Virus record (IMG/VR): IMGVR_UViG_3300031933_000215 | Span: 1-64,000 of that record | DNA length: 64,000 nucleotides | Strand: one strand, 5' to 3' | Shown here: positions 1-64,000 of the stretch, piece by piece | How positions within the stretch are numbered: position 1 is the stretch's first letter | Layout of the letters: every line of letters begins with the position of its first letter | Translations under genes and position numbers: made by a program | The notes under the pieces: model-generated | Seen by the model: only the letters and a program-made list of their open reading frames with translations | What the model was told of the DNA's origin: nothing | The model's database searches: none

Positions 1-10
1 CCTTTCGGTT

Positions 11-56
11 AGGGAATAAAAGAGGCCCCGTGTGGGTGGAGCCTCTTTTTTTTTTA
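11..56. terminator. Bidirectional hairpin terminator downstream of nrdJb
   Basis: AAAAGAGGC...GCCTCTTTT inverted repeat with a T-run on +; on - it is followed by TTTTATTCCCT, the recurrent tail motif. Confidence 0.7.
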
Positions 57-61
57 GTCAG

Positions 62-793
62 TTACCCACACTTCGACCATCCGCAGTTCAGACAGGTCGG
101 ACACCCATCCAGCAGCTGAAGATCACCACCACAGGTCCCACAGTTGCCTACAGACGGCTTTTCGGTTTCTTCCGTGTCGTCTTTCGGATCAGGGGTTTCC
201 ACCGCTGGCGGTGTTTCTGGAGCCTGTACCGGCTGTGCACCTTCGATCATTTTTTCCAGCTTGATCTGACCGCCGTGTTCGTTCAGGAACCCACGACGGA
301 ACAGGATCTGTTGAATGGACCATGCAATGGCTGCCACCACGGAATCGTGGAACACTGGCTTGCCCCATTCGTTCTTACCGCACCGCACTGGCCCTTTGTC
401 CCAGGCCACTTTACGCAAGTCTTGGAGGGCTTGGGTGATGTACCCACCACGCGCCGCCAATGACAGGTTACGCATGGTCGCGGTGATCCATTGGTGTTCG
501 CTGGACAGCTGCCCGGATGGGATGAAGAACTCGATCGGCCGTTCAATGATGACGTCCTGACCGTCTACAACGCCCTCTACGGGGATGAAAGAGACCAACA
601 CATACAAACGGTGGCGTCCTTCGGCATCGTAATAGGTGACCTTCTCAGACACCGCTTCGAGGGACCCTTCTGGGCGACGCTCAATGCGGACCGTCAACGG
701 GTCGACGTCTTGACGGGGTGGTTCAACCGGAGTTTCGGCGTTCTCTTTCTTGATGTGAAAACCAACGATCTTGGAATTGATTTCTTTTGTCAT
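62..793 (-). CDS. nrdJb: Class II ribonucleotide reductase small partner subunit (NrdJb-like, TSCPD-type domain plus C-terminal Zn ribbon)
   Basis: Directly downstream of nrdJa; ends in CGTCGG...DGCPTCLNCGWSKCG, the zinc-ribbon end typical of NrdJ C-termini and of Pseudomonas-type NrdJb. Confidence 0.8.
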   Translation of the reverse strand: MTKEINSKIVGFHIKKENAETPVEPPRQDVDPLTVRIERRPEGSLEAVSEKVTYYDAEGRHRLYVLVSFIPVEGVVDGQDVIIERPIEFFIPSGQLSSEHQWITATMRNLSLAARGGYITQALQDLRKVAWDKGPVRCGKNEWGKPVFHDSVVAAIAWSIQQILFRRGFLNEHGGQIKLEKMIEGAQPVQAPETPPAVETPDPKDDTEETEKPSVGNCGTCGGDLQLLDGCPTCLNCGWSKCG

Positions 794-865
794 TGCGACT
801 GTCTTCTCGTTAATGTGTTCGCGGCCACCGTGGGGGTGGTCGTTTATGTCGGGTGGATGGGTCGA

Positions 866-2995
866 TCAGTACTTGCCGTACAGGCCTTCTTTCAGACTGT
901 CGTACAGGTTCGCCGCGACGTGTTCTTCGCCGTCGTACGTGACCTTATCGTTACCCTTGAACTCCATCTCCTCGCCGTTTTCCAACTTGAACACGTACGT
1001 GGTGTTGTCCAGGTCTTCTTCACGGACCAGCACGCCCTGGAACGCCTCGGGGTTGAAGCGGAAGGTGGTGCAACCTTTCAGACGTTGGTTGTACGCGAGC
1101 ATGTACAGGTTCTGGAACCGCTCGTACGGGAAGTCGGTCGGTACGTTCACCGTCTTCGAAATGGACGAGTCCACCCATTTCTGAGCCGCAGCCTGAATCG
1201 AGATGTGGTGTTCGGGTTCGATGTTTTCTGAGACCACGCAGTTCTTGGGCAGGTCTTCTGGCCCGGCTTCTGGGTTGACGAACGCGCGATACGCCAGCAG
1301 TTCGAACGAGACGACTTCAACCTGGGTCTTAGTCTTCTTCCCAGTCTCGATTACATTACGGTAGTACTGATGCGAGAAGGACGGTTCGATACCGTTACTG
1401 GCGTTGTTGCCCAAGGACAGACTGATGGTGCCGGTGGGCGCAATTGAGGAATGGTGAGTAAACCGGGCACCGGTCTTGGCCAGCTTCTCTACCAGCTCTG
1501 GGTCCACTTCAGCGATCCGCTCCATGTAACGGCTGTACTTGGCATGCAGAATACGGGCCGGTACCTGCTGGCCTTCCTTGTAGCCGTCTTCCACCAGACG
1601 CGGTTGTTGACGCAGGTGTTTGGCGGTCAGGCGTACCTTCTTACGCAGGGCCGGGGCCGGACCTTTCTCCAAGGCCAGTTCCAGTGCCATCTTCCAGCCT
1701 ACCAGCGCCAGCTCTTTGGTCACTTGATCGGTGAATTGGATCGAGTCCGGCTGACCGTAGGTGTAACCCAACATGGCCATGGCTGAGCCCAGGCCGAGGT
1801 AACCCATGCCGTGACGACGCTTCTCAACAATCTCACGCGCTTGTCCCTTCAACGGCAGGCCGTTGATTTCCACCACGTTGTCCAGCATGCGAGTGAAGAT
1901 GCGCACCACGTTGCGGTAACGCTCCCAATCGAAGCGGGCTTCGGGAGTGAACGGATCGATCACGAATTTGGTCAGGTTCACCGACCCCAGCAGGCAGGAA
2001 CCTTCCGGTGGCAGGGGTTGTTCACCGCAGGGGTTGGTCGCCTGAATGTCTTCACAGAACCAGTTGTTGTTCATGCGGTTGACTTCGTCAATCAACAGGA
2101 AGCCCGGCTCCGCGTAGTCGTACGTGGAGCGCATGATGGTGTCCCACAGGTCTTTGGCCTTAACCACATCCACCACCTCGCACGCCACGCGACCTTGATC
2201 GTCGTAAACGTAGTCGTCTTCCTTCACTGGCCAGTCGCGGTAGACCAGGGCGATGTCTTCGTTATCCAGGCAATCTTCTTTGATGGGGAAGGCCAGCTGC
2301 CAGTCTTCGTCTTTCTGAACCGCCTGCATGAATTCATCGGTGATCAACAGGGACAGGTTGAACTGACGCAGTCGTCCATCTTCACGTTTGGCCTGGATGA
2401 ACTCCATCACATCCGGGTGACCCACATCGAACGTGCCCATCTGGGCCCCGCGACGACCACCGGCACTGGCAACTGTGAAACACATGCGATCGAAGATGTC
2501 CATGAACGCCAGGGGTCCATTGGTTCCGGCCCCAGCGCCGCGAACGTGTGCGCCTTTATGACGAATGGTGGAGAACGCGTAGCCGATACCACAGCCCGCT
2601 TTCAATGTAATGCCCGCATCCCGGACGGACTCAAGGATATCCAACATGGAATCTTTGACAGTACGGGACACCGTACAGTTGATCAATGACACGGCCGTCT
2701 TGTGTTCGGCAGCCCCGGCGTTCGAGGTGATCCGACCGGCCGGAATGGCACCGTGTTCCATCGCCCACAGAAACTCCTTGTACCAGAAGTCCCGGAGTTC
2801 TTGGGTTTCCTCTACGTCCGCCAACGCGCGGGCCACCCGCTTGTACGTATCGGCCATGGTTTTATCAACAACATTACCGTGCCGGTCCCGCAGCTGGTAC
2901 TTGGAGCCCCAGATATCCACCGACGTATCCTGAAACGGGATATCGGAAGTGAAATTAGCGGACAAAGGTTTAGAATTTTGGGTCGATTTGGTCAT
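866..2995 (-). CDS. nrdJa: Adenosylcobalamin-dependent (class II) ribonucleotide reductase, catalytic subunit NrdJa
   Basis: PAGRITSNAG, SLINCTV, GGRRGAQM, RQFNLS, catalytic TNPCGEQPL, RRHGMG and SIAPTGTIS motifs; lacks the C-terminal part, which is encoded by the next ORF. Confidence 0.92.
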   Translation of the reverse strand: MTKSTQNSKPLSANFTSDIPFQDTSVDIWGSKYQLRDRHGNVVDKTMADTYKRVARALADVEETQELRDFWYKEFLWAMEHGAIPAGRITSNAGAAEHKTAVSLINCTVSRTVKDSMLDILESVRDAGITLKAGCGIGYAFSTIRHKGAHVRGAGAGTNGPLAFMDIFDRMCFTVASAGGRRGAQMGTFDVGHPDVMEFIQAKREDGRLRQFNLSLLITDEFMQAVQKDEDWQLAFPIKEDCLDNEDIALVYRDWPVKEDDYVYDDQGRVACEVVDVVKAKDLWDTIMRSTYDYAEPGFLLIDEVNRMNNNWFCEDIQATNPCGEQPLPPEGSCLLGSVNLTKFVIDPFTPEARFDWERYRNVVRIFTRMLDNVVEINGLPLKGQAREIVEKRRHGMGYLGLGSAMAMLGYTYGQPDSIQFTDQVTKELALVGWKMALELALEKGPAPALRKKVRLTAKHLRQQPRLVEDGYKEGQQVPARILHAKYSRYMERIAEVDPELVEKLAKTGARFTHHSSIAPTGTISLSLGNNASNGIEPSFSHQYYRNVIETGKKTKTQVEVVSFELLAYRAFVNPEAGPEDLPKNCVVSENIEPEHHISIQAAAQKWVDSSISKTVNVPTDFPYERFQNLYMLAYNQRLKGCTTFRFNPEAFQGVLVREEDLDNTTYVFKLENGEEMEFKGNDKVTYDGEEHVAANLYDSLKEGLYGKY

Positions 2996-3232
2996 TTGAT
3001 ACAGCCTTAATGATAAAGCATTTTTGGTGGTTAAGGGAAAAAATACGGCGACACGCCTTTTGAAGGATGCCGCCTGAAGAATTCGTCTGTTCGAGTTTCC
3101 TTAGGAGTACCCTTGAGCCGCTCGAACATATAATTGGCTCAAACTCATCCCATCAGGACGGGAGGTAGAATTTTACCAATGGAGTCAATAACATGTCATA
3201 TTGACTATACTTTAATGAGGAGGGAACAGCCC

Positions 3233-4093
3233 ATGGAAAACGTTCATTGTATCTACCATGCCAACTGCACCGACGGCTTTACCGCCGCTTGGGTAGTGAG
3301 TCAGCGTTACCCGAACGCGGTCCTGCACGCAGCCGCTTACGGTCAACCGGTACCGATCATCCCAAAAGACGCGGTAGTCTACATAGTAGATTTTTCGTAC
3401 GACCTTCACGAGCTGGTGGCCCTGGCTCAAGTGTGTAAGTCGGTTCATGTTCTGGATCATCACATCTCTGCTGTCCGCAAACTGAAGGATAAGGTGGCAG
3501 AGTCACACGACGTGTTTCAACTGCCTGATAACCTTGAGTTGTATCTGGATATTGAACGGTCGGGAGCTCGTTTGGCATGGGATTATTTCTTCCCCCGAGA
3601 GGACGAACTGCCCGATCTGGTACGGTACGTTGAGGACCGGGACCTTTGGAAATTCAAGTATGAGGACAACACCCGTAACTACGTCCGGGCACTGATGGCA
3701 CGTCCATTCAGTATCGACGCTTATACCGAGGTCCACGAAACCAAGACGCAGAAGATTCTCGACGAAGGCGAAGTGTTGACGACCAGTGACGAGCGTCACA
3801 TCGAATGGCACCTTCAAGAAGCCACTCGTATGGTGACATTTGAAGGCGTGAAGACCCCGCTGGTCAACGCACCCAAATACTTGGTATCCGAGATCACACA
3901 CCGTCTGGTAAAAGAACACCCGATCGTTCTGGCGTACCATGATTCACCGGATGGTCGCGTTTTCCGAGTCACGACGGACTCCGAGCGTTCCGGTTTCGAC
4001 GCCTCCCGTATTGCGGAACAGTACGGTGGTGGGGGACACACTGATGCCGCTGGGTTCATCGTGCCCAGCAACCACACACTTCACCAACTGTAA
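3233..4093 (+). CDS. DHH/DHHA1 family phosphoesterase (NrnA/NrnB-like)
   Basis: YHANCTDG, IVDFS, LDHH and C-terminal GGGGHTDAAGF motifs; GAGGAGG RBS before ATG 3233. Confidence 0.85.
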   Translation: MENVHCIYHANCTDGFTAAWVVSQRYPNAVLHAAAYGQPVPIIPKDAVVYIVDFSYDLHELVALAQVCKSVHVLDHHISAVRKLKDKVAESHDVFQLPDNLELYLDIERSGARLAWDYFFPREDELPDLVRYVEDRDLWKFKYEDNTRNYVRALMARPFSIDAYTEVHETKTQKILDEGEVLTTSDERHIEWHLQEATRMVTFEGVKTPLVNAPKYLVSEITHRLVKEHPIVLAYHDSPDGRVFRVTTDSERSGFDASRIAEQYGGGGHTDAAGFIVPSNHTLHQL

Positions 4094-4102
4094 GGGTTGT
4101 TC

Positions 4103-4435
4103 ATGAAAGGGCTTTATTCCAACCGAAACGATTTCCACGCCGTCCGCTGGTATAAGAACGGCGACCACCCCAACGACAACTCGGAATGGATATCCGGAGA
4201 TGGCGATGACCGTTTCTTGAGTGAAGGTCACGTGGTGCGTTATTACCGTGACCCCAGGGTTGCTTCTGACACCAAGTGTCAGAAATGCGGTCACATCATG
4301 CATGACCACGGATTCATCGATGCCGGTGAAGACGGTGCGGTGGTGTGTCCTGGCGACTGGATAATCAATTGCGAAGAAGAAGTCTACAAAGTAATGAGTC
4401 CTGACGAGTTCCAAACCTTCATTGACGAGTATTAA
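4103..4435 (+). CDS. Hypothetical phage protein with CxxC/HxH putative metal site
   Basis: ORF with KCQKCGHIMHDHG and VCPGDWII; follows the DHH gene closely. Confidence 0.7.
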   Translation: MKGLYSNRNDFHAVRWYKNGDHPNDNSEWISGDGDDRFLSEGHVVRYYRDPRVASDTKCQKCGHIMHDHGFIDAGEDGAVVCPGDWIINCEEEVYKVMSPDEFQTFIDEY

Positions 4436-4444
4436 CTCAAATTC

Positions 4445-4457
4445 AGACCTATATCAC
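4445..4457 (+). promoter_or_regulatory. Putative phage early promoter (AGACCTATATCAC)
   Basis: Same motif recurs upstream of genes at 33792, 34415, 38998 and 49002; resembles the AT-rich TATATTAC-type early promoter of phiKZ. Confidence 0.5.
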
Positions 4458-4493
4458 TCCAGTGAGACAACTACGAATAAACGGGAGTTTAAC

Positions 4494-4745
4494 ATGTCCG
4501 CTGATGTGATGATCATGATCGACGCCATGGTTCTTGAAGACCTGCTACTGACTCGCCATATTGACCGCTCGGCTCGCGCGGGTAAAACAAAGATACCTTC
4601 CCACGAAGAACAGTTGAAGGAGTACACTCGTACCCATTACGAGAACCTCGCTGAACTGCGCAAGATCGGAGGGGAGGAAGCCATTGATTTGTTGGTGACT
4701 TGTCTGCGGGAAAAGAAAACCACCGGTGATTTACTGGCCGCCTAA
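4494..4745 (+). CDS. Small hypothetical protein
   Basis: GGGAG RBS before ATG 4494; followed by a terminator. Confidence 0.6.
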   Translation: MSADVMIMIDAMVLEDLLLTRHIDRSARAGKTKIPSHEEQLKEYTRTHYENLAELRKIGGEEAIDLLVTCLREKKTTGDLLAA

Positions 4746-4747
4746 TT

Positions 4748-4790
4748 ACGGCATAGGAGCCTCCCATAGCGGGAGGCTCTTTTTTTTTCG
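4748..4790. terminator. Bidirectional terminator between convergent genes
   Basis: GAGCCTCCC ATAGC GGGAGGCTC hairpin; T-run on +, CTATGCCGT tail on -. Confidence 0.8.
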
Positions 4791-6965
4791 TTAAAACACG
4801 AAACCCACCTGAGGCATTCGACTTTGGCGAGCGTGTCGATTGAGTTTGTTCTTACGACTGCGCGTCTCATGTGCCTGTTTGATCATCGCGTCGATGGAAT
4901 TACCCATACTCTCTTGGATGTCAAACCGGCCTGACAATTGCTTCAGGCGCATCTCCAATTTGGAAATGGTCATTGGATCGTTCGCGACTTTCAGTTCCTC
5001 CATTAACCGGTTGAACTCGTTCATGTATTCTTTCTGTTGGTTATGGCGGTGCACCTCGGTCTTGGACATCTTAACCTTGTCAATCTCCGTGTCGGAGAAG
5101 ACTTTGGTGGCGTCGATGCCGTAAACGTCCAAGTGTTTCGCCTTGGTGCAGAACCAGTGAGCCAACAAGAAAGACACCACCATGTCGTCGTGGTTCCCTT
5201 GCGAGTGGTCAATCCGTCCGTTACGGATAGTCAACGACAGGATCTCATTGATCAACGTCTTATCGTAGATCCGCTTTCCGCCCAGACGAATGGCCGATTT
5301 CAAAGCAGCACCGTAAAGGTTATCCCGAGAGTGGGCCCCGGACCCGGAGGTGTTGAAACCGAAATACCGCTTGAACCGGTCGTAGAAATACGAGGGTCTT
5401 GCGTTAACCGGACGTTGGATTTCCTTCCATTCGGTACTGTACTTGTTCGGATCGTCCACGATTAGGTTGTAGATCCGTTTGAACGGGTCCACGCCTTCCA
5501 CTGTTAAGTGAATGATCATGGTGTCCAGGATAGCCATACCACTGGACTTTCGCTCAGGCACGAACGTGATGTTGGGGAAACGGATCAACAACTTCGCCAG
5601 CCATTTCGAGAACCGGCTGAGGTTCGTCTCGTTGTATCGGCCGGTGCAGATGACGTCGTGGGTGTAGGCATCGATGATGACCAGACCTGTGGCATCGTTC
5701 TCGGCACCAAGTGCGTCACTGGGATCGTTGCCGGCCACAAACTTACTGGACGCCATCCGACTTTCAATCTCGTGTTCCGGGATGTACCAACGAATGGTGT
5801 ACCCTTCCTCGGAGATGTCCATGTAATCGATTTCACGTTCCGAGCTTTTGACTGCTTCTTTCTCTTCCGTGTTCAGTGGTGACCCTTCGTTACCGGTGGT
5901 CCAAATGTTCAGGTAATCCCGGTCGGCGATTTCACCTTCGGATGCGGATTCCCGAAGTTTCTGGAACAGCCATTGATCGGTCTTACCCAGTTGACGATGG
6001 TTGAACGCGCCGTAGATCAACGGCTTTACGCCAGAGGATGCCAAATCCACAACCCGCTCCAACTCGGCCTGGTTCTTCAGATCGAAGTACCGTTCGTCCC
6101 AAATGGCACCGCCGGTTAGGAACCGGTAAGCGTAACCACCATCCCGGGAATTGATCTTACCTGCGGTTGTGGTGTATACGTTACCGTAAGGTTGGTTCAC
6201 CGACGCCGCTTCTTCCCGAGCGGCCGAACCGGAGGACAGGGCAACGGGTAGAGAGATCTCAATGAGGTTGATGTACGCCAGCTCATCGAAGTGCATGATA
6301 GGCACGGTCAGACCCCGGCCCAGTTTGTCGGCGGCGATCTTGTCGTTACGACCCACCGACGTCTTGTAGCGATTGCCGAGTTTGTGGTTGGTGATGATTT
6401 CACTGTTGTCGGCATCGATGCGGTTGGGGTAATAAATGTAATCGGGGAGCAGGGCCCGGATTTCTTTGAGGCGTTCAACGTTGTTGTTACGAAGCGCCAA
6501 ATCCTTAGTGATCAGGTTAATGGTCGTGTTACTGGCCCAGATGTCCTTCAGTCCGGTAAACAACACGTCCGCTGAGACCGACTTACCGGTCTGTCGGGGT
6601 TGGAGCAATCCAAAATCCACGTGGTTAAAGAACGACCAATACATGGCGATGTTGCCACGGTTCGCACGGAAGCGTACCGGGACCGTACCGGCGTTTGGTG
6701 GTAGTCGGGCTACTTCACGGAAGAAGTACCATGCGTTGTAGCGACACTCCATACTGATTTTGAATTTGGTTTCTTGTGAGAGGTCGGGATCGAATGGGTC
6801 GACGCCCACTAGGTCGGGTTGATACAACGCCAAGATGAATTCGGCGTTTTCAACCCCCATGTTCTTGTACAGGAACACCAACCGTTTGAACGATTCGTTG
6901 GTTGTGTTGTAGTCAACAATCGCCGTCGGGTAGTCATTCCAATCGTCTTTGAAGAGTATCGTCAT
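4791..6965 (-). CDS. terL: Terminase large subunit (phiKZ gp25-like)
   Basis: Walker A LLQPRQTGKS, Walker B MHFDELAY, nuclease domain AGNDPS...FVPERKS...HDDMVVS; position next to the tail genes matches phiKZ. Confidence 0.9.
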   Translation of the reverse strand: MTILFKDDWNDYPTAIVDYNTTNESFKRLVFLYKNMGVENAEFILALYQPDLVGVDPFDPDLSQETKFKISMECRYNAWYFFREVARLPPNAGTVPVRFRANRGNIAMYWSFFNHVDFGLLQPRQTGKSVSADVLFTGLKDIWASNTTINLITKDLALRNNNVERLKEIRALLPDYIYYPNRIDADNSEIITNHKLGNRYKTSVGRNDKIAADKLGRGLTVPIMHFDELAYINLIEISLPVALSSGSAAREEAASVNQPYGNVYTTTAGKINSRDGGYAYRFLTGGAIWDERYFDLKNQAELERVVDLASSGVKPLIYGAFNHRQLGKTDQWLFQKLRESASEGEIADRDYLNIWTTGNEGSPLNTEEKEAVKSSEREIDYMDISEEGYTIRWYIPEHEIESRMASSKFVAGNDPSDALGAENDATGLVIIDAYTHDVICTGRYNETNLSRFSKWLAKLLIRFPNITFVPERKSSGMAILDTMIIHLTVEGVDPFKRIYNLIVDDPNKYSTEWKEIQRPVNARPSYFYDRFKRYFGFNTSGSGAHSRDNLYGAALKSAIRLGGKRIYDKTLINEILSLTIRNGRIDHSQGNHDDMVVSFLLAHWFCTKAKHLDVYGIDATKVFSDTEIDKVKMSKTEVHRHNQQKEYMNEFNRLMEELKVANDPMTISKLEMRLKQLSGRFDIQESMGNSIDAMIKQAHETRSRKNKLNRHARQSRMPQVGFVF

Positions 6966-7076
6966 AACGGAAATCTCATTGGAAAAACGGTTAAGTCTAT
7001 ATAATCCTAGTGATAACAGGCCTTCTAAGGAAGTTATCTATAAAAAACTACGAATAAAATACTAGGAGAATTGCAC

Positions 7077-7463
7077 ATGTTTAAGAAACTTTTGACCCAG
7101 TTCCGTACCAAGGACTTTTCCGAATTTCCCAGCGAATTGAAATGTGTGGTGGCGGTGATCAACCACAAAGGCGACACTCAACCGTACATGGCCAAGCGGG
7201 AACACCAACACGGCCGCGCCCGTCACACCGTAGCCTTCCGGTTCGACTATCCGTACCAGCAGCGCACCATCCAAGGCATGCTGGACGAATTGATCCTGTC
7301 CATGAAAGGTATGGATCGCCCAGTCGCTCCGATCGAATACACTCAGATCGACGACGTGACTCTGGAAGTCACTTTCAACAAAACCTACCGTATGGGCGAT
7401 GGTCCTCGTCGCATTTACGACGCGTTCATCGAGCGCTCCATGGGTTCCCTGCGTTTTGCATAA
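7077..7463 (+). CDS. Hypothetical protein
   Basis: AGGAG RBS; divergent from terL; followed by a terminator. Confidence 0.7.
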   Translation: MFKKLLTQFRTKDFSEFPSELKCVVAVINHKGDTQPYMAKREHQHGRARHTVAFRFDYPYQQRTIQGMLDELILSMKGMDRPVAPIEYTQIDDVTLEVTFNKTYRMGDGPRRIYDAFIERSMGSLRFA

Positions 7464-7470
7464 GACATAG

Positions 7471-7522
7471 CCGACATAGTGCCTCCCCAAAAGGGGAGGC
7501 GGCTATGCTTATTTTTTTTTTG
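7471..7522. terminator. Bidirectional terminator
   Basis: GCCTCCCC AAAA GGGGAGGC hairpin flanked by CCGACATAG and CTATGCTT plus a T-run. Confidence 0.8.
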
Positions 7523-7523
7523 T

Positions 7524-9188
7524 TTAGGTTGGAACCCCTTCTCGGATGACCACCGGCAAGGCAGAAATACCCAACTGAAGATCGCTGTCGTACGTCCGAC
7601 GAATCCATTCGATGTAAACCAACTCGCCGCGTTTGAGGTCGTTGATTACAACCAACGCCTCGTCCCACTGATCAACAGTGAACTCCCAGCTGTTATGAAG
7701 GAAGCGAACCCGGAAATGCGTTGGTTCAGGAGGCAGAACTTCTGTCGCCTCGTTAACCAGTGGCTCAATACCGTAGTACAGTTCCTTCAGCCAAACTTCC
7801 TTGCTGGGCATTCCATTGGCCAGATACAGATGCCAGTAGTTGGTGTTGACGTATTCCAGATCGGCAATCAGATTCTGACCATAGCCTTGTTCCTGATCCG
7901 GGCGGAAGTAGACAACCCAGTTTGGTTGTTCGGCGTCGCCTCGGGCCATCAATGCAATCTGGAAAGACTGTACGTGCCGGTATTGGGCAAAACGACCGTC
8001 AACCTTGTTGAGATCCACCGCAACCGTGAGCGATTGCATGACACCATACTCGGTGGGGCGGAACGGTTGTGAATTCACGCCCATCTGAACGTAAGGTGTT
8101 GCGTTGTAGAACGTCTGACGATCTAGGTTGTACAGCCAGTACTCCAACCGGTAACCGCGCTCGGCGTCCTGCCAAATTGGGAAGACAAATAGCTTGACTT
8201 CGTACGCGCCGTCACGCGGAGCGGTCTTGGCCTTATACGGTACCGTGAGGCGTCGATTGGCAGTCGGTTCAAGGTTGTAGGAAACCTCGTCTTCTGCTAG
8301 GTTGTAGGCCAGAACCATCGGGAACTCTTGACCCACCACCGTCGCAATGTAGTTGTTGATTCCATACAAACTGAACTTACCACCGTCGATTGGCAGTCGG
8401 TGCTTACTACCATCACTGTAGTGAACCAGACCCGTCATGGGCAGGGACTCAACCGTCACGTTCAGAGGGAACTCGATCGTCTGCGGGTCGGCTGAACTAC
8501 TGAACGGTGTGTCGATGGAAATGGCCGAGACGTATTTGCGAGCTGTGTCTGGATGACGGATAGCCGCAGTGTTCTTGACCAACAGTTGGGCAATGCTCAC
8601 CACTTTCCCGTCTTGAGCGTATGCGACCAGCGTACACAACTCACCATCTTCCATCGCTTCGGTAGTGTATCCGGCCATGGGAGCCTTAACGACGTCCTGT
8701 TCCGCATCGGAAATTTCTACGGACTCCAAAGGAATGGAGGTTCCCAAGAAATTTCCACCACCATCGTAGAAAGTGGAGATTACCTTACCTTCATCCAAAT
8801 TGATATCCGACCCCAAGAAGACCTTGTAGTGGTCCACCATGGAACCATAAAACATCAAGCGGGAATCGGGCGACAGTGTATGGGGTGTAACCGATTGGTC
8901 CAAGAAAAGCCGATACGACTCAGAAACGTAACCTGGACCCGTGCCAATCAGTACATCAATCCCATCGTTATCCGTTTCCCGCTCGGGCATGTACCATGGG
9001 GTCAGTACTGACATCCCGGTAGTGTAGTCCACTTCGGTGACCAGCATGAAACCTTGCACGGGATCAAAAACTAAGTCTTGTGGGTTCGGTACCCATTTGC
9101 CATCACTGTCTTCAGTGACGATCTCATCCCTCCGCCAGATCCGGAACCCGCGATTGGGGTCCCGGTAATTCGTGTTAATCGTATTCAT
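7524..9188 (-). CDS. Virion structural protein, baseplate region (phiKZ gp26-like by synteny)
   Basis: 554 aa beta-rich ORF in the conserved block between terminase and sheath. Confidence 0.6.
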   Translation of the reverse strand: MNTINTNYRDPNRGFRIWRRDEIVTEDSDGKWVPNPQDLVFDPVQGFMLVTEVDYTTGMSVLTPWYMPERETDNDGIDVLIGTGPGYVSESYRLFLDQSVTPHTLSPDSRLMFYGSMVDHYKVFLGSDINLDEGKVISTFYDGGGNFLGTSIPLESVEISDAEQDVVKAPMAGYTTEAMEDGELCTLVAYAQDGKVVSIAQLLVKNTAAIRHPDTARKYVSAISIDTPFSSSADPQTIEFPLNVTVESLPMTGLVHYSDGSKHRLPIDGGKFSLYGINNYIATVVGQEFPMVLAYNLAEDEVSYNLEPTANRRLTVPYKAKTAPRDGAYEVKLFVFPIWQDAERGYRLEYWLYNLDRQTFYNATPYVQMGVNSQPFRPTEYGVMQSLTVAVDLNKVDGRFAQYRHVQSFQIALMARGDAEQPNWVVYFRPDQEQGYGQNLIADLEYVNTNYWHLYLANGMPSKEVWLKELYYGIEPLVNEATEVLPPEPTHFRVRFLHNSWEFTVDQWDEALVVINDLKRGELVYIEWIRRTYDSDLQLGISALPVVIREGVPT

Positions 9189-9197
9189 AAACTTTCC

Positions 9198-11864
9198 TCA
9201 TCGTGCGACAGTGACGAACGCGGAAACGTCCGGGCGGTGCCGCAAATAGTGGTTCAAGATGCGAACGTAGAAGTTGTATTGGTAAAGGTCCAATTCAACC
9301 GGTTCAGTGAACCAATGTGGGTATACCTCGATGTGCACGTCATCGTAGTCAGTATTACAAGGGTCGTGGGGAAGTAACCACTCATAAGCCTGACACCAAA
9401 CACGTATGTCTTCCTCGCTGTACTGATCCTTAATGCCCTCCGGGTAGAGAACACCGTTGAGCAGATCGTGCAGTACCTTATTAGCAAACGGGGAAAACAC
9501 CCGGTATTGGGTTACGATGAAATCGGGGTGGTCCGGATGTGGGTGCGGGAGTTTTTCCGTCAGGTAGTCACTCACTCCTTTTTCCAACAGGTCGTCCGCT
9601 TCCCTGGCCTTGAGGTCATTGTCGTACACCTCCCGGAAAACAACCGGTGGGGTCTGAATCTGATACGGCGCACCATTGTCAGCGTTCTCAATCACCACGT
9701 TGGAATTGTCTTCCGCAAACTCCAGCTCGTCGGGATGGTGATACCGACCACCTGAGATCACTCGGCGAACTTTACGCTCATGAATGTTGTACCGATGGTT
9801 GTTAGACAGGACTCCGTATTGAATGAACCCGAAGTCATCCACCGGCAGGCGGTGCAGATCGGGTTGACAGAACCCGTAACACCGGACCAAGATCCGCTGC
9901 ACGTCAACGTCGAGGTACTCGTAGTTGTTCAACACAACCCGAGGCCAGTCCACTGTGTAGTCCAACCCCTCGATTAATGACCGACCGTTCAGGAATATGT
10001 CTAGCTGTCCATAAGGAATGGTCAATTCCGTATCACCACGAACACCCTGATGGGTCTCTTCCGCCATTATCGAGAAACTGAAATGGCCAGCGTGTCGGTT
10101 GATTTGAATTTCTCGACAGTAAAACGCGTCGTCAATGCGTACCGCACCGTAAATACCACCGTTGGTGTTATGCCAGTGCCAGATAGAGTCACCGTCGGTG
10201 TGTTCAAGGTAGCCATACTCATCTAGGGCGGGGTCATCAGTGATGTCCAACCATTGGTCCTGCGGTATTCCACGCCACATTGGTGTAACATACACACGGA
10301 AGTTATGCCCTTCCGGAATCACCACCGGCACGGTGCCGTACACCGTGTTTGGCGACTTACTACCGTAACCGGTGAGGGCCTCAACCATCTTACAGTTCGG
10401 GTTTCGCACTGGGTAATAAAACCCATTTGGGTGATAGTACCAACCCAGCAACACGCCGTTGTCGTCGTACTCAAACACCGTGGTGTTTTCACTGTGCTCG
10501 TACGCCAGTTCAGCGTACGGGACGCCGTTCCGGTCCTTGACCAGTGATGGGGTGTTTGCCAGAATGGTCGCTGCCGCATGGTACCCATAAACCGAACCCA
10601 TTAACTCCTGCTGTTCCTTTTTGGCAGCTCGATCTTGGGTCGGGTCATTATAGCTGATCGGATGAATGACGTATGGGTCGGCCGACATCGTCAGGACGTA
10701 CGGACTCTGTTCTAGGTTGGTGGCGTGCCACAGAGGCAGGCTGGCTTCGGTGCCAACCATGGCGTCCACAATCTTTCGACTGGGGAGTCGATACAACTCC
10801 TGAATGCGGTTGGCTTCCGGAACCAGAGGTCGTTCGTAACCCGAATGGCGAATAAACACCTGAAGGCGTTTACCCATGGGGGTGGACCATTTGGTGCTGG
10901 GCCAACGTTCTGAGTTTTCCAGATGACGCGGGTCTTCGGGATTTGCCATGACAGCGTTGGTCACGCGATCGGCAGGCACGCTGTAATCCTTATGCGTCAC
11001 CATCCGAAGCCAATCTTCCTCGTTGCGGTGATACCCAATCCCAACAAAGCGGTCTTGAATGGTTCGATTGACGATAAAGATGTCAACGTCATCCAAGTAT
11101 TCAATTTGCTGGACGCTCGGGTCGTCATAATGAAGTAGGTATTTACGAACGGCATCCAACTCGGAATAAAACGCAGGAAGATCATCGACCTCGAATTCTA
11201 CCATACGTTTGATGGAGCCATCCAGTACGTACTCCAGCGTGTCTCCAATCTGAGCCGTGGTCAACGAAAGGTTATGAACGAACCGACCGTTAACAAAATA
11301 GTAAGGGAACCCACCGTGTTCTTCAACCAGCAAACGAATCTCACGTTGGATGAGCAGTATGTCGTCCTCAGTAGTGGCGGTAATGCCATTGCAAAAGATG
11401 TGACGATTCCCTACCGACCGATCGCTGTTAAAGTAGGCATTGCTGTAAACCCGAAGGTAGAGGTCGGAGTCTTCCAAATCGTTTATGCGATCGTTGACCG
11501 GAACCGCCACAATCAGGTTTTTGTTTGACGTCAGTCGGATGTAGCTGTTGTAACGCGGGAACTGCACACCGTTGGCGGTATAGAGTTCGTTGTATAAAAG
11601 CTCACTCTCCGCCAGTTTGGCAAAGTTCATCCACGTTCTGGTTTTTAAAGGAAGACCCAGCCGTTTCGGGATAGCCTTGCCTATCTGGTAGACGTGGTAA
11701 TACACGTCCTTTGTGGGTAGTTCCAGCTGTTCGTAAAACAACCGGATATTGTCCCGCGATCCGTAACGTGGGGTAAGACGCGCAAGCCGATACACAAACT
11801 GTCGATCCTGCGCTGGATTACACCACACGTTAGCAATCGCGTGTCGCAGCAATTGCGCGTTCAT
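9198..11864 (-). CDS. Large virion structural protein, baseplate region (phiKZ gp27-like by synteny)
   Basis: 888 aa ORF, N-terminus MNAQLLRHAIANVWCNPAQDRQ; size and position match the phiKZ block. Confidence 0.6.
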   Translation of the reverse strand: MNAQLLRHAIANVWCNPAQDRQFVYRLARLTPRYGSRDNIRLFYEQLELPTKDVYYHVYQIGKAIPKRLGLPLKTRTWMNFAKLAESELLYNELYTANGVQFPRYNSYIRLTSNKNLIVAVPVNDRINDLEDSDLYLRVYSNAYFNSDRSVGNRHIFCNGITATTEDDILLIQREIRLLVEEHGGFPYYFVNGRFVHNLSLTTAQIGDTLEYVLDGSIKRMVEFEVDDLPAFYSELDAVRKYLLHYDDPSVQQIEYLDDVDIFIVNRTIQDRFVGIGYHRNEEDWLRMVTHKDYSVPADRVTNAVMANPEDPRHLENSERWPSTKWSTPMGKRLQVFIRHSGYERPLVPEANRIQELYRLPSRKIVDAMVGTEASLPLWHATNLEQSPYVLTMSADPYVIHPISYNDPTQDRAAKKEQQELMGSVYGYHAAATILANTPSLVKDRNGVPYAELAYEHSENTTVFEYDDNGVLLGWYYHPNGFYYPVRNPNCKMVEALTGYGSKSPNTVYGTVPVVIPEGHNFRVYVTPMWRGIPQDQWLDITDDPALDEYGYLEHTDGDSIWHWHNTNGGIYGAVRIDDAFYCREIQINRHAGHFSFSIMAEETHQGVRGDTELTIPYGQLDIFLNGRSLIEGLDYTVDWPRVVLNNYEYLDVDVQRILVRCYGFCQPDLHRLPVDDFGFIQYGVLSNNHRYNIHERKVRRVISGGRYHHPDELEFAEDNSNVVIENADNGAPYQIQTPPVVFREVYDNDLKAREADDLLEKGVSDYLTEKLPHPHPDHPDFIVTQYRVFSPFANKVLHDLLNGVLYPEGIKDQYSEEDIRVWCQAYEWLLPHDPCNTDYDDVHIEVYPHWFTEPVELDLYQYNFYVRILNHYLRHRPDVSAFVTVAR

Positions 11865-11876
11865 TATCCACCTTCC

Positions 11877-12797
11877 TTAAACAAAGCGGGATTGAATGCT
11901 CCGGAACATCTGATCGGCGAACCGGGACAACTCGTGGGGGCGTCCAGTGGTTTCCACTCGACGGGACAAAACTGTTTTCCGGTACGAACGTTCGCCGGCG
12001 GCTGAATACACCATCGCTACAAACGTTGGCATGTGTTCCAAAGCAACGCCCACGTGTTCACGTGCATTGACCCCAATCCAGCTGTTAGCAACCAGTGTGT
12101 AGAGGTCGATGAACTTCAGTTGACTCAGACCCACCGTACCGCTGCACTGACGAATAGCGGTGGCGAATGCGTCTGCATCGTTCAATGGACCTAACTGATC
12201 AGCCACCTCCAAAATGATGTGTGTGGGTACCGATGTGACCCGAGCAATTTGTGGGGCAAGACGGTGGCGATCCGCTTCAGACAACTCGTTACCATCCAAC
12301 AGTTGGGTGTGGTAATAGTACGCCGCGACGATCGAAACCCGCGCTTGGTATTCCAGTGCCAGACCAAACCGCTGAGCCAGAGCCAGGGTAATCCAGCGAA
12401 TGAATGTCTTGATCGGGATGTCGCCCAGACGCTGGAAGAAGGTACTGCCTTCGGTAGCCAGGATTTGGGTGAGGATCAGACGCATGCATTGGAAACTGTA
12501 ATCGTTGGAAGCTACAAGACGGTATGAGTCATTACGCCGATTCCAGCTCATGTATGGTCGTCCGTCAATTACCCATTTGGGTTTGGACTGGGTTCCAATG
12601 TTGACGAACTGCGTGAACCCGGGGACGTCATTGTAATCGTCGGTCGGGGGAATAAAGAACGCATCCCGGATTTGATTACCAGCTGGAGTGGTCAATGCAG
12701 GGAGTGGGTTTTCGATATCGGCCCGCTTCAATGCGTTCGTAATACGATCGACCTTATAGGCTTTCGTAATGGTCGTGTAGTAGGGATCTATCACCAT
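11877..12797 (-). CDS. Conserved phiKZ-like protein (gp28-like by synteny)
   Basis: GGAG RBS before ATG 12797; divergent from the sheath gene. Confidence 0.55.
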   Translation of the reverse strand: MVIDPYYTTITKAYKVDRITNALKRADIENPLPALTTPAGNQIRDAFFIPPTDDYNDVPGFTQFVNIGTQSKPKWVIDGRPYMSWNRRNDSYRLVASNDYSFQCMRLILTQILATEGSTFFQRLGDIPIKTFIRWITLALAQRFGLALEYQARVSIVAAYYYHTQLLDGNELSEADRHRLAPQIARVTSVPTHIILEVADQLGPLNDADAFATAIRQCSGTVGLSQLKFIDLYTLVANSWIGVNAREHVGVALEHMPTFVAMVYSAAGERSYRKTVLSRRVETTGRPHELSRFADQMFRSIQSRFV

Positions 12798-12937
12798 GAT
12801 CAGGCTCCTGACAGACATTGTGAAAAAATACTGAGTCTCTATATCTAGGATATTAGACCAATATCTATGAATTGACTCAGATTCATGCTCATAACATCGG
12901 TATCCAGACTCCACAGCGCTAATTGGAGAATACAACT

Positions 12938-15025
12938 ATGGCTAGTCTAACTAATGCCGCACCGAAGTTTATCTTCGAAGGCATCAATGATCAGTCTCGT
13001 GGCACCATGGTCCGCGAGCCTGAGACGTACCCGCAGCATATGCCCTTGCTGCGGCTGTTCACTGAAACCGGTCCGACAACAACCACTCTGGTAAACTCCT
13101 CCAGTGGTTCGTTCAACGACATCTTCGGCAGCAAGAGTCTTGCTCGTCGGGGCAAATATTTCAACACTCAATCTCTGCTGGCGGAAACCCTGCTGGCGGA
13201 AGGCAACGGGTTCTTTGTTAAGCGTCTGCGTCCGGAAGATGCACCGAACCCCGCCCGCATCATCGTCGCCATCGACATTGTTGAAGACGACATCCCTCGG
13301 GTTTCCACCCGTCTGTCCGGTTTTGATTACCCGGACCTGGTGGACGAGAACGTCAATGTTGACGAAAACGGCAACGTTGAAACCGTCAATGGTCTGCGTG
13401 GCAAACTGGTTCTGATCAAAGACAACGAGTCTTCGGTTGGTACTCAAAAGCCGGGTCCTGGTACCTTTGTTTCTGAGCGTGATGGTACCCAATCCACCCT
13501 GTACCCGCTGTTTGAGCTGCCCGCCAGCTTCTTCGGTGAGCCGGGCAACCACCTGGGTTTCCGGATGTGGGCTCCGACCACTCAAGACCCCAACCCGTTC
13601 GACGAGCAAACCACTGAGCAGTTCAAGACCCGGATGTACCGGGCACAGTTTATGCAGCGTCACGATGCCGGTAGTACACCGGTAGTTATCCCCACCGTTA
13701 CCGGTGAGAGCTACGTCGACCTGTGCTTCACTCCGGATGCTTACAGCGAATCTACCGACAAGGAGTATTACGCTGAGAAAGTCCTGACTCAAGCCTACGA
13801 AGACGACGGCATTGACTCCGGTGAACCTCCGGTTTATTCACCGTTCGAGAAGATCCACGTCTATCAGGAAAACTTCGACCTGGTTCAGACCATGGTTTAC
13901 GAAGCCGAGCTGCGCGTGAACCCGTCTGCAGTAACGCACCTGGCCGCGCCTGGTCAAGTCGATCTGTTCTCCGCCGTTGACATCGACGGTGACCCACTGC
14001 ACAGTCTGCTGCTGGAAGGCCCGCTGGACGGTGGTGTTGAAATCGGTAAAGAAGCCACTGTGTTTGCTTCTGGTGGCGGTGACGGTACCACAGATCTGGC
14101 GATGTATGAAACGCTGGTGAACCGTGAGAACCGGAACTTCGGTGAGCTGGGTGACGAATACGAAAACCTGCCGCTGTATCCGTTCTCGGTTGTGTACGAC
14201 ACCGGCCTGTCCATGGAAGGTAAGTACGAAATGATGACCGTGTTAGGTCGTCGTCAGGACGTACGTTGCATCTTCACCACGTATGTGGAAGCCGAAGAGC
14301 GTCTGCCGACCAAGTCCGAAGAACTGTCTCGGACTCAGGCCCTGATGGCACGCCTGCGGGCCTACCCGGAATCCACCCTGCATGGCACTGCGGTGTGCCG
14401 GGCGGAGATCATTCAGCAAACCGGTTTCCTGGCGGGTGGTGGTTACAACAAACCCGTACCGCTGGTGATCGATTACGCTCAGCGTTGGGCACAAATGGCC
14501 GGTGCTGGCTCTGGCAACATGCGTGAAGGCAAAGACATCGACGTTAGCCCGAACAACCGGGTACGGGCGGTAAAGGACCTGAACGTTAAGTTCTTCAACC
14601 AGCGCATGCAGTCGGACCTGTGGACCAACGGTGCCACGTACACCCTGTCCTACGATCGTCGCAGTCAGTTCTACCCGGCTCTGCACTCCGTGTACAACGA
14701 CGACACTTCTGTACTGATCTCACCGATCACCGTCAGCATCTGCTGTGACGTGATTCGTCTGATCCGTCGAGTGCACGCCGAGTTGTCCGGCAATGCCAAG
14801 CTGACCAAAGAACAGTTCATTGAGCGTTGTGACTCGCTGGTACTGGAAATGGTCGATGGTCGTTATAACGATCGTGTGGTGGTGGTTCCCAAGACCTACT
14901 ACACCGAGAATGACGACAAGCGTGGTTTCAGCTGGCACTGTAAAGCCACCGTGTACGCGAACAACCCGCGCACTGTCATGATCTTCGATCTGGAAACTCG
15001 CCGCATGGAGGACCTGGCGCAGTAA
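12938..15025 (+). CDS. Tail sheath protein (phiKZ gp29-like)
   Basis: About 695 aa; sheath-like C-terminus (YDTG...LGRRQD, YDRRSQFYPALHSVY, WHCKATVYANNPRTV); strongly biased codons as in highly expressed genes; followed by the tube gene. Confidence 0.85.
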   Translation: MASLTNAAPKFIFEGINDQSRGTMVREPETYPQHMPLLRLFTETGPTTTTLVNSSSGSFNDIFGSKSLARRGKYFNTQSLLAETLLAEGNGFFVKRLRPEDAPNPARIIVAIDIVEDDIPRVSTRLSGFDYPDLVDENVNVDENGNVETVNGLRGKLVLIKDNESSVGTQKPGPGTFVSERDGTQSTLYPLFELPASFFGEPGNHLGFRMWAPTTQDPNPFDEQTTEQFKTRMYRAQFMQRHDAGSTPVVIPTVTGESYVDLCFTPDAYSESTDKEYYAEKVLTQAYEDDGIDSGEPPVYSPFEKIHVYQENFDLVQTMVYEAELRVNPSAVTHLAAPGQVDLFSAVDIDGDPLHSLLLEGPLDGGVEIGKEATVFASGGGDGTTDLAMYETLVNRENRNFGELGDEYENLPLYPFSVVYDTGLSMEGKYEMMTVLGRRQDVRCIFTTYVEAEERLPTKSEELSRTQALMARLRAYPESTLHGTAVCRAEIIQQTGFLAGGGYNKPVPLVIDYAQRWAQMAGAGSGNMREGKDIDVSPNNRVRAVKDLNVKFFNQRMQSDLWTNGATYTLSYDRRSQFYPALHSVYNDDTSVLISPITVSICCDVIRLIRRVHAELSGNAKLTKEQFIERCDSLVLEMVDGRYNDRVVVVPKTYYTENDDKRGFSWHCKATVYANNPRTVMIFDLETRRMEDLAQ

Positions 15026-15063
15026 GCGCCGGGTTCGCCCCATAGCTAACAGAGGAATTGCAA

Positions 15064-15927
15064 ATGTCACGCTATCAAAACCCTTTCATTGGTAATCGCG
15101 CCTATGGATTGGGACAGGCGGCTAACACGGTCGATATCTCACAGGCCGGTACCAAACAGTTCGCTCCCAACCTGGCCAACCTGGCGGCCAACACGCCGTA
15201 CGTTCGCCGTAACGTCGTGCCTTTTCTGATTGAGGCACCGCGTTTCTTCCAGTACACCAGCAACCCGGAACTTTATGTACGCTGTCTGAAGGCGTTCATT
15301 GAGAACCACACCCGCACCATCGACGGTCTGAACCAGCAGTTGACGGTTGACACCGCCGAAGCACCGGTGGGCGGTTCTGGTGAGCGGATTCAAACCGCTA
15401 CCAACGTTACCCGTGCGGTCAGCAACCCGACTCACGGTTGTTGGGAACTGCAAGGTCGTGCGATCTCCAAGTTCATCAAGTGGTGGATTCAGTACGGTAT
15501 CGGTGACGAGAACACCAAGGTACCGCTGATCGTTGCCGACGGCAACATCGCTGCTGAGAACTACGACGCCACCTTCTACGGCGCCACCATCCTGTACATC
15601 GAGCCCGACCCTACGTTCACCGACGTGGTCAGTGCTTGGCTGTCCACCAACATGTTCCCGACCGCCACGCCGGTATGGGAAGGTTCCAAAGACGCCAGCC
15701 AGCTGGGTCAGAACCTGGACATCAACGTGGAATTCACAGCCACCACCGATGTGTCTGTTGGTACTCAACTGTTTGCTCGCGACATCCTGCAGAGCCTGAA
15801 CATTGGCGGTATGAACCCCAATGAGAACCCGCTCTGGCTGGAAAACATCGCAGCCGACATCAAGGCCGCCGACAACGGTGTGGAAGGTCAGCTGGAGAAA
15901 GGTGCTTCCGAGCGCATCAGCTACTAA
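15064..15927 (+). CDS. Tail tube protein (phiKZ gp30-like)
   Basis: About 287 aa beta-rich ORF directly after the sheath; WLSTNMFP motif; strong codon bias. Confidence 0.75.
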
Positions 15928-15930
15928 CCA

Positions 15931-15970
15931 TCGGCATAGACTTGGGGTCTCTTCGGAGACCCCAGTTTAT
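15931..15970. terminator. Terminator after tail tube gene
   Basis: CTTGGGGTCTC TTCG GAGACCCCAG hairpin with UUCG loop followed by TTTATT; TCGGCATAG on the 5' side. Confidence 0.8.
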
Positions 15971-15972
15971 TC

Positions 15973-16338
15973 GTGAATCAATCGAGGTCCGTTATGCCCA
16001 GTCAACGTGAAATCGAACGTGCGAAAGCTCGGGTGCGGCGCTCCCTGGACCGTGCGCGTGAAAACGGGTTGCTACCGCCACGGAATGCAGATAAGGCGAA
16101 CCCGCCAGCGGAAGATAAGTCGGTCCCTGCAGGTCGCAATGTCAGTGAGTTGAAAAGTCGCCCTAACCCCCCGGTCAACGAAGCCCAAAAGCCCAAGGAA
16201 GAGCAAAAGCAAGAACAGGAGATTCGGGAAGTCAGTTTCGCTAAACATGTCTCAACCCACGTATCCAAACAGAAAAACGGCCTACATGGGCAACTGGAGT
16301 CGGGAGCAAAGAACCGACTGGATTTGAAAAATCGCTAA
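15973..16338 (+). CDS. Hypothetical basic, low-complexity protein
   Basis: ORF fills the gap between the terminator and the next gene; GAGG before ATG 15997 is an alternative start. Confidence 0.5.
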   Translation: MNQSRSVMPSQREIERAKARVRRSLDRARENGLLPPRNADKANPPAEDKSVPAGRNVSELKSRPNPPVNEAQKPKEEQKQEQEIREVSFAKHVSTHVSKQKNGLHGQLESGAKNRLDLKNR

Positions 16339-16425
16339 TCTGTAATGAGAGGGGACATGCCCCACACAGTCTACAAATTCTTAAACCTACATCACTCATG
16401 GGATAGTTCAACACAAGGAGTTACA

Positions 16426-16899
16426 ATGCGTCGTTTAATGCGGTTTAATCACAAACGTGGACAAAAACCAAAAGTGGTAATTGTCAAAGGCAACCCCGAC
16501 AAGATGGTGGGGATGGAGAAACTGGCTCAGGCTTACTATCAAGAGATCGCTAACTACCTAGAAGACATGGGGTTTAAAGTGGAGATGGATGATGGTGAAC
16601 CCAAAACCTGTCCGGACATGAACGCAATATTCTGGGTAGCCCATTCCCGTGGGGTTGATCGTGAGCGCTGCGTTCCTCCGACTGAGAAATGGCGTTTTTT
16701 GAAGTTCGGCGATTTGGAAGGGGTCATTCATCCAACGGACGCCCGCTGGCAACGGTCCATCACCAACCACACCACGTCCAAGCAACAACCCCCAAAGGAG
16801 CATTTTGTGTTTACGATCGAACAGCAAGAGGCGATCAACGCGCTTGTACGTAAGCTTTCAAAGCACCCTGATTTTAAGGACCGGTTCGTTGGTCGATAA
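16426..16899 (+). CDS. Hypothetical protein, possible alpha/beta-hydrolase-like fold
   Basis: AAGGAG RBS; VVIVKG strand and WVAHSRG nucleophile-elbow-like motif. Confidence 0.55.
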   Translation: MRRLMRFNHKRGQKPKVVIVKGNPDKMVGMEKLAQAYYQEIANYLEDMGFKVEMDDGEPKTCPDMNAIFWVAHSRGVDRERCVPPTEKWRFLKFGDLEGVIHPTDARWQRSITNHTTSKQQPPKEHFVFTIEQQEAINALVRKLSKHPDFKDRFVGR

Positions 16900-16950
16900 C
16901 GACATAAGAGGAGGGATAGTCCCTCCTCGATTTATGTTTTTTTTTTTATT
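16899..16950. terminator. Bidirectional terminator
   Basis: GAGGAGGGA TAG TCCCTCCTC hairpin; ACGACATAA on the left, TTTATGTTTTT on the right. Confidence 0.8.
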
Positions 16951-17860
16951 TCACCGACCGATCAATCCAGAGCGTCAGGGCCAACACGATACCGTACATC
17001 TCTGTGGTCAGATCCGCCAGCGGTTCAATGCGATCCGCCGAGAAAACCTTCGCCACCCACTGCCAGACTTTGGCGGCGTAGAGTTGATCTTCGGTTTCGT
17101 TACACTTGATCACGTCCCAGATCCGTTCCGGTTCTTCCTCATCCAACTTATACAACGAATCCCACGCATACCGGTACGCGACTTCGTTGTCGTTGATGTG
17201 AATGCCCAACTTCAACAACAGATCGGAGATCCGAACGATTTCTTCGTGAGTCAGTGCCGGGAGTGTGTCCACATGACGGTTGGGTTTGGCCAGTGATTGT
17301 TTCACACCGACCATGTGGCCACCCAATGGCAACTCCACCGTCATGGTTTTGGGCAACCGCATGTGGGGAATCAGGTGGTTGACTTGCTTGGCGTCGTCAA
17401 CGGTGAACTCGCCTCGCTCTAAGATCTCGATGACTGGAGCGTTGATCCGATCGCAGGCCTTGAGGTCCTCCACCAGTTCGTTGCGGTAATTGGCGATCAC
17501 CGTAAAGGTCTGATTCAACAGATCACGAACCGACTGCACTGTTTGTGCCGGTTGGAGGTATTCGGCAATATCATGCGCATCCACGTACCCTTCGACCAGT
17601 GGTTGTTTGTCCAACCACTGTTTGTTGGTGTAGTAGCTCTGCAGGGCCTGCCTCAGAATGTGAAGACCGGTGCCGTTGACGCTGTCGTTGTCGGACAGAC
17701 GGTTTCGAACCACACGCTTCTTGATCTCGTTCAACCCATCGGCCATGTCTTCCATGCTCAGACCCCAGGTCAATCCCAGAAAGCTCGACAACTGAAACGG
17801 GTGTTCACTGGTGGTGATGGGGAAATTCTCCGTCAACACCTCCCGGATGTCACTGCTCAT
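16946..17860 (-). CDS. Hypothetical protein, possibly virion-associated
   Basis: 304 aa ORF co-oriented with its neighbours; no recognised motif. Confidence 0.6.
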   Translation of the reverse strand: MSSDIREVLTENFPITTSEHPFQLSSFLGLTWGLSMEDMADGLNEIKKRVVRNRLSDNDSVNGTGLHILRQALQSYYTNKQWLDKQPLVEGYVDAHDIAEYLQPAQTVQSVRDLLNQTFTVIANYRNELVEDLKACDRINAPVIEILERGEFTVDDAKQVNHLIPHMRLPKTMTVELPLGGHMVGVKQSLAKPNRHVDTLPALTHEEIVRISDLLLKLGIHINDNEVAYRYAWDSLYKLDEEEPERIWDVIKCNETEDQLYAAKVWQWVAKVFSADRIEPLADLTTEMYGIVLALTLWIDRSVK

Positions 17861-17869
17861 AAAGTCCCC

Positions 17870-18559
17870 TTATTGCACAAGACCGTAAGTGTCTTTGATG
17901 TATCGAATCTGTTCGTCCAAAACAATGGTGCGGGCTTTCTGCCACAGATACCGACCGGGTTCGGTGTACAGGTGAAGGCCATTGACAAACTCCCGCTGTT
18001 TTTCAACAAACGCTTTGGGTTCGATCATGTTGCCGGTCATTACCGCGATTTCTTTGCGCAGCCCACCAACGACATGCGCCACCCCAACCGTACTGAAACT
18101 GTATAACACATCCGCATCGCGAATGCAGCGTTCCAATTCGGTGGTGGGGGTGTGGATGAACGGAAATTCAGTCACCCGAATGAGCGCTTCAACTTCGTCG
18201 AAGTCGATGCCACGGTCACGGGTCTTTTGACCCAGTCCGGTCTCAGCAAACCAACGTAGACCAGCGATTGCCCGGTCAATGTTTTCCCGATCAGACAGTT
18301 TTCCGCCACTGTGATCGAAATCGTGAAACAGACACGCCAGTACCAACGCCACCTCGGGTTTACGCCCCACATACAGGTTAGAGGTCAACAACAACTGGTC
18401 TGCAATTCGGGCCATGTGATACAGATGCGTGTTGTTGTGGTACGGCAGATCGCCGGAGGGATTATTGGCTTGGACCCATTCCCACACGGGAAGGAGTTTC
18501 AATACCTTCAGACGAAAACGAAACAGTGTGTCTTGAACAACGAGATCAATATTCGGCAC
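17870..18559 (-). CDS. HD-domain metal-dependent phosphohydrolase
   Basis: LPYHNNTH...LACLFHDFDH...IRDADVL pattern (H...HD...D). Confidence 0.85.
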   Translation of the reverse strand: MPNIDLVVQDTLFRFRLKVLKLLPVWEWVQANNPSGDLPYHNNTHLYHMARIADQLLLTSNLYVGRKPEVALVLACLFHDFDHSGGKLSDRENIDRAIAGLRWFAETGLGQKTRDRGIDFDEVEALIRVTEFPFIHTPTTELERCIRDADVLYSFSTVGVAHVVGGLRKEIAVMTGNMIEPKAFVEKQREFVNGLHLYTEPGRYLWQKARTIVLDEQIRYIKDTYGLVQ

Positions 18560-18587
18560 AAGTGACAGGCCCTCTTTGGTTATTGTG

Positions 18588-19811
18588 TTACGAGTAATGG
18601 TCTTTGGTCAACGCCCTCAGCGTGATGTACAGCAATACTCCCGTACGCACTGAAGCAATTACTGCCCCATTGCGAGTTGTGACTGCGTTGCGCACCAGCT
18701 TCTCAGTGTGCTGGCGGAGTTTGAGCACCGACGCGTCGGATGAACGCGATGCCATCAGCAGTGATCGCAATTTGGTCAGTAGACCGGGCAGGTCGTTCTT
18801 ACGACCCAAGACCGCTCGGTTACTTTGCAGATAATCAAACGTGTAGAGTAATGTTTCGTTAACAATCTCTTCCAGGTATTTCTGGCTACGCTGGCTGTAG
18901 TTCTTGCTCAGGTACTGAAGCGATTCGCGCAACAGCTTCGGGGGCATGGTGGGCATGGCCGAGGCAATCACGTCCATCAATTCAGGCTTGATCAGGTTGC
19001 TCTCGTTTTGCGCCACCTCGTGCATGTACCGGATGTACGCGCTGTACCCATTGCGTCGGTCCTTCAGCACCATCTCCCCGTCGGTGGAGATCATGGCGTC
19101 ACTGGTGGAGGTGACCCGAACCCCCGCTCGCAGGGTTTCCAGATACACCACGTAGATCTTCTTCACCACTTCCCGAATGCGCCCTTGCGTGTCAGTCACC
19201 ACGCGGATCAAAGACTCGTCCGGTTTGAAGTCTCGGATGGCCCGGCGGTAGATGGAGTTGGGAGACACCAAATCGAACGACCGGGCTTCCAGCAAAGCAC
19301 GCCAAGAGCCGTAACGGCGGATGTCGTACCGACCGGACAGGGCGGCGTAGGTAGCTTGGGCCACCGCTGGGTCGGCGGGGTACTTGAAACGCGGTTGCAA
19401 CAAGCTGGTCAAGAACCGGTAATGGAGTACCATGAACGCGTGGGCTTGGGCTTCTTTGCGGAGCTTCTGAGGAATGCGGGTTTCCCGCTCCAACCGGTGA
19501 GCGATGTAAATGGGGGTGTAGTTGAACACGTCCGACATCACCTTGAAGTCGAAGTTGATCGCTTTCACCGACTTGAAGCGTTCGTGCAGGAGTTCTTCGT
19601 CAACCTCCAACACGTCTTCGTACCACGTTTCCCGGTCAGACTCCAGAAACCGAATGGGGTGGACTCCCATCAGTACCCCACCGAAGAACGCGTTGTGATC
19701 TTCGTTGCGGGTCATGAAATTCTGGGAATAGCGAATGATGCGCTTACACAGGTCTCGGTTGAACTTGACCTGATCAAACTGCTCATCAAACACGGCTTTG
19801 AGGGTGGACAT
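18588..19811 (-). CDS. Conserved phiKZ-like protein (about 407 aa)
   Basis: Long helical ORF with FFGGVLMGVHPIRF; AAGG before the ATG ATT ATG start. Confidence 0.65.
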   Translation of the reverse strand: MSTLKAVFDEQFDQVKFNRDLCKRIIRYSQNFMTRNEDHNAFFGGVLMGVHPIRFLESDRETWYEDVLEVDEELLHERFKSVKAINFDFKVMSDVFNYTPIYIAHRLERETRIPQKLRKEAQAHAFMVLHYRFLTSLLQPRFKYPADPAVAQATYAALSGRYDIRRYGSWRALLEARSFDLVSPNSIYRRAIRDFKPDESLIRVVTDTQGRIREVVKKIYVVYLETLRAGVRVTSTSDAMISTDGEMVLKDRRNGYSAYIRYMHEVAQNESNLIKPELMDVIASAMPTMPPKLLRESLQYLSKNYSQRSQKYLEEIVNETLLYTFDYLQSNRAVLGRKNDLPGLLTKLRSLLMASRSSDASVLKLRQHTEKLVRNAVTTRNGAVIASVRTGVLLYITLRALTKDHYS

Positions 19812-19843
19812 AATCATTACCTTTGCATAAGTTGACTGACGGT

Positions 19844-20272
19844 ATGAAACACCTGTGGGTTGCATTCCATCACTTTACAGACCTAGATCATTGGGTTGAG
19901 GAATCCATCCCGAAGACTTTCATCCCTAGAGAGGTACGTCCCATGAGTCCGGTAACATCTCTAATCAATGACCTGATCGACACCGAGGTTAAGTCTCTGG
20001 CCAATAAGCTGGAGTCGGTGGTACAGTTTGCACACGACGATCGGGGAATCATTGATGCGCCCACTGGCAACCTCACCGTTTTTGCATTGGATCATTTCCC
20101 CTACCTGCAACACCGTTTGCGGGATACCCTGTTGGGAACGAACGGCGAATACGCGGCCGAGCTGCTCGGCGACCTGGGGTTCCAATTCACCACGGCTTAT
20201 TCGGAGCCTCGGGTTTATTTGACCAGCGGTCAATACATCCAGCTGTCCAACCGTGTGAAAGCCCACACCTAA
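19844..20272 (+). CDS. Hypothetical protein
   Basis: ORF followed by a hairpin plus TATGCCGT. Confidence 0.55.
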   Translation: MKHLWVAFHHFTDLDHWVEESIPKTFIPREVRPMSPVTSLINDLIDTEVKSLANKLESVVQFAHDDRGIIDAPTGNLTVFALDHFPYLQHRLRDTLLGTNGEYAAELLGDLGFQFTTAYSEPRVYLTSGQYIQLSNRVKAHT

Positions 20273-20418
20273 AGAGCATATAACCAGGAGTCCCTGTGGG
20301 CTCCTGTATGCCGTTTCCAGATGAAACCGATACGTTGGTCGTCTGTGATCTTTAAACCATCTTATGAAGGCCTGTAGACCGTTACAGGCGTATTAATGCA
20401 ACCCAAATAGGAATCGAC

Positions 20419-20817
20419 ATGTCTGAAACCAACCAGCTCCTCTCTTGCGGACGTTCCAACCAGTTCAAAGTCAAAGACCTGGAAGCCTTCAAGGCCGCCG
20501 TCCAACCCTTTGACGTCACCATAGTGGAAGATGAGGGCGACGATCATACGGTGAGCATCCTGGCCAATGCCCGCAGTGGGATCAGTTTTACCAAAGATCA
20601 ACAACACATCCTGGAGTTGTTGGTTGAGCACCTGACCGACGACTCGGTGGCGATCCTGATGCAGATTGGTTACCGGGCCGATTCGTTGGAGTTGGTGGGT
20701 AACGCCGTGGCGGCGAACAACAAAGGACAGATTCGCCAGATTGACCTGAACTACATCTACCGGATGGCGCAGGACCTGTTGGACGACACGTCCGAAGTGA
20801 CCGCCTGTGCCGACTAG
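20419..20817 (+). CDS. Hypothetical protein
   Basis: TAGGA RBS; phage-typical codon usage. Confidence 0.7.
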   Translation: MSETNQLLSCGRSNQFKVKDLEAFKAAVQPFDVTIVEDEGDDHTVSILANARSGISFTKDQQHILELLVEHLTDDSVAILMQIGYRADSLELVGNAVAANNKGQIRQIDLNYIYRMAQDLLDDTSEVTACAD

Positions 20818-20819
20818 GG

Positions 20820-21240
20820 AAATCGCGCCGGGTCGGCCGCTCAATCCCCACCTGTAGAACCACAGGAGATTGGATGGTGTGAACACTAACCATCCTGCGG
20901 CGGCGGAACACGTATCCCTTTCCGTCAGGACCAAGTAATAGTCTTGTATTCCTATCGTCCCATTAGGACGTATGATAGGAATACAGGACGTGAAGCGATA
21001 GAAAGAGATCTTTACTTTGTTTTGAAAGAGGGAGACGTTAGTCTCCCATCCTTATTTCTTTTTATCTAAAGGACTTTTTTGGTCCTTTAGAATTAATTTA
21101 CTGTCTCTTCCTTATATTTATGTGGGGGACCGAACACGCACGAAGTGGGGGTGAGGGCCCCCACTTCTTTAAGCGTGAAAGGTATCCCTGAATCTGTACC
21201 ATAGTACTTTTTAGTATTTTATTTTTGAGGAAGAGAATCC
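20820..21240. other. Non-coding region with a cluster of strong inverted repeats and an AT-rich tract
   Basis: Hairpins at 20941-20989, 21030-21047, 21065-21091 and 21142-21167; no credible ORF. Confidence 0.6.
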
Positions 21241-21241
21241 C

Positions 21242-21403
21242 ATGCTTAAAAAGCTTCATCAAGGGTATCTCAAACTCATGTGTAAACACAAATGGGTGGA
21301 TAAGACGAAACCCGACGACAAGCACTATCGGATCGGTTGTCGTTTGTGTGGCAAGGAGGTACGCTTGAGCGCAAAGACCCCAAAGTCTCAGAGAGAGAAA
21401 TAG
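21242..21403 (+). CDS. Small putative zinc-binding protein (53 aa; not in the ORF track)
   Basis: GAGGA RBS; MLKKLHQGYLKLMCKHKW...GCRLCGKE with a CxHxW...CxxCG pattern. Confidence 0.55.
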   Translation: MLKKLHQGYLKLMCKHKWVDKTKPDDKHYRIGCRLCGKEVRLSAKTPKSQREK

Positions 21404-21742
21404 CGACTCAGGAAAAAATACGCGCGGGTTATAACCTATGTGGAGTTAGCAACTTCATAGCCATGGGTATTCTCGCAGTTGTCGTAAAATCCTTGCAGTC
21501 TCCGGGTGCTGTAAGGTAACTCTTCGTGGGTTCTCTCTCTCCCTTAGCCCGGCTTCGAATTCAATACTGCCTGGGGTTCGCCCCGGGCTTTATTCCGTCA
21601 CCCTGCAAATCGAAAAGGACAACACCCATGGAAAACATCTTGGTCAATAGCAAAGATTCACTCTCCGCCTCAGAACTATGAGGCTAATCCTGTGGTGGCG
21701 ACAACCCACCCATAACCCAAAGCAACTCTAAGGAGTATACCC

Positions 21743-22623
21743 ATGACTGTTAAAACACGACTCTACGCATGGTCGATACCAGTCAATCCAACCGCACCGA
21801 AGCCCTGGATCAGGACCTGTGCTATTTCATCGAAGAGCTGGACGGCTCTGGTAAGAACCGTAAAGAAAACTACTCGGTGATTGCCAAGGAAGTGGAAAAC
21901 ATCCTGGCGCGTTACCAGCCGGGCGATTTCAACATCGTTCTGTTCTCCATGGCCGGTGGCTCTGGCTCGGTGATCGGTCCTCTGGTGATCAAGGCTCTGC
22001 TGGAAGCGGGTGAAACCGCCGTGGCGGTTCTGGTCGGCTCTGACGACAGTGCCATCTCGGTGACCAACACCATCAACACCCTGAAGTCTCTGGAATCGGT
22101 TTCAGTGATGGTGGGTCAGCCGGTGGTAACCGTGTACCACGAAAACACCGCCGGTGTTCCGCGTAAGGTGATCGACGACGAAGTCGAGTTCGTCCTGCAT
22201 GCCCTGACCGAACTGACCAGTCAGAACAACCGGGAGCTGGATACGCAAGATCTGACCAACTGGGTACAGTACCACAAGGTCTGCCCGGTACGTCCGCAAC
22301 TGTCAGCCCTGTCGGTGTTCGATAACCGTCAGGAAGCGGCCAAGCAGATCGAGCCGATCTCGGTGGCGTCCCTGTACGCCGACCCGGACAAGGACAACCC
22401 ATTCGGCAGCCCGCACTACGCGACCGTGGGCTACCCGCGTGAGGGTACCATGCAACTGTCCGATCAGCTGCACTTCGTGATCAACACCGCCGACATCGAA
22501 GAAACCTTCAATCACCTGACCGAACGTCAGAGCGAACTGAACAAAGCGTACAGCTCGTACCGCCAGCGTAAAGCCGTGGTGGATGTGGACGACGATGTTA
22601 CCGGCGATGGCATGATCCTGTAA
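21743..22623 (+). pseudogene. phuZ: PhuZ phage tubulin, disrupted by an N-terminal deletion and frameshift
   Basis: Body has tubulin signature FSMAGGSGSVIGP, VDTS, DGSGKNR and a C-terminal VDVDDDVTGDGMIL tail. The RBS-led start at 21743 (MTVKTRLYA) is out of frame with the body (ATG 21769), and the GGxG phosphate-loop segment is absent. Confidence 0.8.
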
Positions 22624-22628
22624 CAACG

Positions 22629-22667
22629 ACGACATAAAGGTGGGGTTTCGGCCCCACCTTTTTTTAT
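22629..22667. terminator. Terminator after phuZ
   Basis: AAAGGTGGGG TTTCGG CCCCACCTTT followed by a T-run; ACGACATA on the 5' side. Confidence 0.85.
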
Positions 22668-22678
22668 TTGGAGATTTG

Positions 22679-23188
22679 ATGATGGCCAAGAAGTCAAAGC
22701 ACGATGGTCTTGACGCGTTATTGGCCAAGGAGTTGGGGCTGGAACTACAGACGCAGACATTGCCGTTGAAGAAAGTGCAGACCATGGTCAAAGAAGCCAA
22801 CGGTTTGTATTTCGCCTTTGTGATCGATGGTTATTACTACTACGATACGGTTGAGTCGTGGGCTGGTAGTTTGGGTTGTCGTGTAAAACCCAAGCGGTTC
22901 TTGTTGGAGCCCCGCGTTCGTCAGCGACTGGAACAGCGTCATTACCTCCGATGGTACTTCCACTATGGAACGGCGTTGTATCGGGTACAGATTGCCAAAC
23001 CCAAAGACCTGTTCGATCGCTTGTGGTTTCAACCATGCGACGACAACCCACGGTCGACCAACGTTCTCATTGAGGTTGAATCCATGTTTCTGCGAAAGAA
23101 ACCATTGATGCAACTGCGTGAATCGAAACTGCCTTGGTACGATATTCCTGATCACTGGGAACCTGTAGAAATGAAAAAGCGAGCATAG
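22679..23188 (+). CDS. Hypothetical protein
   Basis: GGAG RBS; followed by a hairpin plus TATGCCGT. Confidence 0.65.
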   Translation: MMAKKSKHDGLDALLAKELGLELQTQTLPLKKVQTMVKEANGLYFAFVIDGYYYYDTVESWAGSLGCRVKPKRFLLEPRVRQRLEQRHYLRWYFHYGTALYRVQIAKPKDLFDRLWFQPCDDNPRSTNVLIEVESMFLRKKPLMQLRESKLPWYDIPDHWEPVEMKKRA

Positions 23189-23325
23189 ACCCTCCCCTGA
23201 TTTGGGGAGGGCTTTATGCCGTTTCTTTTTTTTTGGTTACGGTGCACCGGTGATGGTGCAATGCAAGTAATTAAAAGTTTATATTATCTCAGTGTAATTT
23301 AGTAGAGTTTAGTAAAGGACCCATC

Positions 23326-24333
23326 ATGTTTTATAGCACTGAGTTTAAACGTAATGAAAAACAATGGTTAGTTTTTATAATACTCCATATAAAAACTAAC
23401 TTTAAATATATTGGATATACAAACAGCCCTAAGAGAACACTGATTAATTTTTATTATAAACTAAAACGCGGAACTCACACTAACAAACATATACAAAATG
23501 CATATATGGACGACCCTAGATTGGAGAGAATTTATTTTGGGGTCGATTCTGAAATAGAAGCTATAAAATTAAAATCAATGCTAATTCAACGATACGCTAA
23601 ACGTGGTGAACTTTTTAACATTGATAAGTTAAATAACCACAAAGACAATGACCCTAGGGTTGACATTATTGTAGACAAGGTTGAAATGGACGATAGTGTT
23701 AAATTACCTCCAATGGACAAAAGGAGGTATGAAAGATTTATAGAGTTGCGTTCGAAACCATTCGACACCTTAGCAACCCCGAGTGGTTTACATGTACTGA
23801 CAAATACTGACATACATGCAAAAAGTAGAGTCGTGGGTGTGTATGTCATATACCACCCCAAAACAGGGAAGTATTATGTTGGTAGTACATCTAACCTTTA
23901 TTCAAGAATTGTAGCTCACCTTTCGGGATTAAGAAAAAACAATCACGAAAATAGTTCTCTTAACTTGGCTTTTAAGTCTGATCCGCAGATTGAAATTATT
24001 TGTTATAAGACTGATGACCGAGAGAAAGCATTTGAGTTAGAGCAGGACTTGATGGATAGTAATAAACATAATTTATTCAATAAAGCGTTAGACTCTAAGA
24101 ATAACTTCCACGGTTATATTTACAAGGGAAAACCAATGCCTGACTGGATACGCGAAAAAATTAGCAATTCGAGTAGAATACGTACCGATTTAAAACGAAC
24201 TCCAATTAATATTGATGGTGTTGTTTATTCATCAGTTAGTGAAGCTAGTAGACAGCTCGGTATCAATAAACGAACACTTTTCAGAAGAATACATTCTAAA
24301 ACACATCACAACTACACCCTGCATGTTAATTAA
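23326..24333 (+). mobile_element. Free-standing homing endonuclease gene with two GIY-YIG domains and a NUMOD3/NUMOD1-type DNA-binding tail
   Basis: VFIILHIKTNFKYIGYT and GVYVIYHPKTGKYYVGST, both followed by ...H.N..(L/I)..A; IREKISNS and DGVVYSSVSEASRQLGI; markedly AT-rich relative to flanks. Confidence 0.85.
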
Positions 24334-24385
24334 CATAAACCCACTGGCGGAGACCAGTGGGTTTTGTATGCATTTTTTTTGTTTG

Positions 24386-25183
24386 TTATGGACCACCAAC
24401 AATGGTCCTTATGTGTCGACGGCGTGCTTCGGGGTCGTTGAGGACACTAATTTTCAACCAGCGCCGCAAACCTTCTTGATACATTTGATCGGAGTCGGCG
24501 TAGTTCATGATGGTCTCGCGGAACACCCCGAGCATTTGACCACCAGAGAGCTGCCCTTGGTCCATCGGCACGATCATCTTGTTGTAGATGTAGGCTTTGG
24601 TGGCCAGTACGCACAGCTTGGCAAACTCAGGGATAGCCGGCGGGCGAATGAACGACAAGGCGTCGTCGTTACCCAAACGAACCCGCATGAACGCAGTAAC
24701 GTAAGGCAGATACACAAACCGAGCCATCACGGTGTTGTGGGCGATCAGGTTCAAATACGAGGTCATGGCGGGTGGTACCCGCATCGCGCTGTCCAATACC
24801 CGACGCGTCTCGGAGGCCATGGGTGATTCTGTGTAGTGCAGTGCCATCCCGGCGTTTTGATAACCCAATGCTGCAAAGTGAACCGAATACACCTGAACGA
24901 TTGGGCGGTTCTGAACCACCTCGTTTGGAATGTGGTAGATCACAGTGTACGGATCGGTTTGTTCGGCCCGCACGGGATCTTCCAGTGGAATGAAGGCTTC
25001 GGTACCACCGTGGAGATCCAAATCCACCAAGACCCGGGGGTCGATGATCTGCTCCCGAATTCGAGTGTCTAAAGAGACAACTGTCTGGCTGTTTTGCAGC
25101 TCTTGGGAGATGAATGCTTCGTTGAGGATTGCTTGCGGGATGGAGAAGCGGATCTCATCCAGTGCTTTGGTGATCGGATTCAT
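24386..25183 (-). CDS. Conserved phiKZ-like protein, probably virion structural
   Basis: 265 aa ORF, MNPITKALDEIRFSIP; GGAG RBS. Confidence 0.65.
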   Translation of the reverse strand: MNPITKALDEIRFSIPQAILNEAFISQELQNSQTVVSLDTRIREQIIDPRVLVDLDLHGGTEAFIPLEDPVRAEQTDPYTVIYHIPNEVVQNRPIVQVYSVHFAALGYQNAGMALHYTESPMASETRRVLDSAMRVPPAMTSYLNLIAHNTVMARFVYLPYVTAFMRVRLGNDDALSFIRPPAIPEFAKLCVLATKAYIYNKMIVPMDQGQLSGGQMLGVFRETIMNYADSDQMYQEGLRRWLKISVLNDPEARRRHIRTIVGGP

Positions 25184-25273
25184 AAAAGCTCCTGTGAAGC
25201 CGTCTGAGAGGTTTTCTTGGCGAGGTAATACTCTGGCTCCAGATAGTATACTAAAGGGCGTCAGGCTGCCGTA

Positions 25274-25741
25274 ATGGAACCAGAAATAGATCTACATCAT
25301 AAGGTTGGTGTAGAAGACAACAGACTAAGGACCCACATGTCACAGATACTATCCGGCCCAGCACGGGTTTATGTTTACGACATCACCACCGTCCTACAAC
25401 TGATGCAACCGGTACTCAGTGACATCGAAGCCCACCGCGCGATTTCGGTGTTGGGTGTGGACGGGGTGATTGACGCCTTTTTGGAAAAGACCATTCACGA
25501 TTTCGAAGTCGTTTCGGTGTGGGAACACCTGCCCGGCAGGTACCCCTCCGAACTCAATAATCTATTCATCCGTCAAACCGAGGCGATATCGGAACTCTAC
25601 CGCCAGCTGTATTTCCCGCCAGATTGCGCCGGGTCCATGGCCACAATACGAAGAATACATGGAACGCTCTGGCTCGTGGTCTTCGATCCCATGCAGATTG
25701 GACCCTACGAAAAACCAAAAACAGAACACGTGTTTCATTAA
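25274..25741 (+). CDS. Hypothetical protein, small-gene array member 1
   Basis: First of a tightly packed co-oriented array. Confidence 0.6.
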   Translation: MEPEIDLHHKVGVEDNRLRTHMSQILSGPARVYVYDITTVLQLMQPVLSDIEAHRAISVLGVDGVIDAFLEKTIHDFEVVSVWEHLPGRYPSELNNLFIRQTEAISELYRQLYFPPDCAGSMATIRRIHGTLWLVVFDPMQIGPYEKPKTEHVFH

Positions 25742-25752
25742 GGGCTTAGGCA

Positions 25753-26718
25753 ATGCAAAAAGATGAACAATGTTTTATAGTGCTGGATGTCAACGGCTAC
25801 ATCAACGCGCTGAAACACGCCGTCAATGTGTTTAACCAAACCGGATTGGAACTGAAAGTGGTGCAAGGAACCGAGGAGGTGACGGTTCACCTGGACCCCC
25901 TCCCGACGTTGTGTACCACCCGAGCGCTTCGGGTGTTGTACGCGCTGGTCGAAGAGACTGTCAGTCAACACGTACACTACCGTCTGCACTCAAACCCGGT
26001 TCCGGTTATTGCCCAAACGCTTCGCGACTGCGCCGTACCTAGTGACGAAGACTGCATGATGACCGAGAACTTCCTGTGCAACGAGACGGTCGATGGCGTG
26101 GTATTGGAGTTGACCCGTCAGGTATCGCACCACATTAGCGGGCAGCCCTGGCGGCAATGGCAGGTGATGTCGTCGTCCCACATGTTGGCATTGATCGGCG
26201 GTAAGGATTTCCGGGTGGCCGAATGGGAACGCTTCCACGGTCACGACTACCGCAGTGAAGACGAGTTGTTGCGAGTGAACATCACTTCTACGGTGAACAT
26301 CATTCAGTACAGCATCGGTTACGACCTGGCCATCCCGATCGACAACATCCCCATCCACGCATTGGTGTTGGATACCCTTCGCAGTCATTGCCCGGAGTTT
26401 GTGTTCAAGAACGACCACACGCTCTACCCTAGCATGTTGGATGGCATGGGCGTCAGTGACTACGAAGCGTTCTACCGCAAACACCTGCGCGAACCCATCG
26501 AGTCCTTCGTGCTGATGTTCCTACACAGTCAACTTGAACCGTTCGAGAACTATGATGCCGAACTGACCGATGACTTCCTGTTGGTGGTTACCCGCCGCAG
26601 TAAGACCCGGAGTCAGGAGGAGCGTTTGTACCGGGAACTGCGTCAGAGCATCGACGCTGGTGACTGGCTACCCGAACGGGAAATCCGTTGGATGAGACAA
26701 TATGAGCGAACCCGCTAA
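25753..26718 (+). CDS. Hypothetical protein, array member 2 (possibly two repeated units)
   Basis: 321 aa, about twice the size of its neighbours; FIVLD and LRVNIT strand-like starts in each half. Confidence 0.7.
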   Translation: MQKDEQCFIVLDVNGYINALKHAVNVFNQTGLELKVVQGTEEVTVHLDPLPTLCTTRALRVLYALVEETVSQHVHYRLHSNPVPVIAQTLRDCAVPSDEDCMMTENFLCNETVDGVVLELTRQVSHHISGQPWRQWQVMSSSHMLALIGGKDFRVAEWERFHGHDYRSEDELLRVNITSTVNIIQYSIGYDLAIPIDNIPIHALVLDTLRSHCPEFVFKNDHTLYPSMLDGMGVSDYEAFYRKHLREPIESFVLMFLHSQLEPFENYDAELTDDFLLVVTRRSKTRSQEERLYRELRQSIDAGDWLPEREIRWMRQYERTR

Positions 26719-27181
26719 TACGAAGAACGTCGTATTGGCCATCGACAAACGTGAGTTACTCTACATGCACCCCGGTCTGGTTGACCGGGGGGCTATGCTC
26801 GGAATCCCGGAAGACGTGACTTACGAGTTGGTGCTGACCATGACCGACGTGTTTAATTTACACGTGAGCTTGTCCGAAGAGCTTTCAATGGTGGAAGACG
26901 AGATGTACAACATCTTCGAGTTCATGACCGACCCGTACCTCACCTCCGAGGCCGGGATGGATTCCGCTGAAGGGTCGCGATTGGACGACTATTGTCGGGA
27001 GGTGTACGAGTCATTGCAGACCCTGCGGGGGATGATTCCCCTGAACGTCACCAACCTGCAGTACCTGTCGCACTTTTTGGAAAGTCGCTTTCCCCACCTG
27101 TTCTACGTGGGTGGGGTGATGCACACCGGACGTGTCCCTAACGACTACATGTTTAACGAAAAATACTTCCTGTTCATGTGA
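26702..27181 (+). CDS. Hypothetical acidic protein, array member 3
   Basis: Overlaps the previous stop codon; VVLAID start. Confidence 0.7.
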   Translation: MSEPANTKNVVLAIDKRELLYMHPGLVDRGAMLGIPEDVTYELVLTMTDVFNLHVSLSEELSMVEDEMYNIFEFMTDPYLTSEAGMDSAEGSRLDDYCREVYESLQTLRGMIPLNVTNLQYLSHFLESRFPHLFYVGGVMHTGRVPNDYMFNEKYFLFM

Positions 27182-27188
27182 GGACACC

Positions 27189-27575
27189 ATGTACACCTGT
27201 TTGTGGACCGTGAGCTTTATTGAGTTCACGGCTTTAGCTCCCAACATCAAGGAACTGGCAAATCGGGCTGGGATCACCATGACCGATACCATTCGGTTGT
27301 GTGTAGACGCCCTGGATTACACGTTCAGTGGGGACGTTGTTGATCGCATGTTGTCCGAGGCATTGTACCTTCGGATCTACCAGCACTACGACGACTACCC
27401 GCACCACGTGACCATTCCGTCAGAAGACAAGGAAGCGTATGTGCGGGCGTGCGACTTGACCGTGAGGCACCTACAACGCTTGATGCCATACCAAGGCAGA
27501 CCCACCGAAATCAGCTTGGACCGCACGATACTGGGCCAAGCTATTTATATGCTAGTTCATTACGATAACCGTTGA
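27189..27575 (+). CDS. Hypothetical protein, array member 4
   Basis: GAGGA RBS before ATG 27189. Confidence 0.7.
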   Translation: MYTCLWTVSFIEFTALAPNIKELANRAGITMTDTIRLCVDALDYTFSGDVVDRMLSEALYLRIYQHYDDYPHHVTIPSEDKEAYVRACDLTVRHLQRLMPYQGRPTEISLDRTILGQAIYMLVHYDNR

Positions 27576-27587
27576 AGGAACCGAATC

Positions 27588-28016
27588 ATGCAGATACTTT
27601 ATGTCATCGATGGTGCTGAAATCAAAGCCGCTGTTGGTGTTGTGGGTAAGCCTGTGGCCAAACACGCGGTCGAGACCTACCTTGCGTACATCCACGCTGT
27701 CGTTTCGGGGGAATTGACCCACTGTCACGATAACCTGAACGAGTACATCCATCAGGCGTACTTCGATCTGGTTGAATCCCGCAAGATCCAACAGGTGAAA
27801 GACGACGTCCCGATAAACACCAACTGGTACCGGGATTTTACGCGCCTGATTGAGGTTATGAACCGACACATCGGTCGGGGCGTGCTCCAGTTCCTCTCGT
27901 TGGGCATTCCGGTCATGGCGGTGGAGGTAGAATACTTGGGCGTGATCCGTAAGAAAGGCGACATCCTCCTTAAGATCGATGTCAAACTCAAGAACACGAT
28001 AACACATGGAGAATGA
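27588..28016 (+). CDS. Hypothetical protein, array member 5
   Basis: AAGGA RBS; MQILYVID start. Confidence 0.7.
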   Translation: MQILYVIDGAEIKAAVGVVGKPVAKHAVETYLAYIHAVVSGELTHCHDNLNEYIHQAYFDLVESRKIQQVKDDVPINTNWYRDFTRLIEVMNRHIGRGVLQFLSLGIPVMAVEVEYLGVIRKKGDILLKIDVKLKNTITHGE

Positions 28017-28019
28017 CCT

Positions 28020-28505
28020 ATGCGTAGCAGTCTGGTGGTCGATCGCCGGAGGGTGGACGATGCCTTAACCCGTATCCGGTATCTGTTAGAGGTCAATTAC
28101 GAAGAAGGCCGTCTGACCGAAGAACAGAAGGCAACGATACCCGCAGCGGTGTACGAAGGTTTCTCGTACTACCTTGAGATGGTATGCTCGCGGGTGCTTG
28201 GCGGACCCAACGTCGCGTACATCTTGGCCGAGTACATGTACGGGGCCCACATAAAACCCCACAACTATCCTGTGGTCTGTGCTGAGTTGGAACACACGTT
28301 CAAACTGGCCAGCGAGTTTGTGTTGGGCGCTCTACAAAACCTCACCCAACAGGTGGAGGCCAATTGCGAGGACGTCACTGACCTTCAGTTCATCCCTTCG
28401 GAGAACACACACCTCGGGGTTTTCATGATGGAATCCGAGCCTATTGTTGAAGAAAACGACATCGGTCGTGGCCTGACTGAGCCTGTCATGCAAACGTACC
28501 TGTGA
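28020..28505 (+). CDS. Hypothetical protein, array member 6
   Basis: GGAG RBS; MRSSLVVD start. Confidence 0.7.
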   Translation: MRSSLVVDRRRVDDALTRIRYLLEVNYEEGRLTEEQKATIPAAVYEGFSYYLEMVCSRVLGGPNVAYILAEYMYGAHIKPHNYPVVCAELEHTFKLASEFVLGALQNLTQQVEANCEDVTDLQFIPSENTHLGVFMMESEPIVEENDIGRGLTEPVMQTYL

Positions 28506-28536
28506 ATGGGTACCGTTTGGTTAGGGCTGTGTCGGT

Positions 28537-29022
28537 TTGATTATGAGGACACGCATGCTTACCACGATTAAATGGATCACCGTTGTGTGCATCCCAACCC
28601 TAACCAAACAACACCTGGACCAACCGTTTGCGCCATTGAACGCAAACGAGGTCGACACCACGGCCCTGTGGGACGGGTACGCCAAGTATCTGATGGAGAT
28701 CTATGGCGAGTACCATCTGACCGAGCGCGTGCGCCAGCCTGAGGAAGAGTTCTTCCAAGAGCTGTGTTACGTGAAGCTCCAGGGCCTGGTGGACATTGAA
28801 CAGCTGTTGGATGTGTATGAGCGACTGACCAAAGACCACCACGCCTACATCCTTGAAGCGTTGGAATGCATTGCGCAAGAGGACTGTTACCTGAAATCGA
28901 TTCAGGCCCAATGGCGGATGGAACGGGACGGTCGACAGCTACCCATGCTGTTCTTTGAAAGCAGTACGTTGTTTGATTTCATTGAAGGCACACCACCGGT
29001 CTACACGGTGAGTGAAGAATGA
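28537..29022 (+). CDS. Hypothetical protein, array member 7
   Basis: Co-oriented ORF; start codon uncertain. Confidence 0.65.
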   Translation: MIMRTRMLTTIKWITVVCIPTLTKQHLDQPFAPLNANEVDTTALWDGYAKYLMEIYGEYHLTERVRQPEEEFFQELCYVKLQGLVDIEQLLDVYERLTKDHHAYILEALECIAQEDCYLKSIQAQWRMERDGRQLPMLFFESSTLFDFIEGTPPVYTVSEE

Positions 29023-29032
29023 GTGCAGGGCT

Positions 29033-29395
29033 ATGAGAAAAACGCTGATGGTGATGGACGTGCGGGACTTTGGAGTGATCGAACACCCACGACATTCGAA
29101 GTTCGGCATGGAACTGTCACAAGGCTTGATCCACACCTACCTCGTGGGTTACAGCCGATGGGGAATGGGACAGTTGGACACCGCGTGCGATTATGAGGCG
29201 TTCGCTGCCACAATTCTTGAAAACACGGATGGCTTTCATTTACTCAACGACCTGGAAAAGGACCTCTTACTCTATGAGAGCGTCCAATACCTCCAGAGCT
29301 TCATCGATTACGTGGAGTCTCGGCTGGCGGACCAACGCATTGACGTGTTCCCACCCTTGAGACCCCACCGTCGTGTCATGCTTTTGGTGGGATAA
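29033..29395 (+). CDS. Hypothetical protein, array member 8
   Basis: MRKTLMVMD start; followed by a hairpin and T-run. Confidence 0.65.
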   Translation: MRKTLMVMDVRDFGVIEHPRHSKFGMELSQGLIHTYLVGYSRWGMGQLDTACDYEAFAATILENTDGFHLLNDLEKDLLLYESVQYLQSFIDYVESRLADQRIDVFPPLRPHRRVMLLVG

Positions 29396-29602
29396 CACCG
29401 ATAGGGGACCTCCGGGTCCCCGCATCTTTATTTTTTTTTAGTCCCCTTTGGAGATAGGAAAAACTACGCGAGGTGTCGATAGTCTAGGAGGCAACTTCTT
29501 TGTATAAACAGACCGCGTTAAACCGAAATCAAGGACGGTTAGCTTCCTCTTTGGGAAGTCATTGGCTCCAAAGTACAAAGGGATTACATAAGGAGAGTCA
29601 TC

Positions 29603-30019
29603 ATGCCCAGTATCTACGATGTCCAAATCGGACAGCGTTTCTCGTTTGAGGTTTACCCCACGTCGATCATTGGTAACAATTTCCAAGACGTGCGACTGGA
29701 AGGTATCCTCAGTGCCCGCGCGGCCGCTTCGTATGGTTTTGACATCGAAGCCCTTCACGCGAACGTGTATCCAACCCTGCCCCAGGGCTCTGCCCCGAAC
29801 GACCCGTTCCAATACAGCTACATCCGCATACAGTACCCCTCGGGTGAGTATGCCATTGTCGGGGTCCCCTGGATTCGCCAGGAGTCCATCGTGATCTCCA
29901 GCGGCGGGACCATCCATTTGACGTTCGACGACAAAACCCAATCCGACCTGGACCGTATTCTGATGGCCCTGTCAAGCAATGGGTATCGTCCGGACGATGT
30001 AAAAGTACAGACTCAGTAA
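29603..30019 (+). CDS. Conserved phiKZ-like protein upstream of DNA polymerase
   Basis: AAGGAG RBS; beta-rich 138 aa ORF. Confidence 0.7.
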   Translation: MPSIYDVQIGQRFSFEVYPTSIIGNNFQDVRLEGILSARAAASYGFDIEALHANVYPTLPQGSAPNDPFQYSYIRIQYPSGEYAIVGVPWIRQESIVISSGGTIHLTFDDKTQSDLDRILMALSSNGYRPDDVKVQTQ

Positions 30020-30153
30020 GCGTCTCCACGTGTGTTCCTAAGCCCTGTAAACATGCGTCTTCGCCGCCCCCGTCGTGGGGCGGTTCTTTTTTGCCGTCGC
30101 ACCGGTGAAACAAATACGCCCTCACCCAATGTGATAGGCAGAGGAGAGAAACC

Positions 30154-32280
30154 ATGGAAAACCCATTTGTACTACCCGACGACAATTATCAACGCGACCT
30201 GAACATCATTGCCGGCTATTACGACGATGCCGCCAAGTACCTGCAACTTCAGACCGGTCAGTCGTTTGATACCTGTTTGGATTATGTGCGGTCTCGGGTA
30301 CATCCGGGAAAACCCAACGGATTCAACGATCCCCGAGCGTTGGTGTTGTCGAAAGACGAAAACGGCGATCGGGAACCAACCACCCAAAGCTTCATGCAGT
30401 TCTTGACCCGTGTGACCAAGAACAACCTGCTGTTGTCGCCCAGCATGGCGGCCTACATGCCGGAAGATCAGAAAGCCTCCACCCATGCAAAGTACATCGA
30501 AGAAGGGGTGGGTAAACGGAAGAAAGTCAAAGGGCAGATGTTCGAGGCCGAACGCAACGGCGACGACGAATTGGCGCTGGTGAAGAAGGGTGAACAGAAT
30601 AACCTGAAGATCAACAACAACTCTTACTCCGGTGCGACGGTGTCAACCGCCACCATCCTTTATTACAAGTCGACCCACAGCTCGCTGACGTCCACGTGTC
30701 GGACGGCCACGTCCTACGCCAATGCCGCCAACGAAAAGTTCATCGCCGGGAACCGCCATTACTACAACCCGGAAATTACCAAGTCGAACATTCTATCACT
30801 GATTAATGGGGCCGACCTTGAACTGATTGATCAAGCGTGTCGGGAATTCGATCTGGTATACCCGACCCCCAAGGACGTGGTGGACTGCGTGCGGTATTCG
30901 AGTGTGCAGTATTGGGACGGTGAGGAGCACCTCCAATCCATTATGAACATGGCTGAAACCATGACCCCCACTGAACGGGCGGCGGTGGTGTATGTTGCCG
31001 ACCTGTACCACCTCCACAAACACAACCCCAAGTTTGTGGTGAACTTCTTGATGGAGCTGTCGTCGGTGGGAAGTCCCGATGCTGGGGTGACGGACGAAGA
31101 GTTCAAGTCGTGTGACGACGATGTGCAGATGCTCGCAAACTTCCTGTGTTACGATCTAGTGGACGGTCGGAAAACGGAGACACTACTGGAGGAAGCGCCA
31201 GAGGTGTACGAGATGATCAAGAGCAGCGGCTTGAACGTCATCAACGTCCTACACAAATACAAGTCAATGATCCACGCATTCTGGTTGACCAAGACCGTGC
31301 CCAGTTCTATTCACGCGTTCCCCAGCGCGTACCGCAAGGCAGCGGTGGTATCGGACACCGACTCGACCATGTTCACCATGCAGTACTGGGTCGAACAGTG
31401 CTTCGGTCACGTCAGTTACGCGGTGGAAGCCCAACGCGTGGTGTTCGCCATGGTATTCTTGGTCAGCGAACTCATGCTACACATTCTGGCGATCCAGTCG
31501 GCAAACATGGGCGTGTCGAAGAAGAAGCTGCGCCTGTTGGCCATGAAGAACGAGTTCTACTTTGCCGTGTTGTCAATGACGACTCGGTCCAAGCACTACT
31601 ACGCTTCTCAGGACGCGCAAGAAGGCTTGATGTTCCCCAAACCCAAGCTGGAAGTAAAAGGCGTGGGTCTGCGTGATTCAAAGGTTCCCAAGAAGATCAA
31701 CGATGGGGCCAAGGATCTGATGGAAGACATCATCGGTACCATTAAGGCCGAAGAAAAGCTGAACATGCGGGAGATCTTGAAGCAGGTGGCGGACATTGAA
31801 CGGGAGATCGCGTCGAGTGTCCAGAGCGGTTCGTACGAGTACATGACGTCCGGTCAGGTAAAGTCCAAAGAGTCTTACAAGAACCCGGAAGTGTCAAACT
31901 ACATGCAGTACGAGTTGTGGCGGGATGTGTTCGCCCCGTTCTTGGGTAAGACCAAAGAGCCGCCGTACTCGGTGGTTAAGGTCTCACTGGTGGCCAGCAA
32001 CAAGACGGAGATCGAGGAGTGGTGCAAACGGATGGGCAACGACAGATTGGCCACGCGCCTCAAAGAATGGTTGCTTCAGCGCCGGCGTACCAACCTGTCA
32101 ACCCTGTTGATCCCACAGGAAGTGGTGGAAACCACCGGGATACCGAAAGAGATCATCGCCGGGGTCGACACCCGCAAACTCATCTTTAACACCATGGGGG
32201 TATACTACCTGATGTTGGAGTCGTTGGGAATCTTCAAGCAAGACAAGAAACTCGCACGACTGTTGTCCGACTACTATTAA
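30154..32280 (+). CDS. Family B DNA polymerase, polymerase-domain subunit (phiKZ gp50-like)
   Basis: K...N..Y helix motif (NLKINNNSYSG), catalytic VVSDTDS, KHYY, LEVKGVGL. Confidence 0.85.
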   Translation: MENPFVLPDDNYQRDLNIIAGYYDDAAKYLQLQTGQSFDTCLDYVRSRVHPGKPNGFNDPRALVLSKDENGDREPTTQSFMQFLTRVTKNNLLLSPSMAAYMPEDQKASTHAKYIEEGVGKRKKVKGQMFEAERNGDDELALVKKGEQNNLKINNNSYSGATVSTATILYYKSTHSSLTSTCRTATSYANAANEKFIAGNRHYYNPEITKSNILSLINGADLELIDQACREFDLVYPTPKDVVDCVRYSSVQYWDGEEHLQSIMNMAETMTPTERAAVVYVADLYHLHKHNPKFVVNFLMELSSVGSPDAGVTDEEFKSCDDDVQMLANFLCYDLVDGRKTETLLEEAPEVYEMIKSSGLNVINVLHKYKSMIHAFWLTKTVPSSIHAFPSAYRKAAVVSDTDSTMFTMQYWVEQCFGHVSYAVEAQRVVFAMVFLVSELMLHILAIQSANMGVSKKKLRLLAMKNEFYFAVLSMTTRSKHYYASQDAQEGLMFPKPKLEVKGVGLRDSKVPKKINDGAKDLMEDIIGTIKAEEKLNMREILKQVADIEREIASSVQSGSYEYMTSGQVKSKESYKNPEVSNYMQYELWRDVFAPFLGKTKEPPYSVVKVSLVASNKTEIEEWCKRMGNDRLATRLKEWLLQRRRTNLSTLLIPQEVVETTGIPKEIIAGVDTRKLIFNTMGVYYLMLESLGIFKQDKKLARLLSDYY

Positions 32281-32341
32281 CGACATAAAGCCTTTCTCTA
32301 AGCGCCACCGTGGACTGCTTAGAGGAAGGCCCTTATTGCGT
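32280..32341. terminator. Bidirectional terminator between convergent genes
   Basis: GCCTTTCTCTAAGC...GCTTAGAGGAAGGC long hairpin; tail motif on both strands. Confidence 0.7.
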
Positions 32342-32637
32342 CAGTGCAAAACCGTGGTAGGTACCGCACCTTCTTCTTGGGCGACGGCGTACCGGACGTT
32401 CAGTCCCGTTCCAATGGGGACCAAGAAGGAGTGTACAACGTCTGGGTCGTGAGGGAGTGTGAACTCCAGTTCCATTAGCTCCCCGTCTTGAACCATCTGT
32501 TCAAGGAACTGGCCGGAGAACAAGGCGCGTTCTTCCTCCGACAGTTTTCCGATCAGGTCCAAGGGTTTCAACCCCTTGTAGTATTCAACCAGAGTCAATA
32601 CTTTTTCTTTTACGTCCGCTTCGGTTTTAAGCTCCAT
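32341..32637 (-). CDS. Hypothetical protein
   Basis: AAAGGA RBS before ATG 32637. Confidence 0.6.
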   Translation of the reverse strand: MELKTEADVKEKVLTLVEYYKGLKPLDLIGKLSEEERALFSGQFLEQMVQDGELMELEFTLPHDPDVVHSFLVPIGTGLNVRYAVAQEEGAVPTTVLH

Positions 32638-32665
32638 AGCGATTCCTTTTAATGCAAGTGATGTT

Positions 32666-33763
32666 TCAACCCCAACCGTGGCCCTTACTGTCCAGGTGGT
32701 CAATAAGGTCACGAATCTCTTTGCGGTACTGCTTGACAACGGCGGGACTGCCGACACCAGAGAAGATGCTGTCGTTGCTGGCATCCACCAAACTGGTGTA
32801 CAGGTTGTTGAGGTACGTCCGGTCGCCTTTGTGCTGTTTCACTCCGGTCTCTAGGATGTAACGCATGTACGGTAGCCGTGCGATCTGCAATGCCCAGTCG
32901 TTGTGTCGACTGACCGGGTCTTTTGGCAGCTCCATGACTTGGTACAGGTTTTCTTTGATCAACATCGGGGTCCGGTAAGGGATTTGCTCGATGTCCACAT
33001 CCCGCCAAGCCTGACTGTCAAGCAGCCATTTGCCAAATCGATCCACTCGACCTGAGTAATCGGCCAGATAGAACGGATGCGGTGTTGGGTACTTCGGCAT
33101 GCCGATCCCACGGGAGAGTCGGGCCACGCGATTGAAGACCGCAATGTCCAGATAACTCGCCAGACTGTTGGGTAACACAAAACTGCCAATGAATCGAAAC
33201 ACGCTTTCGGGCTGATCGTATTGTTCGGCCTTGGCTTTCAACCAATACCGATACTGGATGGCCAACAGTGGGATGTCAATGACCGACACGCCCCAGCCCT
33301 TACCGGGGAGTTTGTTGTTCGGAACCGGCATCCCTAAGTCGGTGCGGGTGTGGTAGAGGAACGTAAACGGAGCCCAGTCCTTCCATTCCCGATCGGCCCG
33401 TTTCAGATCGGTGTTGCCTTCCGAGGCGATCAGGATCTCATCGGTCTGAGGTCCAAGACTCACCCCGGCTTCATGTACACGCCCACGATACGTACTGGAG
33501 GTGATGTTAAACGCACGAGCCACACCCACTGACGCGTCCTCAACAAACCGACGATACCGTTCGTCGTCCAGGTCCCACCGCCGTGGTATGTGCATAAGAA
33601 TCCGACCTAGGAGGTTGTCGGAATCCACCCGTTTCGGGTTACGTCGATAGTACGCTCGGACGTCGTTCAGTGACCGGGTGTAGAACCGCCGAAGAAAAGC
33701 CAACTGGGGGTAAACGAGCGCACCGGTTTTACGTCTGGGTGGTTCGCGGAAAAACTGATGCAT
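32666..33763 (-). CDS. Conserved phiKZ-like protein (gp52-like by synteny)
   Basis: About 365 aa ORF between DNA polymerase and chimallin. Confidence 0.65.
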   Translation of the reverse strand: MHQFFREPPRRKTGALVYPQLAFLRRFYTRSLNDVRAYYRRNPKRVDSDNLLGRILMHIPRRWDLDDERYRRFVEDASVGVARAFNITSSTYRGRVHEAGVSLGPQTDEILIASEGNTDLKRADREWKDWAPFTFLYHTRTDLGMPVPNNKLPGKGWGVSVIDIPLLAIQYRYWLKAKAEQYDQPESVFRFIGSFVLPNSLASYLDIAVFNRVARLSRGIGMPKYPTPHPFYLADYSGRVDRFGKWLLDSQAWRDVDIEQIPYRTPMLIKENLYQVMELPKDPVSRHNDWALQIARLPYMRYILETGVKQHKGDRTYLNNLYTSLVDASNDSIFSGVGSPAVVKQYRKEIRDLIDHLDSKGHGWG

Positions 33764-33791
33764 GACGTATGTCCTGTTTCCAAAGGTTTTA

Positions 33792-33804
33792 AGATCTATA
33801 TCAT
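33792..33804 (+). promoter_or_regulatory. Putative early promoter (AGATCTATATCAT)
   Basis: Recurrent motif preceded by a T/A run, about 45 nt upstream of ATG 33848. Confidence 0.5.
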
Positions 33805-33847
33805 CCGGGTGCAGGCAACACACTGCACAACTAAAAAGGAGTCAACG

Positions 33848-34285
33848 ATGAAAAACGAAAGTCTCGCTGCGGTTCGCAAAGCGATTGAAGAGCTCCGGAT
33901 CGTAGAACAGTCCCTGATGCTCGAAAGTAAAGGGGGTGAACAAAAGAACATCCCAACCAACGAGGTGCTGCAAAAACACCGTACCGATAACAAGAGCTGG
34001 CGGGTGACTCCGGAAAAGCCAGCGGTGGTCGCATCGTTTGCGTTTGAAGATCCGAACGAGGTCCCCACTTACCCGCACATCACAACTTTCACTCAGGATT
34101 CCAAGACCCTGTTGGAACTGTTCGATGAAATCCGGGAGTATATCGCAGACCAAACAAATGACGGTAAAGTCATTACTTATGTGGATATGCGTTTGGCATC
34201 CAAGGGTCTGACGTTGGATGTGGTGGACAAAGAAGTCGAACGTCCAGAAGAAAACAACGCGTCGGAAGATACCGACGATCAATAA
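33848..34285 (+). CDS. Hypothetical protein
   Basis: AAAAGGAG RBS. Confidence 0.7.
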   Translation: MKNESLAAVRKAIEELRIVEQSLMLESKGGEQKNIPTNEVLQKHRTDNKSWRVTPEKPAVVASFAFEDPNEVPTYPHITTFTQDSKTLLELFDEIREYIADQTNDGKVITYVDMRLASKGLTLDVVDKEVERPEENNASEDTDDQ

Positions 34286-34414
34286 AATAAAAACTACTCT
34301 CTGTATCATCCTATAGAGAGAAGTTGTCTCTCGTCTGGGATTACGATCCTGGACTTAAGAGGTTATGCCCCCGACACAAGGCATTTGGTGTTTGTTTGTA
34401 ATGAAAAAAACTTC

Positions 34415-34427
34415 AGACATATATCAC
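34415..34427 (+). promoter_or_regulatory. Putative early promoter of chimallin (AGACATATATCAC)
   Basis: Recurrent motif preceded by an A7 tract; chimallin is known to be an early gene. Confidence 0.55.
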
Positions 34428-34507
34428 ATGCAAGACAATGCCGTGGGTATTGGTTAGAGATCGACGCATCTCACAGGTTAACTGACAAACTGCAAAAGGA
34501 GCCGCTA

Positions 34508-36403
34508 ATGGCTATTCATGACGAAAACGAAAAGCAACCGAACAACACTCAGCAGCCGAAGTCCGGTGCTGAGCAACGTACCGCTCAGAACCCGTACGCC
34601 AACCAGCAAACCGCCGGTGGCGCTGCACCCCAGGGAGGCCGCATGGGCATGGGCAGCCTGAACCAACACCTGCGTCGTTCCGGCTCTTACGATCGCAGCG
34701 AGTCCCGCTCTTCTGAGGCCCTGCGCGGTCTGCAGGAAACCCGTCGTGTACTCCTGGAGTCCCAAGCTCTGCAGGACGACTTTGAGCTGATCCGCTTCGA
34801 CCGCGATGCCAACCGCGTTGGCCTGCCGGCCATCCTGGCGACCAAATCCATCAAGCAGCAAGGTCAGGTGTACACCGTGGTTCGTACGCTGCTGCTGGAA
34901 GCTGAAGGCATCCGCCTGCAACCGCGCATCGAGCAGAACGGCATCCAGCGGATCGAGATCCCGACCCGTGCCCAGGACGTGTTCAACGATGTGTACTGGA
35001 ACCGGATCACCGATTTCCTGCGTCGTGCGAAAGGCGTCCAGGACATGACCGTGGTCGATGCTGGTCCGCTGGTGGTACCGGCCGACTTCGATTTCAAGGA
35101 CGACATGGATGTTTCCCGCATCCTGATCTCTTCTGTCAACCGTTGCGATGACATCATCGCTCGTCTGATGGGCGAAGATCCGTTCTCCATCGAGCTGTTC
35201 AAGCGTCAGGAAGAGCGTCTGACTGCGCGAATCGACTTCACTGGTGAGCAGGTCCACAACGTGGTCGGTCACCCGGTCCGTAGCGACGTGGTTGTTACCA
35301 TGAACCGCGCCGTGGCCAACGTTTCCCAGGAAGAAGATTTCTACGAGCGTGAAACCTCGTTCAACAGCGTGGCAGGCTTCATCAACCTGGAATACGCACC
35401 GGCGCCGCAGCAGCAGCAAGTGGCCTGGGGTCAGCAGCAGCCCGAAACCCAACTGTTCACTCCGAGCTTCGTCATCACTGACGTGTCTCAGGCGGACTGG
35501 ATTCAGGCACAGACTCCCGAGCTGTACCTGCTGGCGATCTCCAACGCTTACCGCGTAACTGCTGGTACTGCGTGGGTTCGTAGCTTCCTGCCACAGGTTG
35601 GTAAGGAAGGTGTGGACACTCGTGACATCGGCGCGCTGGGCTACATGACTCAGGCCGGTCAGAAGATCGAAACCAAGTCCGATAGCTTCACCGACGAGGA
35701 CTTCGTGAAACTGATGACCGCTCTGGTTCGTCCGAACCCGTCGTTCCTGATGGACGTCGACCCGGTTGGTGATCACGCTGCCATCGAGAACTACTTCGTG
35801 GACGCAGCTTTCGAAGGTCCTAACCAGCAGAAGGCGAACCAGAAGCTGATCCAGGCAGCCGACAACCTGACCGGTGGTCGTTTCTCCACTCACTTCAACG
35901 CGCGGGAAAACGCTCTGGTGATCCCGTACGGCCAGGAAGTGCACACCGGTTACTACATCGGTGAAGACGGTGAGAAGCGGGACATCCGCGATCTGGACGT
36001 TCTGGCCATGCTGAACCTGACCAAGGGCAACGTGTCCGACTTCATGGAATGGTACCGCACCCTGTGCGATAACACCATGCCTCCGGGCGTACGTCTGCAG
36101 CAGCGTGAGCGTTACGAACGTCAGTTCCTGGACAAGGGCCTGAAGATCACTGGTCGTGCAATTCGCCTGCTGCTGACCCCGGCGGCCATCGAGGCGCTGG
36201 ATGCAGCAACTCGCGAAGCAGGTCTGCACGTGGACATGGAAAACGTTACCAGCGTCATGGGCGCTCAGCGTTTCGTGGGCAACACCATGATCAACCAGTA
36301 CACAGTAAGCCGCAACGCCAACATGGGTTACGGTCAAGCCAACAACGGTCCGGCCTCCGGTCCGGCTCACGTTGGTGTGACTTCCAGCGGCCGCATGTAC
36401 TGA
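34508..36403 (+). CDS. chmA: Chimallin, major phage nuclear shell protein (phiKZ gp54-like)
   Basis: 631 aa with disordered N- and C-terminal segments; very strong codon bias; lies between DNA polymerase and the nvRNAP beta' gene, the position of chimallin in phiKZ/201phi2-1. Confidence 0.85.
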   Translation: MAIHDENEKQPNNTQQPKSGAEQRTAQNPYANQQTAGGAAPQGGRMGMGSLNQHLRRSGSYDRSESRSSEALRGLQETRRVLLESQALQDDFELIRFDRDANRVGLPAILATKSIKQQGQVYTVVRTLLLEAEGIRLQPRIEQNGIQRIEIPTRAQDVFNDVYWNRITDFLRRAKGVQDMTVVDAGPLVVPADFDFKDDMDVSRILISSVNRCDDIIARLMGEDPFSIELFKRQEERLTARIDFTGEQVHNVVGHPVRSDVVVTMNRAVANVSQEEDFYERETSFNSVAGFINLEYAPAPQQQQVAWGQQQPETQLFTPSFVITDVSQADWIQAQTPELYLLAISNAYRVTAGTAWVRSFLPQVGKEGVDTRDIGALGYMTQAGQKIETKSDSFTDEDFVKLMTALVRPNPSFLMDVDPVGDHAAIENYFVDAAFEGPNQQKANQKLIQAADNLTGGRFSTHFNARENALVIPYGQEVHTGYYIGEDGEKRDIRDLDVLAMLNLTKGNVSDFMEWYRTLCDNTMPPGVRLQQRERYERQFLDKGLKITGRAIRLLLTPAAIEALDAATREAGLHVDMENVTSVMGAQRFVGNTMINQYTVSRNANMGYGQANNGPASGPAHVGVTSSGRMY

Positions 36404-36423
36404 TCGGTAACGATCGGCAACCA

Positions 36424-36460
36424 CTAAGAGAGGGTCTTCGGGCCCTCTCTTTTTTTGTTC
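36424..36460 (+). terminator. Terminator after chmA
   Basis: AAGAGAGGG TCTTCGGG CCCTCTCTT followed by a T-run. Confidence 0.8.
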
Positions 36461-36485
36461 CTAACCTCAGAACGGAGAACTCCGT

Positions 36486-37931
36486 ATGGGCATACATACC
36501 GAGATGGTTGACTTCGATGAAGAGTTCATGCAGCTCGATATCGAACCCATTGTGGTCAACGATTACAACACCAGTATCCCGGAAGAGAAGGAGGCATTGG
36601 ATCGACATCTGTACACGCACTACCAAGGAACCGATGTCATTGAAGAAGCCGCTTCGTGTGACTGCGGTCGATTGACCAAGGTGTACCGGATTGGCGTTGT
36701 TTGCTCGGATTGCAATACCCCCGTCCAAAGCACGACCGATCGTCCGATAGAATCCATGCTGTGGATTCGAGCGCCGGAAGGGGTGAAGGCACTGTTCAGT
36801 CCGGAAGCGTGGATGGTCCTGGAACCGGCCATGCGGGTTCGGGAGTTCAACATCCTGGAGTTCCTGACCAACACGGATTATCGGTACGACATCAACCGGA
36901 TCAACTCGAAAGAGACCCGGCGTAAGATCAACAAGCTGGTGTCCAACAACATCCCTCGGGGATGGAACAATTTCATCGAACACTTCGATGAGATCATGGA
37001 CTTTCTGTTCAACGCCTCCGTCATCGATTCCAACAAAACCAACAAGCGGGAGTTGTGGCGGTTCATTCAAGAAAACAAGGCACGGTTCTTCCCCAAGCAC
37101 CTGCCGATTCCATCCAAGGTGTGTTTCGTTGTGGAGTCCACCACCAGTGGGGTTTACATCGACAAACCGTTGGGACTGGCAATGGATGCGGTACTGACCA
37201 TCGCGTCCATACGGTCGGCACCGGTGCCGTACAAGCCCACCGTGGTTCAGAATCGGGTGGCGAAGTCCGTCCGTGAACTGACCAAGTTCTACCACGAATA
37301 CACACGCAGCCGTCTGGCGAAGAAGCCGGGGATGTATCGGCGGCATGTGTTCGGGTCACGACTGCACTTCAGTGCTCGGGCGGTTATCACCTCCATTTCC
37401 GATCCTCACGAAGGAGACGAACTGCACATCCCTTGGGGGCTGGCCACCCAGCTGTTCAAGTACCATCTAGCCAACAAACTGCTGAAGCGCGGCTACAGTG
37501 CCAATGGCGCACTGGAGTTCATCTACAGCAATGTGTTACGCTACAACCCACTGTTGGACGAGCTGTTCCAGGAGCTCATCAACGAGGCACCGGACGGTGG
37601 TCCTGCGTGTGTGTTCCAGCGTAACCCGACCCTGCAACGGGGGTCAACCCAGCAGTTTCGGATCACTCGGGTGAAGACGGATGTGAACGACAACACCGTG
37701 TCGATGTCGGTCTTGACGCTCCGGGCCCCGAACGCTGACTTCGATGGCGACCAGCTGAACATGATCCTGATCCTGGATAATGAGATGCGTCGCGCCACCG
37801 CACGACTGGCCCCGCATCTGTGGGTGTTGTCGCCGGACATACCGCGTCAGATCTCAGGCAACTTGGAGCTTCAGGGTCCAGTGGTGGACACCGTGGTCAA
37901 CTGGCTACATGCCGACTACCTGTCGGCCTAA
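36486..37931 (+). CDS. Non-virion RNA polymerase beta' subunit, N-terminal part (phiKZ gp55-like)
   Basis: Zn site CDCG...CSDC, RRHVFGSRLHFSARAVIT, QRNPTL, catalytic NADFDGD. Confidence 0.92.
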   Translation: MGIHTEMVDFDEEFMQLDIEPIVVNDYNTSIPEEKEALDRHLYTHYQGTDVIEEAASCDCGRLTKVYRIGVVCSDCNTPVQSTTDRPIESMLWIRAPEGVKALFSPEAWMVLEPAMRVREFNILEFLTNTDYRYDINRINSKETRRKINKLVSNNIPRGWNNFIEHFDEIMDFLFNASVIDSNKTNKRELWRFIQENKARFFPKHLPIPSKVCFVVESTTSGVYIDKPLGLAMDAVLTIASIRSAPVPYKPTVVQNRVAKSVRELTKFYHEYTRSRLAKKPGMYRRHVFGSRLHFSARAVITSISDPHEGDELHIPWGLATQLFKYHLANKLLKRGYSANGALEFIYSNVLRYNPLLDELFQELINEAPDGGPACVFQRNPTLQRGSTQQFRITRVKTDVNDNTVSMSVLTLRAPNADFDGDQLNMILILDNEMRRATARLAPHLWVLSPDIPRQISGNLELQGPVVDTVVNWLHADYLSA

Positions 37932-37946
37932 TAAAAGGAAACTGCA

Positions 37947-38315
37947 ATGCAACAAAACGAACCGAACGCAACAAAGCCACACAATCCCGACGCCGAAGGT
38001 GGGACGATGAAAGTGACTTTGGGCGAGGACAAGCAAACGCAACCCACAGTTAATATCTCTGTGACCAGCAACCTGCCTCACATTGGTAAGACCGCCATCG
38101 CAGTGATCATCACGGACGCCCTGCTGACGCAAGGCTTTGAAAACGTTCGAGTGTTTTCGATGGATGGGGATTTCCCGAAACACGCCAACCGGGATCTCCT
38201 TACCGTAGACGATCTTGCCGTTGAACCGTTGATTCAGATCGACGACACCAACGGGTATGGGATCGGTGAATTCACCACACAGTTTAAAGTGGGGCCTAAA
38301 ACCCAAGGGGGGTGA
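37947..38315 (+). CDS. Hypothetical protein
   Basis: AAAGGA RBS. Confidence 0.6.
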   Translation: MQQNEPNATKPHNPDAEGGTMKVTLGEDKQTQPTVNISVTSNLPHIGKTAIAVIITDALLTQGFENVRVFSMDGDFPKHANRDLLTVDDLAVEPLIQIDDTNGYGIGEFTTQFKVGPKTQGG

Positions 38316-38317
38316 TC

Positions 38318-38935
38318 ATGGCACAGTACGTACCAGGCGGTGCCGATCTCATTGACATCATGGCCGGTGGACGCCCCGACGAAGCCACCCGACAGTGGTT
38401 CGCCGAACGGGCCGAGGTGGTTCAGCAGAACCTGACCAACACCAGCCGGGCGTTCTTTGATCGGGCCCGGAGCCTGTATCAGACGATCTCCGAATCGCAA
38501 GCGCTGCAGATGCTGCGGAACCTCAGGACCAAGAGCGACGATGTGTGGTCGGGCAACGTGATCGAACCACTGCGGACGCTGGAGTCGATCCAGACCGCCT
38601 CGCCGGTCATGCAGCGGATGATCATGGCTCAGCCGGATCTGCGCAAGCGGTACCTGAACCAAGAAGTGGAAGCGTACGGCGACAACTACACCAACTTCCA
38701 CGGCGACGTTTGGGGTGCGATGCACTTCGACTACCGACGCGTCATGGACGGTGTACTGGAATTCGAAGACGAGTCCAGTTACGTCATCCGTCACTTCATC
38801 GACTACATGGAAGAGGACGAACGCAACCTGTCAACGCACGAGAAGATCGACATCCTGAATACGTGGGATGTGGTGAAACGTCTGTTAGACGAAGGCGGGG
38901 AAGACCCCACCTCACCGGTAGGCAACGACCTCTAA
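38318..38935 (+). CDS. Conserved phiKZ-like protein
   Basis: GGGG RBS; followed by a hairpin plus TATGCCGT. Confidence 0.7.
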   Translation: MAQYVPGGADLIDIMAGGRPDEATRQWFAERAEVVQQNLTNTSRAFFDRARSLYQTISESQALQMLRNLRTKSDDVWSGNVIEPLRTLESIQTASPVMQRMIMAQPDLRKRYLNQEVEAYGDNYTNFHGDVWGAMHFDYRRVMDGVLEFEDESSYVIRHFIDYMEEDERNLSTHEKIDILNTWDVVKRLLDEGGEDPTSPVGNDL

Positions 38936-38997
38936 CGGTAATAAGGAAAGGGCCCCGATCCGGGCCCTTTCTATGCCGTTGGATTGAAACTTTTTTA

Positions 38998-39010
38998 AGA
39001 CACATATTAC
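38998..39010 (+). promoter_or_regulatory. Putative early promoter (AGACACATATTAC)
   Basis: Motif variant after a T-run, upstream of ATG 39070. Confidence 0.45.
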
Positions 39011-39069
39011 ACTCATGGTAACTTGAGTTACTCAAATCCCCTTTTCACTTTGTTGAAGGAAACAAAACA

Positions 39070-39396
39070 ATGACGACTGAAGGTTCCCCGTACCAAGAGC
39101 TGGTCGATCTATTGCGCAAGTACGACAGCTTGCCCGATATGTCCGAGTTCGAATACGAGTATGTCTCGGCTCAGAGCGAGCACGTTGACCGCTACACGCC
39201 CGAGGCCAGAGAACTGTTGGAACAGATCTGCTCCATGGCCAACCATGAATTGATCGACGACAATGGTGCGCCTAAGTACGCGGCAATGAACCAACTGGAA
39301 TACGAAGGTTTCCGGGTGAGCCCGGGGGAAACCGACTCCTTTGGTTGGTTGTCCGGGCTGATCAACACCCGCAACGGCTGGATCGTTTTCGGGTAA
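39070..39396 (+). CDS. Hypothetical acidic protein
   Basis: AAGGA RBS. Confidence 0.7.
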   Translation: MTTEGSPYQELVDLLRKYDSLPDMSEFEYEYVSAQSEHVDRYTPEARELLEQICSMANHELIDDNGAPKYAAMNQLEYEGFRVSPGETDSFGWLSGLINTRNGWIVFG

Positions 39397-39487
39397 CATG
39401 CGGCGGTGGGGACCATACCCACCGCTTTCCTATTTTTTTTTTAGTCCACGGAAGGATAGTATGGTAACCCGCAAAGGAGAAACAGTC

Positions 39488-39892
39488 ATGGGTAAAAGTG
39501 TTCCTACACTGTCGTCGATCGGATGGATATCCACGGTCGAGGAGAAAGGCGATTTTGCCTTGTCGTATTTCATCACCAGCGAGTATTCACAGTCAGTCCT
39601 CCATCAAGGGCAGATTGTGTCGCTCCAGTACTTGGTGAAAGAATTCGGGTCGAACCCCATGAAGTTGGAAACCGAGATTTCCAACGCGTTGGAAGGTTTG
39701 ATGGAGCGGTACTTTGATGACAGCGCCACGTCGCGCGTGGTTGTCTCCGAGCCTGACCCAGAGAAACCGAACGAACTAACAATACGCTTCTGGTGTATTG
39801 TACGTGAGAATGGCCGGGAGTATTCGCTGGGACGCAGCGTTGTGTTAACCGATTCCCGGATCAGTAAGATTGCGAAACTGAACAATGGGTAA
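39488..39892 (+). CDS. Conserved phiKZ-like protein, possibly gp25-like baseplate fold
   Basis: AAAGGAG RBS; helix-then-strands pattern; the fold call is a weak inference. Confidence 0.5.
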   Translation: MGKSVPTLSSIGWISTVEEKGDFALSYFITSEYSQSVLHQGQIVSLQYLVKEFGSNPMKLETEISNALEGLMERYFDDSATSRVVVSEPDPEKPNELTIRFWCIVRENGREYSLGRSVVLTDSRISKIAKLNNG

Positions 39893-39905
39893 TTGAGGTA
39901 CACAT

Positions 39906-40430
39906 ATGACGGATAAAAAAGCCGATGAGGTGACGGTCGGGAACATGGACAGTGAACCGCCCGAACTTCCACCTATGGAAATGGCACCCCACAACCCACA
40001 CATGCTTTTGAAACGGGTGGAAGAACTGACCGAACAGAACGAGGCGTTGACCAAACGGGTCCAACGGCTGGAGCGGTCGATCCTTGAGTTAACCACGATC
40101 CAACACCGCCAGACGGTTAACATCTTCGAAAGCATTGGCTCGGCCATTACCGGTATTGGTAAGAGTTACCAAGAACGCGTCAACCCCACACCACCCAGTA
40201 AAGAAGTCGTTATTCAAACCGTCCCGGACGAGTCTGAACGCAACGACCAGACGCTGTGGTTGATGTTGATCGACGGTCAAGCCAAAGCAGGCATCATGGT
40301 GGATGGGGAATTCAAACCCCAACCTTACCCCGCCGAACTGTTGGTTCCAGCGACCGAATGGTTGATCGACCGGGGTCTTGGCGTGGATCACCCGGTGGAA
40401 GTGAACCTCTTTGTTAAAACTCGAAAATAA
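39906..40430 (+). CDS. Hypothetical protein with coiled-coil segment
   Basis: GAGG RBS; heptad-like LKRVEELTEQNEALTKRVQRLERSI. Confidence 0.65.
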   Translation: MTDKKADEVTVGNMDSEPPELPPMEMAPHNPHMLLKRVEELTEQNEALTKRVQRLERSILELTTIQHRQTVNIFESIGSAITGIGKSYQERVNPTPPSKEVVIQTVPDESERNDQTLWLMLIDGQAKAGIMVDGEFKPQPYPAELLVPATEWLIDRGLGVDHPVEVNLFVKTRK

Positions 40431-40444
40431 AAAGGCTGTGTCTC

Positions 40445-41020
40445 ATGGAACAAAAAGCAAAGACTCATGAAGAGCTCCTGCTCGGCGATTCATTGTCGGT
40501 AATCCTGGAAGAAGAGCGGCGCCAATTGCCGGTCATCTCCGAGTATCAGTTTCAACGGGAAGTGGTGGACATCTTGGCCAACCCGTTTGGTGAGGACGCA
40601 CTGCGTCAGTACGCTATCTACGTGGGCGAGTTGACCAAACCACTGAACGTGGTGTCGAACGAGGACCGCAACCAGATCCTGTTTACGGTACCGGCATTGG
40701 TGCAGTCCCCAGTGACCACGATCGCTTACGGTTCCGGCATGACGGCGGAAGCGTTCATGCGGACGCTGAATCGGGACGTGGATTTGGGTGGTCGCCGAAT
40801 CAATCAGAAGATCCGAGACTTCATGATGCAGATGACCCAACGTCCGAACTACCTGGAGACGGTCATTTACCCCATCAGGGACATTCTCGCTCGCTATGGG
40901 CGCCAAATGGTGGATCTCCCTGGCGTTCCCCAGATGAACCAAACAAACCCCGTAGCGGGCTCCTCAGCGCCTCAGAGCACCAGTAACTCATCCTTCTCCG
41001 ACGACGAATATGAAGATTGA
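40445..41020 (+). CDS. Conserved phiKZ-like protein
   Basis: ORF overlapping the start of sbcD. Confidence 0.65.
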   Translation: MEQKAKTHEELLLGDSLSVILEEERRQLPVISEYQFQREVVDILANPFGEDALRQYAIYVGELTKPLNVVSNEDRNQILFTVPALVQSPVTTIAYGSGMTAEAFMRTLNRDVDLGGRRINQKIRDFMMQMTQRPNYLETVIYPIRDILARYGRQMVDLPGVPQMNQTNPVAGSSAPQSTSNSSFSDDEYED

Positions 41021-42164
41021 TGCGACGAAGTCACCGGGCAGCTTTCGGTTCGTCAGTTTGGGGGATGTTCATCTAGGACACCACCAGACCCCGACGGCCA
41101 AGATCATCGAAAACCTGGACCGGTATTGCACCAACGACCAAGTCCTGAAAGACGTTGACATGCTGATCATCACCGGCGACTTGTTCGATCGGCTGTTGCA
41201 CAACGCCGATGACAGCTTGCATTTGATCAACCGGTGGATCACCCGGGTATTGTACCGCTGTGCGTACTTGGACGTGGCCATTCGAATCGTCGAGGGTACG
41301 CCGTCCCACGACCGGGGACAGTCCCGGTTCTTTGTGGAACAAGCCAAGAACGCCAAGATCAACGTGGACTTGTATTACGCCACCCAACTGGAGATCGAAC
41401 ACAACGAGCGGTTTGGCATCACCATCCTGTACATCCCCGACAAATGGCGCCCAGACACGACGGAGACCTTGGAAGAGGTCAAACTGTTGATGCGCAAGCA
41501 GGGGCTGGAACAGGTGGATTACGCCATCATGCATGGGGCGTTTGAATACCAACTTCCCAGCATTGTGAAAGAACCCACCCACGACAGTGCCACGTACTTG
41601 TCGTTGGTTCGGTACTTCATCCTCATCGGCCACGTACACCTGATGACTCAACTCGAACGCATCTTGGCGGCCGGTTCATATGATCGGATTTGTCACGGCG
41701 AAGAGGGCCCCAAAGGGTATTACGATGTCCGTGTCCGGGGACCGGACGATTACGACGTTGTGTTTGTGGAGAACAAAGGCGCCAAGCGGTACGACACGCT
41801 CGACTGCACGGGGTTGGATACCAAGGAACTCAACGTCAAGATTCGTAAGGTGGTGGAAACACTCCCTAAAGGTAGCGCCATACGTCTACGGTGTTCACCA
41901 CATGACGCAGCGGCTGGGGATATTGATGGGTTGGTGAAACTCTATCCACAGTTCGAATGGAGTATCGTTAAGGATCGCGAGAAGGTCAAAAAGGAAAGTG
42001 TTCTGGACACCTTCATGAACACGGACATGGAAGAGTTCATTCCGATCACCAAGGACAGCATCGAAGGCTTGGCCGAACAGGAACTGGAACGTCAAGGGTT
42101 GGACACGGCGTTCGTGGCCAATTGCACTCACCGACTAAAGGAGCTACTCAGTGGATTACATTGA
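41010..42164 (+). CDS. sbcD: SbcD/Mre11-like metallophosphoesterase nuclease
   Basis: LGDVHLG, IITGDLFD, EGTPSHD, IMHGAF, LIGHVH motifs. Confidence 0.85.
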   Translation: MKIDATKSPGSFRFVSLGDVHLGHHQTPTAKIIENLDRYCTNDQVLKDVDMLIITGDLFDRLLHNADDSLHLINRWITRVLYRCAYLDVAIRIVEGTPSHDRGQSRFFVEQAKNAKINVDLYYATQLEIEHNERFGITILYIPDKWRPDTTETLEEVKLLMRKQGLEQVDYAIMHGAFEYQLPSIVKEPTHDSATYLSLVRYFILIGHVHLMTQLERILAAGSYDRICHGEEGPKGYYDVRVRGPDDYDVVFVENKGAKRYDTLDCTGLDTKELNVKIRKVVETLPKGSAIRLRCSPHDAAAGDIDGLVKLYPQFEWSIVKDREKVKKESVLDTFMNTDMEEFIPITKDSIEGLAEQELERQGLDTAFVANCTHRLKELLSGLH

Positions 42165-42993
42165 ACGTGAAACTGGGCAGTTTCCGTTATCCATCGGGAC
42201 ATCACTTGCGTTCGAGGGGTTGTTCGGGATACACCCGAACCAGCCCCGACACCCGTCCGGCTACGCCCGCATCAAAGAGGTGTGGGTCAACCTGAGGACG
42301 CTGATCCGCAACTGCTACGCGGCCATGACGGTGGAGAATTCCAAAAAGGCCTCCATCGAAATGTCGGCGCAGGTGATTTACGATGAGATTCAGTCCCTGC
42401 CTGACATCATCCGCCAGCAAGCGAAAGGCCGCTACGGCATTCGACTGTACCAGAACGACCTGTCCGACATCAAATGGCAATTCCCCAATGCCAAGCATAA
42501 AACGCCCCGAACCGAAAAGCAGCGACACTACCACAATTATGAGCAGTTGGTGTTGAAGCTGTTGTTGGACATGCTGAGCTCGGAGAAGATCCCGGTCCTT
42601 ACCGTGAACCGAAAACCGCCCATGCAACAAACCACCGTGGCGTTATTGACCCATTACCCTCATGAGCTACTGTGGCGGTTTCAGTTTGAACGTCTGTTCT
42701 TACTCGAATCCCACACCGGTAAAGTGAAGTCGGTTGGGCAGTGGAGCAGTAAACTCAACGGCGTTGACGAAGAGGATCAACTCCCCGTGAATGAGTTCAC
42801 CCTCCAACTGTTCGGCGAAGGTACTTTGCTGAATAGCTTTCCCAAGAAACTCCGTGACGAAGTAAAACAACTGGCGATGGTGCGGAAGTGGTCGGCGATC
42901 ACCACCGTGCCAAAGATCCAGAACGACGTTCTCCGCTACGGCGGTGAGGGCCTTAAGAACGTCTACCGGGAACTCACGATACGCACCGGATAA
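42151..42993 (+). CDS. Conserved phiKZ-like core protein (gp66-like by synteny)
   Basis: Overlaps sbcD; member of the conserved nucleus block. Confidence 0.6.
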   Translation: MDYIERETGQFPLSIGTSLAFEGLFGIHPNQPRHPSGYARIKEVWVNLRTLIRNCYAAMTVENSKKASIEMSAQVIYDEIQSLPDIIRQQAKGRYGIRLYQNDLSDIKWQFPNAKHKTPRTEKQRHYHNYEQLVLKLLLDMLSSEKIPVLTVNRKPPMQQTTVALLTHYPHELLWRFQFERLFLLESHTGKVKSVGQWSSKLNGVDEEDQLPVNEFTLQLFGEGTLLNSFPKKLRDEVKQLAMVRKWSAITTVPKIQNDVLRYGGEGLKNVYRELTIRTG

Positions 42994-43106
42994 ATTACTC
43001 CGCGTCGCTATCATACGAGAAACCCAAGCACGCAGACGCCCGATGTGTTTAAAGGCGTATGTCGTCGTCTCAACGGAATAAACCATAATTGACCTGGAGT
43101 ATACAC

Positions 43107-43829
43107 ATGGCTGACCAACGTCCCCCCATCAAACCCAATCCGCTGGACGTCATGTCCACGTGGTTCTTTGCCGAGCCGGTAGCCGGTGCTACGAAGCGCC
43201 CGAACTTCCGCGCCAAAGTGATTGGTAACGTCCCTCGGTTTGTTGTTAAGACCAACGTCCCCGATGACCGGAACAACGGTCGTATTGATTTCAACATGGA
43301 TCTGCCGACCTTTGGTGCGATCATGAGTCGGTTCCAGAAACTGGCCGACGGTGGTGATGAGCCGTTCACTTTCGAGTACAACGACGACTTCGTCGGTGGT
43401 AAGAAGCTCGACAAGCCGGTAACCGTGGCCAGTGTAAAAGGCGGGCGTGATCGTGAAACCGGTCGCATCTACATCGCCGTATTGGGTTACAACCGACCGA
43501 AGATCCAGTTCTTCTTCGGCCCGTCCAAATTCCACGCCATGAAACACGGCGATGGTTCCGAAGTCAGTCAGGCTGAGGTCAGCAACGCGTACTGCGCCAG
43601 CTTTGTGAACATGTATTCCAAGTTGGTTGCTGAACTTCTGGTCTCCGAGTTCAACGAAGACGGTAAGAACGTGGCCAAGGCACCGACAGCCCAAGGCGGC
43701 GGTGGTGGTCAAGGTTACCAGAACCGTGGTGGCGGTCAGCAGTATGGCGGCGGCAACAGCGGCGGCGGTCAACCGTCCGGTGGTGGCGATAGCTTCAAGA
43801 ACGCCGACAGCTTCGAGGATTTCCTCTAA
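43107..43829 (+). CDS. chmC: ChmC-like nucleus-associated nucleic-acid-binding protein with Gly/Gln-rich tail
   Basis: Beta-rich SSB/Whirly-like core plus GGGGQGYQNRGGGQQYGGG tail; immediately upstream of the gp68-like gene, as ChmC is in PhiPA3/phiKZ. Assignment is by synteny and composition. Confidence 0.6.
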   Translation: MADQRPPIKPNPLDVMSTWFFAEPVAGATKRPNFRAKVIGNVPRFVVKTNVPDDRNNGRIDFNMDLPTFGAIMSRFQKLADGGDEPFTFEYNDDFVGGKKLDKPVTVASVKGGRDRETGRIYIAVLGYNRPKIQFFFGPSKFHAMKHGDGSEVSQAEVSNAYCASFVNMYSKLVAELLVSEFNEDGKNVAKAPTAQGGGGGQGYQNRGGGQQYGGGNSGGGQPSGGGDSFKNADSFEDFL

Positions 43830-43976
43830 CCTTCCATTCACACAAACCCCAGGGACCATGTGGCTCTGGGGTTTGTGCCCTACCCCCAATTGAATAAAAA
43901 ATCAAACCTACATAATCCACGTGGTGACTCGCCTGAATAAGTGAGTCAAAGAAACGATCCGCAAAGAGGCTTAGGT

Positions 43977-45545
43977 ATGCATCTTGAAGTTACCCAAACA
44001 CAGGGCGATGGGTTTACGGAGGTCGCAGCGGTTCACAAAGGTGCGCGGTTGACGTTCAACACCAGCACCTACGGTAAAGTGAAACTGGCCGACCCCACTC
44101 AGGTGTTCAAAGAGATTAACGAGTATTGGGAATGGGCGGGCGAAGAAGTCCAAGACCACGTCTGGTCCCAGTATCAAGAAATCAAGGAGTACCTGGAGCA
44201 GGTTCTTGATCCGTTCCACATTGGCAAATACCTGAAGAAGCACATCACCCTGATGTTTCAGAAAATGCCCATGTCGGATATGTCTAAATGGCTGCTGACC
44301 CGTGGTGGCCTGTACGTGCCGTCGGACATCCCCGACGCCATTGAGGAAGACGCGCGGTACAAGCGGGAAGATCAGACGTACGTGAAATCCCACTACATCG
44401 ATCTGGCCACCCTGGCCCTAGCACTGCGTCCGCTGCTCCCCATCTTTGGTGAGTACATCGACCAAGGTGGTCAAGGGGTTGGTAACGACCTCTATAAAGA
44501 GATGGAAGTGGTGGGGTTGATCACCGAAACCGAATTGGTGAACTACCCCATCGAAGAGCCGGCCTTTGACAAGCTCTTCAACTACATCAAGATCACCACC
44601 GAAGACGGCCCGGTGTCTCTCGGCCGTCTGTGGAAAGGTATGGGTTCGGCAGAGATCCCATTGTGGTTCCAAGCGAAGGTGCTGGTGCGTCGGTTGACCA
44701 TCGTCCCGCTCACGGACCACACTGCCACCCATTCAATCATTGCGAACGTGTACCGTTACGTTCGTACCAACATGAAACCCACCGACCGTCGGGCGACCGA
44801 CAAGGTGAAGGAGAAAACCCCCGAAGATGAAGGCCAAGACGAAGACGATAAGACGTCGCTGCTGGAAAATTACAAAGTCAAACAACGTATTGCTGATGGC
44901 GACGCCGTCCACTTCACGGTGTATAGTGAGAACATCGCAGGGATCGCCCAACGCGTCGATCCCACAGTGGATCTGAAACTGATCGAACAGACCACAGCGA
45001 TTCTTCCGGATGTGGACAAACTCCAAATCCACCCACACCAAGTTCGACTGGCCCAATGGGTACTGGCCAAAGCGTTTCCACCCAGAGCGTTTTACCATAT
45101 CCAAAAGTCGGCGGTACAACGACTACTCGCAGCAGCTCAAGCACTGCTGTGGCATTGGGGTTACTTGGACATCGCCATTCTGTTGCAGGTCGAACAGATC
45201 AATACGACCGAGCAGAACATCCCTGGCATTACCCAGCAACCTCGGAGCAACACGCGGATCTCACGCAAGTACATTGATGAGTTGATGGTGGCGTACCCAC
45301 ACGTTAAACCACAACGCCCGAAAGCAGGCACGGGCGAAATCAACAACCGCAGCGGTAACATCGCAGCCATTGGCATCAACAATGTCACGCGTCTGATCAT
45401 GCAAAGCAACTGGTACTACCACGGTCCTCTCGAACTGCGTCAGCTGGCGCAACAAACCGAGGGACGCGGCGTGGTTGCGGTACCACCCGCCATTAAGAAC
45501 CGCATCACTGAACTGGTGCTAGACTTGGCAAAGATCAATCAGTAA
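43977..45545 (+). CDS. Non-virion RNAP promoter-specificity subunit (phiKZ gp68-like)
   Basis: About 520 aa helical ORF at the gp68 position; assignment mainly by synteny and size. Confidence 0.65.
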   Translation: MHLEVTQTQGDGFTEVAAVHKGARLTFNTSTYGKVKLADPTQVFKEINEYWEWAGEEVQDHVWSQYQEIKEYLEQVLDPFHIGKYLKKHITLMFQKMPMSDMSKWLLTRGGLYVPSDIPDAIEEDARYKREDQTYVKSHYIDLATLALALRPLLPIFGEYIDQGGQGVGNDLYKEMEVVGLITETELVNYPIEEPAFDKLFNYIKITTEDGPVSLGRLWKGMGSAEIPLWFQAKVLVRRLTIVPLTDHTATHSIIANVYRYVRTNMKPTDRRATDKVKEKTPEDEGQDEDDKTSLLENYKVKQRIADGDAVHFTVYSENIAGIAQRVDPTVDLKLIEQTTAILPDVDKLQIHPHQVRLAQWVLAKAFPPRAFYHIQKSAVQRLLAAAQALLWHWGYLDIAILLQVEQINTTEQNIPGITQQPRSNTRISRKYIDELMVAYPHVKPQRPKAGTGEINNRSGNIAAIGINNVTRLIMQSNWYYHGPLELRQLAQQTEGRGVVAVPPAIKNRITELVLDLAKINQ

Positions 45546-45585
45546 GCTGATTGTGAATTTTTAACTGCAAAAGAGAGAGAACCCC

Positions 45586-47241
45586 ATGTACGGTTTAAAC
45601 GTTAATATCTCGATCGCGGATTTTATTCTGACGCAGACCGGGACCTACCAGGAGCAGAACCTCCGGCCGTTCACCACCAACATCCAAGCCGAGGCGATCA
45701 ACGCGCTGGAGCGTTCGACCCGTGGTGGTCGCAACCTGGGCGTGTCCGCTGTGGAGGAAGTTGCTGGCAGTGTAATCCGGCCCTCCGCCACGCCGGAGGC
45801 CAACGTCAACATTCAGCAAGGCTGGGCGTCCCGCCGGTTCCGGTTTCTGATGCGGGTGGTGGAAGAACATCCGTTCAACGCCGGTCAGCGGGTGCAGCGC
45901 ATCCTGTTCGGCTACACGGACCATTCGGACGCCTCCATCAACCACCTGGACCCGGAAATGCGGGTGTACTTCAACTCCGAAACGGTGATTGCCGATCACA
46001 TTCGCAACACTCCCAATGGTCCGGTGTCCGAGCCGATCGTGCTGGCGGCAAACCAGATCATCTCCCCACTGGACATGTTCGGTCCGGCGTCGAACTTCTC
46101 GGCGTACTACCAGAGCCCGTCCTCGTACCTGATCCGTCCGGAAGACGTGTTCGGTATGGGTCAGACTCGCAGTGTGACGGAAAAACTGATGCAGTCCGGT
46201 CAGTTTGAAGGCGGTATTGATCTGGTCATGGACTCCCGCAACACGGTGGGTCATGGTGGCACCTATAAGTACTCCCGTCGTCGTGACACCTCGCCGTCCC
46301 GCTACCTCTCAGACACCCTGTCCGCGTACAGTCACGCGGTGAAGGAGTCTCAGATGGAAGAGGAAGGCATCGGTGTGGGTGATCAGGAAGTACTGTACGG
46401 CGAAGCTCAGAGCCACGCCGCGAACCAGGACATCCACAAGAACATGTTCTTCTCCCGTCTGAAAGACGAGGCGCAGTTCATGGAGCGCGGGTACGTGAAG
46501 TTCAAGGACCTACAACAGATGTTCCCGGAAGTTCAGCACACCACGAAGTACTCGTTGGACGATGGTCGCAGCATTCGTCGCGTCAATCAGGCGCAGGATA
46601 GTGAATATTGGACCGGTTCCGACAACATGACGTTGGCCGCGTGTACGCTGGCGCAGGTAGTCCCGTCCATCATGATGGACAACTACATCCGCACCATCAG
46701 CTTCGCGGTAACCAACGGCCATGGCTTGGGCGAATACCTCATTGACTTCCACGAGAATGGCACCACCGGTGTGGTTCCTGGCCTGTCGATGATCGCGCCC
46801 TTGCAGGAGTTCCAGCGTCGTTTGATCACCGACGTGCTGAACACCGTCACCATGAGCAATCAGATCGGCTTCCAGATCAGCATGAGCTCGGATCTGGCCG
46901 GCGACAGTGTCATTGACATTGCCATGGACGGGGAACCCGTGCGTCGTTACGTGGCACCCACGTTCAGTGACTCGCTGTTCGCTCCGGTGATCACCCGTGA
47001 CCGCCAGCGTCCGCAGGACATTTCCAATGACCTGCTGTACTTGGTAGAGCACACAATCCCCAACGCTCGTGAGACGGGCATTGTCGGTGCCCAAGGCCAA
47101 CCGTTCGATCAAGCCTTTGGACATCAGCCGCCCCATCCGGCCAACGGTCCACACCAGGAACCGATGGTAGGCAATGGTTATCCCTCCAACCCGTACAACA
47201 ACCAAGGTTTTAACAATGGCAACGATACAGGACTTTTATAA
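45586..47241 (+). CDS. picA: PicA/Imp1-like phage-nucleus protein import factor (phiKZ gp69-like)
   Basis: 551 aa ORF directly after the gp68-like gene in the conserved block; assignment by synteny. Confidence 0.6.
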   Translation: MYGLNVNISIADFILTQTGTYQEQNLRPFTTNIQAEAINALERSTRGGRNLGVSAVEEVAGSVIRPSATPEANVNIQQGWASRRFRFLMRVVEEHPFNAGQRVQRILFGYTDHSDASINHLDPEMRVYFNSETVIADHIRNTPNGPVSEPIVLAANQIISPLDMFGPASNFSAYYQSPSSYLIRPEDVFGMGQTRSVTEKLMQSGQFEGGIDLVMDSRNTVGHGGTYKYSRRRDTSPSRYLSDTLSAYSHAVKESQMEEEGIGVGDQEVLYGEAQSHAANQDIHKNMFFSRLKDEAQFMERGYVKFKDLQQMFPEVQHTTKYSLDDGRSIRRVNQAQDSEYWTGSDNMTLAACTLAQVVPSIMMDNYIRTISFAVTNGHGLGEYLIDFHENGTTGVVPGLSMIAPLQEFQRRLITDVLNTVTMSNQIGFQISMSSDLAGDSVIDIAMDGEPVRRYVAPTFSDSLFAPVITRDRQRPQDISNDLLYLVEHTIPNARETGIVGAQGQPFDQAFGHQPPHPANGPHQEPMVGNGYPSNPYNNQGFNNGNDTGLL

Positions 47242-48559
47242 GAAATCCCTGAGCGCTCTGCGTTTCCAGGTGGACGACGATGACCTCATCAGCTTCCTGA
47301 ACCCGGAAGGTCGCGCTACCCCGACAGTCGTGGATGGCCGTCGGTTGGTACTGCCGACCAAGCAGCGACTCCGGGAAGGCTTCGGTGAGGACCTCCAACC
47401 GTTCCATCCGCTGTCTGAGAACATCGCGCGGCGCAGTGCGTCGCCGGTGATCAAGAACATGCAGCGGACGGCCAAAGCGGTGCTGGCCCATTACTTCACC
47501 GAGCTGTCACTGCGACTGCTTGCGGTGGCCTCCGACCCGAGTCTGCACAAGGACCTCCCACCGGCGTGCAGTGAGTACTTGAAGAAAGTGTCCAATGCGG
47601 ATGCGAAAACCCTCAAGGACTTCGACACGCTGATTGGTAAGGCCGTGCAGAAGAACAAGCTAATCACGCTGTACCTGCGCAATGGCGGTACCGTGGATGG
47701 GAAGAAGATGAATCGCCTGTGTGTGATTCGCTTCCCAATCATGGACGAGCTTAACGAGGAAAAGCCCTTCGGCATCAAGCTGCGTAAGAAAGACCGCGCG
47801 ACGCTGCAGGCGCTCTTCCATCACATCATGCCATTCGGCGACAGCCCAGAGGAATACAGCGCCGGGTCCAACTCGCGGATCGCGCCGTTCTTCGACGCGT
47901 TCATGCGAGCGTATGCGAAAGTGGCTGAGCAGCTGAACAGCGTGGTACGTAAGTACGCCAAGCCGATGGAGATCTCTCTGGAGCCCATCGACCTGAGCTA
48001 CCTCGAAGAGCTGGACAATCTCGGTCAGTACTACGAGAAGATTCCAAGCCTGCGGGGTAACGATGGCGGTACGAAGGAAGACACGCCCGAAGAAGCCGAG
48101 GCCACCAAGGCACCCACGGAAAAGCCGATCAAATCGGAAACCGTACAAGCACGGACGCCTGGGAAATCCACCCCCCTACCTCCGGCTGAAAAACCAAGCA
48201 GCGGGATGTCGGTGGACGACTTCATGAAGACCATCAACCCGCAGCAGGCACAGCCTGCCCAACCGCAGAACCCGTACCAAGCGGCACCACCACCCAACCC
48301 GTACGCAACCCCCGGTCCGGTAGCGCCTTACGGCCAACCGAACCAACCCATGGGTGGTTACGGCGGCTACGGTGGTGGTTACGGCGGTGGTGGCTACGGC
48401 GACCCCAGGCGTCCAGGCTGGCTGACTGGTGGTCAACCCAACCAACCTTCCCAACCAGTTAACCCGTTCGCGCAAGCGCTCGCTGGTGGTGCTCAGGCAC
48501 AGCCGTCTGGTTATGGGAATCAACCCTACCCCCCAATGGGTGGCGGTAGCAGTCTGTAA
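47216..48559 (+). CDS. phiKZ gp70-like core protein with long Pro/Gln/Gly/Tyr low-complexity C-terminus
   Basis: Overlaps the picA stop; tail with GYGGYGGGYGGGGYG. Confidence 0.7.
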   Translation: MATIQDFYKKSLSALRFQVDDDDLISFLNPEGRATPTVVDGRRLVLPTKQRLREGFGEDLQPFHPLSENIARRSASPVIKNMQRTAKAVLAHYFTELSLRLLAVASDPSLHKDLPPACSEYLKKVSNADAKTLKDFDTLIGKAVQKNKLITLYLRNGGTVDGKKMNRLCVIRFPIMDELNEEKPFGIKLRKKDRATLQALFHHIMPFGDSPEEYSAGSNSRIAPFFDAFMRAYAKVAEQLNSVVRKYAKPMEISLEPIDLSYLEELDNLGQYYEKIPSLRGNDGGTKEDTPEEAEATKAPTEKPIKSETVQARTPGKSTPLPPAEKPSSGMSVDDFMKTINPQQAQPAQPQNPYQAAPPPNPYATPGPVAPYGQPNQPMGGYGGYGGGYGGGGYGDPRRPGWLTGGQPNQPSQPVNPFAQALAGGAQAQPSGYGNQPYPPMGGGSSL

Positions 48560-48566
48560 CGCAGAC

Positions 48567-48607
48567 GCGGCATAGAGGGAGTCCGTTGGGACTCCCTCTT
48601 TTTTTGT
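48567..48607. terminator. Bidirectional terminator
   Basis: AGAGGGAGTCC GTT GGGACTCCCTCT hairpin; T-run on +, CTATGCCGC on -. Confidence 0.8.
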
Positions 48608-48978
48608 TAACCTGAGACTTTGGTGGAAAGGTAAAGTGTCCGCAGATCGGCCAGAATGTCATCGGGTGGCATCAATAGCGTAAACCCGATTTCCCGCACG
48701 TAGGGGTTGTGCAACTGACGACCGAACTGATTGGGACTTTCCATGCCATTGACCCGCATATAAATCCAGTGTTTATCGAGCGACACCCCCAACTCACCCA
48801 ACAGACCGTAGAAATCCCCTTCGTACTGATGGATCTTGTCGGGACTGACGTTCGACCGTTGTGTCGTTGGATGGTACCGTAAGATTTGCAGGTGCGTCTC
48901 CAGGATCGTACGGAACTCCGGTTCGTACATTACCTCATCGCCCGGCGGGCGTTTCAGGGTGGCTATGGTAAAAGCCAT
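48607..48978 (-). CDS. Small conserved protein, opposite strand within the nucleus block (possible LysM/tail-X-like fold)
   Basis: GGAG RBS before ATG 48978; YEGDFYGLL...HWIYMRVNG pattern; the fold call is weak. Confidence 0.6.
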   Translation of the reverse strand: MAFTIATLKRPPGDEVMYEPEFRTILETHLQILRYHPTTQRSNVSPDKIHQYEGDFYGLLGELGVSLDKHWIYMRVNGMESPNQFGRQLHNPYVREIGFTLLMPPDDILADLRTLYLSTKVSG

Positions 48979-49001
48979 GGATGTTGCTCCTATTGACATT
49001 G

Positions 49002-49014
49002 AGATCTATATCAT
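49002..49014 (+). promoter_or_regulatory. Putative early promoter of nvRNAP beta gene (AGATCTATATCAT)
   Basis: Identical to the 13-mer at 33792; 47 nt upstream of ATG 49061. Confidence 0.55.
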
Positions 49015-49060
49015 CCCGTTGGACACTTAAATAACTGCAGTAATTCGAGGATCGATAAAA

Positions 49061-50239
49061 ATGACCGAACGAAACCGTAAAGAGATTGGGGTGGATATGC
49101 TTGGCGTGAACGCCATGGACCCCTACTTCCAAAATTCATCAGGTCCCCGGAAGGCAATGTTCTCCACCCAGATCGGTCAGGCCCCGATCGTGGATGGTAA
49201 TACCCCACGCCGGATCTTCACTGGCGTGGAAACCAAATACGCCGACGACACGTTTGATGTGTCACTACCTTGCCACGCAACCATTTTGAAAGTCATTCAC
49301 AAGTTCCCTATCGGCATGGGTCGGGACGTCATTCGGCATAACCCCACCACCGTGGTGATCTACGAAGATTACTACGACCCACATAAGACCATTGGGGTGT
49401 TGGAAGTCAACGATTTCATGTCACTACACCAGGACTTCGGGTTCCGCATGGAGAAAGATCCGGAAGTGTGGAACGAACTGGGTCCGCGTGTGATGATGGA
49501 GAAAGGGACGCGTCTGGCCAAATCCCCAGCGGTCCGTGAGAACGGTCAGTATGGGATTGGATTGGAAGCAGAAGTGGCGTTCATGTCCATGCCTGGTACC
49601 ATCGAGGATGGGTTCGTGGTGTCCCGGACGTTCCTGGAACGGATGACGCCCCGAACCTACAACACGGCCGTAGGTAATTGGGGGCGGAAAGCGTTCCCGT
49701 TGAACCTTTATGGAGACGACGAGCACTATAAGCCGTTCCCGGACATTGGCGATACCATCCGGGACGACGGATTAGTGTTTGCTCTGCGGGAGATCGATGA
49801 CGATCTTGGCGTGGCAGAGATGACCCCGCGTGCCCTGCGGGAAGTGGACTACGCGTTCGACAAACCATTCTTCGGGAAACCCGGGGCCAAGATCGTGGAT
49901 GTCAATGTCTACCACGATGACCGACTGAACCCGTCCAGTACGCCGGTCGGTATGGACACCCAAGCTCGGAAGTACTACGACGCTCAGGTGGTGTTCTACC
50001 AATCACTGATGGACGAGTATAATCGCTTGGCTAAACGGCGCGGTAAGCGTCTGTGCATCACTCCCGAGTTTAACCGTTTGTTGGTGGAAGCTCAGATGTT
50101 CCTGCCAGTGGCAGGGGACCGCCGTAAGCTGACCCGGATGTACCGTCTGGAGCAACTTGACGAATGGCGTGTGGAGGTGACCTACGAGAAACGCTTGGAA
50201 TCCAACATGGGTTACAAGTTCACTGACATGCATGGTGGT
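49061..50239 (+). CDS. Non-virion RNAP beta subunit C-terminal part, exon 1 (phiKZ gp71-73-like)
   Basis: RKAMFSTQIGQ, VAFMSMPGTIEDGFVVS; ends at GYKFTDMHGG, the first half of the GDKxxxRHGNKG motif. Confidence 0.9.
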
Positions 50240-51584
50240 AATTAATTTGTGAGGGTTCATCTATCTCCAGCAATATTAGGAGGTAAGATGAAAAAGAGTA
50301 AAGAGTTTAGACGCATTCCCGGATATGATCAATACGCTGTCAGTAAAGACGGTGTGGTGAAGTCCGTGGTTAGAGATATTGTACTCAGCCAATACCTTTT
50401 AGATGGGTATTTGATTGTAGACACGTTCCGTGGATCAAAAACGGAAACCCTACCTGTCCATAGAGCCGTTGCGTTGGCATGGGTTGAAAACCCAAACCCT
50501 GAGAAGTTTACAGTGGTCAACCACAAAGACGGCGATCGGACAAACAATTGGTACGAGAACCTTGAGTGGACTGACTACTCAGGGAACAACTACCACGCCA
50601 TTAATAGTGGTCTGCGCAACGACAACATTCCTTGTCGCATCCGGGATTTCGAAACCGGCGAGATAACGGAATTCAGTTCTATGGCACAGGCAGCAGTGGC
50701 GATGGGTTTACGGGCATGTGAACCGTACAGTATCTTAAGACCAAAGATGTTCGGGAAGTTAGTTGCCGATAAATACGAGCTTCGGTTTAAAGACGAACCA
50801 ACACCCTGGTTCTACGAAAATCGAACCGAGCGAGTTAAGCCTTCACGTTACATGGTTATTGTAACGGAAGAGGACGGTAGCAGTCGGGAAATCTTCTCGA
50901 CGCGTGCTCTCCTTAAAGAGTATCAACTCTACGACAGCCCAATGAAATCAATCCCGGAGCTGGCGAAGTTTGGGAATCAGAAATACCCAAACAAAGAGTT
51001 CAAGGTACTTGACAGTTACTCCGGGGATCTTTACCGGGTTACGCGTCAAACCAAAGAGAGCCGTAAGCTACCTGTCCTGGCACGTAATCCAGATGGGGAT
51101 ATGCATTTCGACTCTTTGACTCAATGTGCCAAACACTTCGGTGTTGATCGTTCCGTCATTCACAATCGACTTGATAAGCAAATAGATTTGGATGGATGGA
51201 CCTTCACAAGAAATATTGCCCCTTCAGTCCTTGATGGCTGAAGGAGTCTCCTTTAACTGACGGGAACGCCCTGAGAGCCTCATACACCAACTACATCGGT
51301 GGAAACACATGTAGGGCCAGTCTAATCAGCTGGACGGTAAAAGAGATGAGGATTGGGTGATCCGCAGCCAAGCTCCTACGGATCGCTGTGAAGCGAGCTA
51401 CGGAGAAGGTTCAACGACTAACCGTTCACCACGGTGTACCCGCCAAGCGGCGTCGGCTAATTACCGGTTAATAGGGAAATGGGGAGCCTCTCATTGAGGG
51501 GAAGATATAGTCTGGTCCTTGGGGAAACTCAAGGCGGGTGTCATTGCACACCGGGTACAAGTAGCGATTGTACTGGACAAAACG
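50240..51584 (+). mobile_element. Group I self-splicing intron in the nvRNAP beta gene
   Basis: Exon ends in U and intron ends in G; core elements GTGATCCGCAGCC (Q-like), GGTTCAACGACTA (R), GAAGATATAGTCT (S); splicing restores in-frame MHGG|KGVVC. Confidence 0.88.
50288..51241 (+). CDS. Intron-encoded HNH homing endonuclease (NUMOD4 + HNH_3 + C-terminal DNA-binding repeats)
   Basis: RRIPGYDQYAVSKDGVVKS; VHRAVALAW...VNHKDGDRTNNWYENLEW; GGAGG RBS. Confidence 0.9.
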   Translation: MKKSKEFRRIPGYDQYAVSKDGVVKSVVRDIVLSQYLLDGYLIVDTFRGSKTETLPVHRAVALAWVENPNPEKFTVVNHKDGDRTNNWYENLEWTDYSGNNYHAINSGLRNDNIPCRIRDFETGEITEFSSMAQAAVAMGLRACEPYSILRPKMFGKLVADKYELRFKDEPTPWFYENRTERVKPSRYMVIVTEEDGSSREIFSTRALLKEYQLYDSPMKSIPELAKFGNQKYPNKEFKVLDSYSGDLYRVTRQTKESRKLPVLARNPDGDMHFDSLTQCAKHFGVDRSVIHNRLDKQIDLDGWTFTRNIAPSVLDG

Positions 51585-52541
51585 AAAGGCGTCGTCTGTA
51601 AGATAATGGAGGACGCCGACATGCCTGTGGATGAGAACGGCAACCGAGCCGACGTGGTCATCTATGGCATCTCCACAGTTAAACGGATGAACTTTGGTCG
51701 CTTCTACGAACAGTTCATCAACGCTGCCAGTCGGGACCTACTACACAAAGTCCGTCGTCAGGCGGGTCTGAAACACAACGTCAAACCCACCGCCTATCAG
51801 TTGGCTACGGTCAAACAGAATACGGAGGTAGTGGAGTCCATTTGGCAACAACTGATGGGTTACTACGAGATCGTGGCCCCACTGCAACAGGACCTATTGA
51901 TTGACGACCCAGACCACTGGCGTCATGTAGAAGCGGTGCTGATGGACGAGGGGACCTGGCACGATGGAATCTACCTGTGGGTTCCGCCCGATAACCCGGT
52001 CAACAACCTAGCGATGGCAAAGGAGTTACGCGACAGTGAGTTCTGCCCGCACTATGGCCCGGTGACCTATCGGGACAACGCGGGTAAAATGGTGACCACG
52101 GTGGACCCCACATTGATCGGTACGCTGTACATGATCATGTTGGAGAAAACCGGGGAAGACTGGTCTGGGGTGGCTTCGGTGAAAACCAACCACTTCGGGG
52201 TACCGGCCAAGCTCAATAACTACGACAAACAAACCGCACCGGGACGGCAGGCACCGGTTCGAGCGCTGGGCGAGTCCGAGACCCGTTCGTACATCTCCAC
52301 GGTAGGTCCAGAAGCCACCATGGAGTTGTTGGACCAGTCAAACAACCACACCACCCACAGCCATGCCGTGGAGACAATCCTCAAAGCACCCAAGCCAACC
52401 AACATCGACAAGGTGGTGGATCGGAAGAAGGTGCCGTTTGGTGGTTCACGTCCGGTGGCACTGGTGCAACACGTGCTGAACTGCCGTGGCATCAAGTTTG
52501 TCTACCGACCAGACACGGAAGGCAGTGGGAACCAACTGTAA
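51585..52541 (+). CDS. Non-virion RNAP beta subunit C-terminal part, exon 2
   Basis: KGVVCKIM, DMPVDENGNRADVV, KRMNFGRFYEQ, RALGESE match beta conserved regions H and I. Confidence 0.9.
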   Translation, partial: KGVVCKIMEDADMPVDENGNRADVVIYGISTVKRMNFGRFYEQFINAASRDLLHKVRRQAGLKHNVKPTAYQLATVKQNTEVVESIWQQLMGYYEIVAPLQQDLLIDDPDHWRHVEAVLMDEGTWHDGIYLWVPPDNPVNNLAMAKELRDSEFCPHYGPVTYRDNAGKMVTTVDPTLIGTLYMIMLEKTGEDWSGVASVKTNHFGVPAKLNNYDKQTAPGRQAPVRALGESETRSYISTVGPEATMELLDQSNNHTTHSHAVETILKAPKPTNIDKVVDRKKVPFGGSRPVALVQHVLNCRGIKFVYRPDTEGSGNQL

Positions 52542-52565
52542 TTGTAACACAAAAGGGCTTAGAAG

Positions 52566-54536
52566 ATGAACCGTTACAACGCGCGTGATCTGTTGGCCCT
52601 CACCGTTGACGAGTTGTGGTCGCTCCCAGAGGAGCGCCACATCATCGTCTTTGACGATGGGGAACTGACAACACATACCCGGGCAACCATCACCTCGGTG
52701 TACCTCTGGTACATCATCCAACAATACCCCGACACTCCGATCTTGAAGGAGTTCCATCTGGGGGGCCAAACCTTCAGCAGTAAGCTGATGGTCGGGTTGA
52801 TCAACAAAGTGATCTGGACGGTCCATGATCACCATCAAGTGGACCCGGAGGTCTTGGCCAAATGGGCATTCGATACCACCAACCGTTTCTACAACGACTT
52901 CACCGTCCGCTTGGCGGCCCACGTCTCCAGCATGAGCATGTTCGACGTACTGGAGATCATGTATCACCCAGAGGTGCAGAAAGCCAACAAGGAAGTGGAG
53001 CCCACTCAAGCGTCCATCGAGGAGGAATGCTACCCCCGTTTGAAGAAGGTGTTGACCGAGGCGCCGGAATTGAACGGCAACCCGATGGCGGATGCCTGTC
53101 GATCGGGCACCGCTTCAGCCGGTCAGGTGTTACAGTGCGTGGGCCCTCGTGGGTTCATGACCGACATCAACTCGGACATCTTCCCCGAACCGATCATGAC
53201 CGGGTACATCGAGGGCATCAATGGGCTGTACGAGTCCACGATCGAATCCCGTTCCGGCTCGAAGTCACTGCTGTACAACAAGGAGCTGCTGCGGTCCACG
53301 GAATACTTCAACCGGAAGACCCAGTTGATTGCGGAGTACGTTCGCAACCTGCACCCTGGCGATTGCGGTACACCGCACGTTCGGGATTTCCCGGTCATGC
53401 ACGACAACCTCAAATCCCTGGAAGGGAAGTACCACGTGGTGGATGGGAAGCTGGAAGTCCTGCGTGGTGATGAGGAACACCTGTGCGGAAAACACATCAA
53501 GCTTCGTTCGGTTTTCGGGTGCATTCATCCCGACCCGGCGGGCGTGTGCTTGACATGTTATGGCGAGCTGGGTCTGGCCATTCCGTACGGCACCAACGTC
53601 GGGCAGGTCAGTGCGGTGTCCATGGGGGACAAGATCACCTCCAGCGTACTGTCGACCAAGCACTTGGATTCCACATCCCGTGTGGAGAAGTTCCACCTGG
53701 AAGGGGTTGAGGCCAAGTATTTGGAGTACGGCAAAGAACCGGAGATGCTCTACCTCAAGAAGAAACATCGGAACAAGTCGATCCGTTTGGTGGTGGCACG
53801 CCAGGAAGCCCCGAACTTGGCGGACGTTTTGATGCTGAATGATCTGGATAATTACCCGGTCGCCAACGCCAGTCAGATTACGATGATGCAATTCATCGTG
53901 GATGAAGGTGACGAGGGTCAAACGCAGGACGTCCTTCGGGTCTCCCTGTACAACCGTCGTTCCAGCTTCTCCAAAGAGTTGCTGCGCCACATCTCCAAGA
54001 CGCGATGGACCCACGACAGTCGGGACAACATCGTGATCGATCTGACCGGTTTCGACCTTACCCAACCACTGCTTTCACTGCCGTTCAAGCACGTTAACAT
54101 GCACGAGGTCATGAAGCGCATTCAGAGCTTCCTGCATTCGTCCAGCGACAGTGAGAACAAGAAACTGAAGGTGTCTACACGTGACGTATCCCGAAACAAA
54201 CTCAAGTTCCTGAAAAACTACAAGGACCCGACAGAGGCCTTGGTCAGCTTCACGGCCATGTTGAATGAAAAGCTCAACATCAACATTGTGCATTGTGAGA
54301 TCCTGCTGTACGCCATGATGGTTCGGTCCTCAGCGCAGCGCGATTATCGACTCCCCATCCCGGGATTCGATGGCTCGTTTGAGAACTACAACAACCTCAT
54401 GATGAACCGCAGTCTCAGTGCTGCCATGGCTTACGAGAAACAAAGCGCCCCGCTGGTCTCTCCTTCCAGTTTCGTCTACACTGATAGGAATGACCACCCG
54501 TACGATCTGATCGTGTTGGGAGGGCGTGTGAGCTAA
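52566..54536 (+). CDS. Non-virion RNAP beta' subunit, C-terminal part (phiKZ gp74-like)
   Basis: SGTASAGQVLQCVGPRG, DCGT, SVFGC...GVCLTCYG, GTNVGQVSAVSMGDKITSSVLSTKH. Confidence 0.9.
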   Translation: MNRYNARDLLALTVDELWSLPEERHIIVFDDGELTTHTRATITSVYLWYIIQQYPDTPILKEFHLGGQTFSSKLMVGLINKVIWTVHDHHQVDPEVLAKWAFDTTNRFYNDFTVRLAAHVSSMSMFDVLEIMYHPEVQKANKEVEPTQASIEEECYPRLKKVLTEAPELNGNPMADACRSGTASAGQVLQCVGPRGFMTDINSDIFPEPIMTGYIEGINGLYESTIESRSGSKSLLYNKELLRSTEYFNRKTQLIAEYVRNLHPGDCGTPHVRDFPVMHDNLKSLEGKYHVVDGKLEVLRGDEEHLCGKHIKLRSVFGCIHPDPAGVCLTCYGELGLAIPYGTNVGQVSAVSMGDKITSSVLSTKHLDSTSRVEKFHLEGVEAKYLEYGKEPEMLYLKKKHRNKSIRLVVARQEAPNLADVLMLNDLDNYPVANASQITMMQFIVDEGDEGQTQDVLRVSLYNRRSSFSKELLRHISKTRWTHDSRDNIVIDLTGFDLTQPLLSLPFKHVNMHEVMKRIQSFLHSSSDSENKKLKVSTRDVSRNKLKFLKNYKDPTEALVSFTAMLNEKLNINIVHCEILLYAMMVRSSAQRDYRLPIPGFDGSFENYNNLMMNRSLSAAMAYEKQSAPLVSPSSFVYTDRNDHPYDLIVLGGRVS

Positions 54537-54585
54537 CCACGGAGGACGGGGGAGGGTGACAGCTCCCCCGTTGTTGTACCCAACA

Positions 54586-57153
54586 ATGAAATCATTACTG
54601 ACGCTCGACGTTTATTCTCACGGGGTCCGCATCAGTGGATACACCCGTGAGACCTTTCGTATCATTGCTGTTTTTTTGGAACGACTGGCGCTAAAAGAAC
54701 CACGCCACATTCCACAGGAACGGCGAATGGTCATGGAACTGAAGAAACGGTTCTACGGCCTAACCGATTCCCGCAAGGAATCTTTCATCCACCGCTACCA
54801 GCTTGAAGAGTTTCTGCTCTACTTGAAAGACCGTGGATTGGAAGGGCGATTTGAGATCAACCATATCGACGCCCCGGTACCCACCCCAGCCACGTTTGAT
54901 ATTTACGATCACTATGAAACCCGTGGATACCAGATTCCCATCGTTGAGTTCATGACCACCCCCGATAAGCGCTCTTGCCGCCTGGACCTCCAGACCGGCA
55001 AGGGGAAGGCCGAGACACTCTATTCTCGAATTAAAGTGCCTGGTGGTTGGTCTACAATGGGTGAGATGGAGGTTGGTACGAAAGTCACAGCATGGGATGG
55101 AACCACCACCCATGTAACGGGAGTATACCCACAGGGAACCACTCCCGTTTATAGGGTAACGTTTTGGGACGGACGTCATGTTGATGTTTGTCCTGAGCAT
55201 CTCTGGAAAGCGTTCTATGTGAACACTGTACCCCATAGACGGTGGCGGGTTATTGATACCTTGGAACTCAAAAGACTAAGTGAAATGCCCAATCCACGGG
55301 TATATGTTCCTTTGTGTCAATCCGAAGACGGCCCTGAGGTTGATGTCACAATACCGCCATACACACTGGGCGTACTTATTGGAGACGGTAACCTAACCGG
55401 AACCGGTATAAATATATTCAAACCAGATAACGAGCTGTTCGAAAATATTAGGGAGGAATTATTACCGGGTCACGAGTTACGCGACTCTCTAAAGAAGCCG
55501 GGTTTACGTTCCTTGGTAAATGCCAACGGAGGTGAAAACCTATACCGTCGCTACCTCAAAGAAATGGACATTGACGGAACCTATTCTTGGGAAAAATACA
55601 TTCCCCAGAATTACCTCCACGGATCTACGGAACAACGGTGGGCATTACTACAGGGATTGATGGACACAGACGGGACAGTCAACACCAGAGAAACCGGTGG
55701 GGCTGTGTCGTTTAACTCCACCAGTCGTCGTTTGGCGGGGCAAGTTCAATACCTTGTGCGTTCTCTTGGCGGTATTGCCTCAATCAGTGAACGCAATACA
55801 CAATACACATACAACGGAGAAAAATGTCAGGGACGTAAGTCTTACGATGTTAACATCCGTCACCCGAAACAACGAAAACTATTCCGCCTACCACGGAAGT
55901 TAGAACGTATACCTGAAACTAACCAATATTCGGAGGATTTAAAACTCAGAGTTCGTTCGGTTGAATACCTTGGTGAGGAACCAACTCAATGCATTTCAAT
56001 CGATCATCCGGAGCGCCTGTATGTAACCAATGACTTCATTGTGACACACAACACCTATTGCGCCTTACGGTCGGTGGCCACCCTGGGCGTTCGGACGGTG
56101 GTGATGGTGTCGCCCAAATACTTCGGCATTTGGGAAAAAGCCCTGAAAGAAACCTACAAAGACATAGATGGACGTTACTGTACGGTTTCCGGTTCCGCCG
56201 AGTTGCGGGCGTTGATTGAGAAGGGCGTGGAAGGAGACCTGGACTACGATGTGATCATTGTCTCCAACGTAACCTACCGCAGCTACCTGGAATCGTACGA
56301 GCGGTTCGGTGAGGCGATCACCAGCATCGGCTATTTGGTCCCGCCCCCACGGTTTCATGAAGCCTTGGGCGCTGGGGTGCAAATCAACGATGAGTTCCAA
56401 GACGACCCCGGTCTGGTGTTCCGCACGGATGTTTACACGAATGTCAGAAAACAGTTGTACTTGTCCGCCACGCCATTCACTGGGAACGAGTTCGTCACCC
56501 GCATGATCGACGTGATGCTCCCCAAAGAGACGTCCTGTCCCTTGCCGGAATACGACCAGTACATCAATGTGATCGGACTGATGTACCACGACCCGGACGT
56601 TAAACGCAAAGACTACCTGACGCCCTTTAAGAACACCTACAATCACACCCGGTACGAGAAACGCCTGCTCAAAGCCAAGCGTCGATTGGAACGGTACAAG
56701 CGGATGGTGTTCAAGGTCATCAACGGCATTTACATCAAAGACCGGGAACCGGGCCAGAAGCTACTGGTTCTGTGCGCCACGGTGGACTTCATCAAACACC
56801 TGACCAAGGAGTTGAAGCTGAAGTACCCCGACTTGACCATCGGTGAGTTCGTGGCGGGGTCCAACCCCAAGACGCTGCAAACCAACGACATCACGGTGTC
56901 GACCATCAAGTCGGCCGGGACCGGTCAAGACATCATTGACTTAAGAGAAGTACTGCTGCTGCAAGCAACGGATTCCAAGAAGGACAACATCCAAATCCTG
57001 GGCCGTCTGAGACGCATGAAAAACTGGCCAGAACACACACCACGCATGACGTATATGGTGTGTATGGACATCCCACAGCAGATTCGTTACTTCAAAAATA
57101 AGAAGGGTCATTTCGATGGACGCGTCGTGTCCCATCGGGTGATGCGTATCTAG
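54586..57153 (+). CDS. SF2 (UvsW-like) helicase precursor containing an intein (phiKZ gp75-like)
   Basis: Walker A LQTGKGK|T split by the intein; QINDEF, LYLSATP, SAGTGQDI, QILGRLRR motifs. Confidence 0.88.
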   Translation: MKSLLTLDVYSHGVRISGYTRETFRIIAVFLERLALKEPRHIPQERRMVMELKKRFYGLTDSRKESFIHRYQLEEFLLYLKDRGLEGRFEINHIDAPVPTPATFDIYDHYETRGYQIPIVEFMTTPDKRSCRLDLQTGKGKAETLYSRIKVPGGWSTMGEMEVGTKVTAWDGTTTHVTGVYPQGTTPVYRVTFWDGRHVDVCPEHLWKAFYVNTVPHRRWRVIDTLELKRLSEMPNPRVYVPLCQSEDGPEVDVTIPPYTLGVLIGDGNLTGTGINIFKPDNELFENIREELLPGHELRDSLKKPGLRSLVNANGGENLYRRYLKEMDIDGTYSWEKYIPQNYLHGSTEQRWALLQGLMDTDGTVNTRETGGAVSFNSTSRRLAGQVQYLVRSLGGIASISERNTQYTYNGEKCQGRKSYDVNIRHPKQRKLFRLPRKLERIPETNQYSEDLKLRVRSVEYLGEEPTQCISIDHPERLYVTNDFIVTHNTYCALRSVATLGVRTVVMVSPKYFGIWEKALKETYKDIDGRYCTVSGSAELRALIEKGVEGDLDYDVIIVSNVTYRSYLESYERFGEAITSIGYLVPPPRFHEALGAGVQINDEFQDDPGLVFRTDVYTNVRKQLYLSATPFTGNEFVTRMIDVMLPKETSCPLPEYDQYINVIGLMYHDPDVKRKDYLTPFKNTYNHTRYEKRLLKAKRRLERYKRMVFKVINGIYIKDREPGQKLLVLCATVDFIKHLTKELKLKYPDLTIGEFVAGSNPKTLQTNDITVSTIKSAGTGQDIIDLREVLLLQATDSKKDNIQILGRLRRMKNWPEHTPRMTYMVCMDIPQQIRYFKNKKGHFDGRVVSHRVMRI
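55009..56052 (+). mobile_element. Class 3 intein (348 aa) with LAGLIDADG endonuclease
   Basis: Starts with Ala (AETLYSRIK), ends in THN before Thr; WCT triad in EHLW, TQCISI and VTHN; LGVLIGDG and LQGLMDTDG motifs; lower GC than flanks. Confidence 0.9.
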
Positions 57154-57222
57154 TTTGGGCGTCCTTCGGGACGCCCTTTATTCCGCCAGCTCGGCATAAC
57201 CAACGACAACGGAGCAATACCC

Positions 57223-57957
57223 GTGACTACTGCATTACTTAAGAAAGGAAGTTTCAAGATCCTGGATGACCTGGCCTGCGACATGTCGCGCGTCATGTTG
57301 GTCGAACTCAAAGACATGAATTTGGCCAACTTTGTGGACACCACCCCCTTCTTCAGCGATGGGGGCGAGGCGGTGAAAGAACTGCTGGAATGGTTCGGTG
57401 TTCCTGACGACAACGTGATCATGGCTCACTGCCACTGGTCTCGCGGTAACAAGCGTCAGCTGCGCGGTACCGGCATGACCGCGTACCACCCTTTCATCGT
57501 TCGCGTTAACGGACAGACCCGGATCTGGGCGTTTGCTATCCCCAACGAACTATCCCGGAATTGGTTGATCGGTACGTACCTGGGTTACCCACAGTGCTGC
57601 GTTGCGGAGTACGAGGAAGACCTGAAAGTCAGTGCCACCGACGGGTTGTCACCGCTGGAAGAGAAACGCAAGCACTTGGAAGAACACGCCCCCAACCACA
57701 CCGCTGGGGAAGTTCCCTGCTGGCAGTGCATTCGGGACGTGTTCTCTGATCCCAGTCGGACCGGCAATCGATTGATTCAGATCTCAACCCGCAGTCAGGA
57801 AACGTTCTGGAACGATTCGAACGAAGCGTTCTTGGCGTTCTTCGATGCGGTGAATGCCTATCTGGGCCACCGCCTCAGCCCGTGGACGCCTGAGGGTCAC
57901 ACGGTTTCCGAAGCCAACGAATCCTTGAGGGTAAAAGATGAAACGACTGCTGCATAG
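57223..57957 (+). CDS. Hypothetical Cys-motif protein (GYPQCC...PCxxC), paralog A
   Basis: WLIGTYLGYPQCC and VPCWQC. Confidence 0.7.
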   Translation: MTTALLKKGSFKILDDLACDMSRVMLVELKDMNLANFVDTTPFFSDGGEAVKELLEWFGVPDDNVIMAHCHWSRGNKRQLRGTGMTAYHPFIVRVNGQTRIWAFAIPNELSRNWLIGTYLGYPQCCVAEYEEDLKVSATDGLSPLEEKRKHLEEHAPNHTAGEVPCWQCIRDVFSDPSRTGNRLIQISTRSQETFWNDSNEAFLAFFDAVNAYLGHRLSPWTPEGHTVSEANESLRVKDETTAA

Positions 57958-58393
57958 AACGTTATCGTTTCTGGGGTTTGGACATCTGTACGAGACCCCA
58001 GCCCAACGCATCATGAAAGAACACAACTTGGGGGCGGTTGAACACCACACAGTGCAAGAACACAACATGGCAGCACCGCCGCCCGAACCGGAAGAAACCA
58101 CGGAACACGAAGATGACTTTAACGAGTTCGAGCGTCAAGTGGATCAGTTGTTCGATTGGTTGTTAGAACAGATCAATTGGTGTTATTACCAACTCAATCG
58201 TGGTCCGGTTGGTCCGCCAGCGTATGCCAATCTGGAAGAGAAGTTGGCGGCGTGCGAATTCATGGCCAACAACCTCCAGGCGTTAAAGGAAACGCTGGAT
58301 CATCAGACCAGTTCGCTGACCCCCGAAATGAAACAGCGGTACAACACGGTTTTGGAGAAAGTCGGTTACGAGTACCGGGGTCACGACGGATAA
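57938..58393 (+). CDS. Hypothetical protein
   Basis: Overlaps the previous gene; acidic middle region. Confidence 0.65.
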   Translation: MKRLLHRTLSFLGFGHLYETPAQRIMKEHNLGAVEHHTVQEHNMAAPPPEPEETTEHEDDFNEFERQVDQLFDWLLEQINWCYYQLNRGPVGPPAYANLEEKLAACEFMANNLQALKETLDHQTSSLTPEMKQRYNTVLEKVGYEYRGHDG

Positions 58394-58453
58394 ATTTCAC
58401 TCGCCCTTTAAATTGTCTGTTAAACCGTTTGTCATAAAAGGAGCTAACCGTAT

Positions 58454-58840
58454 ATGGGCCTACAACTGATCCCTGGCCAGCTTGAGAAGTTTGTTGGGGT
58501 GTTTTACCGAATCAACGCAAAAACGCCACCAGCGCGTCCTGACGTCCATGTGGACGGTGTCCTGGAACGACTGGTGATCTCCAAAGGCCAACTGCAGGTA
58601 CTGATTGACGGTCAGTCGGTGGACGTGAACATCCCGCCCGAGGAACAGGTGGATGAGGCGACCTACCAAGGCATGCTGCAGTTGCTGGTTAACCAACTGG
58701 TGGAAATGTTACAAGTCCCACAGTACACCCACGACGTTCTTCAAGCGATGCAGAAGGGCGGACTGATTGCACAGTTCCAAGGGGTTACCCTACGGATGAA
58801 CCCACTGACCGCCGGTGTCGGTGAGGTCGATCAGTTTTAA
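58454..58840 (+). CDS. Hypothetical protein
   Basis: AAAGGAG RBS. Confidence 0.7.
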   Translation: MGLQLIPGQLEKFVGVFYRINAKTPPARPDVHVDGVLERLVISKGQLQVLIDGQSVDVNIPPEEQVDEATYQGMLQLLVNQLVEMLQVPQYTHDVLQAMQKGGLIAQFQGVTLRMNPLTAGVGEVDQF

Positions 58841-58894
58841 ACGCACCATGGGTCCTTCCGAGGGCCCATGTTTTATTCCGTCAAGGGAGTTGTC

Positions 58895-59509
58895 ATGATC
58901 ATAGCCGAACGCGAAGAAGAAGGACGGTACGTCGGGCTGGTAGAGATGCCAGTCCCCGAATCGGTTCGGATGAAGAACCCAGCAAAACCAACCAAAGATT
59001 TTTACGAACTCATGCAATGGCTCGGGGTTCCTCAAGCGGAATCGGTCATCAGCATTGAGTTTGCCAGAGACCTCGCAACCAAGGGAAAGAACCACGATGA
59101 TCGTCCTGGGTACCACACCTGGATGCCAACTATCGTGCGCTTCCCGGATCGGGTTGTTATTTGGGCCATCACCTTACGTAAACCTGTACACAAACACTGG
59201 GTCATCGGCATGTGGTACGGGTACCCTCAATGCTGCATCAAAGAACATCTAATCGACATCGAACATTACCGTCGAAGTGGATTTACCGACAACCCCATCG
59301 CCAAGAAACGGAAAGAAAACCACCCGTACCGTGGTGGGCCCGTACCTTGCAACGCATGCCTGACCGACCCTTATCCCGATTTTAAGGAACAGGTCAAACG
59401 CCACCGCCAGTGTCCAATCCCTTACCCTACCGCAGTTCCTGGGAAGACCTGGTTTGGTGCGGTGCTGTGTTACGGTCGCGGTGAGCTGAAACCTTGGGGC
59501 CGACGTTAA
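58895..59509 (+). CDS. Hypothetical Cys-motif protein (GYPQCC...PCxxC), paralog B
   Basis: WVIGMWYGYPQCC and VPCNAC; GGGAG RBS. Confidence 0.7.
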   Translation: MIIAEREEEGRYVGLVEMPVPESVRMKNPAKPTKDFYELMQWLGVPQAESVISIEFARDLATKGKNHDDRPGYHTWMPTIVRFPDRVVIWAITLRKPVHKHWVIGMWYGYPQCCIKEHLIDIEHYRRSGFTDNPIAKKRKENHPYRGGPVPCNACLTDPYPDFKEQVKRHRQCPIPYPTAVPGKTWFGAVLCYGRGELKPWGRR

Positions 59510-59561
59510 ACAATCCGTCCCACGGGACGCTTTATATACCACAAAACGAGGAGTAGCAATA

Positions 59562-59885
59562 ATGAGCAACGATGAGAACAAAACCCTGGACGACGCTTAC
59601 GACGCCATCCGTGCCGAGCTATTGAAACACATCGGTATGAACGGTGGGTTCATCAGCCAAGGCGCCTTGATGGCCGTCATGTTCAACGGCGACGGTGCCG
59701 TGAATGCCGCTGGCAGTCTGATCATCCAGGTTCTGGAACGGATGGTTGAGGAAGGCGATGTGATGGAGATGAAACTCAAACACAAAGCCTTGGGTGGGTT
59801 TGGTCAACCGTACTACGTGGACCACAACACCGAGATCCATTTCACCGACAACAGTCAGAAGCGTACCCAGACCCGGAGTGTTTAA
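59562..59885 (+). CDS. Hypothetical protein, possible winged-helix
   Basis: GAGGAG RBS; helix-rich N-part ending in a short beta hairpin. Confidence 0.65.
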   Translation: MSNDENKTLDDAYDAIRAELLKHIGMNGGFISQGALMAVMFNGDGAVNAAGSLIIQVLERMVEEGDVMEMKLKHKALGGFGQPYYVDHNTEIHFTDNSQKRTQTRSV

Positions 59886-59888
59886 TCA

Positions 59889-59970
59889 AAGGCACCCTTC
59901 GGGGTGCCGTCTATGCCCTTTCTTTTTTTTTTGGTCAACGACATAAAGCCCGCCCCGAAGGGCGGGTGTT
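59889..59970. terminator. Back-to-back terminators of convergent genes
   Basis: GGCACCC TTCG GGGTGCC then CTATGCCC and a T-run on +; CCCGCCC CGAA GGGCGGG then CTTTATGTCGT on -. Confidence 0.8.
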
Positions 59971-60488
59971 TAATCGTCACTGTTAGTGAAGTCCAAATCC
60001 AGTTGACGCTGCACACTGCGGTGGGTGTTCTCTTGCTGCGTGGCATCGGCTTGAGAGATGTCGTACAGCAAGTCCACGACGTACGGCGGTAGGTCCAAGA
60101 ACTCAGACAGCGACAAACCAAACTGTTTGCGGATCTGGTAATTGTAGTAACGTCGAATGTGGCTGAACAGCATGCTACCTTCCATGGCATCCTCTTTGGG
60201 ATGCATGGCCACCAACGCCAGCGGCTTGTGGGGATGGGGCTTCTCATGATCGAAGATCCCATACTCGGTTTGGTAACACGACAGGGTGATGATCTCAGCG
60301 GCCGTGGCACGGACCGCTGGGAGTTCGCGCAGCAACGCATCGATTTGGCCGGTGCTGTTTAGTTGATGCAACCCAAAGCTGGAGAACGCCACGTGCCCGT
60401 TCGCGTCGTCAAGATCGAGCGTTAGACGACTGAAACGGGCGTCCGTGTTGGTCTCCGGGTCTAGCTGTGCTTCAGGCTGACCAACGTA
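59970..60488 (-). CDS. Predicted -1 frameshift extension (gpGT-like tail assembly chaperone C-terminal part)
   Basis: The frame is open from just upstream of the T7 slippery run to the stop at 59970; no good RBS at the GTG 60392; FGLSLSEFLDLP helical motif. Confidence 0.65.
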   Translation of the reverse strand, partial: YVGQPEAQLDPETNTDARFSRLTLDLDDANGHVAFSSFGLHQLNSTGQIDALLRELPAVRATAAEIITLSCYQTEYGIFDHEKPHPHKPLALVAMHPKEDAMEGSMLFSHIRRYYNYQIRKQFGLSLSEFLDLPPYVVDLLYDISQADATQQENTHRSVQRQLDLDFTNSDD

Positions 60489-62161
60489 AAAAAAGTGGTA
60501 AGAACATCAAGGGGAACCAGATGCTCAAACCGCTCCTTAAACTTCTCAGCGACCGGGGTCTGACATTTGGGACAGTTGAACGATGGGATGGCAATCATGC
60601 TGATGAGGCTGTCGTCCATGTAACGATTCACCTCACCGAAGAACGTGTCCACGAACTCGTCGGTGGAGAAGATGTGGTTCAACGTTTCATTGATCACATC
60701 GGTGTCTTCCGACACCAGTTCTTCGTTGCCGTCCTCGTCCTTCTCGTGGATCGAGGTAACCCAATGGCTGTACTGACGGGCCGTGGTGGCCATCCCCAGA
60801 CGGGTGATGTACTGATCCCGGTTACTGCCGTGAGGTGGTTCGTTGAATGCCCCTTGGGTCATTTCGATGATACCGTTTATCCATGCCTGACCGGAGTCCT
60901 CATACTCCTGAATGCTTGGGACTTTCAGGGTCACCCCCAACTCGCCAAACCAGACCAGTCGTTGCCCGCCCCGAGTGTGTTCGGTCAGATACAGGCGCTG
61001 CTCATCGTCGGTCATCTTGGTGAATTTCCGAGCCATCAGTTTCTTCTGACCTTGGGTCAGTGAGGTACTGTCGGTCCAGTACAGGCGGTTGAGGTTCAGT
61101 GTTTCCTTAGTGACGTGTTGGCACTTCTCCACATCTGCCAGACACGGATGGGCATATGGGAACCCTTTCGGGTACAACGTCACCGCCAAACCCCAGAGTA
61201 CCATGGGGGCGTCCAACAACAGGATCTTTTCCTTCAGGTCACTTGGCGTTGTGTAATGCACGTTGCTGTCAATGACATACTGGAGTGCGAAGTCCAGTGC
61301 TGCCGACATCAACACCTGGGCGGTGTTGGAGAACGCCATGCCCTTACTGTCCGCACCCAGCGTCACCTTGATCTGCTGTAGCTCGTATTGCAAACCGGTG
61401 ATAGCTGACAGTGGTGGTGTCTTCATTCGCAGCCAAACGCCACTGTGCCACAGCGGCACATCAAATACGGTACCCACACCGGCTCGCCGAGCCAGGTAGG
61501 TCATGGTCTCCTCGCGACTGTGGTGGGTACCACCCAACTTCTGTTTGGGTTGACCCGGACGCAAGCCTTGACCTTCGTGATCCAGGATCTGTTGCCAGTC
61601 ACTACCTTCCCGTGCCAGACTGTTCTCGCCAAATCCGTTGAGTTGGGCGTAGGTCAGTGCGTTCATCGCCGTACGGAACCAAGCATTGCCTTCGTTGTCC
61701 GCAACCTCCCGGCCTTGCTTGGTGGCTTTCCTCTCCAGTTCCTCTTCCCGCGCGTTAATGTTTTCCAACATAGTCGTGGAACGGTCGAGAACCTGACTTA
61801 CCGTGCTGTAAGCTTCCCGGAAGACAGTCAGGATGTCAGTCAGCGCCGGGTCGGTAGTCAATTCCCCAGTAGTTTTCAGTTTCTCTTCAAACTGGTGGTA
61901 CGGCTGGTCGGGCACGAACGCATCGGTGGCCTCATCTTCGGGCTCTTCGTCACCCTCATTGCTGGGGTCGTTCCCGGTATCGGCTTCGCCTTCCTCGGTG
62001 GTTTCCTGTGTTGGGTGGTCGTGGTCTTCAGGCTCGGTGTTCAGAGCCATGTCTTCAGGCTCCGGCTCGCCGAACCGCCCCTGAAACTCTTCGGGAGTGG
62101 GTTGGGTATCGGACGACTCGTTGTTGACGTTCGGATTTTCGTTAGAATCGTTCTGATCCAT
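60461..62161 (-). CDS. Conserved phiKZ-like protein, probable tail/baseplate assembly chaperone (gpG-like)
   Basis: Acidic disordered N-terminus, C-terminal CPKC, and a slippery site 8 codons before the stop. Confidence 0.6.
   Translation of the reverse strand: MDQNDSNENPNVNNESSDTQPTPEEFQGRFGEPEPEDMALNTEPEDHDHPTQETTEEGEADTGNDPSNEGDEEPEDEATDAFVPDQPYHQFEEKLKTTGELTTDPALTDILTVFREAYSTVSQVLDRSTTMLENINAREEELERKATKQGREVADNEGNAWFRTAMNALTYAQLNGFGENSLAREGSDWQQILDHEGQGLRPGQPKQKLGGTHHSREETMTYLARRAGVGTVFDVPLWHSGVWLRMKTPPLSAITGLQYELQQIKVTLGADSKGMAFSNTAQVLMSAALDFALQYVIDSNVHYTTPSDLKEKILLLDAPMVLWGLAVTLYPKGFPYAHPCLADVEKCQHVTKETLNLNRLYWTDSTSLTQGQKKLMARKFTKMTDDEQRLYLTEHTRGGQRLVWFGELGVTLKVPSIQEYEDSGQAWINGIIEMTQGAFNEPPHGSNRDQYITRLGMATTARQYSHWVTSIHEKDEDGNEELVSEDTDVINETLNHIFSTDEFVDTFFGEVNRYMDDSLISMIAIPSFNCPKCQTPVAEKFKERFEHLVPLDVLTTFFTLVSLKHS
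60488..60494 (-). other. Predicted -1 ribosomal slippery heptamer T TTT TTT
   Basis: ACT TTT TTT in the reading frame of 60461..62161, followed after 5 nt by a bulged hairpin. Confidence 0.65.
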
Positions 62162-62163
62162 TG

Positions 62164-62676
62164 TTAAGCCTCTTCCGTTGCAGGGGTGAGTTCCAGCATG
62201 TCACCGTGTTGCTCACGAATGACTTCAATCAGTGAAAGAATCAGCGGGGCAATAACCGTTTCGAAATGCGTTTCCAGGTTACTATATTCCATGCTGATTG
62301 AGAACATCACCGGCCAATCTTTCTCAGGCGGTACGCCCGAACGCCCTGCGTGTTTCTGATGGAGCGCGTCCAGGTTTTCTTTGTACTGTTTGATGTCACC
62401 AAGCAGTGTGTTGAAGCAACGAGAGAAACCGTCGGGGTCGTCCAGCTTCTCTTTCAGAGTGTCGAGCTGGTTCATGACTGGCAAGGTGAATCCCTGCGTG
62501 TGCAGAAGCTTCTTGGCACATTGGTGATACATCTGGTTAAGGACTTCCCAACCGGTTTCCGACTTCAATACAGCGTCGGCAACTACGCGTTGTGTTGCCT
62601 CGATATCTTCCTTGGTCAGGTCAACATCTTGTACATCAGCCGGTGCTTCATTAAGGTTCTTTTCGTTGGAAGACAT
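62164..62676 (-). CDS. Hypothetical helical protein
   Basis: ORF ends 2 nt before the next gene start (GAGG RBS inside its end). Confidence 0.65.
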   Translation of the reverse strand: MSSNEKNLNEAPADVQDVDLTKEDIEATQRVVADAVLKSETGWEVLNQMYHQCAKKLLHTQGFTLPVMNQLDTLKEKLDDPDGFSRCFNTLLGDIKQYKENLDALHQKHAGRSGVPPEKDWPVMFSISMEYSNLETHFETVIAPLILSLIEVIREQHGDMLELTPATEEA

Positions 62677-62845
62677 AAAGCGTTATAACTCCGTTATTAT
62701 GAAATCGTGATAAGCCGAGCGGGTGGTGAGACGTCATTCTCGTCATATATTAGCTGCCCCAAGTAGTTTAACCCACATTTAAGTACCACGGGATTTCGTA
62801 ACAGTATGTTAAAACTCATTCCCAAACCGACCCGAGGCTGTTGTC

Positions 62846-63697
62846 ATGTACGAAGAAATACAGGTGGGGCTAGATGGCGTCGTTACGCCCGAACGCATGG
62901 ATGTGCTTCTCGAAACTTACCGTCAATTGACCAAATCAGGATTGGACGCATTGAACGATGAGTTGATTGGCATTTTTAACATGCAAGACGGTATCGCCGA
63001 TAACGCCATGTTTGCCAGTCGGGTGGAAGATTGTCTGATGATCGGGGCAATCGAGGTTCTGCGGACACACGGCATTACCGTGAACCCACAAACCGCCGAA
63101 ATGACAACATTGACCGACACGATCCAGACACTGAATGACTTCGAGCACTACATTGTTCCGGAGGTGTTGGTTGGTCTGGTGGGTCCGGATGAAGAACCCG
63201 ACTTGGCACTGGCGTCGGTCGTTGCTTTGTTTACCGACAGCACTGAGGACGACGTGATTAATGCGGTGGACGCGGTGGAGACCTCGGTCATCGAACGAAT
63301 GCGGGCCGTGGCGGAACGCCAAATGGAATACGAGGCGGAGGCGCAGTCGGTCCCGCCAGACCACAACGAACGGATCGGTCACATCAACACATTGATTCGT
63401 CAGTACGAAGGGCGTCACCCAGCGATCGTAATGGAGATGGCCGAACATGGTATCCCCAGTGGTCAGCGACTGAACAACTTGTTTGAGCAGGTCTTTGAAC
63501 AGATCGACGGATACACCCCCAAAGAGCTGGGGGTTGAGTTCCTCGGGCTGGTACTGTACAGCGACACCCCCTTGTCCGACGTGTATGAAGTTGCCAGCGG
63601 GTTGCCCCAAGAATTCACCGACAGTCATTCAGAACAGTACCGCATCGGTCATGCTCTGGATCAGGCGTTCTCGTATATTAAAGGTGGCTCGTTATGA
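62846..63697 (+). CDS. Hypothetical acidic protein
   Basis: GAGG RBS; divergent from the previous block. Confidence 0.7.
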   Translation: MYEEIQVGLDGVVTPERMDVLLETYRQLTKSGLDALNDELIGIFNMQDGIADNAMFASRVEDCLMIGAIEVLRTHGITVNPQTAEMTTLTDTIQTLNDFEHYIVPEVLVGLVGPDEEPDLALASVVALFTDSTEDDVINAVDAVETSVIERMRAVAERQMEYEAEAQSVPPDHNERIGHINTLIRQYEGRHPAIVMEMAEHGIPSGQRLNNLFEQVFEQIDGYTPKELGVEFLGLVLYSDTPLSDVYEVASGLPQEFTDSHSEQYRIGHALDQAFSYIKGGSL

Positions 63698-64000
63698 ACA
63701 AACGGGAATACTTTTTCACCGCCCTGAAAGCCGGGGCCTGCAAAAAGCGGGCCTGGGTGAACAGTGTGTTTGCGGTGGTTGAAGACGAACAGTACCCCAC
63801 ACAACCTTTCCCGTACCAGTTGGTGCGGTTACCGGAACACGACCGGTTGATGTTTGCCGACCCCGAACAAGACATGGACTGGGTAACCATTGAGGACAGC
63901 GATCGGGAGACCGCGCTTTGTGCGTTCAAAGAAAAGGTAACCTTGAACCCGGGCGAGTTGGCCAACTTCCAGGGTGAGGAACCGATCGTTACCGCGTACG
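63694..64000 (+). CDS. 5' part of a gene running off the window, probably a virion RNAP beta'-family subunit (phiKZ gp80-like by position)
   Basis: ATG overlaps the previous TGA; open to the window end (MNKREYFFTALKAG...). Function inferred from synteny only. Confidence 0.45.
   Translation, partial: MNKREYFFTALKAGACKKRAWVNSVFAVVEDEQYPTQPFPYQLVRLPEHDRLMFADPEQDMDWVTIEDSDRETALCAFKEKVTLNPGELANFQGEEPIVTAY

What the first reader, a model, noticed from the sequence alone, without database searches (positions are those of the whole stretch)
11..59970. Recurrent hairpin + UAU(G/U)(C/U)CGU tail: a candidate phage-specific terminator or RNA 3'-end signal
About 18 intergenic GC-rich hairpins are followed, a few nt 3' of the stem, by the same 8-mer, which in several + strand cases replaces the usual poly-U. 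On +: 845 TATGTCGG, 20307 TATGCCGT, 21591 TATTCCGT, 23215 TATGCCGT, 32334 TATTGCGT, 38972 TATGCCGT, 57179 TATTCCGC, 58874 TATTCCGT, 59912 TATGCCCT. On - (seen on + as ACG(G/A)(C/A)ATA-like): 11, 4748, 7471, 15931, 16899, 22629, 32280, 48567, 59938. In most cases the hairpin-then-tail orientation matches a gene that has just ended. The stems differ while the tail is conserved, which points to sequence-specific recognition, for example by the phage non-canonical RNAPs, a processing nuclease, or an mRNA export factor of the phage nucleus. An alternative is that these are late promoters, since the phiKZ late consensus is TATG.
Basis: partly seen in the sequence, partly recalled or inferred. Interest (0 to 1): 0.78.

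Follow-up and report, generated by a model that had tools for sequence, protein, structure and literature searches.

The report
Known jumbo-phage terminator motif, new phage
The recurring GC hairpin followed by TAT(G/T)(C/T)CGT is real, and it matches the transcription-stop signal already mapped by RNA sequencing in the giant phages phiKZ and 201phi2-1; here it appears in an uncultivated relative, and how the short tail works is still unknown.

Summary
All 18 listed sites exist, and about nine more were found. After compact GC hairpins, TATKYCG occurs in 10 of 56 flanks against 0.12% expected (p = 2e-19).

The window is the first 64 kb of a 231.8-kb metagenomic nucleus-forming jumbo phage (chimallivirus), syntenic with phiKZ and Noxifer. 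The motif is already published. ONT-cappable-seq of phiKZ defined 61 terminators sharing hairpin + YTTATKYYGT (Putzeys 2024), and 201phi2-1 has the same motif. A covariance model trained only on phiKZ terminators recovers the window's sites.

Gene context favours a terminator over a promoter:
- 10 of 12 strict sites follow a same-strand gene end.
- All 7 convergent junctions carry the motif; no divergent junction does.
- The hairpins fold better as RNA on the tail strand.
- Orthologous junctions in relatives keep the tail while the stems are replaced.

The extended tail is enriched in the phiKZ, Noxifer, PhiPA3 and Ea35-70 lineages. It is absent from Goslar, FBKp24, T4 and E. coli samples.

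Verdict: a new member of a known kind. The function of the tail is unresolved. One tentative lead is that strong tails without a U-run are rare at the ends of early-promoter units (p = 0.013).

The parts
11..55 (-). Terminator after the ribonucleotide-reductase-like gene 62-793(-). Hairpin 21-46, tail TATTCCCT at 18->11, and a T10 run at 46-55 on the + strand.
   Evidence: The hairpin is 3.6 kcal/mol more stable on the - strand because of a G.U wobble. Gene confirmed by PHROG.
821..852 (+). Hairpin 821-843 with tail TATGTCGG at 845-852. It is antisense to both neighbouring - strand genes, so it is an exception or mirror copy.
4748..4788 (-). Two-way terminator between 4494-4745(+) and the terminase gene 4791-6965(-). 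Hairpin 4757-4779. The - strand has tail TATGCCGT at 4755->4748. The + strand has T9 at 4780-4788.
   Evidence: R1 hit at E = 0.035. Noxifer has the same element after its terminase gene.
7471..7521 (.). Two-way terminator at a convergent junction. Hairpin 7481-7500. The - strand has tail TATGTCGG at 7478->7471. The + strand has TATGCTTA at 7504-7511 followed by T10 at 7512-7521.
   Evidence: R1 hits on both strands.
15931..15975 (.). Hairpin 15943-15964 with a UUCG loop. The + strand tail is TATTCGTG at 15968-15975, after gene 15064-15927(+). A mirror copy TATGCCGA lies at 15938->15931.
16899..16947 (.). Two-way terminator at a convergent junction. Hairpin 16908-16928. The - strand has tail TATGTCGT at 16906->16899. 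The + strand has TATG at 16933 followed by T11.
   Evidence: Both flanking genes are supported (and the codon score).
20285..20314 (+). Hairpin 20285-20306 with tail TATGCCGT at 20307-20314, and no U-run.
21569..21598 (+). Hairpin 21569-21588 with a UUCG loop and tail TATTCCGT at 21591-21598. It closes a 950-nt stretch with no called gene.
   Evidence: The hairpin is 4.0 kcal/mol more stable on the + strand.
22629..22672 (.). Hairpin 22636-22661. The + strand has T7ATTT, the terminator of the tubulin gene 21769-22623. The - strand has a mirror copy TATGTCGT at 22636->22629, antisense to the genes.
23187..23234 (+). Hairpin 23190-23211, tail TATGCCGT at 23215-23222, then T9 at 23226-23234.
   Evidence: R1 hit at E = 8e-4.
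24330..24380 (.). Two-way terminator. Hairpin 24340-24361. The + strand has TATGCATT followed by T8. The - strand has TATGTTAA at 24337->24330. This element came in with the homing-endonuclease insertion.
26770..26801 (+). Hairpin 26770-26790 with TATGCTCG at 26794-26801. The stem and tail are conserved in relative L005.
32280..32341 (.). Two-way terminator between the DNA polymerase gene 30154-32280(+) and 32341-32784(-). Long hairpin 32290-32331. The + strand has tail TATTGCGT at 32334-32341. The - strand has tail TATGTCGT at 32287->32280.
   Evidence: Orthologous junctions in L005, L006 and Noxifer keep the tails with unrelated stems.
38946..38979 (+). Hairpin 38946-38971 with tail TATGCCGT at 38972-38979. 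An early-type promoter follows about 20 nt downstream.
   Evidence: Orthologues in L005 and Noxifer keep the tail with different stems.
48567..48605 (.). Two-way terminator. Hairpin 48574-48599. The - strand has tail TATGCCGC at 48574->48567. The + strand has T7 at 48599-48605.
57157..57186 (+). Hairpin 57157-57176 with a UUCG loop and tail TATTCCGC at 57179-57186.
58847..58881 (+). Hairpin 58847-58870 with tail TATTCCGT at 58874-58881, 14 nt before the next start codon.
   Evidence: The hairpin is 4.5 kcal/mol more stable on the + strand.
59891..59932 (+). Hairpin 59891-59908, tail TATGCCCT at 59912-59919, then T10 at 59923-59932.
   Evidence: R1 hit at E = 0.014.
59938..59966 (-). Hairpin 59949-59966 with tail TATGTCGT at 59945->59938, after gene 59970-60392(-).
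   Evidence: This is the best R1 hit, E = 6e-5.
29404..29439 (+). Terminator of the U-run type. Hairpin 29404-29421, then CTTTAT followed by T9.
30064..30097 (+). Terminator of the U-run type. Hairpin 30064-30083, then TTCTTTTTTGCCGT.
   Evidence: The U-run type is conserved in L005 and Noxifer.
36426..36456 (+). Terminator of the U-run type after the nuclear-shell (chimallin) gene. Hairpin 36426-36451, with T7 at 36450-36456 overlapping the last two stem bases.
   Evidence: The type is conserved in L005 and L006 with compensatory stem changes.
39403..39442 (+). Terminator of the U-run type. Hairpin 39403-39425, then TTTCCTA followed by T10.

Best explanation
These are the transcription terminators of a phiKZ-like, nucleus-forming jumbo phage.

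Shown in this phage's relatives and inferred here: as RNA, each site folds into a compact GC stem-loop. The first 8-10 transcribed bases after the stem read (Y)UUAU(G/U)(C/U)CGU. RNA 3' ends form at these sites.

Inferred: the U/A-rich start of the tail acts as a short, weak RNA:DNA hybrid, like the proximal part of a U-tract. The conserved KYCGU adds a sequence-dependent pause or release signal suited to the phage's own multisubunit RNA polymerases.

Where genes converge, one hairpin serves both directions. It carries either a tail on each side or a tail on one side and a U-run on the other. When the mirror-image sequence ACGRCATA lies 5' of the stem, it can pair with the tail and lengthen the helix.
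For: 1. Identity with a mapped signal. The phiKZ terminator consensus from ONT-cappable-seq is hairpin + YTTATKYYGT, found in 61 terminators, with 6 two-way regions between convergent genes. 201phi2-1 has the same motif A. Its partner motif B elongates the stem, and eight terminators worked in vivo.

2. Formal cross-genome test. A covariance model built only from 20 phiKZ sites gives 19 hits in the window at E <= 10. Seventeen of them are the listed intergenic hairpins, the best at E = 6e-5.

3. Gene context.
- 10 of 12 strict sites lie 25 nt or less after a same-strand stop codon.
- 7 of 7 convergent junctions carry the motif.
- 0 of 7 divergent junctions carry it. The small flanking genes were checked by PHROG.

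4. RNA-level signal. 8 of 9 one-sided hairpins are more stable on the tail strand, including all 4 that have a G.U wobble. UUCG loops lie on the sense strand.

5. Evolution. At orthologous junctions in relatives (37-76% protein identity) the stems are replaced, while the tail type or U-run type is kept. Noxifer has the same element after its terminase gene.

6. Lineage specificity. The extended tail is enriched at hairpins in phiKZ, Noxifer, PhiPA3 and Ea35-70. It is absent from the E. coli and T4 samples.
Against: - There are no RNA data for this phage. Only DNA metagenomes hold it.
- ONT 3' ends cannot separate termination from processing. The papers do not say where the 3' end lies relative to the tail.
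- Three strong copies (845+, 15931-, 22629-) face away from any gene end.
- The role of KYCGU is pure inference.
- 201phi2-1 terminators also stop host RNA polymerase, so the tail may not be needed for termination as such.
- Half of the strict sites could also serve a downstream gene.
Confidence: 0.8

Rival explanations
1. The tails are late promoters. The phage's non-virion RNA polymerase starts at the G of TATG, and the hairpin is only the previous gene's terminator that happens to sit next to it.
For: The phiKZ late promoter consensus is (-3)TATG(+1). Six of the 12 strict sites are followed within 14-171 nt by a same-strand gene. Examples are 58874, 14 nt before a ribosome-binding site and ATG, and 57179.
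Against: - Five strict sites face the 3' end of an opposite-strand gene, where a promoter would only make antisense RNA. One more, 22636-, faces antisense into the gene it abuts. A further one, 23215, was convergent before a mobile gene was inserted.
- No divergent junction has the motif.
- Position 4 is T in 7 of 21 sense sites, and T is a poor start base. This last point is general knowledge.
- Candidate hairpin-free TATG sites upstream of late genes mostly read TATGA, not TATGY.
- In phiKZ the motif was derived from 3' ends.
Confidence: 0.07
2. The element is an RNA processing and stability signal. A nuclease cuts in the single-stranded tail, and the hairpin then protects the new 3' end. 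The polymerase itself does not stop there.
For: - Sequencing 3' ends cannot tell processing from termination.
- A conserved single-stranded sequence next to a stem is typical of nuclease or protein recognition.
- A 3'-UTR-derived stable RNA is reported for phiKZ gene 298.
Against: - Related terminators blocked downstream reporter expression in uninfected cells. That is more easily explained by termination.
- The mirror arm often pairs with the tail, which would hide a single-stranded site.
- The tail starts with the U-rich bases expected of an intrinsic terminator.
Confidence: 0.1
3. The element works at the DNA level. It would be a palindromic binding or cleavage site, or a small mobile repeat, and not an RNA signal.
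For: Many sites are near-palindromes of the form ACGRCATA - stem - TATGYCGT. A homing-endonuclease gene was inserted exactly at one such site.
Against: - The stems differ between sites and between orthologues, so this is not a repeated mobile sequence.
- G.U wobbles and UUCG loops favour one strand.
- Many sites have the tail on one side only.
- Placement follows gene ends and strand.
Confidence: 0.03

Closest known systems
phiKZ conserved terminator motif, 5'-BCCYCCCCHWWDGGGRRGGBYTTATKYYGT-3' (Putzeys et al. 2024, microLife, PMC10914365)
   Same: - GC stem-loop followed at once by YTTAT(G/T)(C/T)(C/T)GT.
- Lies after gene ends, and is two-way at convergent genes.
- The genomes are syntenic and share the phage family.
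- A covariance model trained on phiKZ finds the window's sites.
   Different: - Stems here are more varied. CCYCCCC/GGGRRGG is common but not the rule.
- Position 6 is nearly always C here, where phiKZ has C or T. This tracks 53% versus 37% GC.
- Long T9-T11 runs accompany many + strand sites here.
- No RNA ends have been mapped for this phage.
201phi2-1 terminator motifs A and B (PMC11512511)
   Same: Motif A is reported to resemble the phiKZ motif. Motif B lengthens the hairpin, as the mirror arm ACGRCATA does here. The terminators are active in vivo.
   Different: The logos themselves could not be read, because figures and supplements are not held. The comparison therefore rests on the paper's wording.
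Canonical bacterial intrinsic terminator (GC hairpin plus a 7-9 nt U-tract)
   Same: GC hairpin, a U-rich start to the 3' flank, a position after genes, and two-way use.
   Different: Only 2-4 U residues, followed by a conserved AUKYCGU in place of a U-run. The E. coli sample shows 0 of 26 flanks with TATG.
phiKZ late promoter (-3)TATG(+1), read by the non-virion RNA polymerase (PMC7618050)
   Same: It shares the TATG core.
   Different: The promoter has no required hairpin and no KYCGT extension on record. The tail allows T at position 4 and sits where no gene follows.
Sequence-specific viral terminators: vaccinia early U5NU signal and the T7 class II ATCTGTT signal (from general knowledge, as analogies only)
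   Same: A short conserved sequence helps stop a virus-encoded RNA polymerase.
   Different: Those signals act without a hairpin. There is no homology, and no factor is known here.

Membership tests
phiKZ-type (chimallivirus) terminator motif | A GC-rich stem-loop directly followed by YTTATKYYGT | tested here: met
   Logo from 21 sense sites. Enrichment p = 2e-19. The phiKZ-trained covariance model R1 finds 17 of the window's hairpins among its 19 hits.
phiKZ-type (chimallivirus) terminator motif | Lies downstream of genes in the sense direction, and is two-way between convergent genes | tested here: met
   10 of 12 strict sites follow a same-strand stop codon. 7 of 7 convergent junctions carry the motif.
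phiKZ-type (chimallivirus) terminator motif | The host genome is a phiKZ-like phage with a nuclear shell and its own multisubunit RNA polymerases | tested here: met
   The chimallin gene at 34508-36403 is 46.7% identical at protein level to Noxifer's. Gene order matches phiKZ and Noxifer, including the RNA polymerase subunit genes. PhuZ tubulin was confirmed by Pfam.
phiKZ-type (chimallivirus) terminator motif | RNA 3' ends map at the element during infection | not testable with these tools
   Only DNA metagenome runs hold this phage. The phage is uncultivated.
Canonical intrinsic terminator | A U-tract of about 7-9 nt directly after the stem | tested here: not met
   Tail-only sites 20307, 21591, 32334, 38972, 57179 and 58874, and all - strand sites, have at most 2-4 U residues followed by AUKYCGU. 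A separate subset (29404, 30064, 36426, 39403, and the + sides of 4757 and 48574) does meet this feature.
phiKZ late promoter | TATG with transcription starting at the G, upstream of a late gene | tested here: inconclusive
   The TATG core is present in 14 of 21 sites. Only 6 of 12 strict sites precede a same-strand gene, and 5 face an opposite gene's 3' end. RNA 5' ends are not testable here.

The most novel reading that the evidence does not exclude
The phage may use two kinds of terminator for its two RNA polymerases. In this reading the UAUGYCGU tail is a stop signal specific to the non-virion polymerase, which transcribes middle and late genes. It would work because it mimics that enzyme's own TATG promoter element. 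The sigma-like subunit, which stays on the enzyme, would re-bind the TATG and pause the polymerase just after the hairpin, much like sigma-dependent pausing in bacteria. Units transcribed by the virion polymerase from the early promoter would end mostly at U-run or U-rich tails instead.

Support so far:
- Strong tails without a U-run end 4 of 35 early-promoter units against 29 of 83 other units, across eight genome pieces (Fisher p = 0.013).
- In the window, every - strand terminator (late and structural genes, plus the reductase-like gene 62-793) is tail-only.
- In all five single-hairpin convergent junctions, the U-run faces the early-promoter unit.

The association between U-runs and early units was not seen outside the window.
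Probability: 0.15. Interest if true: 0.75.

Novelty: new member of a known kind. Interest (0 to 1): 0.3.

Why it matters
For this window the motif is useful annotation. It marks the ends of transcription units in an uncultivated subsurface jumbo phage, and it separates them from the early promoters, which also turn out to be recognisable.

More broadly, the same 8-10-nt tail persists across phage genera with 37-57% GC that infect different hosts, and it is absent from E. coli and T4 terminators. That pattern suggests the tail is tuned to the phage-encoded polymerases or to another conserved phage factor. How these very divergent polymerases terminate has not been studied biochemically. The motif gives a defined template for such a study. 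Its overlap with the TATG promoter core is a concrete lead that can be tested.

Tried and rejected
- RNA evidence for this phage. The run search returned only DNA metagenomes. The single read-laying run was therefore spent on related strains. Its variant table was cut, so it gave no per-hairpin substitutions, though it did reveal an insertion and a deletion.
- Supplementary tables of the two ONT-cappable-seq papers (TSS and TTS coordinates) are not held. I could not measure the distance from the 3' end to the tail or the TSS/tail overlap in phiKZ. The Ceyssens 2014 paper is not held either.
- The MAFFT alignment of phiKZ terminators gave a poor consensus fold of only 5 pairs. I supplied a 6-pair structure by hand for the model.
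- TAT[GT] alone is not specific. The T4 sample shows it in 6 of 20 flanks because its U-tracts read TTTTATT. Only TATG or the extended tail should be used.
- The link between U-runs and early units looked strong by eye. The automatic test gave p = 0.08 in the window and nothing in phiKZ, Noxifer or PhiPA3.
- The idea that the T-runs are part of a promoter on the other strand was rejected. The spacing from the A-run to TAT is about 26 nt, against about 9 nt in the early promoters.
- tRNA and Rfam scans found no tRNA and only one known RNA family, a group I intron elsewhere in the window, and nothing at the hairpin sites.

Full report
WHAT THE WINDOW IS

The 64-kb window has 53% GC. It equals positions 1-64000 of IMG/VR contig IMGVR_UViG_3300031933_000215, which is 231,818 bp. 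It is found only in DNA metagenomes from gas-well, rock, subsurface and freshwater samples.

It encodes a nuclear-shell protein (chimallin, 34508-36403+) that is 46.7% identical to that of Pseudomonas phage Noxifer and 39% identical to phiKZ's. Its gene order follows the left arm of phiKZ and Noxifer:
- terminase 4791-6965(-)
- structural genes 7524-12797(-)
- tail sheath 12938-15025(+)
- PhuZ tubulin 21769-22623(+)
- DNA polymerase 30154-32280(+)
- RNA polymerase subunit genes 36486-37931, 49061-50245, 51621-52541 and 52566-54536

The window therefore comes from an uncultivated chimallivirus, a phage that transcribes its genome with two polymerases of its own.

THE OBSERVATION

Every one of the 18 listed 8-mers is present and abuts a GC-rich stem-loop.

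The pattern TATKYCGT occurs 14 times against 6.4 expected, and no shuffle reaches 14. Ten of the 14 sit at hairpins.

Enrichment tracks hairpin strength. TAT[GT] lies at the 3' edge of 13 of 28 hairpins at or below -18 kcal/mol and of 13 of 55 hairpins between -18 and -15 kcal/mol. The background is 4.3%, and weak hairpins show only that.

I also ran a test that does not use the motif to pick hairpins. I took perfect stems of at least 7 bp with at least 5 GC pairs and anchored each flank at the last GC pair. Of 56 flanks, 16 have TATG (p = 5e-19) and 10 have TATKYCG (p = 2e-19).

The logo from 21 sense sites is (Y)(T)(T/C)-T-A-T-(G14/T7)-(C14/T6)-C15-G13-T15. About nine further sites were found. 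Several + strand sites indeed have no U-run after the tail.

IT IS A PUBLISHED MOTIF

Putzeys et al. 2024 mapped RNA 3' ends in phiKZ by ONT-cappable-seq. They report that most of its intrinsic-type terminators, 61 regions in all, share 5'-BCCYCCCCHWWDGGGRRGGBYTTATKYYGT-3'. They describe this as a stem-loop followed by a TTAT region and report six two-way terminator regions between convergent genes.

The 201phi2-1 study finds a terminator motif A (n = 59) that 'strongly resembles' it. It also finds a motif B that co-occurs with A and lengthens the stem, and it shows that eight terminators work in a reporter assay in the uninfected host.

Scanning the genomes myself, I find the same hairpin-plus-tail in phiKZ and Noxifer, for example directly after the Noxifer terminase gene, as in the window.

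As a formal test, I built a covariance model from 20 phiKZ sites only and ran it over the window without filters. It returned 19 hits at E <= 10. Seventeen of them are the intergenic hairpins discussed here. The best are 59937-59970(-) at E = 6e-5 and 23186-23226(+) at E = 8e-4.

TERMINATOR OR PROMOTER?

I made a gene map and checked the small genes at the key junctions with PHROGs.

Of the 12 strict sites:
- 10 lie within 25 nt after a same-strand stop codon.
- One closes a 950-nt stretch without genes.
- One is antisense.
- Only 6 are followed by a same-strand gene within 200 nt. One of those six genes is a recent insertion.

All 7 convergent junctions carry the element, usually on both strands. 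None of the 7 divergent junctions has it.

Position 4 is T in a third of the sites. Hairpin-free TATG sites upstream of late genes mostly continue with A rather than C or T (judged by eye).

Real promoters in the window look different. An A-rich stretch followed by (A/G)AC(C/A)TATAT(C/T)A(C/T) recurs in intergenic DNA. It matches the phiKZ early promoter seen upstream of the phiKZ chimallin gene and elsewhere in phiKZ, Noxifer and PhiPA3.

RNA LEVEL, NOT DNA LEVEL

Eight of nine hairpins that carry a tail on one side only fold more stably on the tail strand. All four that contain a G.U wobble do so, by 1.7-4.5 kcal/mol. UUCG-type loops lie on the sense strand.

Many sites are near-palindromes, with ACGRCATA 5' of the stem mirroring the tail. 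This arrangement serves the second direction at convergent genes. At co-directional genes it can extend the helix, as described for motif B of 201phi2-1.

EVOLUTION

In two IMG/VR relatives (chimallin 70% and 63% identical) and in Noxifer, the orthologous junctions keep a hairpin plus tail while the stem sequences are unrelated. Examples are the junctions after the 38312-38935 orthologue and after the phiKZ gp52-like gene.

The terminators after chimallin and after 29603-30019 stay of the U-run type in those of L005, L006 and Noxifer where an orthologue was found, with compensatory stem changes.

Across the family, the extended tail is enriched at hairpins in some lineages and not in others:
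- Enriched: phiKZ, Noxifer, PhiPA3 and Ea35-70.
- Weakly present: RSF1 and the two IMG/VR relatives.
- Not seen in 40-kb samples: Goslar, FBKp24 and Bacillus phage AgentSmith.
- Not seen in controls: T4 and E. coli K-12.

TAT[GT] alone is not diagnostic, because AT-rich U-tracts such as T4's contain TATT.

HOW IT PROBABLY WORKS

Shown in relatives: RNA 3' ends form at these elements, and related terminators block read-through even with host polymerase.

Inferred here: the elements do the same job in this phage. The hairpin forms in the nascent RNA. The 2-4 U residues plus A-U at the start of the tail give a short weak hybrid.

Speculative: the KYCGU part sets a pause or release point for the phage polymerases.

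A tentative pattern came out of the analysis. Strong tails without a U-run end 4 of 35 units that start at an early-type promoter, against 29 of 83 other units, across eight genome pieces (p = 0.013). In the window, every - strand terminator is tail-only; these genes are late and structural by synteny, apart from the reductase-like gene 62-793. In the five single-hairpin convergent junctions the U-run faces the early unit. The converse link between U-runs and early units reaches only p = 0.08 in the window and is not seen in the other genomes. I therefore offer the two-terminator idea only as a hypothesis.

VERDICT

The signal is already described for this phage family, so this is a new member of a known kind. 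The open question is what the conserved tail does and for which polymerase.

Noticed in passing
window 4450, 6998, 12838, 16388, 19884, 23280, 34420, 38995, 43909, 49007 (+ strand): A recurrent intergenic motif: an A-rich stretch followed by (A/G)AC(C/A)TATAT(C/T)A(C/T). It matches the phiKZ early promoter, for example AAAAAAATTTGAGATTTATATTAC before the phiKZ chimallin gene, and similar motifs in Noxifer and PhiPA3. These are probably the early promoters read by the virion RNA polymerase.
   Followed up: partly
window 23225-24375: A free-standing GIY-YIG homing-endonuclease gene (23326-24333, Pfam GIY-YIG plus the I-TevI DNA-binding domain) with its own promoter-like motif and terminator. The 1149-bp block is absent from related strains in runs X4 and X6. 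The joint lies between two T-runs, so it was inserted into a terminator's U-run.
   Followed up: partly
window 50246-51620: A group I intron (Rfam RF00028, 51163-51534, 69.7 bits) with an HNH/NUMOD endonuclease ORF (50249-51241). It lies between two pieces of a non-virion RNA polymerase subunit gene (49061-50245 and 51621-52541).
   Followed up: partly
window 54556-57153: This 865-aa protein sits at the position of the phiKZ helicase gene. It carries LAGLIDADG/Hom_end homing-endonuclease domains at residues about 349-435, which suggests an intein.
   Followed up: no
window 21744-21772: The phuZ tubulin gene seems broken in this assembly. A good start (ribosome-binding site plus ATG at 21744, encoding MTVKTRLYA) is out of frame with the main ORF at 21769-22623. 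Related strains (X3, X4, X6) have 61 extra bases exactly at 21771/21772 that would join the two frames. This is either a deletion variant or an assembly collapse.
   Followed up: partly
window 20818-21768: A 950-nt stretch with no ORF of coding character but several very stable hairpins. These include a 49-nt near-perfect palindrome at 20941-20989 (-27 kcal/mol) and a hairpin at 21140-21169 (-22 kcal/mol). Relative X6 has 320 extra bases at 21648. These may be non-coding RNAs.
   Followed up: no
window 43058-43065, and hairpin-free TATG sites upstream of 12938, 12797(-), 21769, 25183(-) and 62676(-): TATGTCGT without a strong hairpin lies 49 nt before gene 43107. A similar GTATGTCATC occurs at the orthologous Noxifer position. 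Other hairpin-free TATG sites before late genes mostly read TATGA. These are candidate middle or late promoters.
   Followed up: no
window 26767-26801 and L005 about 1330-1366: A hairpin followed by TATGCTCGG whose ATG is in frame with gene 26702-27181. The stem and the following codons (MLG.PE) are conserved in relative L005. The gene may start at this ATG, directly at the foot of the hairpin.
   Followed up: no
window 46-60, 29431-29445, 39433-39446, 23226-23240, 59923-59937: The long T9-T11 runs after hairpins are followed by AGTC three times, or by GGT(T/C)A. I have no explanation for this.
   Followed up: no
window 20280-20314 and 23184-23223: In run X4, short contigs from other genomes match only the hairpin plus tail at these two sites and then run into unrelated sequence. 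Co-occurring relatives apparently carry near-identical terminators in other contexts.
   Followed up: no
window 3038-3074 (- strand): A hairpin followed by TATTTTTT lies in a divergent region, 43 nt upstream of the start of gene 866-2995(-). It may be a 5'-leader attenuator of the kind reported as 5'UTR-derived small RNAs in 201phi2-1.
   Followed up: no

What the first reader, a model, noticed from the sequence alone, without database searches (positions are those of the whole stretch)
21743..22623. phuZ tubulin has lost its N-terminal GTP-binding loop by a frameshifting deletion
The true start (TAAGGAG RBS, ATG 21743) gives MTVKTRLYA, matching the phiKZ PhuZ N-terminus as recalled (KVKTRIYFCGGAG...). 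The sequence then jumps directly, out of frame, to (M)VDTS. The roughly 20 residues in between, including the CGGxG phosphate-binding loop, are absent, and the body frame has a TAA at 21751, so nothing upstream can supply them. The phage would therefore have chimallin but no working spindle for centring and rotating the nucleus or moving capsids. PhuZ has been reported as non-essential in phiKZ, so a natural loss is plausible. The rest of the gene is intact and codon-optimised, so the lesion is recent or an artefact.
Basis: partly seen in the sequence, partly recalled or inferred. Interest (0 to 1): 0.7.

Follow-up and report, generated by a model that had tools for sequence, protein, structure and literature searches.

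The report
Phage tubulin gene broken by deletion
In this uncultivated nucleus-forming jumbo phage, a 61-base deletion seen in no sampled relative has removed the GTP-binding loop of the tubulin gene phuZ and shifted its frame, giving a fresh natural knockout of a gene already known to be dispensable.

Summary
ATG 21743, behind an AAGGAG ribosome-binding site, encodes MTVKTRLYA, the PhuZ N-terminus. The reading then runs out of frame. The rest of PhuZ (284-codon ORF, 21769-22623) is in another frame, closed upstream by TAA 21751.

Near-identical phages from at least five other samples carry exactly 61 extra bases between 21771 and 21772. These encode CGGAGVNLGQRVNPEMIQPCY and give an intact 313-aa PhuZ. 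That segment holds the near-invariant GGxGxN loop, helix H1 and most of strand S2.

The deletion junction occurs only in the source data set, but in every assembly of it, so it is in the reads and is not an assembler error. An intact allele is identical to the window for 734 nt upstream and 590 nt downstream of the break. The remaining codons differ from relatives almost only synonymously. The lesion is therefore very recent.

The genome has no second phuZ and no spare N-terminal piece. Its chimallin gene is intact.

Most likely this phage makes a nucleus but no PhuZ spindle. That fits published work: ΔphuZ ΦKZ is viable, and PhuZ has been lost repeatedly among chimalliviruses. I class it as a new instance of a known kind, of modest interest.

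The parts
21731..21736 (+). Shine-Dalgarno sequence AAGGAG of phuZ, 6 nt upstream of the true start codon
   Evidence: Read directly. Identical in the intact alleles L006-L009.
21743..21769 (+). Surviving 5' end of phuZ: codons 1-9, MTVKTRLYA, which form strand S1
   Evidence: 100% identical to residues 1-9 of the intact allele P0001. Matches PhiPA3 MSKVKTRVYCCGG and phiKZ gp039 VKTRIYFCGG.
21771..21772 (+). Deletion junction. Relatives have 61 nt here (TGGCGG...GTGCTAC), completing codon 10 and encoding residues up to Y30.
   Evidence: read laying reports '61 letters between' in X3, X4 and X6, 64 letters with 3 skipped in X7, and a loose end in X5. DNA alignment to L006. blastn to L006-L010.
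21743..21880 (+). The 45-codon ORF that ribosomes starting at the true start would now translate. It has 9 PhuZ residues, then 36 out-of-frame residues, then TGA.
21769..22623 (+). phuZ body ORF (284 codons) in the other frame, equal to residues 31-313 of the intact protein behind a fortuitous ATG. It has no Shine-Dalgarno sequence, and TAA 21751 closes the frame upstream.
   Evidence: 100% identical to P0001 over 283 residues.
22637..22667 (+). Likely intrinsic terminator after phuZ: a GGTGGGG...CCCCACC stem followed by a T run
   Evidence: Read by eye. Not scanned with a tool.
34631..36376 (+). Chimallin (nuclear shell protein) gene, intact. It marks the genome as a nucleus-forming phage.
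   Evidence: 45% identity to PhiPA3 gp053 over residues 13-596 of 602, E 1.3e-162, no stops.

Best explanation
A real, evolutionarily very recent 61-bp deletion in the phuZ gene of one population of an uncultivated ~232-kb chimallivirus (gas-well or rock metagenome).

The deletion removes codons 10-30. These cover the end of strand S1, the T1 nucleotide-binding loop GGAGxN, helix H1 and most of strand S2. It also shifts the frame. Ribosomes starting at the only good start site make a 45-residue nonsense peptide. The remaining 284-codon ORF lacks a ribosome-binding site, and even if translated it would lack the phosphate-binding loop and part of the core of the GTPase domain.

The phage therefore most likely builds its chimallin nucleus without a PhuZ spindle. 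By analogy with ΦKZ ΔphuZ, the nucleus would be mispositioned but the phage would still replicate.

Shown: the deletion, its size, its restriction to this one data set, its recency, the absence of a spare copy, and the intact chimallin gene. Inferred: the loss of function, the phenotype, and the viability of the phage.
For: Deletion size and position. Contigs from runs X3, X4, X6 and X7, and a loose end in X5, carry 61 extra nt exactly at 21771|21772, while source runs X1/X2 match the window with 0 differences. Five fetched loci carry the intact 313-aa gene: L006 (JGI 3300018405), L007 (ENA ERZ27245760, 229.8 kb), L008 (JGI 3300009194), L009 (SRR5818261) and L010 (SRR25046491, 226 kb).

Content of the missing piece. 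The intact protein equals the window's 9 aa, plus CGGAGVNLGQRVNPEMIQPCY, plus the window's 283 aa. In 52 homologs, G11 is invariant and G12, G14 and N16 are at least 90% conserved. All four lie in the deleted piece. The AlphaFold2 model of the intact allele (pLDDT 92) places S1 at 5-10, H1 at 11-18 and S2 at 27-32.

Restriction to the source. Junction k-mers occur only in X1/X2. The junction 28-mer in metagenome contigs occurs only in the source contig.

Recency. L006 is identical to the window for 734 nt upstream and 590 nt downstream of the break. Synonymous versus non-synonymous differences in the body are 14/0 against L006, 30 synonymous plus one changed codon against L007, and 40/0 against L010. 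There is no other frame-disrupting difference in 22 kb. The only other indel, at 29431, is intergenic.

No backup. There is one phrog_4733 match in the 231,818-bp genome. No GGxGxN-type N-terminal motif and no significant tblastn hit occur elsewhere.

Literature. ΦKZ ΔphuZ mispositions the nucleus but has a normal burst size (10.1101/2022.02.14.480438). PhuZ lies outside the chimallivirus core genome and has been lost several times (PMC11724907).
Against: Only assembled contigs were available, not raw reads. A minority intact allele in the source sample cannot be excluded. Nor can a lesion introduced during library preparation from low-biomass material, such as amplification from few template molecules.

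X1 and X2 are probably one data set filed twice, so the deletion rests on a single sample.

No expression or phenotype data exist. The deletion has no microhomology or hairpin that would explain how it arose.
Confidence: 0.85

Rival explanations
1. Artefact. The deletion is not in the natural phage population. It arose during library preparation or amplification, or it is a rare variant that the assemblers happened to follow.
For: The deletion allele is seen in a single small data set (X1 = X2, 111 million letters, depth about 9-12). Every other sample has the intact allele. Logan contigs drop rare variants, so co-existing intact molecules would go unseen.
Against: Several assemblies of the source data carry the same junction: the Logan contig, the ENA SPAdes contig and a 231,873-bp contig. 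With no microhomology at the junction, a de Bruijn assembler cannot invent the junction k-mers, so they are in the reads at consensus depth. No contig with the intact allele was laid from X1 or X2.
Confidence: 0.08
2. The deletion was selected rather than neutral or mildly harmful. It could be an escape from a host defence that targets the phuZ transcript or DNA (for example Cas13). Alternatively the N-terminally truncated PhuZ is made and poisons the spindles of co-infecting intact relatives.
For: Losing PhuZ to avoid Cas13 targeting has been proposed in the literature (PMC11724907). The deletion-bearing genome was abundant enough to assemble completely with terminal repeats. The truncated ORF keeps the T7-loop region and the acidic C-terminal tail.
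Against: A 20-mer from the deleted segment gave only three chance matches in 185,579 species genomes and no CRISPR spacer, although this test has low sensitivity. ATG 21769 has no Shine-Dalgarno sequence and lies inside the ORF translated from 21743. The allele is not seen in any other sample.
Confidence: 0.06
3. The gene is not broken. The N-terminal segment is supplied some other way, such as a split gene, a second exon or recoding.
For: None was found. The only prompt is a homing-endonuclease cassette 1.5 kb downstream, which shows that mobile elements are active in the region.
Against: Relatives have one continuous ORF with the 61 nt in place. Rfam finds no intron in 18000-26000. No GGxGxN motif or N-terminal homolog is encoded elsewhere in the genome. 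Frameshifting alone could not restore 21 missing residues.
Confidence: 0.01

Closest known systems
PhuZ of Pseudomonas phages phiKZ (gp039, PDB 3ZBP/3ZBQ), 201phi2-1 (gp59, PDB 3R4V, 3RB8, 3J5V) and PhiPA3 (gp028)
   Same: The intact allele of this gene aligns end to end with all three (E 4e-63 to phiKZ gp039, 7e-47 to 201phi2-1; about 40% identity to PhiPA3). It shares the N-terminal VKTRxY-xGGxG motif, the GGSGS signature loop and the acidic C-terminal tail.
   Different: The window's copy lacks residues 10-30 and is frameshifted. Its lineage is only about 40-43% identical to any isolate's PhuZ, so it belongs to an uncultivated clade of ~230-kb chimalliviruses.
Engineered ΦKZ ΔphuZ (Guan et al., bioRxiv 10.1101/2022.02.14.480438)
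   Same: A chimallivirus with chimallin but no functional PhuZ.
   Different: That mutant is a designed, clean gene deletion with a measured phenotype: a mispositioned nucleus and a normal burst size. This one is a spontaneous 61-bp internal deletion in an environmental genome, with no phenotype data.
Natural PhuZ-less chimalliviruses (Erwinia phage Asesino clade; Vibrio phages Ariel and pTD1; PMC11724907)
   Same: Natural loss of PhuZ in a phage that keeps the nucleus.
   Different: In those phages the gene is gone altogether, through older losses. Here the gene is still present and otherwise undamaged, and sister strains at about 97-100% nucleotide identity keep it intact, so the loss is at its very first step.

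Membership tests
PhuZ (phage tubulin/FtsZ-like GTPase; phrog_4733; Pfam Tubulin + TubZ_C_2) | Significant sequence match to the family profile | tested here: met
   phrog_4733 E 8.5e-94, but only profile positions 39-323 of 323. TubZ_C_2 1e-31. The Tubulin GTPase domain scores 25.3 bits, below its 33-bit cut-off, and matches only profile positions 85-173.
PhuZ (phage tubulin/FtsZ-like GTPase; phrog_4733; Pfam Tubulin + TubZ_C_2) | N-terminal strand S1 followed by the T1 nucleotide-binding loop GGxGxN and helix H1, in one reading frame with the rest | tested here: not met
   Residues 10-30 are absent and the frame is shifted. G11 is invariant, and G12, G14 and N16 are at least 90% conserved in 52 homologs. 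The window's copy is therefore a broken member (pseudogene) of the family.
PhuZ (phage tubulin/FtsZ-like GTPase; phrog_4733; Pfam Tubulin + TubZ_C_2) | Tubulin signature loop (GGSGS, T4) and acidic C-terminal tail used for filament contacts | tested here: met
   SMAGGSGSVIG and the C-terminal VDVDDDVTGDGMIL are present in the body ORF and aligned with the homologs.
PhuZ (phage tubulin/FtsZ-like GTPase; phrog_4733; Pfam Tubulin + TubZ_C_2) | GTP-dependent polymerisation and nucleus centring | not testable with these tools
   This needs biochemistry or microscopy.
Chimalliviridae (nucleus-forming jumbo phages) | [quoted passage not shown] | tested here: met
   Window 34631-36376: 45% identity to PhiPA3 gp053, E 1.3e-162, no stops.
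Chimalliviridae (nucleus-forming jumbo phages) | Shares the roughly 68-gene core genome, including the multisubunit RNA polymerases | not tested
   Only phiKZ-type neighbours were seen in passing in the relatives' gene tables: PhiKZ_VTX, phiKZ_gp29PR, divDNApol.

The most novel reading that the evidence does not exclude
The deletion is an adaptive event caught in the act. On this reading, a subsurface chimallivirus population was swept by a phuZ-null variant because the phuZ transcript, DNA or protein was being targeted or sensed by a host defence. Alternatively, the leftover N-terminally truncated tubulin is expressed and sabotages the spindles of co-infecting intact competitors.
Probability: 0.06. 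Interest if true: 0.7.

Novelty: new member of a known kind. Interest (0 to 1): 0.3.

Why it matters
PhuZ is the best-known phage cytoskeletal protein, yet laboratory work shows it is dispensable and comparative work shows it has been lost repeatedly. It remains unclear why so many phages keep it.

This genome gives a natural isogenic pair. A phuZ-null phage and intact sister strains differ by almost nothing else around the gene, and they come from real environments. This supports the view that PhuZ loss is tolerated outside the laboratory. It also shows what the first step of such a loss looks like.

For annotation, the 284-aa 'tubulin' ORF in this genome should be flagged as a pseudogene fragment, not as a functional PhuZ.

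Tried and rejected
(1) Intron or split gene. Rfam (E-value mode) on 18000-26000 gave only sub-threshold noise. Motif and tblastn scans of the whole genome found no spare N-terminal piece.

(2) Close relatives in isolate phages and IMG/VR. Megablast against the phage collection found nothing. The peptide-pattern scan and an exact 41-mer of the intact allele in viral contigs found nothing. Relatives were found only through the protein database and Logan/JGI/ENA contigs.

(3) Deletion as an imprecise recombination joint. Against L007-L009, the window goes from 0-4 mismatches in 10 kb upstream to about 2.6% downstream, starting 66 nt after the junction. However, the intact allele L006 and an X4 contig share the window's sequence on both sides, and mosaic blocks are frequent downstream. 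The boundary therefore predates the deletion, and I rejected this idea.

(4) Slippage or hairpin mechanism. There is no microhomology at the junction. The fold has z = 0.26. Only a weak 9-nt inverted repeat flanks the site. The mechanism remains unexplained.

(5) CRISPR-escape test. A central 20-mer of the deleted segment in genome contigs gave three hits inside ordinary coding sequence that share only about 21 nt with the segment and have no match to the phage genome. This is negative but insensitive.

(6) Homologs that natively start at 'DTS'. P0034 is cut by a contig end that begins with adapter sequence. P0047 is itself frameshifted.

Full report
**Observation**

- AAGGAG lies at 21731-21736, 6 nt before ATG 21743.
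- That ATG opens a 45-codon ORF, MTVKTRLYAWSIPV...*, ending at 21880.
- A 284-codon ORF starts at ATG 21769 in another frame and ends at TAA 22621-22623.
- In that second frame, TAA sits at 21751-21753, so the frame cannot be extended upstream.

The 284-aa product matches PHROG 4733 'tubulin PhuZ' at E 8.5e-94, but only over profile positions 39-323 of 323. It matches Pfam TubZ_C_2 at 1e-31. Its match to the Tubulin GTPase domain is sub-threshold and partial.

Aligned with PhuZ of PhiPA3 and of Xanthomonas and Pseudomonas jumbo phages (about 41-43% identity), the body begins at the conserved 'DTS'. MTVKTRLYA matches PhiPA3 MSKVKTRVYCCGGTG and phiKZ gp039 VKTRIYFCGGAG in PDB 3ZBP.

**What is missing, and is it real**

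The window is the first 64 kb of a 231,818-bp viral contig with direct terminal repeats. Public runs that hold this DNA were found, and their Logan contigs were laid on the region.
- Source data set (X1, a gas-well metagenome, and X2, a rock metagenome). Both have the same size and the same 37,120-bp contig, so they are probably one data set filed twice. The contig matches the window with 0 differences, deletion included.
- Independent samples: X3 (subsurface), X4 (freshwater), X6 (groundwater) and X7 (oil production facility; a 226-kb contig at depth 95). All carry 61 extra letters exactly between 21771 and 21772.
- X5 (freshwater). A contig ends in a loose stretch that reads ...VNPEMIQPCY in frame with VDTS.

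A protein search found a 313-aa protein, P0001, that is 100% identical over the window's 284 aa. Its cluster holds the window's own 284-aa product plus further 313-aa members on contigs of 226-230 kb.

Five loci with the intact gene were fetched. The DNA alignment shows the window lacks TGGCGG...GTGCTAC, 61 nt. Together with the two bases TG that remain, this makes 21 codons: CGGAGVNLGQRVNPEMIQPCY, residues 10-30. Since 61 is not a multiple of three, the frame shifts.

The 30 junction-spanning 31-mers were used as a query, and only X1/X2 hold them. A 28-mer across the junction occurs in JGI/ENA metagenome contigs only in the source contig, ERZ1673962 NODE-3.

Several assemblies of the source reads agree, and the junction has no microhomology. 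The junction k-mers must therefore be in the reads, so this is not an assembler error. Raw reads could not be inspected. A minority intact allele, or an artefact of library preparation, cannot be formally excluded.

**Recency and selection**

The intact allele L006 is identical to the window for 734 nt upstream and 590 nt downstream of the break. L009 shows 0 mismatches over 6,274 nt upstream.

| Compared allele | Synonymous differences in the phuZ body | Non-synonymous differences |
|---|---|---|
| L006 | 14 | 0 |
| L007, L008, L009 | 30 | 1 changed codon |
| L010 | 40 | 0 |

They show strong purifying selection in the lineage and no decay since the deletion. In the 22 kb compared, the only other indel is a single intergenic base at 29431. 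phuZ is therefore the one broken gene in the region.

**What the deletion does**

In 52 homologs, G11 is invariant and G12, G14 and N16 are at least 90% conserved. All four lie in the deleted piece. An AlphaFold2 model of the intact allele (mean pLDDT 92.1) has strand S1 at 5-10, helix H1 at 11-18 and strand S2 at 27-32. By established knowledge of the tubulin/FtsZ fold, the GGxG turn at the start of H1 is the T1 loop, which holds the nucleotide phosphates.

The deletion thus removes the T1 loop, H1 and most of S2, and it separates S1 from the rest of the protein.

Ribosomes starting at the only start site with a Shine-Dalgarno sequence make a 45-residue peptide. ATG 21769 has no Shine-Dalgarno sequence and lies inside that translated ORF. 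Little or no truncated PhuZ is expected, and any that is made should not bind GTP. This step is inference.

**No backup, and the nucleus is kept**

The genome has a single PhuZ-profile match. It encodes no GGxGxN N-terminal motif and has no significant tblastn hit to the N-terminal 42 residues anywhere else. Rfam finds no intron nearby. Chimallin is intact at 34631-36376, 45% identical to PhiPA3 gp053 at E 1.3e-162.

**Mechanism of the deletion**

This is unexplained. There is no microhomology, no significant hairpin (z = 0.26), and only a weak 9-nt inverted repeat outside the endpoints.

A sharp change in divergence against L007-L009 near the junction looked at first like a recombination joint. 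However, intact alleles (L006 and an X4 contig) share the window's sequence on both sides, and mosaic blocks are common downstream. The boundary is therefore older than the deletion.

A low-sensitivity test for CRISPR spacers against the deleted segment was negative.

**Comparison with what is known**

ΦKZ ΔphuZ mispositions the nucleus but has a normal burst size and host range (10.1101/2022.02.14.480438). PhuZ lies outside the chimallivirus core genome. A clade making up 24% of known chimalliviruses lacks it, and other lineages, such as Vibrio phage Ariel, lost it more recently (PMC11724907).

The present case is another natural loss. It is unusual only in being caught at its first step, with intact sister strains at about 97-100% nucleotide identity.

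**Verdict**

| Item | Assessment |
|---|---|
| Observation | Confirmed |
| Artefact of assembly | Excluded |
| Artefact of library preparation | Unlikely |
| Novelty | New member of a known kind |
| Interest | About 0.3 |

Noticed in passing
window 23249-24374: A 1,126-nt cassette of 34% GC (the genome is 53%) carries a 335-aa GIY-YIG homing endonuclease with an I-TevI-type DNA-binding domain (ORF 23326-24333). It sits in the intergenic terminator region two genes downstream of phuZ. Relatives L007-L010 lack it at that site, and X3 and X4 contigs diverge from the window at 23239. It is single-copy in the genome. It is a second difference private to this genome, 1.5 kb from the deletion. No link between the two was shown.
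   Followed up: partly
L018:1400-1560 (JGI 3300061639 contig; protein P0047): A distant relative (41% identical PhuZ) also has a frameshifted 5' end. MSKGVVRLYSCGGFGINLGAG... is in one frame and ...VKCAFIDTS in another, consistent with a 1-nt indel between the T1 loop and S2. Whether this is a sequencing error or a second natural phuZ lesion was not resolved.
   Followed up: partly
window 21242-21403: A 53-aa Cys/His-containing ORF lies in the otherwise ORF-poor 800 nt upstream of phuZ and is called as a gene in all relatives. All 10 substitutions against the X7 contig fall on third codon positions, so it is a real gene under purifying selection. Its function is unknown.
   Followed up: partly
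window 21648|21649 compared with L010:9587-9906: The more divergent relative from an oil-production-facility metagenome (226-kb contig) has 320 extra nt here, carrying a 113-aa gene just upstream of phuZ.
   Followed up: no
window 11743-33773 compared with L007, L008 and L009: Strains from different samples and studies are 99.96-100% identical to the window over 10 kb upstream of phuZ (tail and virion genes). Downstream they form a mosaic of blocks with 0% to about 5% divergence. This points to frequent recombination, or to a recent sweep of the upstream block.
   Followed up: partly
L019:1-35: The 900-bp Logan contig that gave the apparently 284-aa homolog P0034 begins with Nextera-type adapter sequence (...AGATGTGGTATAAGAGACAG). 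That short 'PhuZ' is a contig-end artefact.
   Followed up: yes

What the first reader, a model, noticed from the sequence alone, without database searches (positions are those of the whole stretch)
30154..57153. Complete phage-nucleus core block (DNA pol, ChmA, nvRNAP, SbcD, ChmC-like, PicA-like, helicase) in a divergent genome
Order and motifs match the Chimalliviridae core block that builds a proteinaceous nucleus shielding DNA from CRISPR-Cas and restriction, with its own multisubunit RNAP and selective protein import. The system is established. This genome appears distinct from the AT-rich phiKZ (GC looks near or above 50 percent by eye, class II RNR, broken phuZ), so it may represent an unstudied lineage and a natural test of a nucleus without a spindle.
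Basis: established knowledge. Interest (0 to 1): 0.6.

Follow-up and report, generated by a model that had tools for sequence, protein, structure and literature searches.

The report
Uncultured chimallivirus phage-nucleus gene block
This stretch is the ordinary, fully conserved "phage nucleus" gene block of a phiKZ-like jumbo phage known only from metagenomes; its tubulin gene phuZ is freshly broken by a 61-base deletion, and spindle-less nucleus-forming phages are already known.

Summary
Window 30154-57153 is gene-for-gene colinear with phiKZ gp50-gp75 and Noxifer gp044-gp067. It carries the divergent family-B DNA polymerase, chimallin ChmA (Pfam PF25677, E 5e-195; matches solved chimallins), four of the five nvRNAP subunits, and Imp3-, SbcD-, ChmC/Imp6- and PicA/Imp1-like genes, a gp70-like gene and the helicase. 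The fifth nvRNAP subunit (gp123-like) lies at G000:110079-111695.

The genome is a 231.8-kb IMG/VR record with 53% GC. It sits in a ChmA clade made only of metagenomic sequences. The best cultured match is Noxifer at 47% ChmA identity, and Noxifer has the same GC.

The class II RNR is confirmed. phuZ really is broken: a 61-bp frameshifting deletion removes the GGAG nucleotide-binding loop. The remaining 284 codons differ from a sister genome by 40 synonymous and 0 non-synonymous changes, and two relatives keep an intact 313-aa PhuZ. The break is therefore very recent, a population variant, or an assembly error. PhuZ is missing from about a third of chimalliviruses, and PhuZ-less members have already been imaged.

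Extras are a group I intron with an HNH gene in the nvRNAP beta gene, an intein in the helicase P-loop and a GIY-YIG endonuclease gene. This is a new member of a known kind, of modest interest.

The parts
30154..32280 (+). Divergent family-B DNA polymerase (phiKZ gp50-like)
   Evidence: PF20286 E 9e-287. 55% identity to phiKZ gp50 and 53% to Noxifer gp044.
32666..33763 (-). phiKZ gp52-like protein (annotated as a structural head protein in phiKZ)
   Evidence: phrog_3938 E 1e-93. 39-43% identity to phiKZ gp52 and Noxifer gp048.
34508..36403 (+). Chimallin ChmA, major nuclear shell protein (631 aa)
   Evidence: PF25677 E 4.9e-195. PDB 8fne E 4.6e-160 and 7sqq E 5.9e-118. 46.7% identity to Noxifer and 39% to phiKZ. 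The ATG at 34508 fits relatives of 627-630 aa.
36486..37931 (+). nvRNAP beta-prime N-terminal subunit (gp55-like), uninterrupted, with the catalytic NADFDGD motif at residue 418
   Evidence: phrog_2987 E 1e-175. PF00623. 51% identity to phiKZ gp55. Motif seen.
38318..38935 (+). phiKZ gp59 (Imp3)-like import factor
   Evidence: phrog_3254 E 3e-58. 46% identity to phiKZ gp59. gp59 = Imp3 per bioRxiv 10.1101/2024.03.27.586873.
41010..42164 (+). SbcD-like nuclease subunit (gp65-like)
   Evidence: phrog_100 E 8e-57. 53% identity to phiKZ gp65.
42151..42993 (+). phiKZ gp66-like conserved protein
   Evidence: phrog_3229 E 2e-81. 41% identity.
43107..43829 (+). ChmC / Imp6-like protein (gp67-like): Whirly-type RNA-binding part plus a G/N/Q-rich, then acidic, C-terminal tail
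   Evidence: phrog_3284 E 1e-56. 44% identity to phiKZ gp67 over residues 1-194 and 52% to Noxifer gp060. Tail composition seen. gp67 = ChmC = Imp6 per PMC11077065.
43977..45545 (+). nvRNAP gp68-like (sigma-like fifth) subunit
   Evidence: phrog_3209 E 7e-140. 44% identity to phiKZ gp68 over its full length.
45586..47241 (+). PicA / Imp1-like nuclear import factor (gp69-like)
   Evidence: phrog_3141 E 6e-140. 48% identity to phiKZ gp69, E 9e-154. gp69 = PicA per PMC11087766.
47216..48559 (+). phiKZ gp70 / PhiPA3 gp64-like shell-associated protein
   Evidence: phrog_3520 E 2e-103. 43-49% identity over the N-terminal 260-290 residues.
49061..50239 (+). nvRNAP beta subunit (gp71-73-like), exon 1
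   Evidence: 52% identity to phiKZ gp71. It ends in HGG, where the uninterrupted Noxifer gene continues with KGVVC.
50240..51584 (+). Group I intron (1345 nt) carrying an HNH homing-endonuclease ORF (50288-51241)
   Evidence: Rfam RF00028 at 69.7 bits against 50, positions 51163-51534. The HNH ORF is 58% identical to phiKZ gp72. U precedes the 5' splice site and G precedes the 3' site. Removing the intron gives a 711-aa open frame.
51585..52541 (+). nvRNAP beta subunit, exon 2 (gp73-like)
   Evidence: The PF00562 match starts exactly at 51585. 50% identity to phiKZ gp73.
52566..54536 (+). nvRNAP beta-prime C-terminal subunit (gp74-like)
   Evidence: phrog_3015 E 2e-225. 53% identity to phiKZ gp74.
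54556..57153 (+). SF2 DNA helicase (gp75-like). Its Walker A motif is interrupted by a 348-aa intein with a LAGLIDADG endonuclease (nt 55009-56052).
   Evidence: phiKZ gp75 and Noxifer gp067 each align in two pieces that flank 55009-56052. PF14528 and PF05204. Intein ends seen. DnaB intein structures 6rix and 6bs8 match.
21745..22623 (+). Broken phuZ, outside the finding's coordinates. The start codon and 9 codons are followed by a 61-bp frameshifting deletion at 21771|21772, then 284 in-frame codons.
   Evidence: PF22334 E 1e-31. Alignment to the intact 313-aa gene of a relative.

Best explanation
This is the conserved core gene block of a nucleus-forming jumbo phage (Chimalliviridae). PhiPA3 workers call it conserved blocks I and II. 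It sits in an uncultured phage genome of about 232 kb and 53% GC.

By orthology with phiKZ and PhiPA3 it should work as follows (all inferred):
1. ChmA assembles the protein shell around the replicating phage DNA.
2. The PicA/Imp1-, ChmC/Imp6- and Imp3-like proteins sit at the shell. They license protein import and probably handle mRNA.
3. The DNA polymerase, SbcD-like nuclease and helicase replicate and repair DNA inside the shell.
4. The five-subunit non-virion RNA polymerase transcribes middle and late genes there.

Shown here: every gene is present, intact, colinear and 39-63% identical to its phiKZ or Noxifer counterpart.

Two of the genes need removal of a selfish element to function. 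The nvRNAP beta mRNA must splice out a group I intron, and the helicase must splice out an intein.

The accessory tubulin gene phuZ, 8 kb upstream, carries a recent 61-bp frameshifting deletion. If that deletion is real, this genotype builds a nucleus but no PhuZ spindle.
For: - Chimallin: Pfam profile at 650 bits and matches to solved chimallins.
- Synteny: colinear tblastn series against phiKZ gp50-gp75 and Noxifer gp044-gp067.
- PHROG families: a match for nearly every gene in the block.
- nvRNAP: catalytic NADFDGD motif and a clean 711-aa spliced beta frame.
- Fifth subunit: gp123-like gene at G000:110079-111695, 54.5% identical.
- Second polymerase set: a virion-type beta-prime gene at 63694-65010.
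- Gene names: from PMC11087766, PMC11077065 and bioRxiv 10.1101/2024.03.27.586873.
- Conserved block order is a family trait (PMC12908238).
- The same block is kept in relatives with 95% and 70% ChmA identity.
Against: - No experiment was done. The host is unknown, and nucleus formation, intron splicing and intein splicing are all inferred.
- CheckV rates the record 77% complete. However, it has terminal repeats, and relatives' contigs are 226 and 231 kb.
- Four of eight phiKZ PicA positions where mutations change import differ here, so cargo specificity probably differs.
- I looked at the virion RNAP only through one subunit.
Confidence: 0.9

Rival explanations
1. The phuZ break is a fixed, adaptive loss. 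On this reading the lineage is giving up the tubulin spindle, which makes it a special natural experiment.
For: - A 61-bp deletion removes PhuZ residues 10-30, including the GGAG loop, and shifts the frame.
- There is no second tubulin gene in the genome.
- PhuZ has been lost repeatedly in the family (PMC12908238).
Against: - The remaining 284 codons show 40 synonymous and 0 non-synonymous differences from a relative of about 90% nucleotide identity. The gene was therefore under selection until very recently.
- Relatives at 95% and 70% ChmA identity keep intact 313-aa genes.
- There is only one lesion and no further decay.
- PhuZ-less chimalliviruses have already been studied.
Confidence: 0.25
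2. The phuZ deletion is an assembly or sequencing artefact, or a minority variant captured in the consensus. The real phage would then have an intact spindle gene.
For: - The record is a metagenome assembly.
- The rest of the gene is perfectly conserved at the protein level.
- Two other length differences lie nearby: a 320-bp one upstream at 21649|21650, and a 1150-bp endonuclease insertion downstream at 23260-24409.
Against: - A clean 61-bp loss inside unique, non-repetitive coding sequence is not a typical assembler error.
- No obvious repeat flanks the junction.
Confidence: 0.35
3. The block is a relic in a defective or chimeric contig and does not specify a working nucleus.
For: - CheckV estimates 77% completeness.
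- One gene near the block (phuZ) is broken, and two genes in the block are interrupted.
Against: - All core genes have full-length open frames.
- The interruptions are a bona fide group I intron and an intein with intact splice-site residues.
- The record has terminal repeats.
- Independent contigs from other samples carry the same block.
Confidence: 0.03

Closest known systems
Pseudomonas phage Noxifer (Noxifervirus), genes gp044-gp067
   Same: Same gene order from the DNA polymerase to the helicase. It is the best cultured match for ChmA (46.7%). GC is the same (53%).
   Different: - Protein identity is only 34-55%.
- In the ChmA tree Noxifer sits in a different clade.
- Noxifer has an uninterrupted nvRNAP beta gene (712 aa), an intein-free helicase (514 aa) and an intact PhuZ.
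- Its genome is 278 kb against 232 kb here.
- The best phage-collection matches to the class II RNR are not chimalliviruses.
Pseudomonas phage phiKZ, gp50-gp75 (ChmA gp54; nvRNAP gp55, gp68, gp71-73, gp74; Imp3 gp59; ChmC/Imp6 gp67; PicA/Imp1 gp69)
   Same: Colinear orthologues at 30-63% identity. A group I intron with an HNH gene sits at exactly the same codon (HGG|K) of the nvRNAP beta gene, and its endonuclease is 58% identical.
   Different: - phiKZ is 36.8% GC and 280 kb.
- It has a second intron with an HNH gene in gp55, which this genome lacks.
- It has no helicase intein and an intact PhuZ.
- Several small phiKZ genes (gp51, 53, 57, 58, 60, 61, 63) have no match here.
PhuZ-less chimalliviruses (Vibrio phage Ariel, Erwinia phage Asesino)
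   Same: Nucleus genes without a working tubulin gene (PMC12908238).
   Different: Those phages lack the gene altogether. Here a nearly intact gene carries one fresh deletion, and sister genomes keep it.
Mycobacterial DnaB helicase P-loop inteins (PDB 6bs8, 6rix) and helicase inteins of other jumbo phages
   Same: - Inserted in the ATPase P-loop.
- Matching N- and C-terminal splicing blocks, including the H-x-W, C-x-x-x-D and THN motifs.
- About 50% identical inteins occur in the helicases of Xanthomonas RTH11, Erwinia Rebecca and Serratia BUCT660.
   Different: The host protein here is the phiKZ gp75-type SF2 helicase. The intein carries a full LAGLIDADG endonuclease domain. Splicing is untested.

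Membership tests
Chimalliviridae (nucleus-forming jumbo phages) | Encodes a chimallin (ChmA) homologue | tested here: met
   PF25677 at 650 bits against a cut-off of 27. Solved chimallins match at E 5e-160 to 7e-34.
Chimalliviridae (nucleus-forming jumbo phages) | Conserved core genes in conserved blocks and order | tested here: met
   Colinear with phiKZ gp50-gp75 and Noxifer gp044-gp067. I compared only this block and its left flank, not all 68 core genes.
Chimalliviridae (nucleus-forming jumbo phages) | Split multisubunit non-virion RNA polymerase (gp55, gp68, gp71-73, gp74, gp123 types) | tested here: met
   Four subunits lie in the block and the gp123-like one at G000:110079-111695. NADFDGD motif and an intact spliced beta frame.
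Chimalliviridae (nucleus-forming jumbo phages) | PicA/Imp1 import factor, a core gene present in all ChmA-encoding phages | tested here: met
   45586-47241 is 48% identical to phiKZ gp69, E 9e-154. ChmC/Imp6- and Imp3-like genes are also present.
Chimalliviridae (nucleus-forming jumbo phages) | Virion-packaged second multisubunit RNA polymerase | tested here: inconclusive
   I found one virion-type beta-prime gene at 63694-65010 (phrog_2962, E 4e-150). I did not look for the other subunits.
Chimalliviridae (nucleus-forming jumbo phages) | Falls inside the family in phylogeny | tested here: met
   In a quick ChmA tree of 64 sequences the window nests among chimallins, in an all-metagenome clade next to the Pseudomonas-phage clade. 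This is a single-gene tree with few cultured references.
Chimalliviridae (nucleus-forming jumbo phages) | Forms a proteinaceous nucleus in infected cells | not testable with these tools
   This needs the phage, its host and imaging.
PhuZ phage tubulin | Intact N-terminal GTPase part with the GGAG (T1) nucleotide-binding loop | tested here: not met
   A 61-bp deletion removes residues 10-30 and shifts the frame. The Pfam Tubulin match is below its cut-off (25.3 against 33), while the C-terminal domain PF22334 is strong.
Group I self-splicing intron | Catalytic core matches the family model. U precedes the 5' splice site and G precedes the 3' site. Removal restores the host frame. | tested here: met
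   RF00028 at 69.7 bits against 50. Splice junctions GGT|AAT and ACG|AAA, and a 711-aa frame equal to uninterrupted Noxifer gp065. I could not assign the P1/guide pairing. Splicing itself is untested.
Intein (probably class 3) | Hint-domain splicing blocks, terminal His-Asn followed by a Ser/Thr/Cys nucleophile, and excision that restores the host motif. For class 3: no N-terminal nucleophile, plus the Trp, Cys and Thr triad. | tested here: met
   - Residues 152-499 start with Ala and end in THN, followed by Thr.
- Excision restores the Walker A motif GKGKT and a 517-aa helicase, the size seen in the relative.
- H-L-W, the Cys in block F and the T of THN align with DnaB inteins.
- The class assignment is my inference from those motifs. 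Splicing is untested.
Class II (adenosylcobalamin) ribonucleotide reductase | NrdJ-type large subunit and no radical-generating small subunit | tested here: met
   TIGR02504 at 546 bits against a cut-off of 400, while class I TIGR02506 falls below its cut-off. No PF00268 match in the genome.

The most novel reading that the evidence does not exclude
Sister phages of about 90% nucleotide identity carry different selfish elements at the same essential genes.
- In the nvRNAP beta gene, this genome has a phiKZ-type group I intron with an HNH gene.
- Its closest relative has an unrelated-looking group I intron with a different ORF, inserted 8 nt downstream.
- A more distant relative has an ORF-less intron at the first site.
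- The helicase intein and a GIY-YIG gene are present only in this genome.

On the most novel reading, these are competing homing elements used in phage-against-phage exclusion during co-infection. The phuZ-deleted genotype would then be a real, circulating spindle-less variant that survives through such co-infections.
Probability: 0.2. Interest if true: 0.45.

Novelty: new member of a known kind. Interest (0 to 1): 0.3.

Why it matters
The finding adds a complete genome-level example of an uncultured chimallivirus clade. These phages are smaller (about 226-232 kb) than the cultured Pseudomonas members and carry a B12-dependent RNR.

It shows that the nucleus, import and nvRNAP block is kept gene for gene even at about 40-55% protein identity. 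That supports using the block as the family signature.

It does not open a new question about nuclei without spindles, because PhuZ-less nucleus formers are already described. The turnover of introns, inteins and endonuclease genes between near-identical genomes is a small but usable data set on homing-element dynamics in jumbo phages.

Tried and rejected
- **Early misreading of phuZ.** I first read short upstream fragments in two frames as the decayed N-terminus of PhuZ. Alignment with the intact gene of a relative showed this was wrong. The true start is the ATG at 21745, and the lesion is one 61-bp deletion.
- **Search for PhuZ relatives.** The search for related loci with the PhuZ fragment found no close relative in the viral contig collection. 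I reached relatives instead through the ChmA word search and by walking along contigs.
- **Read evidence.** I did not try another route.
- **Intron guide sequence.** A complementarity scan for the guide sequence that pairs with the exon 1 end gave many weak G-U-rich candidates and no clear answer.
- **Virion polymerase by Pfam.** The Pfam RNAP families found only the nvRNAP genes. The virion polymerase gene showed up only with a PHROG family.
- **No annotation.** Pfam and NCBIfam give nothing for the gp68-, PicA- and gp70-like proteins, and NCBIfam gives nothing for the ChmC-like protein. Their names rest on orthology to phiKZ plus the literature.
- **tRNAs.** No tRNA genes in the genome.
- **Not run.** I did not run structure prediction, complex prediction or the large representative protein search. 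The profile and orthology evidence left nothing open that they would change.
Full report
**What the window is**

The window is the first 64 kb of an IMG/VR virus record of 231,818 bp. The record has direct terminal repeats and a CheckV estimate of 77% completeness. Genome GC is 53.1% and the block's GC is 54.1%. No tRNA genes were found.

**Checking the observation**

| Gene | Coordinates | Evidence |
|---|---|---|
| Divergent family-B DNA polymerase | 30154-32280 | PF20286, E 9e-287 |
| ChmA | 34508-36403 | PF25677, E 4.9e-195, 650 bits against a cut-off of 27 |
| nvRNAP beta-prime N-terminal subunit | 36486-37931 | phrog_2987 E 1e-175; PF00623; NADFDGD at residue 418 |
| SbcD-like nuclease | 41010-42164 | phrog_100, E 8e-57 |
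| nvRNAP beta-prime C-terminal subunit | 52566-54536 | phrog_3015, E 2e-225 |

ChmA also matches the solved chimallins of PhiPA3 (8fne, E 4.6e-160), 201phi2-1 (7sqq, E 5.9e-118) and Goslar (7sqt, E 7e-34).

I took the annotated phiKZ and Noxifer regions and ran their proteins against the genome by tblastn. The result is one colinear series:

| phiKZ protein | Identity to the window |
|---|---|
| gp50 | 55% |
| gp52 | 39% |
| gp54 | 40% |
| gp55 | 51% |
| gp59 | 46% |
| gp62 | 33% |
| gp64 | 30% |
| gp65 | 53% |
| gp66 | 41% |
| gp67 | 44% |
| gp68 | 44% |
| gp69 | 48% |
| gp70 | 43% |
| gp71 | 52% |
| gp72 | 58% |
| gp73 | 50% |
| gp74 | 53% |
| gp75 | 44% (N-terminal piece), 63% (C-terminal piece) |

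Noxifer gp044-gp067 gives the same picture.

**Naming the genes of unknown Pfam family**

The literature held here fixes the names:
- phiKZ gp69 is PicA, also called Imp1. It is a core gene in all ChmA-encoding phages (PMC11087766).
- phiKZ gp67 is ChmC (PhiPA3 gp61). It is a Whirly-fold RNA-binding protein with a disordered N/G-rich, then acidic, tail (PMC11077065). The same protein is Imp6, a direct binder of Imp1.
- phiKZ gp59 is Imp3 (bioRxiv 10.1101/2024.03.27.586873).

The window's orthologues are 45586-47241 (PicA-like), 43107-43829 (ChmC-like) and 38318-38935 (Imp3-like). The ChmC-like protein ends in a G/N/Q-rich and then acidic tail, as described for ChmC.

The gp68-like protein (43977-45545) is the sigma-like fifth nvRNAP subunit. 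The remaining nvRNAP subunit, gp123-like, lies outside the window at G000:110079-111695 and is 54.5% identical. A virion-type beta-prime gene starts at 63694.

**How it most likely works**

By orthology, this is the standard chimallivirus programme:
1. ChmA builds the shell around the replicating DNA.
2. PicA/Imp1, together with ChmC/Imp6 and Imp3, licenses import at the shell.
3. The polymerase, helicase and SbcD-like nuclease act inside.
4. The nvRNAP transcribes middle and late genes inside.

Presence, integrity and order of the genes are shown. The functions are inferred.

Four of eight phiKZ PicA positions whose mutation alters import differ here (C121S, H365N, P446G, N466D). This fits the known phage-specific cargo recognition.

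**How divergent the genome is**

The best cultured ChmA match among 50,697 phage records is Noxifer at 46.7%. PhiPA3 follows at 44.8% and phiKZ at 39.4%.

The word search of the large protein collection found metagenomic ChmA proteins at 95, 85, 89 (partial), 75, 73 and 70% identity, and many at 55-67%. Some sit on contigs of 226 and 231 kb.

A quick maximum-likelihood ChmA tree of 64 sequences puts the window in a clade of 12 sequences, all metagenomic. That clade lies outside the well-supported clade containing phiKZ, PhiPA3, 201phi2-1, Phabio, Psa21 and Noxifer. The tree is single-gene, the careful search was not finished, and few cultured references are included.

So this is an uncultured lineage. 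It is not an unseen one: large surveys of chimallin-encoding metagenomic phages exist (PMC12625630). GC above 50% distinguishes it from phiKZ (36.8%) but not from Noxifer (53.2%).

The RNR at 866-2995(-) is class II. NrdJ_Z scores 546 bits against a cut-off of 400, and the genome has no NrdB. Its best phage-collection relatives are Thermus and Rhodobacter phages at about 41%, so it looks like a lineage-specific accessory gene.

**The broken phuZ**

The ORF at 21769-22623 has the phage-tubulin C-terminal domain (PF22334, E 1e-31), but its GTPase match is sub-threshold.

I walked along the contigs of two relatives, with 95% and 70% ChmA identity. Both have an intact 313-aa PhuZ.

Nucleotide alignment with the closer relative shows what happened. 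The window keeps the true start (ATG at 21745) and nine codons. It then lacks 61 bases, which removes residues 10-30 including the GGAG loop and shifts the frame.

The remaining 284 codons differ at 40 codons, all synonymously. Selection therefore acted on this gene for essentially all of the divergence between two genomes that are about 88-92% identical in nucleotides. The lesion is very recent, or a population variant, or an assembly error.

The genome has no second tubulin gene.

The review PMC12908238 states three relevant points:
- PhuZ is missing from about one third of the family.
- PhuZ is not essential.
- The PhuZ-less phages Ariel and Asesino form nuclei.

The 'nucleus without a spindle' angle is thus neither new nor secure here.

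**Selfish elements inside the block**

*Intron in the nvRNAP beta gene.* The gene is split by a group I intron at 50240-51584.
- The Rfam core lies at 51163-51534 and scores 69.7 bits.
- The intron carries an HNH gene at 50288-51241.
- The uninterrupted Noxifer gene fixes the junction as HGG|KGVVC. U precedes the 5' splice site and G precedes the 3' site. The spliced frame is 711 aa without stops.
- phiKZ and the 70% relative have an intron at exactly this site. The 70% relative's intron is an ORF-less 364-nt version.
- The 95% relative has a different intron 8 nt downstream, with an ORF that hits PF05265.

*Intein in the helicase.* The helicase is 865 aa and carries a 348-aa intein at residues 152-499 (nt 55009-56052) inside its Walker A motif.
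- The intein begins with Ala and ends in THN, followed by Thr.
- It has a LAGLIDADG domain.
- It aligns with DnaB P-loop inteins of known structure.
- Its Ala1, H-x-W, block-F Cys and THN pattern suggests a class 3 intein. That class assignment is my inference.
- It is absent from both relatives (517 and 510 aa), from phiKZ and from Noxifer.
- Inteins about 50% identical occur in the helicases of other jumbo phages.

**Verdict**

The system is well known. The genome is a new, uncultured member of a known kind. The spindle-less argument is weak. Interest is modest.

Noticed in passing
window 50240-51584; L017:16265-17921; L018:16215-16578: The group I intron in the nvRNAP beta gene differs between close relatives. 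This genome has a phiKZ-type intron with an HNH gene. The 95%-ChmA relative has a different intron 8 nt downstream, with a PF05265 ORF. The 70% relative has an ORF-less 364-nt intron at the first site. Noxifer has none.
   Followed up: partly
window 55009-56052 (helicase residues 152-499): An intein with a LAGLIDADG endonuclease sits inside the helicase Walker A motif. It starts with Ala and ends in THN followed by Thr, which looks like class 3. It is absent from both close relatives, phiKZ and Noxifer. Inteins about 50% identical occur in the helicases of other jumbo phages.
   Followed up: partly
window 23260-24409 (ORF 23326-24333): A free-standing GIY-YIG endonuclease gene with an I-TevI-like DNA-binding end forms a 1150-bp insertion relative to the 95%-ChmA relative. 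It lies between the gp41-like and gp42-like genes, just downstream of the broken phuZ.
   Followed up: partly
window 21649|21650: There is a 320-bp length difference against the closest relative. The relative has a 113-aa gene just upstream of phuZ (L008:7058-7399) that this genome lacks. The direction of change, deletion here or insertion there, is not resolved.
   Followed up: no
window 866-2995 (-): Class II (B12-dependent) ribonucleotide reductase, with no NrdB in the genome. The best phage-collection matches are Thermus and Rhodobacter phages at about 41%, so it looks like an acquired accessory gene.
   Followed up: partly
L005:11734-14059 (contig from another sample, same ChmA as the 95% relative): In this sibling contig the gp55-like nvRNAP gene is cut short at 416 aa and followed by an HNH gene, as in phiKZ gp55/gp56, where Rfam finds a group I intron. 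The window's gp55-like gene is uninterrupted (481 aa).
   Followed up: no
window 63694-64000 (continues to G000:65010): A second, virion-type RNA polymerase beta-prime gene (phrog_2962, E 4e-150) starts at the right end of the window.
   Followed up: no
G000:196022-196741 (-), outside the window: A further HNH endonuclease gene, weakly similar to phiKZ gp56 and gp72, lies elsewhere in the genome.
   Followed up: no
window 22624-22675: A GC-rich hairpin followed by a run of T lies directly after the phuZ stop codon. It looks like an intrinsic terminator and is identical in the closest relative.
   Followed up: no
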